Shown: positions 1-64,000 of the stretch, in pieces | Position numbering within the stretch: position 1 is the first letter of the stretch | Layout: each line of letters begins with the position of its first letter | Source of the DNA: Leucoraja ocellata | Taxonomy: Eukaryota | Length of the DNA stretch: 64,000 nucleotides | Direction of reading: 5' to 3' | NCBI GenBank assembly: GCA_036785375.1 | Contig: JAWMAR010000216.1 | Coordinates: 2,852,001-2,916,000, forward strand | Position numbers and translations under genes: made by a program | Notes under the pieces: model-generated | Database searches by the model: none | Told to the model about the DNA's origin: nothing | What the model saw: the letters and a program-made list of their open reading frames with translations, nothing else

Positions 1-597
1 GCGGCCATTAAAGCCACGCCGGGTGATGCAAGGTCACACACCGGGTCTTGATGTTGGAGCCCCCGGCGTGCGCTCGCAGAGTCCCGCGGCCATTCCAAGC
101 CGCGCGGGGCGGTGCTGTAAGGCCCCGCTCCAGGAGCTCTTCGACCCCGCAACTCGGGTGGGAGAAATCGCGTTGCGGGAGCCCTGAAAAGCAGTCTTCC
201 TCCAGTGACCCGCGGGCTCCTGGTGCCGCCATCCGCCAGACCCGCAGTTGCAGCCTCTGAATCTCCGGAGGTCGGGCCGCAGCAGCAGCAGCGCTCCACC
301 ACCGCTCCACCCGCTCCGGACTCGGCCAGCTCCGCGACGGTGAGGTGAGTCGTCAGCACCAGAACCCCCGGTCTTCTCCTGTTGGAGGCCGCTCCTCGTT
401 GCAGCCCCAACGACAACGGAGACCCGACAAAGAAAAGGTCGGGTCTCCCGTGCAGGGAGAGATTAAAAGTTACCCCCTCCCTCCCACCCCACCCCCAAAA
501 AAAATAACAAAAACTACATAAAAACATAGACAAAAAATAATAAAAAATGCAGACGGGCTGCAGAGGCCACTGCTGACGAGAGTCGCGCTGCCTACCA
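1..597 (-). mobile_element. CpG-rich non-coding interspersed repeat, copy A (3' part cut by the window edge)
   Basis: Colinear with 2810-3430, e.g. gcggccattaa-gcc-cgccgggtgatgcaag, ccaccgctcc-cccgctccggactcg, ctgcagaggcc-ctgc. Confidence 0.85.
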
Positions 598-2554
598 CAA
601 TTAAGAATCATCTTGAAAAACTAAATTGAAAACTTGAAAAACCCAGGTTTGTTAGTGGGCCATTAACAGTTACAATTTATAGCTGAACACATCAAAGATC
701 ACTTGCTTGAAATATTAACCGCATTCCTGTCTATTGAGGCTGCATAATCAGCTGAGAATATCCAGCTCTTTTTTAAAACGACAGACTTTTTAAACCAGTA
801 TTTTTGTTTTTGTACAAATCCTATGACGCATGTAGGAGCGAAACAAAAGATAATATTTTTGCAGCATTTATTCAAAAGTGTAAGAAATCTTATGTGAAGT
901 ATTTTAATGGCACATATAGTTTCAACGACATTGACTACTTCCTTAGTCCAGACATGTAAGTTTAATTAGAGTTGATATAAACATGTACATCAACATCAAT
1001 ATCATAGATTTTGGTGTAACGTGCCACAACCTTTGCCATAGATTACTATTTCTACAACTTCGATGACAGTGAAATGAGTTTGTGCTATCACTCTGGTTTA
1101 ACTGGTTTAAACTGTCATACAGATAATCAAATTAGCTAAACTTCAATCATTACAGACTATATTGATGTAATGGTGTGAATTAAGAAATAAACAATGCCAA
1201 CTCTGATAGATTTATTTAAACACAATAGAACCTGCAGTCCCCAACTTTCATAGACATATACTCTTGCTCCATGCAGCAATTTGTTTACAAAAGTTAAATT
1301 GGCCCGTTGCCTTCCCTTTTTTAAAAGCTGATTTTTACATTGTCTCATTTTCAAACTGGATATTGACTTAGAACAGTGTTCACTAGTAATGTTTGATGAT
1401 CACTTTTGGCTGAATTTAAAAGATTAGAATTCCTTAAGAGAAATTAGTCCTAAAAACCCCATTAAGGCAATGATTGTTTCATTCTTTTCTGTTTTCACCT
1501 TTATCCTGATTACATGATCATGCTACTCCTAAAGATAATTCATCCAATCTTCAACATGTATCCAATTTCACATTATGCCCTCTATTTGAGGGAGCCTTAA
1601 ACTTAGGTTAGGCTTCTGACTAGACTCCAGCGCCTAAAACTTAATTTCACACATGGGTTTTAGAGTATCTCAAAAGGTGACAATGGCACAGCAGAGGCAA
1701 AAATCGGATGCCTATAAGGTATGTTATAAATGGTAAAGAGTTTCTAGCTGACTATCCAGAAAAGGAATCTTTTCTGCGATATTCCTTGTGCATTCTGAGG
1801 GAATACTTGCTAAAGCATCAGGACTCTCTTCTATTAAGGAGAACACCCATTATAACTTCCCTGCAGAGATCCAAGTTGAAATGCTTTGATTAAGACAATT
1901 TTGATTTGCAACATGTTATAAGATTGTCTCCTAGTTTATGTTGTATTTTTACAAGGAAATAACTGGGAGTTAACAGGGAAACTAGGGCCATGCAAGAATT
2001 CAAAGGAATGCCAAAACTGATTGGGTAGCTACATAGCCCAGCTGAGACTGGACATAAGGATCTATCAGAAGGCTGCACAGGTTTGTATCAGGTACTGGTA
2101 AAATGGTGCTTTAACCCTATTCCACAATAGTCTTTCAAAGTGGAAACTTTCATAAACTATATTCCCTAACAAATGTATTCACTGTATCAAACTTTCCAAG
2201 TTGTTATCTCCAGTTATAGTGTGAAAGAAAATTAATAGATAAACAGATGCAATGTAAGTAGTAACAGCATTGAAAATAATCCAGGGTTAATTTTCAGATT
2301 TGCCTGAGTGGAGAAGGACAATAATTTACAAGTATATCTTCTATCTTTCGAGAACAAACTTAAATCAACTATATTACTTTGGCATGTTTAAAACTGGCAA
2401 AAAAAATGATAAAGGATAATCACTGAAGTTATTATAGCAGAAAACTGTTTGATACATTGTGAATGAGGAATAACATGTATTAGTACTCTCCCAAAATGCG
2501 CACATCATGAATTTTGGAATTAATGCTTCCAATAAACGTTTTTCCCACTAAATA

Positions 2555-3299
2555 TTACAATACAATACAATACAATTTATTTGTCACTTGAACCTCATAG
2601 AGGCTCAAGTGAAATGTTGTTTCTGCAGTCATACATACAAGAAAAAAAAGACCCAAGACACAACACAATTTACACAGACATCCATCACAGCGCATCTCCA
2701 CCTCGCTGTGATGGAAGGCAAAAAAAACGTATCTCTCCCCTGCACTTCCCTCTCCCCCCGATGTCAGAGTCAAAGTCAGAGCCCTCGGCAGGCGATAACA
2801 ATTTGTCCCGCGGCCATTAACGCCGCGCCGGGTGATGCAAGCCCACGCCCCGGGTCTTGTTGTTGGAGCCCCGGGCGGGCGATGGCAAAGTCCCGCAGTC
2901 GTTGAAGCCACGCCGGGCGATGATGTAAGGCCCAGCTCCAGGTCATTCTCGACCCCGCTACTCGGGCGGGTGAAGTCGCCGTTGCGGAAGCCCCGAAAAG
3001 CGGTCTCCCAGCAGGGACCCGCGGGCTCCCGATATCACTGTCTGCCAGACCTGCGGTAAGCCTCCGAATCTCCGGGGTCGGGTCGCAGCAGCGCGCCACC
3101 ACCGCTCCTCCCGCTCCGGACTCGTCCAGCTCCGTGATGGTGAGTAGGTCCGCAGCTCCGTGACTGGAGCCCCAGGACATTCCTGCTGGAGGCCGCTCCA
3201 CGTTGCAGCCCCAACGGCAACGGAGACCCGACAAGGAAAAGTCGGGTTCTCCGTGCAGGGGAAAAATTTTAAAAGTTTCCCCCCCCACCCCCCGCCCAC

Positions 3300-3336
<37 letters not shown>

Positions 3337-3430
3337 CATCAAAAAAAAAAAAAACTACATTAAAACGGGACAAAAAATAACAAAAAGACAGACGGACTGC
3401 AGAGGCCGCTGCGACGTGAGTCGCACCGCC
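2555..3430 (-). mobile_element. CpG-rich non-coding retroposon, copy B, with LINE-like 3' tail
   Basis: The minus strand ends in a stem-loop followed by gtgacaaataaa and (ttgta)n. The body is homologous to 1-597, with an internal (CA)n at 3301-3331. Confidence 0.85.
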
Positions 3431-5897
3431 CACAAAATCATTAATATATTGTTCCTTATTTCAATTTGAATATGTGGTGATCAGGCATTAGGTTGGACAG
3501 CATTTAAGTACTGCCAACAGTGTTGTATATTTATTTCTGGGTGCAGCACAGAGCTTTTAATCGATGTATTATAGATCAAATTCATAATCTTAACTTCTGA
3601 TTATTCAAATATATTAAATATTCATAGATAACAGTCCACATTTTTACATTTTCTCGACTTTCTTCTCTATTAATTATTCTGCCTGGAAGCTTTTCAGAGG
3701 AAAAGCAGCCATCAGCTTGACTGAACTTGACAAGCTGGCACGGCCCAATTACATTGCTGCTCAAAAAAGCTTTGATGTAGTGGAAGCGAAAAGAGATAGG
3801 GGCAAATTGTACAGCACATTATGTTAATGACTTGATTTAATACAAGCACTAAACTTTATGTAGACTGTTAAGGAAGATGCTAACACTAATTACACCACTT
3901 TGGTGAGGAAAGGAGTGGACAAGCATTTCATTCTGACAAAGTGCAGCTCATAAATGTTGTAAATGAAATGAAGTAATCTGTGTTTAATTATACATCACAG
4001 GCAGTAAAACTAGACAGGATCTATAGTGAAGCATGGTCCAGAAAACCTGTTGGATTTCTTTTTGATCAAAACATCTAAAGAATAATTCTGAAGTTTGATA
4101 TGCCGGTGGTATAATATTGTAATTGGCACAGCACTTTAATTACTTAACACTTAACATGAACATAGTTGTATTTAAAATTCAATCAGTATGCATTACAAAT
4201 TACCATATATTTGAGGATCAGCTGAGTTACTATGTAATTAGATCTACTGGGTTCAACACCTTAAGCATTCCTGGAGGTGTGTATTTTCATTATCTTGCCG
4301 TCAACAGGAGAACATAGTTTTTAATCCTATAATTACACTTACTATCTGCCAGGATTTTGTCTTGCCCTCTCTTACTTTCCTAAGTTTACAAACTAGTCCA
4401 TTGAAGGTGCAGTCACCCTAATTATATAAATGCTGTATTTCCACTTTAAATAGTAAATCTGAATACATTTCAAACTCAAAATTAAAAAGAATTACCACTC
4501 AAGGCGTAAATTTCAGCTTTGTAATTTTCTATTTTGCTACTAGCAGATTGAGTGTCAATAATTGGGGACGTTTATCCAATTCCTTTTCAAGTTAAAATGC
4601 TTTGCAGGTATAGTGACATGCTATTGATTTTTCTTTGCTACCGAGTAACCGTGGCAAATGCTACTTAGTAATTATTCATTTCCTAAATGTCATAAATTCA
4701 CATATTTTAATGTAGAATTTGAAATTAATTTTTTTATATGAATTCTTCCAGTTAAAAAGGTATCTGTGCCATTACTTGAAATTAGTGATGGGATCTCTTT
4801 ACGATCTGTAGACAGCGAATCACCCATGGACAATTGCTTAATGTAGATGGACACATAATGAGATGTTAGACATACTTTACTTAAGGACTGGACAGGGATT
4901 GAAAGCCAATCAGGAATGGTTATTGACCCAAAGTAGCTGGTAATACTACTTAATGCTAGAAATGCAAGATCATATAAGAGAAAAGAACATAATTGAAAAA
5001 TCATGGTTCAAATGACCTTCTGCACTTAGCCTTGATAAATGAATCGATCAGATGTTTTCAATAGAGGCAACGTAATGTACTGAGATATGTTCTGTAACTG
5101 ATAGCTCAATAAGCCATTAATGTATACAGAGAGCATTAGAGGTCAATTTCAGTAAGACCTTTTCATTGATATTGAGTTCCTGCAGCTGAATATTTATTTT
5201 AGCCATCATATCATAGCATCATATTTGACTGTCAAAAGCAGAACCCTACCCATATCAAATCAATTTTCAGTACAAAAAAAAACAAAGTAGGAAGTTGTTC
5301 ACTTTACAAAATAAAAATCTTTTCAGCAACTTTGACCCTACTTTCTTTGCAAGATGCAAACACGTACGTTACTATTCTTTCAAAGTAAGGCTACAAAGTC
5401 AGGCTCGGAAGCAGCACCAGGATTCGAACTAAAAAAAGGATCAAATTTTGCTGACAGCTAAACCAGCAGTCATTAATCATTATGTTACTATTAATCCAAA
5501 CCCTCAATGTTGTACTTGGGTCTATGAAGCTGAGACATGTCATTACAAATCCACAGGATTGCAGCGCAACTGTTGGAGGAGGTAGAATAATTTTAAATTT
5601 GAAGACAGGCTAATGTTAACATGAATGAGAATATCAACAACGCTACACTTTCTGTGCATCTTTACACTGGATCAAAACGTATGATGTCGTTAGCATTGCA
5701 TTTTAATGCCGTTATATTTCCTTCCCCTTGTCATTTTACGTCACCTGACTCACTGCTTCCCTTGATCAGCCATAAAGATTTTCAAGAAACAATCCATTGC
5801 TGTTAAATGATCCGTTCAATATATCTCATTCAAACAATATATTGCCTTGCATTAGAATTGTTTGCTATAGTTCACAGGATGAAATGAATAGACTAAC

Positions 5898-5977
5898 CTG
5901 TTTTATACAACCTGGCTCCAAGCCTGCGACAATACAATCATCACTGTCCGTTATTGATTCCTCACCATCGTAAACAA
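5898..5977 (-). CDS. RPGRIP1L: RPGRIP1L exon 22 equivalent, 80 bp
   Basis: ctctcctag|TTGTTTAC...AAACAG|gttagt; [27 protein letters not shown] versus human SDSDDCIIPGPISKNIKQ. Confidence 0.92.
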
Positions 5978-8900
5978 CTAGGAGAGATAGAAAACCACTG
6001 CTGAAAACAATTACACTGATGGTCACTCAGAGATTTATAGGAGGAACAGATGTTTACAGAATAGTGATAAGATGATTGTTTAACAGTAAGTGAGCAATCA
6101 AATAACATCATAAAAAGTTATTTCTAATACAAATGATATGTTTTTCAAACTACAAAGAATAAGCAAAACAGTTACATAAATGATGGGTAACTATCTCAGT
6201 AAATCACGTTAGATTTATATATGGCTTTTAGGTTTGTATATCTGCAAAAATGTCTATTAAATCCAACAGCTTTATCAGATACATTTGTTTTCTAGCATTG
6301 ACAGATTGGAACATTCGAGCACGTAATAAGGAATATATGAAACATATATTATGGTTAAGAACAGCTGACTGAAACAATGAAATAATAAAATCAGTATACT
6401 ACAGGTCCACTACCGATTTTCCGGTAACTGGTGGTCCGCACCTCCTTAAATCCGGACAAAATGACGAGAGCACACTGGAAATCTGCACAGGGCAAGTCCC
6501 CCTGAAAATGTGGCGCCTCGGGCAGTGAGGCAGCCAATCTCATCTCGACCTCATCTGGACTTCTGTGCCTTTTGGTGGGTGGATTTTGCCCCCTGCGGCC
6601 GGGGCTCTGGAACTCCGGCCCAGCCGGAGCCGGTGGATCCGTTCCCATAGCCGAGTTCCAAGGCCGACTTTGCGGGCCCCTTGGCGGCCAAGGAGGTCCG
6701 TTCCGGTACCGTTGGACTCCCCCTGGAGACCGTGACCTCTGTTAGACTGGGAAAACTGATAATCCAGCAACCAAGAGTGCCGGAAAATTGGTGGAGTGAA
6801 TCTTATTTATAAAAAAACAGCGTTTATACAATATTATATCCATTCCCATTCAAGGAGTGTAATAGTTTGTCAATTCAAGGGACCAAAAGAAAATCAACCT
6901 AATTTACATATATGCTTTATAATACGCTATTCCATCCATCAGGATGGGACCCTCCACTAAAGAAAATGATTCAATGCATTACTGAATAAAAACCAAAGCA
7001 TTGGCATTTCTGCACAACAATTCTTTGGGGTGTGTGGGCAAGTTCAGCAACTGATGTTGTTCAGGTGGAAAGATTGCAAAGAAGATTTACAAGGACTCGA
7101 GGGCCTGAGCTATGGGGAGAGTTTGGGCAGGCAAGGGCGTTATTCAGGAGGCTGAGGGGTGATCTTATGGAGGTGTATAAGATTATTAGGGGAATGGTGA
7201 ATGCAAAGTCATCATACCCAGAGAAGGGGAATCGAGAACCAGAGGACATAGGTTTAAGGTGAAAGTAGAAAGAGTTAATAGGAACCTGAAGAGCAACTTT
7301 TTCACACAAAGGCTAATAGGTATAAGCAATGAGCTGCCAGAGGAGGTAATTCTGGAAAGTACCATAAAGACATTTCAAATTCCTTTGGACAGGTAAATGG
7401 ATAGGAAAGGTTTAGGGGGATATAGGGCAAACGCGGGCAGGTGGAACTAGTCTACATGGGGCTTCTTGGTCGGCATGGGCAAGTTTGGGCGAAGAGTCTG
7501 TTTCAGTGCTGTATGTCTCTGTGACTATAACTGGTTCCCATTGCTAGTTGCCTCGGTCTAAAAAGGATTCAGTAGTTTGTAAGCCATAAGAGTGCTGATG
7601 ATAGACAGACATATTGGTAGTGGCCTGGTATTACTTTCCAGGTCAGATTGGTGAACACTGCAGGTTTCTCTTCCTTTAAAGACTAGGGAGACTGATAAAC
7701 TGCATATGAGTGGTAATTGTATGCTCAAACATGCTCTAGGGTCATTGTGAATTAATTATTTCAAGACATTTTTGGAAGCTTTGTTAGCATGTAGAATTAG
7801 ATTATCATATCTAAATAAGCCTTGGGCAGGAAATCATTTCTTTTTGTTTACCTACATAAAGTTAAACTAATTCTTTTCCTTCTTCTTTCATAATTCTTGA
7901 AATTTGAGGAACTATTAAAAAATCGTTGATTAACCCTTTGCCCCATATAATTGGTAAGGAATTGTAGAAAGTTGATGCTTCACCTCTGAACTCCATGAGA
8001 GAATAGAAGACATGAATAGATGAGGTACATGAATTGGAAAGGTTTAGGGGGATATGGGGCAACGCAGGCAGGTGGGACTAGCATAGATGGGCATCTTGGT
8101 TGGCATGGGCAAGTTGGGGCCGAAGGGCCTGTTTTCGTGCTGATTGACTCTATCTGACACCCAAGGAAATCATGATGAAACTCATCCCAAGAATTTTACG
8201 TCTTTCACATTTGTGCACATTGCGTGGAAGTCCCAGGTTTTCAAACTGTAACACTGGGTTATGCCAACAGATCCATGTGGAAATACCAGCACTGAGTGTT
8301 AAGTTTCCCCAAGTTTCTTAGAGCTTGACAGGGAAACCAAGTTGAAAGCACAAGCTACACTGATGATATTGAAGACCTGATGAGCAAGTCTGCCAGAAAA
8401 TAATAAACACTCATATCCGCTTCCTTGAGTGGCTTTGAAAAGTTTATTTCTATTTACTTTTCAGGATATGAACATCACTGGCGAGGCCCATATTGATTGC
8501 ACATACCGGACTGCTGGAGTCCTTCTTGTTCTTGCTCAATATTATTGAACAGGAAATTCCAGAATTTGAACTCAACGACAAAGAAGGAAGAGTGATGTGT
8601 TTCCAAGGTGGACCTCTGACCTTCTCTTGCAACTACAGTATTAATGGCTGATCCAGTTGAGTGAATCTTACGATTTGAAGGTGAAATTCGCAATGATGTC
8701 AATGGCAGTTGTTTGACTCTTCTTGGGAATGGTCACTCCAAGATAATTGAATGGTGCACTGTTACTTACTAATCACCAGCCTGTGCATGAAAAATATCTT
8801 GGTCTTTCTGCATGCAGGCAAAGATCCTGCTGTTAATGGAAATGGAGTTATTCAATCATTAGCAAAAAATGGCAACTGTTAGAAGGAAGGTCATTGGTAC

Positions 8901-11900
8901 AGTTAGTTGATGGATAATGCTCACAGTGCTGTAGCCATGAAGGTGAACAGAATAAGGTGGCTTTTACACAACTGCAAAGTGCGGGGATCAGCAGGGAGTT
9001 ACAGTTTGCAGGAAATCTTACCTAAAGGTCGCATTTCCATTACATATTGAACGCCAGCGTCTGAGGTTGCTCAGGATTTTGTGACGGGTGTTGGCAGACA
9101 GTTGCAGCTTACTTGTGCAAGACCTGATTTTTGTTGGCCTTTGCTTTAGCAAATGACCATCATCTTCAACTACTCTGCCCTAGGGATCTTTTCAGGAACT
9201 CAACCAGAGATCAGGATAGACATAAAAAGCTGGATAGACACAAAAAGCTGCAGTGTCTGGAGAAAATAAATAGTTGACGTTTTGGGTCGAGTCCTTTCTT
9301 CTGACTTAGAGGCAGGGGAGAGGGAAACAAGAGGTATGAAAAGGTACATAGAACAAATTAAAGAAGATCTGTAAATTGGGTGTGCATGATGCAACAGGCA
9401 GGTGTCTGATACCTCAGAGTATCTGTTTACACCAGTTTTGCAAATGTGAATAGATATAAATAAGTTATTTTATATTCACACCATTAAAGGCACAAACTGT
9501 TATGTGGAATCCCGTAAATAATCTGCAAATAAGATTAATATTAATATTTACCTTGGCCGGGTTCAGGAGCATCTTGTTTTTCAATTGATTCTGAAGCAGC
9601 TGTACTAAGTTCTGATGAAATGTCAGGGCTCCTTGGTTCACTTTCTGGGGCCGGCTCATCTTCCATTTCTGTGCCTGTGACAACCTGTGTTTTTAACGTG
9701 TTATTAATTACAGATAATATTCAGAACAAAACTAAATCATTACAGCAATTATGTCAGGTTTCAGAAAATTAAAAGTTTTAAGTTGCACTTGAAATGTAAC
9801 AAAAAGTTTTTTTTTTGTTTATGCAGTATAGATTATTTTCTACATTTAAATTAAACCAAAAATTAAACAATATATTAAAAGTCACATGCTCTGTAATTGG
9901 TGTATTTAAGTTACCAAATTACTGATTATAAGACTCAGCCAAGCAATGATATTGTTACTTTAAGGTAAGCCGAAATTCACTGATATAGCCGAGGTTCTCA
10001 ATCAATATTTTCCATCTTAACCTAGGCAAAGAAGTTATCACAGTGTCCATGCAGCAACAAAAGACCTTGGTGTGCATAGATCTTTGGAAGTACCAGGACA
10101 AGGTTAGACGTCAAAAAAATGTGGCATGGAGTAATGAACCATGAAAGTTATGATCAATTTTAACAAATCACTAGATCATTGATGCCACAATCCTCTCCAC
10201 AATTTAGAAAGAATATTAAGACGTCAGAGAGCTAATAATTACTGAGAATGTTTCAGAGAGGAGAGATTTACCAAACTGCAACTGCATATATCAATAAGGA
10301 CACATAAGTTGCATGTACACTGCTTTGTAAACTAAATTAGTCTCCCTCTGCAATGAATGAAAGTTTTAATCTCATCTTGTCAGAGTTTGCATGGATGACA
10401 GCATTTTTCATGGTATAGAGTCCAAGCATGACTGTACACAGATCAGTTTACAAAAAGGAATATTCTTTATTCTGACAGTAGTTATGATTCCATTATCCAG
10501 CAGCAATCCTCTGTGTTGCCTTTAGGTGAACCATTGCAACAGGTCAACTCACAGCAAATAAGGTATATTTCCGATGTCATGTTTAATGATCCTAAATCTA
10601 GAATCCATAAGCACCTGCACAACAGGCTTCAAACTGCTACAGTTATAGTCGACAACACATCTACTGTATTCCCTACCAGTTTCTGCAAACCCGAGTCACT
10701 CTAGAGAAAACCTACAGTACTCCGCTAAGCTAGTATTAGGTCTGCATCAAATCATAAAATGGTAACAGCACACAACAGCAGTCCATGAGAGCACCATTGT
10801 CAGGTACATTCCTGAGCTCTTTCCCTATAGCACTGCATTTTTCTTTTCTTTTCAAGTCCTAATCCAATTCAATTTTGAAAGCCTCAATTGAATTTGCCTC
10901 CACCACTTTATCAGACAATGCATTCCAGATGCTAACTACGTGTAGTGTAAAATTATTATATTTAATTCTTTTGACAATCACAAATGTTCTTGCTCTGGTT
11001 CTTTATCTTTCAACCAATGGGAACTAATTTTTCTCCATCTATTCTGTCTAGGTCCCTCATTATGTTGACCTCTATCATATATTCATTCAATCTTCTCTGT
11101 TGTAAGAATAATCCCAGAGTCTCCATCATGTGATCAGTACACATTGCGGTTCTGTTGTCAAATGAGAAGTAACAAAACGTTTAAACAAGATAATGGCTTT
11201 TTTTTTCCAAGTGCACACCATACGATTCCAATTGTGCACCTTAATCAAATTATTGACGTCATTCATTATTTATGAATATACCTGGAGAAAAAACATTGTT
11301 TTAAGAGGCCTTGTTAGAGGGTTATAGGATGAATTTGGCATTAACAATTCGCCCTACACTCCAATTCCAAGCTTTTAAGACCCGACTGTGATTTAGTCTA
11401 ACCTGTGAGATGACAGTTGTTTATGCCAAACACAATTTCCTCCATACATTAGATTTAAATCCAAATAGCTGCTATATTGAGGAAAGATCTTCGGTGTGAA
11501 AAAAAACAGACCTTAAAGCTCCTATTTACTCATGCAAAAAAAGATTCATGGCATTATCTTGAGCGCTTTGCAGGTACTTGAGATAGACTGAGGTAACCTC
11601 ACAGCCATCGTTACTGGGACAATGACCAGGCATTCCTGGAGGATACTCAAAAACTGGTGCTACGTCTCTTGTATATACTAATTAAGGGCTTGATATCCAT
11701 TTAAGAACCTTTCTAAACATTTCAGCTCAGGTTGCTCTGGTTTTCTGACTCAACTGAAGTTCATTAAACTAAATATCACAAATAAATATTTCCTCCTTTG
11801 AACCCCATTATGCAGTAACAATAACAACAGTATTCATGGCTACACAACATTCATGAACATCAGTTCCAGTCCAAATTCACCATCACACCACCTTTTCCCC

Positions 11901-14900
11901 AACCCCCATTGCCCTCAAGTTTGATTCTTTCCTTTCTCATAACCTCTCTGCATGTACCCACAGGTCGGCACAGTGGCGCAGCGGTAGATTTGCTGCCTTA
12001 CAGCACCAGAGACACGGGTTCGATCCTGACTACGGGTCTGTTTGTATGGAGTTTGTACGTTCTTTCTGTGCCCGTGTGGGTTTTCTCTGGGTGCTCAGGT
12101 TTCCTCCCAAGCTTAATTGGCTTCGATAAAAATTGTAAATCGTCCCTAGTGTGTAGGATAGTGCTAGTGTATAGGTGTGATCGCTGGTCGGTGTGGACTT
12201 GGTGGGCCGAAGGGCATGCTTTCATGCTGTATATCAATAGTCTAAACTAAAGCGGGTCAGATTGAACCCCAACAAAATATATGGGTTCAGTTTCTAGTGC
12301 GCTCCATGCTTGTCACATACTAGAATTATGGCATGGACCAGCCAGCATTCTCCAGTGAAGTGGGATCTCCAATTATGATTAGGTGAGGAAGATGCTGTTT
12401 CACATATTGATACGACACAAAAAGAAATTAAATATTCATAATATTAAGCCATTGCTCATGGGCAATATATCAAGGTGAAAGAATGCACATAACTTTGCTC
12501 TGTTATAATAATATTTATTTTCACATACCCGATTAATAACTTCAGGCTCAAATGCATCAATCTTCATCCTATTAGATTTGTCTACAAAAGGAGGATCTTC
12601 AACTTCAATTTCATGTTTTGTTTGTAACTGCAAATTAACAAAACCAGTTGTGAAAGTGATCTGGCATGCAAACCATCCAGATCAGGAGGCTTATCCATTC
12701 GATTTTTTCAACTTATCAAACATCCCAAACATTATTTCTACCATCTCCTTTTTGACCAATATTTATAGAATTTTTGAACCAAGCAATGGCCATATTGAGT
12801 GGAACCAGTGTATGTAATTTAGTGAATTTTTTAAAGGCATTTGGCATGATGAAGGCTAAACTGTAAGAAGTGATGGTACAATGTATCTGTACCTTGGTAC
12901 ATGTGATAATAAAGAACTAATGAACCAATCATCTAAAAACATTAATTCTCTCCACCACCAGTACAGCATAGCTATAGTGTGTACAATCCACAAATTACAC
13001 TGAAGTTATTTGCCTGGACAACTCTGAGAGCATCTTCCAACCCATTACCTCTATCACCAAGGAGTAGACTAATGGGAACACTATCCCTGCAGGGGGAGAT
13101 GGGAAGATGTGGCGAGTGGTGGGGTCACGTTGGAGGTGGCAAAACTAATCGAGGATTACTTGTTGTATGTGACGCTGGTGGGGTGAAAGGTGAGAACTAG
13201 GGGGACCCTTGCACCCCACCAGCCGTAGGCTGCCGACCCATGGTCTAGATCTTGGAATTTCCTATTCAAAAGCATTGTAGGAATACCTTCACTCAAGGGA
13301 GTGAAGTGGTTCAAGAACGTGACACACCACCATTTGTTTAAGAACAATTGGGGCTTGGCAATAAATGCTATGCTTTCCAGTAAGGCCCAAACCTAAGTAA
13401 TGCAAGTAATGAAATTTAAAAAAACCATAAGAGCACTACAAAGGGGAAAATAATGTGCATGGAAATAATTCAAAATAAATGCCAGAAGACCTCACAGGGT
13501 TCTGAATGTACAGGAGTCAGTCCTGGACTCCATTCTAGACCCCAAAATTGTGCTCTGATCGACCCCTTGCATTTAAAATATAAACATGACTAAAGCTATG
13601 AGCATAGAAAAGAATACCAAGATTGAAAATTAATCTCAAGTGAGACTCAAGATTCAAATAAATGTTTTCTCATAGAACTCAAGTGAAAGAGACTCTCAGG
13701 AAAAGCATTTCATTAACGTTCTTCAAAAGGAACTGGATAAATATCTGGCCGGAGGCAGGATTGGTTCTTAGAAAGATAGGTTCGGGTTAGATGGTAAAAT
13801 ACTTAATAGAATGGAAAATAATAGTTTCTGGTTTCCAGGGTGCCAAACATTGTTTGGAGACCAGCAAATTAAGTCCAGATAGTGGAGAAATTACATTTGC
13901 TATGCAACTCGAGAGGCAAAATGAATATTTGTGTTGAAGTTTCTCCACAGAAATTAAAATGTTGATGTTGATAATATGTGGTTTGAGGAAGGAATTTGAT
14001 TGGAAGATAAATCTTTTCCAGTTCCATTTGATTTCATACTCCTATTTGCATTTGTTGTTGCTATTCCATTTTATATGAGGAAAAGATTGATTTATGATTA
14101 CCCATATTTATGTCCACCACTTTCTCTCACTGAAATGTACTGAAATATGTCAGTGAGATATGAAATTACCAGCAAGCCATCTTTCCCGCACTGTAAATGA
14201 ACTGTTTGATTATGGGGTATCATTACTTCATTTAGGCTCTGTCGCATACATTTAATGGAATTCATTCACTCCGATTTACACTACTCAAGTCTGTTTAATG
14301 CCAATTTCACGATTCCAAATTCTGATAGAGTAGGATGACATACACGGGCCTCCCTGTCTATTCATGAGCCAACTGTCCCATTTCCATCATTGTGACATTA
14401 TCAATTTGGAATTTCAGAGACTTGCCCTGAAATATTTGAAAATCTAGATGTGTGAGGGAAAATCTAACTAACAGCCATACATGCCACAGCAATAGTTGGC
14501 TTAATAATGAAGTAAACACTTACCGAACTGTCAGAAGGCTTTTCATCAGCCCATGATACTCTTCTTTCTTCTAGATCATCAATGTCTGTTGAGAGTTTTT
14601 TATGTTTCGGTACCTAAATTGCCAAGGAATCAGACTTTACAATATTGTTATTACTCTATTTCAATGGGAATTTTCTTAGTTTACCTCAATATTTCCTTAA
14701 TTTTAGTTCCCAGGCTCTTACTGTAACTTACATTTTTTCTTGATCTCTGTTAATGATACAGTTGACACATTCTTACAAAGAATAAAAAAGCAATATATTG
14801 GAGACTGCCTCGCTAATATTTAAAGGTACCAGAAATGTGTGCAAAATATACCTTTGGCTGTAGCTAAAGCAATCCAATTGCCATTCAATCAGGCGACTGA

Positions 14901-17900
14901 TCTCGATACGAGTGGTTTTCGAAGTGAGATCAACAGAAACCTTGACAACTTTTGGGGCCAAATTGAATGGAGCTCAGTGATGGTTGAGGGGTAGGGTCAA
15001 TTAAAAAATGCATATTGATAGTTTGATTTTAAATTATTATTGTAATATTGTTCCAGGTGCAGCAGAGGTTCACCTGCACCTCCTCCAACCTCATCTATTG
15101 CATCCGCTGCTCTACGTGTCAACTGCTCTACATCGGTGAGACTAAGCGTAGGCTTGGCGATCGCTTCGCCCAACACCTTCGCTCAGTTTGCAATAACCAA
15201 CCTGATCTCCCGGTGGCTCAGCACTTCAACTCCCCCTCCCATTCCGAATCTGACCTTTCTGTCCTGGGCCTCCTCCATGGCCAAAGTGAGTCCCACCACA
15301 TATTGGAGGAGCAGCACCTCATATTTTGCTTGGGTAATTTACACCCCAGCGATATGAACATTGACTTCTCCAATTTCAGCTAGTCCCTGCTTTCTCCCTC
15401 TTTCCCCTCCCCTTCCCAGCTCTCCCACAGCCCACTGTCTCCACCTCTTCTTTTCTTCTTCCCGCCCCCCCCCCACCCCCACAACAATCTGAAGAAGGAT
15501 CTCGACCCAAAATGTCACCAATTCCTTCGCTCCATAGATGCTGCCTCACCCGCTAAGTTTCTCCAGCACTTTTGTCTACCTTCATTGTAATATTAGTAAT
15601 AACCTGCCAGTTAAAACAATAGAAAAACTCCAATACCTGATGCTAGTAACCACATAAGTTCAAGCCCTTTAGATAAATGAACCCTTGATAGAAAAGGTTT
15701 AGGGTGAGGAACATACTCTCATAAAAATCTGAAAACCATTATTCTGGGCTTCATTAATGTCTACTTTTATTATCACCATTTTATCTGATGGAAGGAAAGA
15801 TAAAATCAATGCAATCTTGGATAATCTGATTTTAAAATTAAGTGGCATCCTATATAGATGAATACATAGTGCTTTGTGAGAAAAGGATCATAACGTCTTA
15901 ATTCACTCAGTAATCTTTGTCAGCACCCCCATTAAAAGCAGCTAGTTATATCTTAAAATGGCTTAATTTGATAGTTTCATTATTACATCAGTTTTGAACT
16001 AGACTTATCAATTCCTCCACGACTTGTGCTGGAAACTGTTCCAAAACTCACCACAAAAATGAACAATTCACACCATGACCAATACCTTAATTTGTGTTAG
16101 CTACATGTTTTTGTCTGCTCCTTACATGGAAAATACAATTTATATAATAGTAAATACATGACTCCAAAATGTTTATTATCAGGTTATTGACAATTAAAAA
16201 AGAGATGTTACAGAGGCCGACCCACCTAAGGACCCCCATGACTGCCAACATTCAACTATGTAAGACAGAGCAACATTCACCCCTCTTGTACTGTCACTGA
16301 GACAGAGGCCACCTGCCCTCATCATTGGTGTAACAATACGATACAATACAATATGATGAAAGAAAGTCTGAGCTTGTATTCACTGGAATTTAGGATGAAA
16401 GAGGATCTTATAGAAACATATAAAATTCTTAAAGGATTGGACGTTAGATGCAGGAACAATGTTCCCGATGTTGGGGAAGTCCAGAACCAGGGGTCACAGT
16501 TTAAGAATAAGGGGTAGGCCATTTAGGACTGAGATGAGGAAAAACTTCTTCACCCACAGAGTTGTGAATCTGTGAAATTCTCTGCCACAGAAGGCAGTGG
16601 AAGCCAATTCACTGTATGTTTCAAGAGAGAGTTGTATTTAGCTCTTAGGGCTAAAGGAATCAAGGGATATGGGGAAAAAGCAGGAATTGGGTACTGATTT
16701 TAGATGATCAGCCATGATCATATTGAATGGCAGTGCTGGCTCAAAGAGCCGAATGGCCTATTCCTGCACCTATTTTTCTATGTTTCTATGATGGAACTTT
16801 ATCCCAGGAGGGAAATTGATCTGCCAAGTTGCTTTAACTGATAAAGCAACCCGACCCTATTACTAATCCCGGAGAATCATTTTGATTCTCTTTATGAATA
16901 TCACTGTTGCTAGCAGTGGGAGACTTCGGCTGATACAACAGGTAAATGATTCCACACAGAAATAGAGTTCTAGGGAGGAGTCAGCATTGCAATACCCTGT
17001 TGGATGAGCACCGGCGTTAAGATCTTCTGGGGCATTAATCTATCCGGGGACCCCAGTAGAGAAACAAAAGTTCTTTGATTCTCATCTGCTGCTTTCAGTG
17101 TTCTTAATGTGGCCTCCTTTACTTCGGTGAGACTAAGCGTAGATTAGATGACTATCTTGCTGAACATTTGCACTCGGTATGCCAAGGCCTGCCGGATCTC
17201 CCAGATGCTAATCTTTTTAACTCGCCTTCCAATTCCTAAGTGGACCTCTCTGTCCTGGGCCTCCTCCATTGCCTGAGTGAGGCTACACGCAAATTGAAAG
17301 AATAGCACATCGTCTTCCACTTGGGTAGCTTACAACCTATGAACGGTATGAACATTAAATTCTCCTATTTGAATAACTAACCTGCACCCCCCTTTTGATT
17401 ATATTTATTTATTTCCCCCCCTACCCTCTTTCTTTCCCATGTCCCACCTGGATTCACACTTCTCCCCCCACTCCCATCCCTGAGTAAACTGAACTATTCA
17501 ATTAACAAACCTGAAACTATACAAGTGAATAAAATGTTGTTACCAAAATTGAGTCGTCGGTTAGGTCAGATAACGATTCTTTATGTTCCTTTCTCATTGG
17601 CATCTTTTCTGGTTCTTGCTTCCGAACCACTTTAGCTTGATCCATTGTCACTATGGATGCATTCGGCGGCATATAAGAGATCATCCATTTTAATTCAACA
17701 TTTATGGTGCCGACGACTTGTTCTTCAGTGTTTCTAAGTTCAAATGTACCTGGAGGTAAATGAATAAGAGTGTATTACAAAGAGAACTCATTGAGTGAGC
17801 ATAACAATTTCAGATTAGGATCCAAAAAACTGGAGTAAATATATTAACAACAGGAAGATGCATTTTCCAAAAGGAAAAGTTAAAAATAATTATTACCAGA

Positions 17901-20900
17901 GATGTTTTTGTTGTGGGATAACAGAATAAGAGGGATTTCTGCTTTTCCCAGGTAGGAAACATCAGCAGGATCGGTATCATCAAATATGTAAATGAGCAAT
18001 GATTCTGACTTTAAATACCGGTCGAGCTCGGAGTTCATTGGGACATGAAATCTCATGTGATCTTCAAACTGTGGATTATTGCTGTTGGGAATGATAGCCG
18101 TGTCATGGTCTGAAAAATCAAAGAACTTGTAGACAGCATAAGGGCTTGGTTGGGTGTCCTTCCTTTTGTGTTGCAGGTTGTCACACGATTTAATAATCAC
18201 GTGAAGATCATTCATATTCCCATCTGCCAGAGACGTAGTATGTTCCTATGGGATCAATGAAAAAATATGTTAATCACAGGACCTGCACTCAGGCTTATGA
18301 AAGACTGGTATATTGTCTGCCATTTTAACTTGGAAACTGTTCAGTGCAATGCAGCCTTTAAACCCCAGTTAATTTTACGCTCCTTTGAAAACACAAGGGG
18401 TGTAAAACAAGTTTTCCACCTATTCCTGTGTCCTTCCTATTGAACAGGTTGATATAATTTTTTCCCCATAATCTTTGCTGCTATTATTTTCACATTCAAG
18501 TCAATAAACGAAAAAAAGGTAAGAGGAACAACACTGATGAAACAAAGTAATTAAATTGTCATTGCAATTCCCAATCACTTTACCAATGTAACTTTTTCCT
18601 TTATAAATATTACAAAGAATGAGTAGCATTTACCTGTGTTTATCTAACACCTTTCTTTCCTCTGATTGTACAAATAGTTGTATTTATTCACAGGATTTGG
18701 GTAACACTGACAGGACTGTAGAAACAAGGAACTGCAGATGCTGGTTTAGGAAAAAGGACACAAACTGCTGGAGTAACTCAGCGGGTCAGGCAGCAACTCT
18801 GGAGAACATGGATAGGGTCTCGAAATTTCTGAAGGGTTCTGACCTGAAATGTCAACCTATCCATGTTCTTCAGAGACGCTGCCTGACCTGCTGACTTACA
18901 CTTGTAGTTTGCATCTTTTACTGACAAGACAAGCATGTTTTGTCCAACTCTCAGAAGGTGACCATGGACAGCTATGTTTCACCACCCATCCCTCTGGCAG
19001 ATCTGATAGTGTAGATTCCTGCAGTGCTGTTTGGGATGGAACTCCAGGACCAACATTATATTTCAAATCAGGAAGTTGCTTGATTTTTGGGACTGAAAGT
19101 GAATATGTTCCCATGATCTTTTTGTCCTTCGATGCCACAAAGTTTCTACCAAGAAACCCTTGCAAGTTGTTGCAGACTTTAAGAGAATAATCATTATTGC
19201 AGCAGTTATCCAAACATAATGCACAATACAATAAGCAGCTTTGCAAATTGCAGTGTTGAGCTATCAAGATTAGAAAGAAAATGGGCCATGCCATTTCAGA
19301 CAATGAATTGCACTGCATTTGCAGCCAACCCATGAATGTATATGCATTGTTCTGTTGAGAAAAGGGCAAATAACAATGAACAGATAGGTTGCCAGTACTA
19401 ATAACTATGCTATTGGTAGCTCAATTAATTAGAGAAAACAAAATGATGCATGAACGGACCATCAATATGTAGCCTCTTAGAGGAAACATTATGGCAGCTG
19501 AATAATGGAATCTACTGAGAACGACACACTCTATTGGGAAAGTCACCAGGAAAGATTTTTGACAGATGACTTGGAATTTGAATCTGGAAGATGACTTTGA
19601 TCAAAGGCCAAGATAAAATTAACTAGCTTCAAACTGTCCAATATATGCTTCTGCCTTTAATTTTGAAATTTAACAAACATTGAACATTTTCCATTTTGAA
19701 TGTAGCTACAATGAAATATGAAATGGAAACAGAAATTTGTGGTCCCATTGCACAGTTTTAAAAGACCAATTGTCCGTTCATGGAATACTTACAACGTTTG
19801 GCTAGTCTTATGGTATAATTACTGAGAAAGCTTGCTGTCACACAAATCCAGCATCATAATATAAACTTATTACATTTCCATCACAATTTAAGCATGGATT
19901 AAAAATCTCCACATTCATTTAAAACATTCATTTTTCAACAGAGCATGTTTTTCCCCAAGTCTTCCAGAGTTATATCTACCAAAATCGATGATATTTACCT
20001 GTTGTGTCTGATTGATTGCTTGACTACTGGAAGTTATATATCCTAAGGCCTTTGCACGTTCTTTATAAAGCCGAATGGCCTGAGCCATTGCTACACGTAA
20101 TCGGAACCAATATTCAATTGTTCCATATTTTTCAGAATCTCCTCCGACACCTGCATTAAAAACTGATAATGTAAGTAAAGCATGCACGGCAGCATAGACA
20201 CAGTAAAATTGTACACTGAATAAAATTACGAGCAGGATAATGCAAGAGCATGACCTACTTACCAACAGATAGGCCCTTCAAAAGGATAAATATTGGATTT
20301 TGATTTCACTATTTCTTGAGTCTTTGCCATTAATATATTTTTTACCCATTGTATAATCAATAAACTGCATTATTTCTTTTGGATAAAAAAAATAAAATGA
20401 TGCGGAATAAAATCAGGCGAACCATGATTATCAAAAATTACTGATTCATTACAGTTTGCTTGAGGTACCGATTTCATTCACGTAAAGAAAATTTACGAGA
20501 TAAATATCCTCGTAATATCACATCCATTTTGCCAAAAATCGAAATAACTTATCAATCAAGAATCATCTGGTCATTTGTGGAACAACTATGAAAAATTTGT
20601 GAAATGTGTTTTTTTTTTCATGTGACCAAAGCATTTTGCATAAGGCAATGCTTTTATTAAATATCATGGAAACTGCTTTTGCTCAGTGAGAATTGAAAAA
20701 AACAATTAAAATGTGTTTAAATCTACCGCCGATTAAACTAATGAATAGAAGCATATTCCAGCTATAAAGTATAATGTTCTCTTTCACACTCAGCATACAA
20801 GGCCCTTCTACCTGTTGGACATATTCATCGAACACCTTTTGCAAGAAATGGTGGCATGGTATCAGTACAGTCACAAAGACAACTCAAATTAATCCATTGA

Positions 20901-23900
20901 AATTGATAGATTTCAAGAAGCCATGCGCCTAAGCTAATTGCTTAAGAAGATCTATTAATGGTTCTGTATGATATCAATCATCTAACTACTTAACTGCCCT
21001 TCCATTTGACAAAAAGACAGGCCATTTAAGCCTAAAATCAGGAGAGGTTTCTTCACTCAGACGCTGGTGAGTCTTTGGAATTCTCTATCCTGGAGGGATT
21101 ACCAAGTTTTCTCCAACAGACATGGATAAATTTCTGGATATCAAGGGAAACGAGGGATATGGGTGAACTGCAGACTAACGATCAGTCACGATCCTGAGGA
21201 GCGTAGAGAAAGCTTGAAAGGCCAGATGGCCATCTTTTGCTTTCAAGTTCTTGCGTTCTTAACCCATTACATCAACTTTGTACTGAGGCAGGAAAGTACT
21301 AACTGGGTTGAAGATGATCCATCTGGACACCACCTGCTTTAGGTTTCTACAGCCAAAATACCATGCTGACAGTTCACTGTCTTACGGGAAGAATATCCTT
21401 CTTTATACTTAAAGTACAGATGGTATAGTCTATACTGTCTGATTGAAACCCCAAACAATGTCCACACATCATGCTGCAATCAATTTAGAGGAGTATGGCC
21501 ACTGCCGGTCAGTAACATCCCATTCACCAATTGGCTATGCAACTGTGAAAATAAAGTGATGATCACTTTCTCATCTTGATTATGAGCCTGCCTGATGGAG
21601 GAAGGTTCTGTGTGGATTTGGTTCTGCGATTGTTGATCACAGTCAACAAGAAAACAGAATAATAAACAGCATCTGGCCATATGATGGTTCCTTTCGATAC
21701 CAAGAACTTCAAACACGCAGTCTGTTTTGACTTTTCCCAATGTTTCCAATTGAAAATGATGCCATTCAGCAATTGAAAATGAAGTAATTCCTATACTTTC
21801 ACGCACGTGCTGTGAATTGGAGAACCAAATCCAAGTTCACTCTGCGGCTGGACTTCACATGGACTATCATGGCAACACCCATGCCATTCAGTTCCTGCCA
21901 AGAGACACCTGGCATTGATTTCAAGGGGGGATTGTAAGGCAAATATCTAAGAGCCGAACAGGAAATAGTTCTTGAAAAAATATTTTGCTTTACATTATAG
22001 ATATTACAAAGCTGGAGAAACGCAGCGGGTGAGGTAGCATCTATGGAGAGAAGGAATAGGCAACGATTCGGGTCGAGACCCTTCTTTATGCTTTGCAACG
22101 TGACTTTTAATTATTTGTTTCTTCTATGTATCTAATTAACATACTTTTCTAAATCTTAAATGATTTACTTTCATTTTAATAATGTTAAAGAGTCTGCCTG
22201 TCAAGGTATTTACAAATGACTAGGATTAGTGAGCAAACTTCATCCTCAACTTTGACTACTGTCAAAGGGACTCAGAATAATTCAAGGCAGGGGACGATGG
22301 CCTTTGTCAATGTCCTACTGTGGGATCCACTCCGGCAAGTACTGTATGATAACCCCTCTGCACTAATTGGCATTAAACATGAAACAATAGACCACAACAG
22401 AAATGAGCAAGGAGATGGATCACATTTAGGCAGAGGAGATTAACTTGACTTGGTATCATGTTCAATGTGGACATTGTGGGCCAAAGAAGTTATACCTGTG
22501 CTGTACTGTTCTGTGATCTAATATCTCCAGTGGCAACGTGCTGAGGTTAAATATGTACGTGAGACAATGGGGATATTTAGACGTGTAATTAGAACATAGG
22601 TACATGTGGAATAAGTCCACCAGTGTCTTAATTGAGAAAGTAAGAAAAATATGGCCAATTTATTGCTGTTCCAGACACACTTAGAGTGAGGTAAGAAAGG
22701 ATTTTTCAATGAATTAAATATTACTTGCATGGGAAAATTGAAAAAGTGCTGTGAAGAGTTAATATTTGAGGATTTTAATAAAAAAATGGTTCCACTACAT
22801 TACTGTCACAAAGATTGCTTCCATCTGCAATGACAGAATACGAAACATATTTTCTGTATACAGTTATATCAAATCCATAATGTTCATTAGGTTTACATAA
22901 AAACTTCCAAACATCCACCGATAAACAAGCTTTTTTTGGTGCAACTTGAAGCAATCATACAGAAATTTTGAACTACATGTGCCAAAATTATAAAATGAAA
23001 AGACGAACTGCTTGTTATTTCCCAGTGGTTAAAACAAGGGCACAGAGACAAAAAAAAATGAAGGAAAAAAGAACACATGATCTATCTTTGCCTTTCTTTG
23101 GCAGCGAATTAGCATTTTCTTTTGTAATATGAATTCTATTTTGTTGATATAAAACATATTAATCCCCTGTAATATATTTTGGCATGTCACACAAATGAAA
23201 ATGGTAATTTTACTTCGTTTTACAATGCTTAGTTTCTATGAACGCACTATAGTAATTTAAGCTAACAAACTACTGCTAACATCATTTGGGCAGTCGTTGT
23301 CAAAAAAATAAGTTTGATCAAAGATATTAATCAAAGATTTTCATTCATTTGCTGTCTTCCCATTTAGACTTTGACCTGAATTGTCAGATATGCTGACTGA
23401 TAAATCATTAAAAATAATACTACACGCTTAAAGAGTATTCCATTCTAGACTAACAAAATATTTCAAAGCTAATACATATTTTAAATGCTTCATATCCTAT
23501 GATTTGAAAGGCTCTGTCATTTTCATTGATAAATGATATTAAAAATGTATTGAGTGCAACATATCCGTGCAATTACTTTTTGTTGCTTAGCTTTGATTTC
23601 CCACCGCAAATCATAAGTAACATACACAACAAGAAATTGAGTTAAATATGAAGGATTTTAAAATCAGCATGAGCTGTGACATCATGTGAAAGTTGTCTCC
23701 ATAATTCCATGCTCAAAACCTTGCAGGTATACAAACATTAGCAATAAAGATAAGCTACAGTAAGAGAGGAATTGTTAATTTGGTTTGGTTCTGAGATAGG
23801 GCATGTAAAATGGTCCTTTGGTCCACCGAGTCCATGCTGACCATCGATCACCCGTCCGCACTAGTTCTGTTTTTGCATCCAATCCCTGCTGACTAGGGAT

Positions 23901-26900
23901 TATTAACCTACAATTAACCTGCAAAGAAGCAAGTCTTGGAGATGTAGAAGGAACCCCATGAGATCACCGGAGAACGTGTAAACTCCACACAGACAGTACC
24001 TGAGGTTAGGATCATATCCAGGTCTCCAAAGCTGTGAGGCAGTGGCTCTACCAGTTGAGCTACTGTGCCTCCCAAGTTAGCACTTTATTTTCCTTCAATT
24101 TAATATAGTGGTCAGTATTGTGATTAAGATAAATGCTTAAGTTTAATGTAATGAGCACAGACTGTATAAAATGGTAACTTTCAGTAATATGTGAAGACTT
24201 GTGCAAATATAAGGCATTCAGTTTTACTGTGCATTTTACTCACCAACCAAAAATGCTGTGCCAAAAAGTCTCCCATTCTGTTCCAGGATGTCATGCATTC
24301 GTAACTGGCATGCTGCAATGGTTTCATAGTCTGTGCCATACGCAAGCTGTACCTCTAGTTTGACTGTGCTTTTCTGCAAATACTGCAGGAAGAAATCGTC
24401 CACTCGGACAACATATTGAGATGTGAAATCAAACACTGGCTGCAGCCCTTGTCTTACAGGAGTGGACTGGAGTTCAAAATCATAGAATGCATAGGTGCAG
24501 AAAGTGGCAGGTTCTTGCTCACCAAAAACCTTAATGGCTTCGGGAGAGAAGTTCACTTTGCTGATATGGATCTCAAATAAGTTTTCTCCACGCTCTAAAT
24601 GGACAGTTACATCAAGTTCATCAGTTTCATCATCAGCTGTTGATTCTGGTTTGAATTTGAATTGTTTGGTGCCATAGGCTATGTCTTTGAGTTGGGCTGA
24701 AAAAGATGAAAATGCATGCAAATATTTAATATTTTTCAGTAATGCAATTTTCTCCATGGCAAACAGACGATATAGAACATACACACTATAGTTATCATAT
24801 TTTTAACAAGTTCTTCAGCACAGAAGATTGAAAATACCTCTGCAGATTGCTGGAATATGAGCTATTCAGCATACAAGGATTACAACTTGACATTTATTCT
24901 GGGATGAATTAGATGAAACACTGCATACCAAAGGCCTTTTTTAACACACAGCAGGGGCATCTTAATTAAAACTTCCAAGAGGATATTACATCGAAGGGTG
25001 TTTGCTAATGATCCTGCTTTTGAAAAGGTGATTAACCCATAATGCACCCAAAATGCAGGAGAAGAAAAATAATCGATTATTTGAGCAAAAGTAGAAATTT
25101 AAAAGATCTCGTCATTATTACGTAAAAAACACAAATATTAGCGTAACCACTTGAAATGAACCTTCTGTTATGGAAGCAACAAACATGAATTTCCCTATTG
25201 GTGGATGGTTTTCTTTTATTTCCAACAAAACTTTTAGTAAATTCTTTATACATTTGTTTACACTTTTACTTGAAATAACGAGTAGAATAAGTTTTCTCCC
25301 ATTCAAAGACAAAGCAGAAACAAAGCACCGTCCTGTAGAAAAGGAAAGTAGTCAATGCTGCTTTATTTGTCACATGTGAAACTGCAGACTGAAATTATGT
25401 TGGCATATATTACACATGTGGGCGTAAATCACCAGAAAACGTACACAGATTTAATGCAAGTTTAAAAGCTGCAATTCCTCGTTTATCTTACATTCGNNNN
25501 NNNNNNNNNNNNNNNNNNNNNNNNNNNNNNNNNNNNNNNNNNNNNNNNNNNNNNNNNNNNNNNNNNNNNNNNNNNNNNNNNNNNNNNNNNNNNNNNNNNN
25601 NNNNNNNNNNNNNNNNNNNNNNNNNNNNNNNNNNNNNNNNNNNNNNNNNNNNNNNNNNNNNNNNNNNNNNNNNNNNNTCAAACATGGTGCTCGGTTTACG
25701 GTTATCTACAACTATCCCTTCATGAACATAATTTTCTTGCTTTCAATCAATATTTCTTCTTGTAAGCTGTTTCCTTAAGCAGCAAATCTAGGGCACTGTA
25801 CAATGCCAATTTATATTTTTACTTTTTAAGCCATGGCTTAAATGTGCAAGATTTTACAACCAACAATGATGGCACGTAGATTAAAACAGGCTGCCGATTT
25901 TTGTCATACTGTTGTAAATCACATATAAATTACATACATTATCTTTTTCAGTCTTGGATGTATCCTGCAATACACCCAGATTTTTTTATTGAAAAATAGT
26001 AGAGTCTGCAGGAGGTCCAAAAAACAGACAATTGTGGAATCTTTGTGAACATCAAAAAAAGCCTAATGCAGTAGATTGATAGTTTATATTATCTAAACTC
26101 TGTGATTCACTTGGTACCATACATGAAATTTAATAGCGAGTATTAGTGCTGCTACTGTGGTATGCTGTTTCATTTGGTGCTTGTGAAACCAGTATCTAAT
26201 AATTAGCCATTGTCTTGAGCTACTTCCACGCTACTAAATGGAAAGTCACTACTCCAATCCTCAAAAGTTCCTTTTTTATGTAACAGAATTATTTTTACTT
26301 GTATGGATAACCATTTCATAAATAGATGTATCTTTTCAATCCCTGTACTTGTAAATTCATATCTTATGACATTTTGAGTATTCTGATACATACGTTAGAC
26401 TATAGTTCTGTAAGTACGTGTGCTGTATAGTTTCAGCTGGAAGACTGGTCAGAGGTAAAGTATGAAGCTCAGCCTTTCTCTGGTGAAGGGCCAGAAGCTT
26501 TATTATGTTCTAAATTGACCTTGGATGTTGCTGCATAACATTTCCCTTTGTTGTTAATGATAAACCCTCCTCACATATTTACTGTCACCTGTGCCCAGAT
26601 AGGAAGCCTGGGTAGGAACTGTTGTCCAGATAAGGTGCTTTCCATCTACAGCTTGTGAGAACAAAGCCCTCAGAAAAGAGCAGAGGGAAAGAAATGGCCC
26701 TCAACTTTACTTCAGCAATATACAAAAATAGTTGAAGTTCTATACAGTAACAACATCCATACTGATAGATGCTGCAAAAACATTTCTGACGGCACTTTAT
26801 AGATTGAGAACTATACATGCACAAGTTAATTCAGATACAAAAATAATAAGGGACCAGATGCTAGGACCTATATTCTTCCATTTTCATTAAAAAGTTTGTA

Positions 26901-29900
26901 ATATTTATATCTGAAATGAAAAATATTTTCAACAATTGCCTTTAAAGTTGTTTCAACATACCTTCAAGTTTTCTGATTCGTTCAGCTCTAACATCAAGTA
27001 GTTGCGCATACTGTTCCAGTTTCATCTCATATTCTCGATCATTATCTTCCATTTTCTTGGTCACAGTGTTAACCTCATTCTAAAAATGTGTCCAAGAAGA
27101 AAAGTAGATAATTACATACTTTCTGATTATACTATTATGAAAATAAATCGAAGTTAATATTATTTCAGAAAATAATGTCAAAATGTTACATTTTGGTGGC
27201 CTCTGTACAATTGTGCTTACCAATATTTCACATGTGACTTAAAACAGAAACTGTATTCAGCTTCAATACTGTTCATTCCCTGTTTTTTTTTTAAATTTGA
27301 TTTGTTAAATAATTCAATTTATTATTTTAAGCTTTTAATTGAAAACTGAATTCAAACGGAGTTCAAATTTAGACATTGGTTACAGTTCATTCATTAATTA
27401 ATCACAATCACTGGTGGCAATTGATTTAAGTAATTATCAAAATTTATAAATCTCTGGCAGATGGCAATACTTGGCTTCAGGTCCAGCAAAAGTACAAAAA
27501 ATGTTGCCTTGTTTAGAGGAGATTTCCTTAGTATTTTTTTCAAATACTCCATTTGAATGAAATTCTGAAGAAGGCCTGAATGCGGGACACAAGACTGGCT
27601 TTTTGCTACTTTGGTAGTCTTCAAATGTAATTTTGCTCAGTGCACCAAACTGGTGGAAATATCTACAGGTTATACAGTGAAAACAAGGCTATCTCTATTG
27701 TAATGCTCATTGTGAAGCATTGGCCATAATAACTGTTTAGTTAGAAAGCCTAATGTATTGTGGAACAGAGCAAACTTGCCAGGTATCTGCAATAATACTG
27801 CAGATCACCCCTATCATGGACTGCATCTGTAAGATCTATGTTTATATACCTTCAACTGGTTTGTATAATGTGGATTGTTCTGGTTAAGATTCAAAACAGT
27901 ATTATTATAATTGTGCTGATACAAGGCTCCATGCTGTTTGCTAACAAAGCAACAATATAAGATTCATTATACAGCTACTCCAGCTCATAAAGAAAGGAAC
28001 TATCAATTTACTCAAATTTTATATTCACGTGCAAATTCCAGCATTTGATAGTACGTAAGACTATCCAATAGATTTTTTGCAAAAATCCATTGCAATGATT
28101 AAGTTTATGAGATTAAAAATTTCTGGTAAATCAATTTAACTGCTACGAAGAAGCATTCAAATTTTAAGAGTGGTTTAAATGAGAAAGTTTACAAGGCAGG
28201 GGAAGAAAAATCGACTGGTGAGGATATCTTTGAATTTAAAAGACCCATGTGAGGCACTACATAATTCACAGATTTCCTCAAGTGGGGTTGTTTTAAATCA
28301 GTTAGATCACTTCAGGATGTATAGAGTAAAATCATACATAAATTTAATACAAAGATTATACTTTGAAAACCACTCGCTTAATTCAGAAACAAATAAAATC
28401 AAAACCTAAGCTTGGCTGCACACATGGTGGCATTTCAGTTTTATGTGCATGGATTTCTTGATCATTTGTAAAGCCACAATTCTGTAGAAATAGTGATTCA
28501 TAAATAATAATTATTGATTTGTCTGGTCACAAGTTAAATAGACTGTCTTACAGAATCTGAATTATGTTTCTTATTCCTTCTCATGCACATTTACCTCTTC
28601 ATTACAGTTGTTATGATAAATTGAAGATTATTTGGTGCCACTATTCATATAAATATACATTATTTATATTCTGTAAGGACCTCTTTTGCATTATATATAA
28701 TTAGTTGTTTTCATAGTGAAGCTAGATTTCAGTTACCATATATTATCTACGATATTTAATACAGTGAATCTGATGGGATTTTGTAAAGAGCACATAGAAT
28801 TCAAAAATAAATTACATTTTATCAAAAGACCGGTTATGAACTTGAAATGATTTCATTCCCTTTCACTCGGCTTAAAGATGAAGTTAACTGTCGAAGTAAA
28901 ATGATACTATTAACATGCCTGGTGATGAATAAGTATGTCTATTTAATCTTTTTTCTAAAGCCCTGGCATGAAAAGAAAACCAATAGCCTCACTTATTACA
29001 AAAAAAATACATATAATTAAATTACTTTATTTTTCTGCTACATAGCAATTTTAGATAGCATCCAGTCACATTACAAGAAAACATTTTTTTTATTATTAGA
29101 GCAACTGTTGCTACTCATATTTTAATGTTCCCCTACTTTCTCTTAATTGCTTTCTTTAAAAAGAATTCCCAGGAAGTTTAGGTTTACTTAAAGACTCCTT
29201 TCTCTGCTTAAAAATATAGCTACAGTACATTACGAATTACACAAAAGCTAACATTGATTTTCTGCCTCATGAATTGACAGAAGTCGTCCAATCTACTTTT
29301 CATTAATTTGTAAATGTATCAAATAGGCAACATATTTAAGCCTCTTCTAAATATTCAAATTGCCACTTGTCTAATTATTTCCACATTGACAATACGTGGC
29401 AGTCACGCTTCTGGAGCTTCCCTTCAAGTTTAGTACATCTGCGAATGAAGAAAAATAGAATGGCTTAACAGAAAATAGATTTTTTTTCAGTAGCTTAGTC
29501 CTTTTTTAGTCCTTTTTCACAAGATTGAAATTTAGAGTGAATGAAACGGAATTTTACCTACTTATGATCTACATCTATTATGATTTTTGAACTCATTCAC
29601 TTGCAAAAATTATGTTCCTCAGAATTAATAAACAAGGTGCAAATCCCTACAAATCATTTAACATGTTTACATTCTGAAGATTTGTACTTGGGAATTTAGA
29701 AAGTGGCTCAATCATAAAAATCAGAAACAAAGTCACATCTCGTCACTGATTTTCACTTCTTAGTACATGAAAAATGGATGAGAAACTTGCTCAAAATTAC
29801 TTTCAGAGAATTTCTTGCTGATCTTTGGCCTCACTCACTTTGTGACCAGGTCTAAGATGGTTTGAACTGTATTTGAAAACTGCAGTGCCAGAGGATGATG

Positions 29901-32900
29901 TACTATTTGTTTAAGAAGGAACTGCAGATGCTGTACTATTTTCTGGCCTCAACATGCACTGGATTCTGAGCCCCCAACATATGCATAGAAAGCCAGCAAG
30001 GAGGATGTCAACTTGGCTTGCATGGGGAATGCCTTTTAAAATGTCCACGGGGTTTTAAATGTAATTTAAAAATATTCCTACAATTGTTTCATGAACCTTT
30101 ATGCTACTTGCTTTTATTTTTTGCTTTTTCAGAAGATCATTCTAAGACAAGTCTTAGAGAGTATCAAGAATTAATAAGGTAAATCCGTGGGATCAAAGTG
30201 ATCAAGAAATTAAAAATCAAGGAAATCCAAGGGAAAGTGGCACTTTGAATTCAAAAGTGGTTCAGGACTCGATAGTAAAGGTCAACAGGATAGTTAGCTT
30301 TATGGGCAAAGGCATGTCTTGAGTGTACGAAACAAATTAGAAACAATGGGCGGCACAGTGGCACAGCGGTAGAGTTGTTGCCTTACAGCGTTGCAGCGCC
30401 GGAGACCCGAGTTCGATCCCGCCTACGGCTGCTATCCGTACGGAGTTTGTTCGTTCTCCCCACGACCGTGTGGGTTTTCTCAGAGATCTTCGGTTTTCTC
30501 CCACACCCCAAAGACGTATGGGTATGTAGGTTAATTGACTTGGTGTATGTGTAAATTGTCCCTAGTGTGTGTAGGATAGTGTTAATGTGCGGGGATGGCT
30601 GGTCGGTGCGGGCTCGGTGGGCCAAAGGGCCGGTTTCCGCGCTGTATCTCTAAACTAAACTAACTGCCTGTTTATTCATAAAATGTTAGTGTTGTTATCA
30701 CGATCAGTTGGTCTGTCCTAGTTACTATCGCAAAACAAGCTGACTCTGATATTACTGTATTCAGCTTCAGAAAATTTGCTCGTCTGAAATTAGGTATTTA
30801 AAATTGTCTCTCATTGTGCATTTAAAATCATAAACTTTAATCCACATGTGGCACACCTAATCAACAATAATTTCTGACTTAATATGGAAAATATGTCAAT
30901 GCACTCATGAGGAAGAAAATGTCAACAGGCTGATGATAATGCTGAGGGAGAAATGACAGAGCATATGCCAATTATTGTATTAATATTTCCATTCAAGTTT
31001 CCAGCCACATAGCTAATTTCTTCATGGCATTCCTCATTTGCACCATGTCGTAAAAGTGGTATTATGTTTGAAATATTTGCTCTATCTTTTTAATGTAGAA
31101 AACTACCTGATAGTCTTTATTAATCTTGTATTGCATAAACAGCAGGTTTCTTGTCTTTTCAAGTTCCTGAACGGTCTCCGCGTGCGTTGCCTGAAGCTCT
31201 CGTATGGAGATCTCGGAATCCTTACTAATGCTGTCCTCCACTTTCTCCATAAATTCAAGATTTCCATTTTCCTGATGCTTACGAACCTATAACATAGATA
31301 AAAGTATGCGACTGGGTAAAGACAAATCCTCTCTTCTAGGCAGCTTTGTTCGACTAGTTACAAACAAAATCAACTACAATTTTAATGGTCAAGTGGAAAT
31401 TAGTGAAGAAAATCAAAAATGTAGACGCTGAAAATCTGAAATGATGAGAACGGTCATTAACAGGCAAGTGTGAATATCCAGAGAAAGAAATCACATTCTA
31501 GGATGAAAATCTTATATCAGAAATGGAGAAAGTTAGAAATTAAGTATGTTTAAGGAAGTGGGTTCACACAAAAAGGGACAGATGCAAAAAGGTGTTCGTG
31601 ATAATAACGAAGGCAAGATGGATTTAATAACCAAAGAGATAATGAGCATAATGGGTTGAGTTAATAAACAACGGATACAAAGAGGAATTGCTGCAGTATT
31701 ACTAGCCAAAAGAGAGGCAATTGTTTTACGGGAGGCACAAGAGACTGCAGATGTTGGAATCTAGAGAAAACAAAATGGCTGGGGCAAGTAGCATCTGTGG
31801 AGACAAAGCAATAGTCAATGTTATGGGTTGAGGCCCTGTTTGAGGACGGGGAATTGTTATAATCTGCGATTGCTGAACTTATTTGGAAAGACTGTAAACC
31901 ATGCATCTAAAAGGTTGAGATGTTGTTCCTCAATTTTATGTTGAGCTTCACCAAATGTGCCTGGCAGTACAGGGTAGGATGATTAAGAAAATCAAAGTGA
32001 CAAGTGAACTTGCATCTGAACAAGAGGGGCAAAGTGAGAGGAGCAAAGATTAAAGGAGATGTGCAGGACAAGGATTTTTTACACAGAGAATAGTGGGTGC
32101 CTGAAACGTTTTACCAGGAATGATGGAAGCTTTTATGACTGTGGCATTCAAGAGGCTTTCAGAGAGGCACATGGAAATTCAGGAAACGGAGAGATATGGG
32201 TCGTGCAGGTAGAGTTGATTAGTTTAACTTAGCAACATGCTCAGCACAGTTATTGTGGGCTGAAGGGCCTGTGCATTTGCTACACTGTTCTATTACCTTA
32301 TAATTCTGATCTGACCTTCAGATTCCAAAAAGATTGCAGTGCTTTAATAGTGAACAACCACTCTCAACAATACGAATATAAATATATGCAGAACTTTTGA
32401 AAATGCTCTAATTAATTGTTATTATGTAAATTAAACACCAACTAAGTCAAAATAAACTAAATACCGCTTTTCTCTAACAAATTTTCCCTTCTCTTTTTGA
32501 GGTTTTTTGTTTATTTGGGCTGCAATAGGCACTTGAAGATCACCAATGAATTGGCCTCTTGAAATGCTAGTCACTGCAATCAGGGCATATAAGGGTCAGA
32601 TTGTTATTAGACCACAGAGCAGACGTGAATTGGAAAAGGGATCAACTTCTTTACAGTACCTTTATGAGCATCAGTGCTTCACTAAGTTCAGCCACATCAA
32701 TATCACTCTCCTGAAATTAAAATAGTCAATAAAAGGCCTTATTAAATGGAAATGAATAATACAGGCATAACTGAAAATGACATAGTAGATTCTCACCAAA
32801 TATGACATTTGGCTTGAATATCATGAATAAATAAACTATCACATTTTTACATTCTCTTTTTTGAGGCTTTATGATGCATAAAACTAGTATACTTATGACA

Positions 32901-35247
32901 TGCATAAAACATTTCAAGCATTCCACTGTCACAATCTAGCTGATATAAATTGAGTTCAGGTAGGTAAGCATCTTACTTTGGTGAAAAACTTCATGCGATC
33001 TTTTAGTTCATCCAACTGTTGCTTGTGTTCCAGATAGTGCAACTGGAGTTCTTTGTTCTCCTGGGAGAGTCGTTCGTTTTGCGCTGACATTCGTCCAAGA
33101 ATAAACGGAATGATGCAAAAGTAAACCCAGACAACAATGCGTTAAAATAAAATGTAATCATGACAGTGGTAAAGGAAATCAAGCATGCAGAAACTCAAAT
33201 GCTGACCACAATTCCTTCAGAAACGCTGAGGGAAATTTTCCCCCAAGTACTGCATATATACAGCACGCTCCATAATGTTTGGGACAAAGACCCGTCCTTT
33301 ATTTATTTGCCTCTGTACTCCACAATTTGAGATTTGTAATATAAAAAAATCACATGAGGTTAAAGTGCATATTGTCAGATTTTAATAAAGGCAATTTTTA
33401 TACATTTTGATTTCACCATGTAGAAATTACAGCACTGTTTATACATAGTCCCCCCCCATTTCAGGGCACCATAATGTTTGTGACACAGCAATGTCATGTA
33501 AATGAAAGTAGTCATGTTTAGCATTCTGTTGCATATCCTTTGCATGCAATGACTGCTTGAAGTCTCAGATTCATGGACATCACCAGTTGCTGGGTGGCTT
33601 CTCTGGTGATGCTCTGCCAGGTCTGTATTGCAGCCATCTTTAGCTTGTACTTGTTTTGGGGGCTAGTCCCCTTCAGTTCTCTCTTCAGCATATAAAAGGC
33701 ATGCTCAATCAGGTTCAGATCGGGTGATTGACTTGGCCACTTTTTAGCTTTGAAAAACTCCTTTGTTTCTTTAGCAATATGTTTGGGGTCATTGTCTTGC
33801 TGTAGAAAGAACCGCCGGCCAATGAGTTTTGAGGCATTTGTTTGAACTTGAACAAATAGGATGTGTCTATACACTTCAGAATTAATTATGCTACTACCTC
33901 TACCATCAGCAGTTGTATCATCCACGACAATAAGTGAGTCAGTACCTTCAGCAGCCATACATGCCCAGGCCATACCAACCCCACCATCGTGTTTCACAGA
34001 TGAGGTGGTATGCTTTGGATCTTGGGCAGTTCCTTCTCTCCTCCATACTTGGCTCTTGCCATCACTCTGATATAAGTTAATCTTAAGGTAGACAAAAATG
34101 CTGGAGAAACTCAGCGGGTGAGGCAGCATCTATGGAGCGAAGGAATAGGTGACATTTCGGGTCGAGACCCTTCTTCAGACCGTTAATCTTAATCTCATCT
34201 GTCCACAAGACCTTTTTCCAGAACTGTTTTAAGTACTTCTTGGCAAACTGTAACCTGGCCATCCTATTTTTGCGGCTAACCAGTGGTTTGCATCTTGTAG
34301 TGTAGCATCTGTATTTCTGTTCATGAAGTCTTCTGCGGACAGTGGTCGTTGACAAATCCACATCACAGAGGATCTGACATGGACAACACACGCTGCCACA
34401 ATGCTGAGTAAGGCAAGGCAGCGCCTTTACCACCTCAGGCAGCTGAGGAAATTCAGAGTCTCTCTGAGGATCCTTCAGTGCTTCTACTCTGGGGCTGTAG
34501 AAAGCATCTTGTCCAGCAACATCACAATCTGCTTTGGGAACTGCTCTGCCCAGGACAGGAAGGCTCTGCAGAGTAGTGTGTTCGGCCGAACGCATTATGG
34601 AAAACTACACTCGCCCCCCTGCAGGACCTATACATCAGAAGGTGTAGATCCAGAGCCAGCAACGTTATGGGGGACCCCGACGACCCCAGCAACGGACTGT
34701 TCCAACTGCTACGGTCAGGCAAATGCCTCCACTGTCATGCTGTGAAAACAGAGAGGATGAGGCGCAGTTTCTTTCCACAGGCTGTCAGGACTGTAAACTC
34801 TTATTTCACAAGGGATTAATTTACTGTACTAATTTACTGTTGTTGTGTCTTTTTAAAATTGTTGTTTTTTTTTCTAACATGTAAATATTGATTCTGTTCT
34901 ATTTTGTTCTGTAGTTTTTGCACAATCTGCAGGCATTGTCACTTTCATTTCACTGCACATCTTGTATGTGTATGTGACAAATAAAGTTGATTTGACTTCT
35001 TTGACTTTTATTGGCACCACTTTGGTCCTCATATTGATAAACAGCAATAAAAGTTTCCAAAGGTGATGGTAAGACTGGTGGAAAAACTAAGTGCTGCATT
35101 ATACCTGCATTAAGGAGCCAATTAAACACACCTGAGCAATTACAAACACCTATGAAGCTATGTGTCCCAAACATTATGGTGCCTTGAAATGGAGGGGGGA
35201 CTATGTATAAACACTGCTGTAATTTCTACATGGTGAAACCAAAATAT

Positions 35248-35306
<59 letters not shown>

Positions 35307-38300
35307 TAATTTATTGCCACACAACCAGGGTCGGTGGAAATTTGGGTTGTCAGCAGCAGTACAATAATAAAGAACACACAACCACAATAAAACTGCAATA
35401 CAAACATCCACCACAGCAATCATCACTGTGGTGGAAGGCACACAAATTGACCAGTCCTCCTCCATTTCCCCCCCCCGTGGACAGGACCAGAGTCCAGAGT
35501 CAGTCCAGGATCGGCTCTTCCTCACTGGAGACCGCGGTTTTAAGATGGTGTAGGCCGATCGGTCGAGATTTAAAGACTCCGCCGCAGCCAGAAGCACCGT
35601 AGACCGCAGGGCCGGCGGTCGAAGCTCCCCTCCAGGGGTGATGGTGAGTCCATGCCGGACCCGTGGTAGAAGTAGGCCGCGGGCTGGCAGTGATGGCTTC
35701 TTCTTCCCCCGGGTCCCCCACGAGGGATCCCGGGCTGTAGACGCCGCACCAGCTGGAACTCTGCAGACCGCGGCTTCAGGCTGCCGGCAGCCCCGGGCCA
35801 GCGAAGCGCTCCCCTCCAGCGAGGGCTCACCCGCTCCACAACGAGAGTCCACGCTGCGCCCGCCACTGAAGCCCCCGGGCGCGTCTTCGGGAAAGGCCGC
35901 GCCGATCCTTGATGTTAGGCCACGGGGGAGGCGACCTGAAAAAACTCGCCTCTCCATGGAGGAGGCGACCGAAGCGGTTTCTCCCTTACCCCCCCACACA
36001 AAACACATGAAGGAACATTAAATACATACTTTAAAACATACTAAAAAATAAAAAAAGGTTGAAAAAACTGATGGCTGCTGCCAGAGCAGCGCCCCCTACA
36101 TATAAAAATTGCCTTTATTAAAATCTGACAATGTGCACTTTAACCACATGTGATTTTTTATATTATAAATCTCAAATTGCGGAGTACAGACGCAAATAAA
36201 TAAATGATGGGTCTTTGTCCCACACATTATTGAGGGCACTGTAGCTCTTAGGGCTAGCAGAATCAAGGGATATGAGGAGAAAGCAGGAACAGGGATGATC
36301 AGTCTTGATCATATTGAATAGCTGGCTCAAAGGGCCGAATGGCCTACTCCTGCAATTATTTTCTATGTTTCTATGTAACAAAATGGTAAACCTGTTCTTT
36401 GGAAGCAGATTTATAAATTTATTACAACGTAGGAAAATATTTCCCTCCCAATAATTTTATAGCATTTCTTCATGTGTTAAGATAAGCAATTAAATTTTCT
36501 CAGGCACTGCAAATAATAATTGTGATTTTAAAAGATAAGTATCTTCCACCCGAAAGTTTTAAAGAAGCTCTGCGCCTTGTCATAAACATTTCTTTGAAAA
36601 GCTGAAAAATGGTATTAGAGTAATCATGATATACTGTTTTCTTAAAATGATATAATAATCACAAAACGTCATTGTTTCACATGATTTAAGTGCAGGTGCA
36701 ACATAGTTGATATTGGTTCACCTATTCTTTGTATGCTCTGCCTCATTTTCAATTGAAGGGAACATGGGTCGGTTCAAAAATTCAATTCTTATTCAGTTAA
36801 TTAGGGACAATTCTTTCCAAAAAAAAGATAGTTTAGCAAAAATGATTAACAAAATATATATTTTTAGATTAATTTGTTCTGATCATGATTGTCTGATTCA
36901 ACTTGTCAATAATAGATGGAACGGATAGTCCAGGGAGGCATAAACATAACCATTATATCTGATTTACTGCCATAAAATGAGCCAAAATGGCACAATTTGG
37001 AAGGCAATCTACTCTGTACAAGTCCATCAGAAAAATACCTGGGCCCAGATCAAATCAAGCCATTTTATAGGCATTTGGATATTCATAAGGCTTATTCTAA
37101 TATGAATGTGGCTGCCAAAAATGGCATTAGGTTCCTTACATATGTACATAAACATCAAATGAATCTCCATAGATTATTGAAATAACACAGAGTTTCATCT
37201 GCAGGAGACTACTACACATGAATACACATTGGTAATAATAAAATATAATATAATTTCAAGAACTGCTAAACGTGTTCATAAAAATAAATACACTGGAACA
37301 TAAATGTATATCATGTAAAACAGTTAACATTTTGTAATCAAAACTCAAAAAAACTACAGATGCTGCAAAACTGAAATAAGAACAGAAAATACTCAATACG
37401 TCAAGCTGAATGTGTGGAACGAGAAATGGAGTTAACCTTTCAAGTTGATGACCTTTCAAATACATTGTACCTGCTATTATTTACTCCGCTCAAATAATCA
37501 GACATTTAAACTCTGTAATTATCTACAAGGATAAATATATTTGTTAATAAAACTATCATTTCTATCTTGTACAATTTTTGTGAAGTCTGCTTTTAAGCTT
37601 TGTACCTACTGCCTGTACAGACTTTTTTATTTAAAGAATAATATATCATAATTATTCTGTACAGACACATACAATTAAAACCATGATACAACTTCAGGGT
37701 TTTATGATGCTGACAGTGCTCTTCTTGAATGATCTAACATGTTACAGATGCTTATTTCATAAACCACTTTAATCCCTTCTATTAAGACATAAACACACCA
37801 ATGTTGTGGAATGCTGTGTTGCAAATGCCATTTTGGAAAACAAACTGGCTGTTTGGTACCTCACATCAATTTTACATCCTATCGTGTTGTCCTACAAATT
37901 CTACTGCCCATAAAAATGGGAATTTCTGTAGCAAGCTATACTATAGTGCAGTAGGCCTGGGACAACATGCAGTTTAGAATAGACCATCCAAATATCCACA
38001 GAGGCATTTCCTCAGAATCTCCTGCCACTGTGGAAAGTGGGGACCATAGTGGAAGTGGTTGGGGACAAACAAGTTATGGGAAAATGATCAATTGGAAAAC
38101 TGACATTAGGGGAAAGGATGGGTGGAGGTTTATCATGGGGTGACTCTGAGGAAGACACAAGGTGGACTAATGCAGAAATGAGTGTAGCCCAAAGCTGGGG
38201 AGATGATCAGTATGTGCCGCAAAAACATCTCAAGAGACCGGATATATTGGCAGGAAAATATTGGCAGGGTAGGAATGATTATGCTATCCTACTACACAGA

Positions 38301-41300
38301 CAGGTCTTTGTTTTAGGTTTAATTTGCTGTGGTTCTGAACTGATTTCGCAAAGTTTGACTGTTTTCTTTGGAGTTGGTTTGAACGATTGCAAATAATAAA
38401 TACCATGTTGGCACAATTTTCATACAATGGGCTTATGGATTTTTAAAAAACTTGTATGCAAGACAAAAGTTAACTTTAGACTTTAGAGGTACAGTGTGGA
38501 CACAGACCCTTCGGCCAACATAGTCTGCGCCAACCAGCAATCAACCCGTATATTAACACTATCCTACACACTAGGGACAATTTGCACAAACCAATTAACC
38601 TGAAAATCTTTGGAGTATAGGAGGAAACCGGAGCACCCAGAGAAACCAAAGGACCACGTTCAAATTTCGTACAGACAGCACCCGATGTCAGGATGGAACC
38701 CGGGTCTCTGGCGCTGTAAGGCTGCAAGTCTACCGCTGCGCCATTGTGCTGCCCTATGTTTTATCTTATGGTATCTTTATACTTTAACATTTTAGTCAGG
38801 TTTAACTATGAGACCAGCTTTTTTTAATGAAAGATCCTTCCACCTGTAATGATAACTGTTTCTCTTTGCATAGATACATCCTGAGCTGTTGATGCTCCAG
38901 AACTTTTTATTCGCATTTCACAATTACAGTATCAACAGTTTTTTTCTTATTTTCATTAAGTATAATTATGCTGTGCTGGAAAGATTCTAAAAACTGATAT
39001 GAAAACAAATAAGCATTAGCAGTTATAAAGATAATAAATAGATTTCAAACTTTATATCGTTGGCAGCTTTCTAAATGAAAAGGGAGTTTAACTTAACACC
39101 ATTTTTTTGCATAACTTTACTACCAGCAATAATTAAACTGTTGTGTTGTGACAATTATTTTTGATGCTAACTCTATAATCTGGAAATTAACTTCTTATTT
39201 TCCCAGATCTTCGTATTTGGAAAAGACCAGGGATGAATGCAATATAATTAACTTTCATCACTCCTGCATTTTCACTGTAATTTATTAATAGTTTGCTCTC
39301 TTTCTCAGTTTTAATGAAGGTCTTTGACCAAGAATTTTAACTCAGTTTATCTTTCCGCAGAGGTTGCCCCGCCTGCTGAGCAACTCCAGCATTTTCGGTT
39401 TTTATTTCAAATTTCTGGCATTTGTAATTTTTTTGATTTTCAGACATGGGGTATTCGGTAATGACTGCCAATGTTCAGTTGTTTTCACAATTCCTGAGGA
39501 GAAGTATCCACACCTGCACAAAGCAAGACCCTGATGACGCTGATGCATGGGGTGATGATTGGCAAGTAGCATTCACGTCACACATAAGTAAGCCAATTAC
39601 TATTCTCAAAAGAGAAAGTGTGAGCACCTATCCTTATGTTCAATAAAATTACTACTGCTGATTCTGCTGCCATCAAAATAATATTGAACATCGCTAAAGA
39701 GCAAAGAAATAAGAGTGGCTATCCTGCAAGTGACCCTACTCCTGACAACTCATTGTCTTTCTATCAATAGGGCACGTCAAGAGTGTGATGGAATAGTCTC
39801 CACTTGCCTTCAGTAGTTTAGTTCCAAGAACACTCAAGGAGCTTAATACTATTCAGCACAAAACAGCGTACTTGATTGGCATCCTGTCCACCACAAACAT
39901 TCATATTCTCTCCAACGGTGTTCTGTGGCTGCAAAGTAACCCATTATAAAATGCCATGTCGTGACCTACCTGTGCTACTTTGGCAGCATCTTCCAGCATG
40001 TTGGTATGACCATACCAAGGAGGATAAGAGTAACAGACAAATGGGAACACCATTGCTCTGCAAGTCATCGTGGCTTGGGAATATATTGCCAACCCTTCAT
40101 TGTGGAGGATCTAACTCCTGGAACTCCCAACCAAACAAAGTTGGTTCACCATCACTAGAAGGACTGCAGTAGTCCATGAAAGGCAGTTCATCACCACCTA
40201 TTCACAGCCAATTTGTGATTGATAATAAATGCTGTCTTTGCCAGTGACACCAGTATCCGCTAAATGGAAGAAAAACAAGTTCTGTCTAAGATATTAGCTT
40301 CTGAAAGCATTGTGAAAATGTGTTCCTCGCATGGGCAGCATACAATGAACCAATAGTTTACTACCCACATGCATTGTTTTTTTCACTGCTATAATTGAAG
40401 TTATTTACAATAACAAACAGATGTAAGCAAAAAGGAAACATTGAAACAATCATCCCTGTGGTAAGCATTTGTGTATGCAGATTTTGCAAGCTTCATTTAT
40501 TTCAGATGCAAAGATACCTCTTTCTAGTTTAATTTTGTCCAAGATATCATTTTTGTCAGCCAGGTCGGATTTTAGTGCGGTCTCGAGCTGTACAATCTGT
40601 AATTTCAGCTGCTGCTCCTTCAACTTCCACTGTTGTTCGTTGGTCATGTCAAAAGCACTGTAACCAAACATGTGGCATGTGAGGAACTATTGGATGTAAT
40701 CCTCCACAGAGAATAATAATTAAAATAAAAAAGCCTTAGTGGCACAAAGACTGCTGTCATCATGTCTCAGGAATTAAGCAAACATATGCTGGTCTGCTGC
40801 TGTTGAAACCAAGGCGCCTTGCTCAGACTGCGGTTAAATCACATGAAAGGGTTTGTGGGATGAGCAAAGGGACTGGCCTTAATTTAGAGATCTATAGCCA
40901 GAAAAAAATTGGCATCACTTGGATCTGTGGGACAAGGAAAGGAATTCAACTATAGACTCCCAGCTGAATACATAGATCCAAATTATCCAACAACAGGGGA
41001 TATGCAAAACCATACAAGTCCTTATATTCCCTCAATATAAATAACACTCACCATCCACCTGATTGCTTTTTAAGGGGTTGTTAGGGATGCAGCTGCTGGT
41101 TGAAAGGAAATGAAACCACAAAGCACTAGTGTTTTTAAATGCCTGAGACATTGTGGCCCGTAGAATGATTGCTGTGCATGTAAAATGTGGCATTTGTCTT
41201 ATTAAGAAAGATGGCAAAACCGAGAAACATTGTTCAATGGAAGTTGTTTTCTGACATGCACTTAAAGGAAAGAAAAATGTCTCTGCAGATGAATAAGACT

Positions 41301-44300
41301 GAATCAAAGTGAGCACAGGTATTTATAGTTATATTAATAATTAGAAATGATTCACGAGAAAAATAACTTCAAAAAATATAAATTTCCCCTCTCCTGCATC
41401 AATAGATTTGGTGAAAGAGAAAATCAGTGTAGTGCAGATTAAAGGTGATGGAGAATGGAGACTAAGAAAGTTGAACAATGAAAAGCTTCTGTACACAAAC
41501 GACTCTCTTGTGAGATAAACATGAAAATTAGATTTAAAAAAAAGGTATATGGATGCAACAATGTATCATAAAAATGTCAGTCTCTGAAAGCAAAATTGCA
41601 TGGAGATGTCCATGCTATAGAGGTAGACAAAAATGCTGGAGAAACTCAGCAGGTGAGGCAACATCTATGGAGCGAAGGAAATAGGCGACGTTTTGGGTTG
41701 AGACCCTTCTCCAGAAGATGTTGTCAAGCTGGAAAGGGTACAGAAAAGATTTACGAGGATGTTGCCAGGACCAGAGGGTCTGAGCTATAGGGAGAGGTTG
41801 AGTAGGCTGGCACTATTCCTTGGAGCGCAAGAGGATGAGGGGTGATCTTATAGAGGTGTATAAAAACATGAGAGGAATAGATTGGGTAGACACACAGAAA
41901 CTCTTCCCCAGAATAGGTGAATCGAGGACCAGATGTCATAGGTTTAAGGAGAAAATATTTTTTTCACATAATGGGTGGTAGGTGCATGGAACAAGCTGCC
42001 AGGGGAAGTAGTTGAGGCTGGGACTATCCCAACATTTAAGAAACATGGTACATGGATTGGACAGGTTTGGAAGGATATGGACCAAACGCGGGGGAGGTGG
42101 GACTAGTGTTGCTGGGACATGTTGGCCATTGTGGGCAAGTTGGGCCGAAAGGCCAGTTTCCACACTGTATCACTCTATGACTCCAAGTCCCTTTCCAAAT
42201 GTAATTGGTTTCAACTGACAAAATCTAAGTTAGTTTATATTCATGTTAAAGGAGAACTGCATTCTATTCAATATTTTTTTGAAGAGCTGTTCTGGAAGAT
42301 AACCTACATCAGTGAAATTTTCATTCAAAGACAATTACATTATTATTCTCTCTTCTGTCATGTTTGGAATGATTGTGGTTTGCTTGTGCTTTGTGGCCAC
42401 ATCTGTCCAGTGTTTTCTGAATACAACCAAGGGATGTTTGCAACTTTTTGTCAAGAGCCAAAACATTGCTAAACATTGTATGTAATGCAGGCTATCTTCT
42501 TTAAGAACACAATGACAGTGAGAGGAAGCAGTAAAATGCAACTGTACATGGCAATTCTGCCAATTGTCAGCCTTATGTGATTTAGAACATCGCCATTTGA
42601 AGTATGGTTGAATTATCTTTTTACAGAATGTCAGTTTTTTGCTTTGATACTATGATCCCACATAACCATTTGAAAAGGGTAAATAGCTAAACTAAAAGCC
42701 ATAAACACAAAATTTAGTTGCTCAATTTAAAAAAAATACTAACCAAAATGTAAAACAAAATAAACAAGAATATATTTAAAAAAAACCTTGGACTCTTATG
42801 AAAAAGGTTAAAACTGCATTGAAATATATAGAAATTATTTTTCAGATAGGTCAGTTTAGTTTACTTTAGTTTATTGTCACGTGTACAGTTAAAAGCTTTT
42901 GTTACGTTATCCAGTAGGCGGAAAGACAATACATGATTACAATCAAGCCATTTACAGTGTATAGAAGTATGATAAGGGAATAACGTTAAGTGCGAGGTAA
43001 AGCCAGTAAAGTCCGATCAAAGATTGTCCGAGAGTCACTAATGAGGTAGAAAGTAATTCAAGACTGCTCTCTAGTTGTGTTAGGATGATTCAGTGTTTAA
43101 AAAGACCTTTAAATTTAGGGATGGATATTTAAATCCTTATATCAGAGTAAACCTACTCCCATGCACTCACCAAATTTTAATTGGAATGTTTTTAATGTCC
43201 AGTTTGCCATTTTGAATTTAGACTACAAAATATTAGAGGGAAATGACTATTGCTATCAATCCTAGAGAACCCTCCTACCAGTGATTACTGTAGAGAGCAG
43301 TTGATGAGAATGTCACTACCCAGAACATTGTCATCTTCATTGCTGAAAAATGGATGCAAAAAGTGAGGGAGCATTATGAGGAAGTTTGGAGATGGGAATA
43401 GGAGCAGCCTAATGATCTATATCTAGTTTTAAATGATGCCCCCATCCTCTTGAATCCCCTTTTAGGATATAGATTTAATTAGTTATTCCAAAAAAACCTT
43501 CAATCGTCTTAACCATCTTAATTAGATCTGCTCGCTGACCTATCAATTTTGAGGAAATACAAATCAGATTTATTTAACCAGCCCAGATAGTTTAAAACTT
43601 TAACTCTGATATAATTTTGATAAATCTGTGCTGTTTCCTCTCCAAGGTTAATCTATATGTTCAGCAGGAGTTCCACTTTCAAATCTGATGCAATTTTCCT
43701 GATAGTGATCGAAATTCTTGTACAACATTCTATTTCTTGCATTGCCAGAGAAACAGGCCCAGCAAAGGCCATTCATGGGACAATCATATTTTCCTCCTGG
43801 GGTTTCTGTCACCTATTCCCTCCCTTTTCAATCCTCCCCTTAATTGCCGACCCTCTGACACCCTTGACTCCCTGATGCGGGTCCACTGATCACTCCCTGG
43901 TGACGTTTCAATAGAGAATAGGTGCAGGAGTAGGCAATTCGGCCCTTCGAGCCAGCACGGCCATTCAATGTGATCATGGCTGATCATCCCCAATCAGTAC
44001 CCCGTTCCTGCCTTCTCCCCATATCCCCTGACTCCGCTATTTTTAAGAGCCCTAGGTTTCAGGTCTGAAGAAAGGTCTCGACCCAAAACATCACCCATTC
44101 CTTCTCTCAAGAGATGCTGCCTGTCCCGCTGACTTACTCCAGAATTTTGTGTACATCTACCATTTATTTTTTAATTGAAACTAAACTGGATGAACCTTAC
44201 ACTTTCATCACATAAGGTCCATCTATTGTAAGAATAGAAAGATGAAAACAAAATTCCATTGGCTTTAGCAATTTTCATTCAGAATATTATTATTTGGCAT

Positions 44301-47300
44301 GGCTTGCCAATTAAAAATATTGTACACAATGGAGGAAGAAAAGTAAATTCCAAAGAGGTTTAACTACTCTTGTGTCATTGTTATAGCGGCAGATTAATCA
44401 AATGAACAGGAGAATCTATGTACAAGTTTGCTTGTATTCTATCTCTGTGGAATCTCAACAGAGTTATGACAGAAGTCTGGAATGCCCACCATGAAATACA
44501 TTTCAGAACCACAGCTTATAGATATATTAAACCAGATATCACAAATGACAGAAATGAGTTGGAACACGATGATTTAATCCCATACATCCAGTTGTGAGTA
44601 ACTGAGCATTTATGTACCAGGGCAAAAGAACAATGAACATATGTATGGATGCAGAATATATTCATGAAGATCATGATACATAATACATGAAACTAAAACT
44701 GTAAAATTAGGTACCTGTTATATAATTTGTCATAATTTTCCTTCAAAAGATCTCGTTCCTTTTGTAAATCCTTGACTCTCTCTTTTAGCTGAATGAAAAA
44801 TGGATTACAAAGCCACAAAACAATAACAAGATGGATAAAACAAAGGTTGAATTCTGTATATTTTTCTTACAAATGCTGAATGTTATATTTCTCCCGTTTA
44901 AACTGTCTCCATCTTTTAAATCTAATTTCCATAGCTGTTTCGTACACTTATAATTCTTTAATCAACACTTCTTAGAATTAGTTTATGGTGGATTTTTCAT
45001 GCTGTTCACAGCGATTTGAAAAACAAAGCAGAAATTTGTCAGTTTTCAATTTGTCACCCAACGTGTTCAAAACAGTTGTAATAAAACAAGATGTTGTAAA
45101 ACTGTTTTAAACTTGACAAAATCAATGTTCCTTTTAATTAGAATTTCCAAATGAGCCTAATATGTGTTTAACCAGATGCTATCATATCAAACGATAGAGG
45201 GAATTAAAATATGTGCTCTTATTTTTAGGCTTAGATTAATTACTTAACTAAATTAACTATTTTAAGACATTACTTACATTCAAAATGAGATTTAGAACCA
45301 TTAATGTTTTCAATATATCTTTTCACTTACAATCGCAATTCCCTACCTAATATATATTTTGAAAGAAAATAACGAAAATACCTCTTCAGATGTTTTCTGC
45401 GAAAATGAGGTTGAGTGCAGCTGATTTTCAAGACATAGGCACTTAGAACGTTCTTCTTTCAGCTGTGCATTCAGTTCATCAACTTTATTCATTAAGGCAT
45501 CGTGACTGGCTTTCATGGTTCTCTGGTTCTGTAAAACAATACATGTTCAATAACAGTAGAGTTACTGTACATTTCAAAGTTCTGCCATGAAATCTTGTAA
45601 AAAAGATACAAGGAGATGTGAGAAAAAAACATCAGTTATCATCTGGAATTCACTGCCTACAAGAATACTGGAAATAAAAATCATTAATTGAGAGAATTGA
45701 AGTGACATTTGAGAGCAAATAATTTGCAGGACTATTGGGGGGAAAAACAGGGGAACACAACTGTGGGATTGTACTATTCTATAAGAGTTGGCATGCATTC
45801 GATAGGCTAAATGACTTCCATCTTTGTTGTAACAATTTTACAATTCTATGAAATACTTCAGAGGCTCGAAAGACATGCAAGTCCTATAAAACATTGAGGG
45901 TGAAGCCTGTTTTGTGCAAAGCTATTTTGCAACAACATCCATGAGACTCAAAGTTATACTGCAAATGAATCAGGGTCTGGTAACAGGGTAGATAGAGATG
46001 GTGGACAGTATTTTGGTCTCTTCAGGTAGTTTGGAGCATGCCTCAACTATTTTGTTGACACCTGAATCAGCGCAAGTGACCTTTGCAGTTCAAAGGCCAT
46101 TCAGATACAAATGTAACACCTGGCTTGAGAAATCTGTGCCGAATACTTCAACTTTGAGACATAAATCCCGTGTATGAAATTTAAAAAAGTTACTGCTTCT
46201 CAAGTAGCATTTCTAGAATAAGACAGATTAAATGAATGCAAGTTATTGCAATTAATGGGCCTGGTACTTCACCTTCTATGTTTTAAATTATGTTACTTTA
46301 TAAAGGATTTTTTAATTAAATTTGCAAAGCCGTGGTTCCTCGACCAGTTATGTTACCGTGTAAGAAATGGATTATATTTTTAGGAATCTGCATTGCTTCT
46401 GATAATTGAACTCTTACCTCCTGGATTTGCAAAAATTTCCCCTCCAAGACAGTCAAAGAAGCTGCTTTATCCATAAGTTGCTTTTGTAGCTTTATCATCT
46501 CTACATTGTCCCTGATAGTTGTCCTATAATGTAGGAAAAAAAGAACGTATTATACTGTGAACGGAGCAGAATCGATTTTCCATAGCATAAACTTTGGATG
46601 TGTTTTTTTTAATGTAATCTTCCGCTCAAAAGAATCAAAACTTTGTTCATCCATCCTTGTCTGCAGGGGAACGTGCAGTGGTGGGATTGTGAGCAGGCAT
46701 AAGGATCCCAATGATTATTTGGTAATAATGAGGTGCATGCACACCTGCAGAAAGTACAGTGATGGATATGTTTAAGTTTTAATTTTAAAGAAGCAGCATG
46801 GAAACAGGCCCTTTGACTCATCGAGTTCACGGCGACCAGTGATCACCCGTTGACAGTACGTCTATGTTATCCCACTTTCACATCCACTCCATACAGGCCA
46901 TACAGAATAAAGGGCAATTTACAGAGACCGATTAACTAACAAACGTACACGTCTTAGGGGTTTGGGAGGAAATCGGGTGCCCAGCAAAAACCACGTGATA
47001 ACAGGAAGAAAGTACAAACTCCACACAGACAGCATCCGAGTTCAGGGTTGAACCCGGGTCTCTGGCGTTGTGAGGCAGCTTGACCAACTGCACCATTGTG
47101 AAACCCTGATCAATCAAGTCATATAAACAAGTCAGACAAATAAACAAACTACCCGTGAATGATAAGACAAATATTTGATAACTAACATGCCTAATGTGAA
47201 ATTTGATCTGGTTTAAATGCAGCTCTTCAATTGAGTTTAATTTTAAGTCATTCTGAGATTTCATTGTAACAACTATGTGGCATTTTGAAAATGAAAAATT

Positions 47301-50300
47301 GTCATGTCAACATATAACATTATTGGTGAATTTTATTGGTGAAAATGACATTATTGGTGAATTTTACTGCAAACCTAAAAATGTTTTCACGTGGAGAGAT
47401 AATACACGTCGGTATTAGTAGATGATGGTTTTGCCAGTTGCTGATTCTTAGGGGTAACTAGATCAAGGAGGACCCATTGGGCCCTATTCCCCCAATGCAA
47501 TATTCCACCACTCACCCGTTCCCCCAATGCAACCTGTTCCCCCAACGCAATATTCCACCACTCACCCATGGCCCCCAACTGTGCAGGCGTGGCTCATTAC
47601 CCCTCATCCCCAGCACTCCCTCCCCCTCCTCTTCACCCTCCCTCCCCCTCTTCTTCACCCTCCCTCTTCTTTATCAACTCCTCCTACCCTCACCCACTCC
47701 CTCCCTCAGCTTTCCCCCTACCTTCAGTCACTCCCACCCTACCCCCCTCGTCTACATCTATCTCCCGGCTCCGCCACTCCTCACCTCTCCCCTATCTCAT
47801 TCCCCCACACAACACAATGTTTAAATATCATTTCTCCTCCTCCCCTTCTTAACTCCCTCCCTCACCTCTCCCTTCCCGTACCCTCAGTCGGCGCTCCCGG
47901 AGCCGATCAATTGACCCCACTTGGGGGGGGGGGGGGGGGGGGGGGGAGAGGAGGGGAGGCGCTCGCCTCCCCCCCCCAACCCACCCTCCCACAAGGAAAG
48001 TTGCGGATTTTGTTTTGTAAATTAAACCTCTCCCCTATTCCACCCCCCCAAAATAAAAAAAAACCCACGTGGGGGGAGGGGTCGGCGTCGCGCTCATCTC
48101 TCCCCCCCCATCCCACAAGGAAATTTCAGGAATTTTATTTTGTAAATGAAACCTCTCCCACATTCCACCTCACCCCCCACAATGAAAACCATTTTTTTTT
48201 TTGTAAATTAAACCTCCCCCCAAGAACTTGATTAAAACTTGATCTTTTTTAAAATCTTACTACCTCCCTCCCTCCCTAACCCCTCCCTACCACCATTGAG
48301 GTGGAAGCTGCTGATCCCATTCTGATGTAATTGTGGGCTGGAACACTGCTCATGGGCAGTTTATGTAAATTAATCCCATCGTGATGTCATTGTCGGGTGG
48401 AGCACGGCTCACGGGCAGTTTATGTAAATGAGATCCCATTGTGACATCATAGCTGCTAACTGCGACTGATTTTTCTCAAACTGGATTTAGTAAAGTACAA
48501 AAATGTGAATAACTTGTAAAATATAACATCAATCTAAACAAAACTTGATGCACCACACCGCAGGACAATGGTGAGTAAGGTGTTCAAAAATTGTAGCGCT
48601 ATCCTGTACCGTTTTGGCGTAATTCAGGGCATGACGAACACCCACGCACGCACACACACCCACACACAGACAAGATGAGAGTTTTAGTAATATATAGATG
48701 ATCTGATTCTATTAATGAAGTAGTTAAATAGCAAAAGAAGGTGACGACAAGACAGCTGATTAATGAGTAGGAGTTGACATATTATTGTGCTATTGACAAC
48801 ATTGTTGAAGACTGCCCAGAAAGGAGTCAGAGCTGGGGCAAGATGCATGTCTGGCATATCAGCATGATGATTGTACAATAAACAAACTTAATTGACTAAG
48901 TTAAACAGTTTGTTTAAAGTGTGGAGGAAATAGTATCCATGACATAAATAACATGTCATTTTTTTCAGGAAATGCAATCTGTGGAATGGCTAAAAACAAA
49001 TTATGCACGTAAATGTAGCGTTACTCATGTATAGCCGTGCAGTGTGTGTTTTCTTTAACAATAGTAAAGATTCTGCATAAAAGTAATTCAGATCAGCTCC
49101 TAATTACTGACTTCGCAATGCAAATCTCTGCAAATGAAAAGGGCTCCCACCATCTGTTTGCATGTACTTTGATCAGCCATCAAAAGAAAAAATGTATTGA
49201 TTAAAGACAGTCATCAAGTACAGATATCCATTAATTGGAATAATCTTAAAATAATCAAATTGATTATTATGGAAGGTAGACAAAAATGCTGGAGCAACTC
49301 AGCGGGTGAGGCAGCATCTATGGAGCGAATGAATAAGTGACGTTTCGGGTCGAGACCCTTCTTCAGACTGATGTGGGGGTGGGGGGGGGGGGCGGGAAGA
49401 AGAATGGAAGAGGTGGAGACACTGGGCTGTGGGAGAGCTGGGAAGGGGAGGGGAAGAAAGGAGAAAGCAAGGACTACCTGAAATTGGAGGTTAATGTTCA
49501 TACCGCTGGGGTGTAAACTACCCAAGCGAAGTATGAGGTGCTGCTCCTCCAATTTGCGGTGGGACTCACTCTGACCATGGAGGAGGCCCAGGACAGAAAG
49601 GTCGGATTCGGAATGGGAGGGGGAGTTGAAGTGCTGAGCCATCAGGAGATCAGGTTGGTTAATGCGAACTGTGCGGATGTGTTGGGCGAAGCGATCGCCA
49701 AGCCTGCGCTTGGTCTCACCGATGTAGAGCAGTTGATACCTAGAGCAGCAGATGCAATAGATGAGGTTGGAGGAGGTGCAGGTGAACCTCTGCCTCGCCT
49801 GGAAAGACTGCTTAGGTCCTTGGATGGAGTCAAGGGGGGAGGTAAAGCGACAAGTGTAGCATTTCCTGCGGTTGCAAGGGAAAGTACCAGGGGAGGGGTG
49901 GTTTGGGTGGGAAGGGACCAATTGACTAGGGAGTTACGGAGGGAGCGGTCTGTGCGGAAAGCCGAAAAGGGAGAGGATGGGAAGATGTGGCCAGAATGTT
50001 TGTGCCGAACATGAAGTTACGTTAAACTGATCTCATCTGTCTGCACGTGATTCATATCCTTCTATTCCTTGTACTTCCACGTGCTTACCTAAAATATATT
50101 CTAATTTAAAAGGATTCTTTAAAATTGCTTCACTCATGTTTCACTGTCTTGTAGAGAGCTATTTAGTTTTGAAAAACCTCCATTATGTGCAAGAATCATG
50201 TCAGTTATCTTGCCCTCGAACACTCAGTTCTACGGTTTTCTCCATGGTTATTAATTAAGCAACTGTTACGACCCATATGACTGGCGTCAACTTTAAAAAA

Positions 50301-53300
50301 TGAGCTTTTGGACCTTTAAGATAATATGAAAATGTTTATTGTGGTACGAAAGTTATTTTGTGTTCTACAATTTAATAAATGAATGGGATCATCTAATTTG
50401 TGCAGCTGTTCCACAAGATCAATACATCTATTAAAAAAATCATGTTAGCACTAAAAAGGATTTTCTGATTAAATAAGTTACTTGCACGTGAGCCACAAGT
50501 ACATCTATATGTCCAAAGCCTTTTTTTATACAAAAAGGAAATGAAACATGTGTGGAACACATGACAGCAGAAAGATTTTCAATGAGAACTGTACATGCCG
50601 CCACAACAAACCTGTATTACTGTGCTGCTCTCTAAATTGTTTACATGCAGTAAACAAATAAAAATGATGTACAATTTCCAATTTAATTACTGTGGTTATT
50701 TTGTGGAACACATTGTTGCACGAGTGCTTCTCTCTCTCCAGTGAATAATTTGTGACAGTGATTGTGGGTTATCATATTTTATGCTCTATCTTTCAACAGG
50801 ATAGTAACATATCTGCCTGATCTTGTCCATTATTTGTCCATGGTTCACCATTCTGTATTACTCTGTGCAACTAGATTTACTACACTTTTGTACTAAAATA
50901 AATAATCATGTAAACTTCAAAGTAAGACAGTTTTATCTCTTGCACTGAAACAATGAAAGCAAAGAATAATCATTAACTCATATTGCACAATATTTTCAAA
51001 AACCCTAAGCATACAAAATAATAAGCAACAGCAGTTTTAACTTATTTTTAATCATAGGACCCAATTTCATAAACCCACATCTTTATCCTGGTTGCAATTG
51101 CAATATTTTATAGTTAAAACAAAAGCAGACAATAATTCTTCATTGTTTTTAATCTTTATTTACTTCACTTTCAATTATTCTTGGACCCTTATCCGCCTAA
51201 ACACCAGCATAAGTTCCTAGGACATAGGAGCAGAATTAGGTCATCGCTGATCTATTGTTCTCTCTCAATCTCATTCTCTTGCTTTATCCCTGTAACCTGA
51301 CACCTTTAAGGACCTGTCCCACTTTCACGAGTTTTTCACAAATTCTCCCGAGTTTTCCCCTTGATTCAAACTCGCAGAATGTTCGTAACGAGTCCGTAGG
51401 AGTTCGTAGATATATCGTAGCGGCTCGTTATGCTAGCCGTAGGTACTCGTGGCATCAGGTAAGTCGGGACGTTTTTTCCAGCCCGATAAAAAATGTCCAC
51501 GAGTAAAATAATGGTGGGGATGAAAGAAATTGCAACTTTTTACTCATAAGGAGGGCATCGAAATAGTCGTGGAAATTCGTAGACATACTCGTAGGAGTTC
51601 GTGAACATAGTCGTGGAAGGTCGTTGGAGTTCGTAGATTACCACAACCTTGTTTTTTTTTTTTTAAAGGTCCTTTAAGCTCGGCAGAGGTTTTGAATTTA
51701 GTCGTGAAAGTGGGACAGGCCCTTTACTAATCAATAACCGATCAAACTCTGCTTTAAAAATAACTGCTGACTTGGCTTCCACAGCCATCTATGGCAATGA
51801 ATTCCACAGATTCACCACCGTCTGGCTAAAGAAAGTCTGCCTCAGCTCCATTCTTTTATTCTGAGGCTGTGCCTTCTGGTCCTAGACTCTCTGACAACTG
51901 GAAACATCCTCTTCACATCCACTTTATCTAGGCCTTCCATTATTCGGTAAGTTTCAATGCAATCCTCCCTTATCCATCTAAACTCCAGCGGGTACAGGCC
52001 CAGAGCCATCAAACGCTCCTCATATGTTAACCCAGTCATCCCTGGGATCATTCTCATAAGCTTCCTCAGGACCTTCTTCAGAGCCATCACATTCTTGCTC
52101 AGAGCCATCACAAAACTGCTCACAGTATTCCAAATGTGGGCTGACCACTGCCTTATAAAAACTTGGCATGACGTTCTTGCTTTTATATTCTAGTCCTCTC
52201 AAAATGAATGCTAACAATGCATTTCCTTTCAATACCTTTGAGAACTTATTTTTAAATGAACAAATACCCCTTTTTTGATATGTTTTCGAAAATCAACGTA
52301 CCAATGAACTGACATTTTTTTGTATTGGGGCAGGACTTTGCTGGCTGTAAAAGTTGTAAGTTATTTAATTAATTAAAAATATATCTGAATTTCAGAGTAA
52401 TTGACAGTGAAATATATAGATTTTAAAAAATGTAGAATTATTTGTCTTTTTAAAGTAGAATTATTTACCACAAGTAATTGAAAATAAACTACATTAATAT
52501 TAATAAAATAATATATTTTCTTTTACCTCTAAATCCTTATGCTATAACTCCCAAATATATCAAGAAGGGCTCAAAGCCTGTAACCAGTTTGATCTAATGA
52601 AAATCTCAGAGGCAATTCCCCAGTGAAATGATGGCCAAAACTGACAGAAGGGCTGCATTTCATTGCTGAGTCTTCAGGAGGGGATAATAATAGTCCACTC
52701 TTTCTGGGATTGGAATCGGCCTTCCAAATCAATGGGTAACTTCCAGCTTCTATGTTGCACAGTACTTGCTTGGAAGCATAGGATTTGCTTCACTCTCAAT
52801 GTTTGAATGGTTCTGATCGGAATAAGTGGCAATAGTCACAACTAACTAGCTCAATGAATGCTATGCCGACTTATGATCAGTGTCAGCCAATTTGTTTAAC
52901 TCAATTTGCAATTATTTCACGTCCCTTGACCAGATTTGAAAAAACAACAGCAACCCACCAGTATTGTAACCCACCAGTCAGAAAATGCAATGAATCAATT
53001 TAGCAGAGATAAGTTTTCATTTTGCAGCAAATCTATTTGAGATCTATCAACCTTGTAAAAGATGTTAATAGATGGATAACATATGTGGTAGAATGCAGAC
53101 ATTGAGGCAACTTTCTTCAGTTAAAATATTAAGTAATGAAACATTATGTAGAGCACATTTCCACATCTACAACCTTTTGTTCAAAGTTGGACCACAACAA
53201 CGGAAAAAACATGATTTTAATAAAGGAAAATAAGTACTTTGACATTTATTTCAAAGCAACCTAAACTCTGCAAAATTATTAGTTCTTGTTACAAGAAAGC

Positions 53301-56300
53301 TATAGGAAAGTAGTCAAGTAAGATCACAAGCACAATTTAATTAGATTTATGAGTATTTTAAAGGAATTTGATCAAGCCATTGCTTTAAAAGGTTATCAAA
53401 TAATCTCTTGGATATCTGTGCTTCAATATTTAATTCAAACACGTACAAGTGAACAATTTCTTAATGACATTTAATTTGACAATGCACTTTAGGGCAGCAC
53501 ACTGGTGCAGCTGGTAGAGCTGCTGCCTCACTGCGCCAGAGATCCAGGTTCGATCTTTATGTGGAGTTTGCACATTCTCCTTGTGACTGGGTTTCCTTCT
53601 AATGCTCTGATTTCTTCCTACATTCCAAGGACGTGCAGGTTTGTAGGTTAATTGGCTTCTGTAAATTGACCCTTGTGTATAGGGAGTGGATGTGAAAGTG
53701 GGATAACATAAAACTAGTGTGCGGGTGATCGATGGTTCGCATGGATTTGGTGGGCCAAAGGGCCTGTTCCTATGCTGTATCTCTAAACTAATCTAAACGT
53801 TCTTCTATTTAAAAATCTCACGGTCTACATCACAGAAATTACAAGTCCCTGAAATGATTACAAAGTTCTTGGCTTTATAATTCTATTTAGATGTCTATTC
53901 CAATTAATCACTGCTTTTGGAGAGACGTTGTTCTGGATATCATTCTAAAAGCTGCTTATCACCACGGCACTGGCCCACTGGTTAAACTATACAGGTCGAA
54001 GTGATGTAATGGACTTCATTAGCTTAGGGATATCGTGTGGTTGTGACAAGAAAGATGTTTAATTATCAACTTCTCTAACTGCTATATTCTTGACTATACC
54101 TTTCAACTATTTTGCTGAAAAAAACCTTGGAGTACATTTTGCGAACCACTAAATTAATTTAATGCAAGGGGTTTATTTGTATTATTCATAAAGGGTTCAA
54201 TATAATTGTGTAAATTATAATATCACTAAGGTTACTCATTGACATCAATAATAGATTTTTTTGTTCCATCTACTGATTTGAGGAATATTTTGGGACATGT
54301 GGAAGATCATTTATTCACATCTTAATTTTGAATTCAGTGAACAACTAATATCCATAGAAATCAATGTAATTTAGCATTTTATATGTTGTCCATTGCATGG
54401 CAAGTGCAAAATTGTTTATTGCTGTGCAATGACTAATTAATATCAAATCTAACCGTTTATAGACTGCAGCTTTATTTTCAGTGAGATTTTATTACATACA
54501 TGCAGTGACAATTTTTGGGTTTAGCAGCAGCTGTTAACTGTTGGAAAATAATTCAACTTCAAAACTACAATGGTATTGGTTCCAATTGATTTGTTGCCAT
54601 TGTGGGTTTTAAGTACTCTGCTATTCTTTTAACAATTGCTATTAGAGAAATTGTGCTCTGAAAGCTTTCCAGAATGCAAAACAGTAGGGGAGTTTTAAAT
54701 GTAAAGCGTGATCAAATGATTTGGACAAAAATTGCTGTAATTACAATGTACAGTCATTAATTTCTTGGCTTCAATTATAAATGTTCAAATAATTCAATTA
54801 TAATCTGGTCATAAAGAACTGAATTACCTCTGCCCTGTTGCTTGATGCTCTCTGAGATGCAGAAGAGACTCTTCATGTTCTTTATCCTTCATCCGCAGCT
54901 CTTCTCTTAGTATCTCAACAGTTTGTTTCATCTCTTCCATCTGCATCTTCTGAGATGTAATGCAATTCTCACTAAAGATAAAATATCGGAGACTATTAAC
55001 CCAGAAAGGAGACTTTCTCTTCTTATATATTTTATAAATATACTGAAAACGCCCATTAATATAGTTAAAATAAAATTGGTTAAAAGTGTATTAAGGTGAA
55101 TAAATAGCAAGATAAAAGCTGGCACACAGGTCCAGTGATGTCAAAGGGAGAGCATGCCTGTAATCAATATTCAGATGTTTTACAGATTTTAAACATCACC
55201 AAAAAACAATGGAATATTTTCAGAAATATTAACGGCTTTCTATTTCGTTTCAAAATCAAACATATTAAAATTAAAATAATTACATTTACAATGCAGAGCG
55301 AGTTTGTATAAAATTTCATCCTTGGCCAGGTATTCACCATGTGTAATGTTATGGTTATAATAATCCACTTCTGAAATTTGAATCCACTAAAGCCAAAGTA
55401 ACTAATTTTGCAAACGGAGTATCATGCTCAAATGGTGTTACAATCAGTGTTTAGTACATAAAACCAAGGATGTACTTCCATCTCACCTTATTTTTTTCAG
55501 CCTCTTAGTATCATTTTCTTATCTTTCTTCAATTTTCTATTGGTAGAGAGAATTTAAATTTGGAGTCTGAAGAAGGGTCCCAACTGTAATTGTCACCTAT
55601 CCATGTTCTCCAGAGGTGTTGCCTGACCTGCTGGAGATACTCCAGCACTTTGTGTCTTTTTTTTGTAAACCGGCATCTGCAGTTCCCCTTTCCTTCAGCA
55701 TGTAAAGTGGCACTGAATAACCTGTTGGCATGGTCCAATCCTAAACTCATTGCCTCATCTCATATAACCCACAAAGTTAATGACGAGTTGTGAACTGGTA
55801 TAAGGATGAGTAGCAGTTTTCCAGCTGCTATGGACTCGAATGAACAATCTGTTAAAGACTGGGTGTATCAATGATTCTGTGGTTACTCATCAGATTTCCT
55901 AATACACTTATGAATGCATGCCTACAAAGTAGTATAACAGTAGTTAAAAAGCGAGTCTTACAGATTCCGTACTTCAGCCCGAGCATCTTCAAGCAAACTA
56001 TGACCATATCTGGGAACAATAGGTTGGCCACACTTTGTTGTCAGCTCTGGGTCTTGAACTCTGATTCCTAAATGGATAATATACAAAGATTTTTTTAAAA
56101 ACATGCCAATGAAATAACAAAGCAAACAAAACACATTCTGCCTGACCTACTGAATTACTCCAGCACTTTGTGTCCTTTTGTGTAAACCAGCACCTGTAGT
56201 TCCTTGTTTCCATCAATCGCATACAATTTAGTCATGGAAATGGTTTGTTGCTGGTACAATTTTAAAATTCATCCTCTATTCAGGCCAGGGGTTCTTTAGC

Positions 56301-59300
56301 AATGGTAGAGAACAGTCTAGTGAAGAATTGGAAAGGATCTTTGCTGATAAGTTTGCAGTGTAGACTTTGAGTAATTACTGTGTCTAGTAAGGTTCGGACA
56401 TTTAATAAAATGCATTTAACATTTCTAATTGGAACAGTTATATAATTTGCTTTGTATGTCCTATAATACATACAATGGGACATCTCCATCAAAACTGCTG
56501 AGTACACACCTGATGAATGTGGCTTTATCAATGTACAATATGCTGTGTTATATCACTAGCCTACTCTGTTAATTTGGCACATTACCAACTGTCCCCACAT
56601 CCTTGGTCCATCTAAGGTAAATATGAAAGGAAGTTCTGGGATACATTATAGTAATTATATTTATCCGTTTCCAAAATCCGTTATATTTAATTATTGTAAA
56701 GTACAAATTCTACTTTTGTCTGTAGATTTACATCAGGGATTGGAATTGCTTCTTCTTTCCAAGTCAATTAGAGTGCTTGGAACAGATGATGAAGTTGGAT
56801 TGCTCAAACCACCAGTGATTGTTCTGGAGGCATTTAAATAACACTATATTAAATTGAACAACTGGAAGTTAAGCTTATTTTTCGCTGTGATGTGAAAGGT
56901 AAAAATGAAGTATGAGATAATTAAGAACAACTTGAAACAAAATTAATGAATACTGAAGGAAATGATACTTCTTCAGTGGAGCAGATAATGGCATACTTTT
57001 CTTTCTATAGTGGATGACTCAACTAACAGACTGTCATTTAGCTAAACTGCTAAGATTCTCCAAATGTTGAGAGTGTATTGAAAGCTCTAGGAATTAATTT
57101 ACCAAAAGGTCAGATTAAAGGTTGGAATAACAACATCTTTTACCCAGTGGTGCAATATTAGTTGTAAATTAATTATCAAGCTGAAATACTGGCTTGGATT
57201 TTACAGGAAGTAATCAAATTACATTGCTTGTCTGACCTTAGGAAGCTGCCGACAAAGATCTATTGACCTCTGTGGCACAGGCCTCCCCTTTTCTTTGGAT
57301 CATTCTTGTCAGGCATCAGTTCAAGGGATCCATGCCATGAGTAACAGTGATGTCAACAAGCTGGTTGAGCAGTCAACTACACCGAATAGTTTTAGCAGAC
57401 ATCAAACCGGGCAGCAAAACACCATTTTAAGTTAAAGCATTAAACACACCAAGTATAAAATAAAGCTTGGTTCAGCAAAAGATTACGGTGGAAGATGAAA
57501 TATTGGAAATAAACTTCTTCATGGAAAGTAAAAAAAATTGTAATAATTATTTCCAAAGCTTTACTTAATATAAAAATGTATCCAATAATTTAAAAAAATG
57601 AAATTTTCAGATGGTATGCAACTACCAATGGGTGATGCAAAATACAAATACTGTAAAATACACATACAAAAAGTGTAATACCTTTTTTGACATTCTCCTG
57701 TGCAAAGGTAACTTCTTGAACTTTTTTAAGGCCAGTGTTTATGCGTGACTGCACATAACTATAGGGAGTGTTTCTACGGCCCTGTACTTGCAGCTGCTGT
57801 TTAGAAGCTACTAGCCGATTCCTTAGACCCTCATTCTGCTTCTCTAGTTCACAAACTTTTTCCTGCAGCTCCTCGATCATCTCTTCCATCTCAATATCCC
57901 TGCCTATCCGCTTGGGGCCGCCACTCTCCAACTCAGATCTCTTCTTGTCGTTGACGAGTCTAATTAGCTTGGTAGCCATTCTGAGAACAGGAAAGGAATA
58001 TGAAAAGTCAGCAAAACTACTTTGTTGAAAATGGCATAAACATTGCTAAAGACGTTAGTGTGGATCGTGAATAATACATTTCAGGTTTTGATATAACTAT
58101 TACTGCCTGTGAAGTGTGCTTTGATGTTAATCAAAACCATAGTACTGCAATCTGCTTTATAACACTGACAAATAGCAGTTTCCGAGGGCTTATCATTCCA
58201 GCTTGCTACACAGGCAACACATACTTACTCCATATGCTTGATGAATAACAAATCAAAGGAAGTTATAAAAGGAATATACCATACGTTACTAAGAATAGTT
58301 CCAAAGAGTGGGTGTTGGAGGAATGCAAGTCATGAATCTCATACCTTAACATTGTGTTTGCGCTCTTTACAGTACCACATACAGCGTCAAGAATTTTAGA
58401 CTTTAAACCTCACAAACCAAAAGATGCAATAAAAGTTTAGGTGGTCCTTAATAAAACTCAAGCAATATGGAACACATTATTAATTATAAGTTCCTATCTT
58501 TAGCTTGGCTTTGCAACCTTAAATGAAACAATTGCAAAAATACATTTGAGCAAATAATGACTTTCAGACACAGTTTTGTTTTAAATTCAAGACAGGCCAT
58601 CATGGTTTTCATCTTTAAAAAAAAAATACTCTTAGAATCTACTGTTGGCATTTGATCAACTGTACCTTTGATTCCATCCAGTTTTGATGTGAAATACTAA
58701 CTGGGAACAAAAGTCTATCAAAGGACACATGAGGGTGATGTAATATAGAGTAACAGAAAACATGCATATCGGTGAATGGAAAACACTTGGCACGCTAAAA
58801 AAGGAATAGTGGCTTTGATGAATAGGACAAGTTACAGACCCTATGAAATTGGTCGCACATCTTTAACACTAAGACATTGTGCCTGGTTAATAACAAACTT
58901 TGCTTTTTGCACTAGGCTTGTCACATGCATAAAATAATATTTTAATTTATTTGTTTAAGGTGTGTGATGTGCTCTGCTGTGCCACATGCCAATTGCCAGA
59001 TTTAAGTAGGTAACAGTGTATTCAAATATATTTATACATCAGACAAGGCTGAACAAATGCACATGTTGAGTAACCTTCAAATAACAATTAAATTTAAAAC
59101 AAAAACTATTAAGATTGGTTAAACTTTTCCTTTATTGAAACATGTTTTATGGAATCTTATAGATGGAGTTAATTTCAAGAAAAATGAGAGGGTAATTCAT
59201 CAGACTATTTATTCTTGTTTAACTACTTTGACACAGCAAGTGGTTCAATAAATGTCTGTTAAAATATTATTGGTTTAATTAAAATTGTACCATGTTTCTC

Positions 59301-62258
59301 CCAGGCAGGTTAATTTCTAGGCCAATTTATTTGCTATTTTAATATCCTGCTGTCTAATCATCTCACAAATGGCAATGATCTAAACATTTTCTTATTACCA
59401 ACATAAAATAATAACTGGTGCTAATTAGAGATTCTTCTTTTTTTCTAACTATTTAGAGTTTCACATTTTTAACTGTCAAAATAATAATAATGATGAGAGA
59501 ATCAGGTCCAATCTGATTAACTCAATTTTTCAAATTAGGATGAGGAGCAAACTACTCCTATAATCTTAGTAGAATTTCCAAACTTTGTACAACACTAAAA
59601 CAAAATTAAAATGGGGGAGCAATTTAGAAAGTACAGTCATCCTGTTTGTAATATTTTTAATTTCCTCAAATAATTCTAATAAAGCAGTGCTAAAGCTATA
59701 CATATAGTACCATGGCATTAGTGTCATAAAATGTGTGTACTGTATACTTAAAAGCCAATCTTGTTCAGATTATTACATTACAATCAAATTACATTTATAA
59801 TATCACAACTCTTGTTAAGCTTTAACCTTCAAATATTTATTGATAAATTTATTCACCTTTCTTTACAAAATGTTAGTTTGAACTTTTTGATTTGGCCTAC
59901 ACCTTTATTTTAGATACAAATGCTCAATCTAAATCACTGAGTTCTTTCCAATTGTTTCCACGTGTTTGCTGCATACGGGAAGATGATCTAGCCATGAATA
60001 GATTTCATTTCAGTGAATCCGGCTGTTATTTTAAAATTATTTATTTATGGGATGTGGGTGTTATTGGCTCGGTTAGTCAGTGCACTGTACCTTTGAGAAG
60101 ATATTGGAGAGGTGTTTTCTTGAATGGCTGCTCCTATAATGCTAAGTAGGGAGTGCCAGGTGCAGTGATGAAGATGGACTGGCAGTATATTTCCTTCTGC
60201 AATATGTGAAAGTATGAAGGATACTTGGTGCACATGTTGTCTTAAGTGATAGATGTTGGATGGTGCTGTAAATAAACTCAGTCAGTGAGTTGCTCCAGTA
60301 AATATTTGATAAATTACAAGTAACATTTGGCTCACACAAGTGTTAGGTAGTGACTTTCTTCAACAAGAGAGAATATAAATGCCTTTCAAAAGTAATAGTG
60401 CCAAAGATATGATGGTTTTAAACTACAGCGAGTTGCTTTTTGCTCTGTTATGGTGTTAAAAGTGAACGTTTATTCAAAGTGATGGCTGAGGTAACAATCA
60501 AGTAAGCTTGTTTGTGCTGTATTGTCCGATATAAATACTTGATTCTCCCAGGCAAATATAAATTATTTCAAATAGTCTGCCTATGTTACGTGGATGGTGA
60601 AAAGATTCTGGTGTGTCAGGAGGCGAATTGTTCAACACAGAATACACAGCCTTTGTTTTACTCATTGGTCTGGTAATGCTTATGATGGTCAATGACTGGT
60701 TTTGCCACAAGAAAAATGGTGATGGGTGATTCAACAATGGGAAAGCTTTCTTTCCCCATTTTCTCACAATACAGGAGACATTCAGATCACCAGGTCTATG
60801 CTGACTCTCAAAGTAACCCCAAAATTTTAATTTCCCTAATTAGTTCCAAGTAATTTTTTCTCTCTACCATTCGATTTGACTCCCACCTGATTCTCATGAC
60901 ACCATCTCCACTGGGGCAATTTAGCAAATTAACCCAGCAACCACAGAGCAGAAACGAGGAACTGCAAATGCTGGTTAATACACAAAATGACACAAAGAGT
61001 TGGAGTAATTCAGCAGGCCAGGCAGCATCTCCGGAGAACATGGGTAGGCGACGTTTCAGGTTGAGACCCTTCTTCAGAAGGATTTAGACCCAAAATGTCA
61101 CCTATCCATATTTTCCAGAGCTGCTGCCTGACCTACTGAGTTGGCACGTCTAAAATGGAAGTTGTGGGAAGGCATTTATATTCCCTCTTGTTGGTCCTTT
61201 GCAAGCTGGCTGCCCTTTTCAGGCAGCGCCTCCTGTAGATCTCTTCGATAGTGGGGAGGTCAGTAACTGTGAGAGACCTGGCAGTGTCCACCACTTTCTG
61301 TAATCTCCTTTCTTCCAGGGCATTCGAGTTGCTGAACCAGGCTGTGATGCAAGCAATCAATATGTTCTCTACTGTACACCTGTAGAAGGTCAAGAGAGAA
61401 TTCTTCGACATACCAAATCTCCTCAATCTTCTAAGGAAGTAGAGGCGTTGTTGGTCTTTCTTTATGATTGCATCAATGTGCTGGGTCCACTACAGATGTT
61501 TAGTTATGCAGGCCCAGAAAGGTCTTGTTGACACTCTCCACCACTGACCCATCGATGATGTCAGGTTAGTGGATCATAGAAACATAGAAAATAGGTGCAG
61601 GAGGAGGCCATCTGGCCCTTCGAGCCAGCACCGCCATTCATTGTGATCATGGCTGATCGTCCCCTATCAATAACCCGTGCCTGCCTTCTCCCCATATCAC
61701 TTGATTCCACTAGCCCCTAGAGGTCTATCTAACTCTCTCTTAAATCCACGTCCTTCCTCTTCTAAAGTCAATAATCAGCTTCTTGGCTATACTGACGTTG
61801 AGAGCAGATTCTTTTTTCCAGCACCATTCAATCAGATCTTACTAATAAATGATCTTGTGTCATTTTAAGGTAGATATTGGGGATTGACAGACACCCAATC
61901 TCAGAGACCAACATCCAGTAAAGGTCTCTGTTCTGGGAATTAAAATTGATTGCAATTGTTTTAATGTACTCAAAGTAGCATAAAAAGATTTTGAAAATAA
62001 CATATTTTCTTGCCTTGAAAAATTGTAATATATAATATAATGAAATTCAAAGGTCATAATACTTTCTTAACACCTGTTAAATCGCTGACGGTGGAGAAAA
62101 CAGAAACACTAACCTTTTAATTTTATCTTCTTGTTTTCGTGCATGTTGCTTGAGTAAAAGATTTTCATCATGGAGCCGAAGAAAGCGATCTTCCAGCTCT
62201 TCACGTGAGATGCGAGACACTGCTTGGCGAGCTCTAGTGTTCTGTACACTTGTTGACT
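5898..62258 (-). CDS. RPGRIP1L: RPGRIP1L (protein fantom), partial multi-exon CDS: 20 exons equivalent to human exons 3-22; coiled-coils, two C2 domains and acidic linker
   Basis: The exon peptides match RPGRIP1L ([85 protein letters not shown]). All junctions are GT-AG, phases join without stops, and 14 of 20 exon lengths equal the recalled human lengths. Confidence 0.97.
6402..6803. mobile_element. MITE-like DNA element, probably Tc1-mariner/pogo (Tigger)-type
   Basis: TA followed by caggtccactaccgattttccgg, with an imperfect inverted copy ccggaaaattggtggagtg at ~6781-6799; GC-rich interior in AT-rich flanks. Confidence 0.55.
7045..7528 (+). mobile_element. CR1-clade LINE 3' fragment (HER1-like tail)
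   Basis: ERLQRRFTR...[17 protein letters not shown]-terminal motif; tail ggtcggcatgggcaagtt-gggcgaag...gtgctgtatgtctct. Confidence 0.85.
8020..8155 (+). mobile_element. CR1 LINE 3' tail
   Basis: Near copy of 7390-7528, ending ggggccgaagggcctgttttcgtgctgattgactctat. Confidence 0.8.
9552..9684 (-). CDS. RPGRIP1L: RPGRIP1L exon 21 equivalent, 133 bp (acidic linker)
   Basis: aaacacag|GTTGTC...CAAG|gtaaat; [44 protein letters not shown]; phase 0 to 1 as required by the next exon; weak polypyrimidine tract. Confidence 0.75.
11963..12251 (+). mobile_element. tRNA-derived V-SINE (HE1-type)
   Basis: A box tggcgcagcgg, B box ggttcgatcc, V-domain ggagtttgtacgttct, tail gtgggccgaagggc...ctaaactaaa. 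Confidence 0.9.
12529..12627 (-). CDS. RPGRIP1L: RPGRIP1L exon 20 equivalent, 99 bp (divergent linker)
   Basis: aatttgcag|TTACAA...AATCGG|gtatgt; [33 protein letters not shown]; phase 0-0, expected size and order, weak peptide similarity. Confidence 0.72.
14524..14613 (-). CDS. RPGRIP1L: RPGRIP1L exon 19 equivalent, 90 bp
   Basis: caatttag|GTACCG...AGTTCG|gtaagt; [30 protein letters not shown]; RRVSW aligns with human KKVSF; phase 0-0. Confidence 0.85.
15050..15583 (+). mobile_element. Penelope-like element 3' fragment (GIY-YIG endonuclease plus terminus), 11-bp TSD
   Basis: [34 protein letters not shown]; flanked by attgtaatatt at 15039-15049 and 15584-15594. Confidence 0.92.
16365..16790 (+). 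mobile_element. CR1 LINE 3' fragment
   Basis: ttgtattcactggaattt...gaggatcttatagaaacatataaaatt; tail gccgaatggcctattcctgcacctatttttctatgtttctatg. Confidence 0.85.
17115..17380 (+). mobile_element. Degraded Penelope-like GIY-YIG fragment
   Basis: Colinear with 15125-15380 (cggtgagactaagcgtag, ctgtcctgggcctcctccat). Confidence 0.8.
17544..17749 (-). CDS. RPGRIP1L: RPGRIP1L exon 18 equivalent, 206 bp
   Basis: cctccag|GTACATTT...ATTTTG|gtaaca; [29 protein letters not shown]...; phase 1 to 0. Confidence 0.92.
17897..18245 (-). CDS. RPGRIP1L: RPGRIP1L exon 17 equivalent, 349 bp (second C2 domain)
   Basis: cccatag|GAACATACT...TCTG|gtaata; [18 protein letters not shown]...[29 protein letters not shown]; in phase. 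Confidence 0.95.
18718..18915. mobile_element. Penelope-derived terminus in inverted (palindromic) arrangement
   Basis: gcgggtcaggcagc-actctggagaacatggatagg ... cctatccatgttcttcagagacgctgcctgacctgc inverted arms. Confidence 0.75.
19999..20150 (-). CDS. RPGRIP1L: RPGRIP1L exon 16 equivalent, 152 bp
   Basis: aatgcag|GTGTCGG...CAACAG|gtaaat; [41 protein letters not shown]. Confidence 0.96.
22008..22087 (-). mobile_element. Short Penelope terminal fragment
   Basis: Matches 34087-34181 and 49272-49368. Confidence 0.75.
23780..24072 (-). mobile_element. Degraded HE1-type V-SINE
   Basis: ggagaacgtgtaaactccacacagacag (V-domain, reverse) and a tRNA-like head ending tactgtgcctccc. Confidence 0.75.
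24244..24696 (-). CDS. RPGRIP1L: RPGRIP1L exon 15 equivalent, 453 bp (first C2 domain)
   Basis: tttttcag|CCCAACTC...GTTG|gtgagt; [18 protein letters not shown]...[16 protein letters not shown]...[16 protein letters not shown]. Confidence 0.97.
25497..25677. other. Assembly gap (181 N)
   Basis: Run of N within an intron; the flanking exons join in phase, so no required exon is hidden. Confidence 0.99.
26962..27079 (-). CDS. RPGRIP1L: RPGRIP1L exon 14 equivalent, 118 bp
   Basis: atttttag|AATGAG...GAAG|gtatgt; [39 protein letters not shown]. Confidence 0.95.
30348..30665 (+). mobile_element. HE1-type V-SINE (well preserved)
   Basis: gggcggcacagtggcacagcgg..gagttcgatcc..ggagtttgttcgttctccc..gggccggtttccgcgctgtatctctaaactaaac. 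Confidence 0.92.
31107..31286 (-). CDS. RPGRIP1L: RPGRIP1L exon 13 equivalent, 180 bp
   Basis: gttatag|GTTCGT...TATCAG|gtagtt; [18 protein letters not shown]...[31 protein letters not shown]. Confidence 0.96.
32025..32295 (+). mobile_element. CR1 LINE 3' fragment (degraded)
   Basis: tttttacacagagaatagtgggtgcctg..; tail gtgggctgaagggcctgtgc. Confidence 0.7.
32660..32710 (-). CDS. RPGRIP1L: RPGRIP1L exon 12 equivalent, 51 bp
   Basis: atttcag|GAGAGT...ATAAAG|gtactg; [17 protein letters not shown]. Confidence 0.94.
32977..33083 (-). CDS. RPGRIP1L: RPGRIP1L exon 11 equivalent, 107 bp
   Basis: atgtcag|CGCAAAAC...ACCAAA|gtaaga; [35 protein letters not shown]. Confidence 0.94.
34087..34181 (-). 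mobile_element. ~95-bp Penelope terminal insert with 11-bp TSD inside the Tc1 transposase
   Basis: gttaatcttaa at 34076-34086 and 34182-34192; the transposase tripeptide KIN is duplicated on both sides. Confidence 0.9.
34361..34998 (+). mobile_element. Rex1/Babar-like LINE 3' fragment (DUF1891-type domain)
   Basis: [15 protein letters not shown]...[28 protein letters not shown]; tail gtgacaaataaagttgatttgact. Confidence 0.85.
35249..36099 (-). mobile_element. CpG-rich non-coding retroposon, copy C, inserted in the Tc1 right TIR; (TCTA)n tail
   Basis: The TIR sequence resumes exactly after the insert with atata duplicated; tail gtggcaataaatta(tcta)n. Confidence 0.85.
36242..36377 (+). mobile_element. 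CR1 LINE 3' tail
   Basis: Matches 16639-16790. Confidence 0.8.
38474..38754 (-). mobile_element. HE1-type V-SINE
   Basis: Reverse complement of the SINE consensus seen at 11963 and 30348. Confidence 0.88.
39440..40265 (+). mobile_element. Old, degraded CR1/L2-type LINE 3' region (related pieces at ~8440-8890 -, ~12900-13390 +, ~60040-60370 -)
   Basis: Shared decayed tail of the form aaggcagctcaccaccacc...ggcaataaatgctg..cttgccag. Confidence 0.55.
40518..40657 (-). CDS. RPGRIP1L: RPGRIP1L exon 10 equivalent, 140 bp
   Basis: ggttacag|TGCTTTT...AGAG|gtatct; [46 protein letters not shown]. Confidence 0.96.
41620..41714 (-). mobile_element. Short Penelope terminal fragment
   Basis: aggtagacaaaaatgctggagaaactcagc..gacgttttgggttgagacccttctccag. 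Confidence 0.85.
41713..42182 (+). mobile_element. CR1 LINE 3' fragment (HER1-like tail)
   Basis: ctggaaagggtacagaaaagatttacgaggatgttgccagga..; tail gggccgaaaggccagtttccacactgtatcactctatgact. Confidence 0.88.
42852..43095 (-). mobile_element. Rex1/Babar-like LINE 3' UTR fragment
   Basis: The minus strand ends gtacacgtgacaataaactaaagtaaactaaac. Confidence 0.6.
43910..44055 (-). mobile_element. CR1 LINE 3' tail
   Basis: ataggtgcaggagtaggcaattcggcccttcgagccagc.. (reverse of the 16.7 kb tail). Confidence 0.8.
44062..44157 (+). mobile_element. Short Penelope terminal fragment
   Basis: gtctgaagaaaggtctcgacccaaaacatcacccattcc..gatgctgcctgtcccgctgacttactccag. Confidence 0.8.
44715..44788 (-). CDS. 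RPGRIP1L: RPGRIP1L exon 9 equivalent, 74 bp
   Basis: ttcattcag|CTAAAA...AACAG|gtacct; [25 protein letters not shown]. Confidence 0.95.
45382..45528 (-). CDS. RPGRIP1L: RPGRIP1L exon 8 equivalent, 147 bp
   Basis: ttttacag|AACCAG...GAAGAG|gtattt; [49 protein letters not shown]. Confidence 0.95.
46418..46523 (-). CDS. RPGRIP1L: RPGRIP1L exon 7 equivalent, 106 bp
   Basis: attatag|GACAACT...CAGGAG|gtaaga; [35 protein letters not shown]. Confidence 0.95.
46770..47100 (-). mobile_element. HE1-type V-SINE
   Basis: gtacaaactccacacagacagc..gttgaacccgggtctctggcgttgtgaggcagc. Confidence 0.85.
47458..48698 (-). mobile_element. Non-autonomous Helitron (1241 bp)
   Basis: Minus strand: A|TCTATATATTACTAAAAC ... 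AGGGCCC-AAT-GGGTCCT hairpin, then CCTTGATCTAG|T. This gives 5' TC, 3' CTAG, an A/T insertion site and no TSD. Confidence 0.85.
49272..49993 (-). mobile_element. Penelope-like element 3' fragment (CCHH-like region plus GIY-YIG endonuclease and terminus)
   Basis: [45 protein letters not shown]; homologous to 15050-15583. Confidence 0.92.
49337..49369 (-). ncRNA. Minimal type I hammerhead ribozyme motif (Penelope-associated), intact core
   Basis: Minus strand AGU-CUGAAGA-A-GGGUC-UC-GACCC-GAAA-C-GUC-ACU: CUGANGA and GAAA core, 5-bp helix II, loopless palindromic helix III (ACGU), GUC cleavage triplet, 3-bp helix I. Confidence 0.75.
51222..52230 (-). mobile_element. CR1 LINE 3' fragment split by a MITE
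   Basis: [22 protein letters not shown] and [19 protein letters not shown]-terminal motifs. Confidence 0.85.
51309..51723. mobile_element. PIF/Harbinger MITE (415 bp)
   Basis: TIR aggacctgtcccactttcacga / tcgtgaaagtgggacaggccct; TTA TSD at 51306-51308 and 51724-51726; the host CR1 sequence rejoins across it. Confidence 0.9.
53492..53798 (+). mobile_element. HE1-type V-SINE
   Basis: gggcagcacactggtgcagctgg..ggttcgatc..gtggagtttgcacattctcc..gggcctgttcctatgctgtatctctaaacta. Confidence 0.88.
54828..54971 (-). CDS. RPGRIP1L: RPGRIP1L exon 6 equivalent, 144 bp
   Basis: tatctttag|TGAGAAT...CAGAG|gtaatt; [48 protein letters not shown]. Confidence 0.94.
55564..55690 (+). mobile_element. Short Penelope terminal fragment (second subfamily; related pieces at ~56136-56212 and ~62390-62470)
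   Basis: agtctgaagaagggtcc..tgtcacctatccatgttctccagag..gcatctgcagttcc. Confidence 0.75.
55962..56067 (-). CDS. RPGRIP1L: RPGRIP1L exon 5 equivalent, 106 bp (not in the ORF track)
   Basis: ccatttag|GAATCAGA...GAATCT|gtaaga; [36 protein letters not shown]; phase 1 to 2. Confidence 0.93.
57682..57980 (-). CDS. RPGRIP1L: RPGRIP1L exon 4 equivalent, 299 bp
   Basis: ttctcag|AATGGCT...AAAAG|gtatta; [14 protein letters not shown]...[22 protein letters not shown]. Confidence 0.96.
60950..61142. mobile_element. Penelope-derived terminus in inverted arrangement centred on the hammerhead core
   Basis: caggcagcatctccggagaacatgggtaggcgac ... gtcacctatccatattttccagagctgctgcctg. Confidence 0.8.
61200..61835 (-). 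mobile_element. Rex1/Babar-like LINE fragment (DUF1891-type), interrupted by a CR1 tail at ~61575-61748
   Basis: [40 protein letters not shown]; inserted catagaaacatagaaaataggtgcaggag.. Confidence 0.82.
62114..62258 (-). CDS. RPGRIP1L: RPGRIP1L exon (human exon 3 equivalent), 145 bp
   Basis: ctttcaactcag|AGTCAACA...AAAAG|gttagt; [48 protein letters not shown]. Confidence 0.96.
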
Positions 62259-62549
62259 CTGAGTTGAAAGATATTGTAAAAATTAGGTTATTAGATATTC
62301 TACCATAAGTACACAATTTTGTACTAAGTCTCACTTTAAATATTTCAAAATTAACAATTGTACCTTCGAACTGAAAGACCTCTGTGAGAGACACAAATTG
62401 CTGGAGTAACTCAGCAGGTCAGACAGCACTTCACTCCAGCACTTTTTGTCCTTTTAATAAAGCAGCATGCTGTGGTTACATATTGTGCGTTACTTCAATT
62501 AAACAATGTGGGAAAGTGCAACAGCATTTCCTGGATGACAATTAGTATA

Positions 62550-62845
62550 GGACGGCACGGTACATAGCGTTAGAGTTGTTGCCTTACCCAGAGACCTGGG
62601 TTCGGTCCTGACTACGAGTGCCGCCTGTACGGAGTTTGTACATTCTCCCTGTGAACGCTGGGTTTTCTCCGGGTGCTCCTGTTTCCTCCCACATTCCAAA
62701 GATGTACAGGTTTGTAGGTTAATTGGCTTCGGTTAAAAATTGTAAATTGTCTCTAGTGTGTAGGATAGTGTTAATGCACGGGGCGATCGCCGATTGGCTC
62801 GGACTCGGCCTGTTTATGCGCTGTATCTCTAAATTAAACTAAACT
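62550..62845 (+). mobile_element. HE1-type V-SINE
   Basis: ggcacggtacatagcg..gggttcggtcc..ggagtttgtacattctccc..gctgtatctctaaattaaactaaact. Confidence 0.88.
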
Positions 62846-64000
62846 ATAGTATTTATCAGAAAAGAAATTCACAATGTAGTAATGACCATCCAGTGACATA
62901 CTGGAGGGTAAAACAGATATAAGCAGTATTTTTTTAAGCTGGTGCTACAAAGCTCAATTAACTCAATGCCTGTGCGTAAAGGACATTGCATTTTGCATGA
63001 TATAATTTTGAAAATGAGATTAAGTACATTCAGTAATTTAATATGTGGCAAAGTGATGACCAACAGATTGTCACAGCGGGCAATGCTACCAGGCAATATT
63101 TAGGGTAGAGTTTATGAACTTATGAAGAGAAGAATCCAGCTAAATACAAACATTCTTGAGGGAGTCTTTTAAGTTTGGGCAGAGAAGAAGCCTAATGAGA
63201 TAGGCCACTTACTTGAACTGTGTAATATGGGGAGATGGTCACCTGATTTGAGTCCAAATTTCTATCCCAAACATGCACAGAATTAAAATTAAAATTTTTG
63301 TAACAAAATGCACACATGTATCTGCAAAATCAATTTTGCTCAAATTAGATCTCAATGATGAACCCACTAAAAATGAACTATCACTGAAGTTAAAATCCAC
63401 ACTTTTTGAACAATCACAATTATTCACCCAAAACTGCTCAAAATCCATTTGGTAAGTCTTATCCATTTCTCCATTTGACATGGACAATAACAAACACTGA
63501 TCATTTTTGAGAATTAACAAATCAGAGACTGGTATATCCCTGTGGTAAATAGTCAAGGAAACTATTCTCAAAAAACGAATGATCCGTAATATAGACAACA
63601 ATATTTTGACTCCATTGTTCTCCAAAGTAAATTACCATGAATTAGGGTCCGAGAACACTAGAATCACATATGGAGTTAGTTTAAGTAAATGCAGCCTCAA
63701 ATTTTTTTCTCATGCAAAATCTTCCGAACAAAAAAAAGGGAAGAAAGGAAATGTAAGTTTTAAAATAGCGATCAAAATGACTTCTGTTTATGGTAACAGG
63801 ATGTTATGGAGACAAAGAATCATGAAATAAGACTATATCTTTACTTGCACAAGGCAGGTGAAGCGTACAATCAGTACCAGCTGATATTCAATAGTGGCTT
63901 TAATCTGTAAACCCCAACCACTTGGATCAATGATACCATAAAAGGAAGATATTATGAAGTAAAACTAATGGATACATTGATCAAAGTATGTTCTAGTAAT

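Follow-up and report, generated by a model that had tools for sequence, protein, structure and literature searches.

Background

The Penelope-like elements (PLEs) of metazoa carry minimal hammerhead ribozymes, which Cervera and De la Pena (2014, PMC4209133) report from Xena, Poseidon and Neptune elements of fishes, with about 4,000 motifs in coelacanth and about 9,000 in Xenopus. The motif described there has a CUGANGA core, an extra base between positions 9 and 10.1, a G10.1-C11.1 pair and a loopless palindromic helix at 15.2-16.2; it lies in the pLTR and occurs mostly as dispersed single copies. In the same report single motifs did not cleave, and dimers, even adjacent ones, cleaved weakly in vitro. 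A CX2-5CxxC linker and a CCHH motif in the endonuclease mark the Neptune and Nematis elements among PLEs (Craig et al. 2021, PMC8557442). In the anole Poseidon element PAc, which belongs to a different clade from the skate element considered here, Frangieh et al. (2024, PMC11167929) describe a ribozyme for which cleavage required the element's protein, a main template of uncut RNA, two internal start sites of reverse transcription that define a tail, and RNA-seq data in which reads ending at the cut site were absent. Animal non-LTR retrozymes (bioRxiv 10.64898/2026.07.22.740005; PMC7761336) are reported to be derived from PLE pLTRs and to carry type I hammerheads in head-to-tail tandems; their units measure tens to hundreds of bases, which makes dimers possible.

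Here we analyse 64 kb of the genome of the skate Leucoraja ocellata (the whole stretch is referred to as the window), in which a preliminary description had seen an array of about ten minimal hammerhead motifs in RPGRIP1L introns, the best-preserved in pre-mRNA sense. The intronic ribozymes of amniotes, the HH9 and HH10 hammerheads and the CPEB3 ribozyme, are single conserved loci that fold as monomers. The skate motifs resemble them in being of a self-cleaving type, intronic and in sense, but exist as tens of thousands of repeat copies, without strand preference and without a helix III. We conclude, with a probability of roughly 0.88, that the motifs arose by separate insertions of the pLTR, the end that bears the hammerhead, of a very abundant Neptune-type element, that they are decaying passively, and that they likely have no part in the processing of RPGRIP1L pre-mRNA.

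Results and discussion

Hammerhead motifs of the window

The host gene is on the minus strand, with exons that match C2-C2_1 (PF11618) at 24236-24802 and C2 at 17880-18245, and FTO starts on the opposite strand just beyond the window. The C2-C2_1 domain and the FTO neighbour fit RPGRIP1L, where we take RPGRIP1L-FTO synteny to name the gene. The five exon positions given below for 45382-57900 come from contigs of two runs of a related organism, presumed to be RNA. A profile built from the window copies gave 16 matches at 14 places, against 0 in the reversed-sequence control, and a 28-mer of the motif gave six matches with up to three mismatches, where 0.00 were expected. The features are as follows.

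9218..9308, minus: decayed copy, broken core
15051..15583, plus: another copy truncated on its 5' side, with a GIY-YIG tail (frame 15033-15383); opposite in orientation to the host gene
18756..18915, both strands: decayed head-to-head inverted pair with tail
22006..22093, minus: short copy without the 5' core
31781..31843, minus: old decayed copy, absent from the preliminary description
34087..34181, minus: short solo copy with palindrome AUGU and an 11-bp target duplication, inside a Tc1-type transposase relic
39312..39397, plus: old decayed copy, likewise absent from that description
41623..41715, minus: short copy, A6 and G12 altered
44060..44154, plus: short copy, G12 and palindrome altered
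45382..57900, minus: five host exons (45382-45528, 46418-46522, 54827-54971, 55962-56066 and 57681 onward) in one open frame of 240 aa
49272..49995 (upstream edge approximate), minus: 5'-truncated Penelope-like copy, with linker end bearing CX4CX2C and GIY-YIG (frame 49214-49933)
49339..49366, minus: strictly intact minimal hammerhead core with CUGAAGA, extra A, 4-bp helix II, GAAA and ACGU palindrome
55562..55657, plus: short copy, GAAA half destroyed
56135..56175, plus: 3' fragment without ribozyme
60989..61142, head-to-head inverted pair (60989-61083 minus, 61070-61142 plus): one long hairpin predicted, helix II probability 0
62388..62431, minus: 3' fragment without ribozyme

Profile matches cover all ten motifs of the preliminary description on the strands it named, and add four places (31781-31843, 39312-39397, 56135-56175 and 62388-62431) and two inverted partners (18756-18829 and 61070-61142). 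Its helix II with a 2-base loop is replaced by one of 4 bp with a 4-base loop, as a 2-base loop cannot close a helix II. Nor do the motifs form an array: they are separate insertions, one of them with an 11-bp target duplication. Relative to the host gene, nine matches are in sense and seven in antisense. A position in RPGRIP1L introns holds for the 49-kb copy, which lies in the intron 46523-54826 of the minus-strand gene, while the copies at 9.2 and 15.5 kb are only putatively intragenic.

Strict criteria for an intact copy were the core, a helix II of 4 bp, a Watson-Crick palindrome and a helix I with no fewer than 2 bp. The sole window match to pass is 49339-49366, whose cut site follows 49339 and whose helix I has 3 bp; 13 of the 16 have a broken or missing core. 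Three copies had been ranked as intact or nearly so. The one at 49 kb merits this, but that at 34 kb has AUGU as its palindrome, and that at 61 kb is left with 1 bp in helix I and is accompanied by an inverted partner. In the 49-kb copy the GIY-YIG region is followed by a pyrimidine tract, the hammerhead and about 65 bases of downstream sequence; in the 15-kb copy the hammerhead, at 15489, has lost G12.

The contig (C216) holds the RPGRIP1L-FTO region twice, in opposite orientation and about 98.6% identical, likely as two haplotypes joined in one contig; another contig (C87) has a similar 54-kb tandem duplicate. Because of such haplotype duplicates within the assembly, genome-wide copy counts are inflated and the true number is lower. 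All 14 insertion sites of the window are common to both haplotypes, with no polymorphism between them, and the 49-kb core is the same in the second.

An Rfam scan of the window, at E values up to 5, matched no hammerhead family. Its 11 matches were microRNA models, all far below gathering scores and spurious, on a hairpin-capable long C-run and G-run at 47836-48010. The window holds other repeats besides. Nested relics at 33518-34745 comprise a minus-strand Tc1-type transposase (DDE_3, HTH_Tnp_Tc3_2) split by the hammerhead stub and by an ALKBH8_N-matching fragment (34353-34745, plus), presumably the end of a LINE-type frame, with a similar fragment at 61133-61489. A more diverged GIY-YIG fragment without a hammerhead match (17192-17370, plus) has 74% identity to the 49-kb copy, and related GC-rich repeats with long stop-free frames occupy 8-462, 2552-3354 and 35226-36021.

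The source element

GIY-YIG frames lie upstream of both the 49-kb and the 15-kb motifs, and the window copies keep only this GIY-YIG end of the element. In the frame 49214-49933 the CX4CX2C linker reads CNRRKCYTC, two cysteines lie between the GIY and YIG motifs and two histidines downstream (CCHH). The genome contains 173,073 candidate matches to this frame, of which 150 were scored. The longest frame, of 776 aa (L185), unites RVT_1 (E 8.7e-7; 29.3 bits, just below the cut-off of 29.6), the CX4CX2C linker and GIY-YIG (E 0.0025).

The hammerhead unit lies 3' of the coding region on the same strand in all 18 loci chosen for long RT frames, and every longer copy is closed by it behind the endonuclease. 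Five of 14 further loci, representing two distinct insertions, reach the 5' end. One (L211) has, in order, a pyrimidine tract, TCAGT, the hammerhead, end points at about +92 and, where the tail is included, about +130, and an ATG at +164, and in the other (L214-216) the unit also precedes the ORF; in the full-length element the hammerhead thus stands 164 bases before the ORF start. A head-to-head inverted 5' partner is present in 124 of 519 copies and an optional tail in 190 of 689. A pLTR at both ends, the inverted 5' partner and an optional tail of 30-40 bp are published marks of the class, and all are present. By its sequence the element is an EN+ Penelope-like element of Neptune/Nematis type, probably Neptune, a clade call based on the linker motif rather than on a tree.

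The family has the features of a minimal type I hammerhead (CUGANGA and GAAA core, extra base before helix II, G10.1-C11.1, NUH cut site), and each of its six subfamily groups has ACGU as a palindromic helix III without a loop. It fits the Penelope-type kind that is reported to need dimers, as proposed for the window. In a young subfamily (L211, on contig C156, and L185) helix II is GGGU-UUCG-GCCC and the cut site GUU; U-A has become U-G in helices II and I and C17 has become U, one-sided changes that keep the structure. This subfamily has near full-length copies of 95-99% identity with long frames, and in it the ORF start and the RT are set apart by a long stretch, rich in proline, made up of short repeats. 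The element family looks recently active.

On all sequence features tested, then, the motif is a PLE minimal hammerhead, of a kind already described for fish Neptune elements; it matches the published motif (PMC4209133) in its CUGANGA core, extra base, G10.1-C11.1 pair, loopless palindrome, pLTR position and mostly dispersed single copies. It differs in a short helix II (4 bp), in a helix I mostly of 2 bp (79 of 126 core-intact copies) and in a higher copy number: a single variant has 21,383 exact copies, the assembly containing both haplotypes in part. Compared with the Neptune-clade elements of Craig et al. (PMC8557442), most copies here are stubs of 95-135 bases starting at the ribozyme. 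The two 3' ends and the uncut ribozymes seen here fit the two internal start sites and the uncut template of PAc (PMC11167929), whose ORF begins within helix II with the tail inside the ORF; here the ORF begins 164 bases after C3 and the tail is 5'-untranslated. The tandem retrozymes have the pLTR origin and the type I hammerhead in common with the window copies, but the latter are single or head-to-head and kilobases apart. Our literature search, which took in few subscription papers or Repbase and Dfam entries, found no description of this family from sharks or skates; the supplement of PMC4209133 may list cartilaginous-fish motifs.

The 21,383 exact 28-mers comprise 10,582 forward and 10,801 reverse copies, against 0 for a control. 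Their density is 0.4 per 64 kb assembly-wide, compared with one in the window, and that of the unit is 30 per 64 kb in introns of the five other genes described below, compared with 16.

Strand and core conservation

The three best window copies are indeed all on the sense strand, which for three of three has a chance of 0.125. The sense bias that the preliminary description had tentatively drawn from them was examined in 1.6 Mb from five large genes, namely FTO and four Laminin-G genes, probably neurexin- or CNTNAP-like, with strand taken from exon matches rather than annotation and the stretches assumed to be intronic. From 776 profile matches we removed the 16 of the window, 16 of uncertain gene assignment and 44 assembly duplicates (31 identified via shared flanks, the remainder from one duplicated block), leaving 700 in 1.49 Mb.

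No such bias is found in these genes: 345 copies are in sense and 355 in antisense (p = 0.73), and strictly intact copies number 27 and 26, respectively (sense share 95% interval 0.37-0.65). The balance is similar for copies that reach the ribozyme (224 and 229), for those bearing GIY-YIG (21 and 21), and for intact same-strand neighbours within 15 kb (5 sense, 6 antisense). Copies with the core present and helix II of at least 3 bp divide 64 to 51 (p = 0.26), exact 28-mers 14 to 7 (p = 0.19) and those with up to one mismatch 38 to 27 (p = 0.22), falling to 71 to 64 with up to two and 104 to 102 with up to three. The best-preserved classes thus lean, non-significantly, in the direction first proposed, and the lean is missing in the functionally defined class; a modest bias is possible.

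Of 654 aligned copies, 198 had TCAGT as an anchor outside the core. These served to assess conservation of the core, each being compared with whichever of the six subfamily groups was nearest to it. Differences occupy 97 of 1946 cells at non-CpG core positions (5.0%) and 517 of 7248 at invariant downstream positions (7.1%; p = 0.0006, or 0.013 by column); with gaps counted the values are 6.6% and 8.1% (p = 0.026), and in the two young subfamilies alone 2.2% and 3.6% (p = 0.16). Non-CpG core positions are thus slightly more conserved than their neighbours, a point on which the preliminary description had made its reading depend, yet the excess is equal on both strands, with changes in 52 of 1013 sense cells (5.1%) and 44 of 874 antisense cells (5.0%), and absent at the essential G12. 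This base, in a CpG, is altered in 47 of 192 copies, compared with 42 of 195 for the loop-II G, and 45 of the 47 changes are G>A, so that the proposed CpG-type decay of GAAA to AAAA is borne out in the aligned copies. The palindrome bases are altered in 43 and 46 of 191 copies. Moreover, the excess is confined to A (3.7% versus 8.3%), and for the endonuclease region 44 dead copies, a different copy set and hence a rough control, have A changed at 4.6-5.4%. We read the gap as variation among source elements outside the core, together with base context, without protection after insertion. The marks of a host-domesticated ribozyme, sense preference and core protection after insertion, are absent: 27 versus 26, 5.1% versus 5.0%, and G12 altered at the CpG rate.

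RNA and folding at RPGRIP1L

The three best copies lie in three different introns, 12-15 kb apart. Seen from the 49-kb copy, the 34-kb copy is 15.2 kb downstream, beyond two or more exons, and the 61-kb copy 11.7 kb upstream, beyond three or more. Folding models, which ignore tertiary contacts and proteins, place the 61-kb copy inside a hairpin of -88 kcal/mol with its inverted partner and give the 49-kb copy, in context, a helix I probability of 0.00 and a helix II probability of at most 0.26. The predicted helix III amounts to -3.1 kcal/mol for the 49-kb copy with the 61-kb copy and -1.3 kcal/mol with the 34-kb copy. The separate introns, these weak pairings and the predicted locking of the 61-kb copy in its hairpin all speak against the proposal that two sense copies pair and cut one pre-mRNA.

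In contigs of the related organism, which may lack the 49-kb insertion, the intron 46523-54826 is spliced out directly. Raw reads of another related organism (polyA-selected, about 6% of the run, a library type ill-suited to the purpose) contained no pile-up of molecule ends or starts; repeat reads are not assignable to the RPGRIP1L locus. In an apparently stranded polyA library from a related organism, the repeat-derived reads at 44000-44463 and 49104-50031 represent both strands (278 versus 368 for the bin with the intact copy), as copies passively riding host transcripts would be expected to do.

Origin of the short copies

Upstream shared sequence is absent in 227 of the 519 copies that reach the ribozyme's 5' edge (duplicates not yet removed), and one full-length insertion (L214-216, three loci) also begins at this edge. 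Target duplications of 8-16 bp flank 37 of 191 solo copies, the 34-kb copy among them; ten mismatched controls gave 0-8. In 31 of the 37 the duplication stops 0-6 bases short of C3. In head-to-head inversions, 58 of 124 arms begin at positions 0-3. Starts number 342 at the 5' edge and 15 in the cut-site bin (n = 689). We considered whether 5' truncation or inversion at the cut site had preserved a trace of past cleavage, and there is no such peak, positions 26-29 holding five of 124 inversion arms. As the cut site is not where copies start, their templates were likely uncut, and copying probably halted at the ribozyme's edge.

By analogy with the anole element, reverse transcription would start inside the RNA at two preferred 3' end points and run 5'-ward. 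On read-through RNA this would give 5'-truncated long copies such as those at 49 and 15 kb, and a frequent stop at the ribozyme's 5' edge would give stubs of 95-135 bases, or two stubs head to head. After insertion the motif mutates whichever strand it occupies, the ribozyme presumably being kept by selection on the active element and not on host loci. Tentatively, the stubs may be cDNAs of a strong-stop-like kind, and their 5' edge would then mark a transcription start of the element just in front of the ribozyme; a candidate start at TCAGT would explain the sharp stub edges. A literature search, with subscription papers largely outside it, found no description of solo pLTR stubs marking a start site.

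Another candidate explanation of the edge, an intron whose 3' splice site is the pyrimidine tract and CAG before the ribozyme, as in Drosophila Penelope, is not supported. A spliced-junction pattern had 175 matches, but all three examined are unspliced subfamily variants; the putative donor is not retained in the young subfamily; and none of the 15 listed among 2,103 joints is a spliced joint for such an intron.

Alternative explanations

The stubs could instead be a self-propagating SINE-like family with its own internal promoter, comprising a TCAGT start and a downstream element that overlaps ACGT. TCAGT resembles the initiator consensus. The 227 edge-reaching copies without shared upstream sequence and the 31 duplications ending just before C3 are compatible with such a family, as are the internal promoter reported for Drosophila Penelope (PMC2377424) and the Inr-like TCACT noted in a rotifer pLTR (PMC3846280). 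We consider it unlikely, as the subfamily sequences of the stubs are common to long copies and an informal comparison found no stub-only subfamily. An extra G of the kind derived from a cap is also not consistently present at stub 5' ends. Independent propagation alters the origin of the stubs, not the verdict on the host gene.

Two further possibilities would give the ribozymes a role in host RNA. That two sense copies in one RPGRIP1L pre-mRNA pair via ACGU and cut it, and that sense copies are retained for this reason, could draw on the orientation of the three best copies, the 49-kb core intact in both haplotypes, the four helix III pairs that can be drawn for both heterodimers, and the 14 to 7 division of exact copies elsewhere. 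We regard it as extremely improbable, given that intact copies and their same-strand pairs are evenly divided, that core decay is equal on both strands, that the partners lie in other introns, with the 34-kb copy lacking the palindrome and the 61-kb copy predicted to be sequestered, that the 49-kb copy is predicted not to form helix I and seldom helix II in context, and that even adjacent dimers are weak in vitro (PMC4209133). Intact sense copies might otherwise cut host pre-mRNAs occasionally, for instance in the germ line with the element's protein, and be mildly harmful or tolerated, the latter because a cut intron can still be spliced. Activation of the anole ribozyme by its element's protein (PMC11167929), the young, 95-99% identical copies with long frames in a recently active family, and the under-representation of tandem retrozymes reported for Xenopus introns (bioRxiv 10.64898/2026.07.22.740005) would agree with this. 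Harm, however, predicts fewer intact sense copies, and the counts are equal or lean the opposite way; no pile-up of read ends was seen in the related organism, and tolerated cutting would be invisible in strand counts. Such cutting seems to us improbable.

Conclusions

We favour the reading of the motifs as passively decaying insertions of the hammerhead end of a Neptune-type element. The locus adds another fish Penelope family with a known minimal hammerhead, and is of use both as a resource and as a negative control: ribozyme-bearing copies, present in introns in their hundreds of thousands without strand preference, argue that the motifs are inert outside the element's RNA-protein particle. 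The sharp stub ends are a large natural data set on how Penelope reverse transcription starts and stops. With 27 intact sense copies in 1.49 Mb, or roughly one per 55 kb of intron, thousands of genes carry one. It is conceivable, though highly improbable, that an expressed element's protein, or its abundant RNA pairing in trans via ACGU, could activate these dormant ribozymes, so that host pre-mRNAs are cut across the genome; the even strand counts would in that case imply tolerance of cut introns. Cleavage of pre-mRNA by intronic copies, if it took place, would represent the first protein-switched cleavage system that is carried by a transposon and acts on host RNA.
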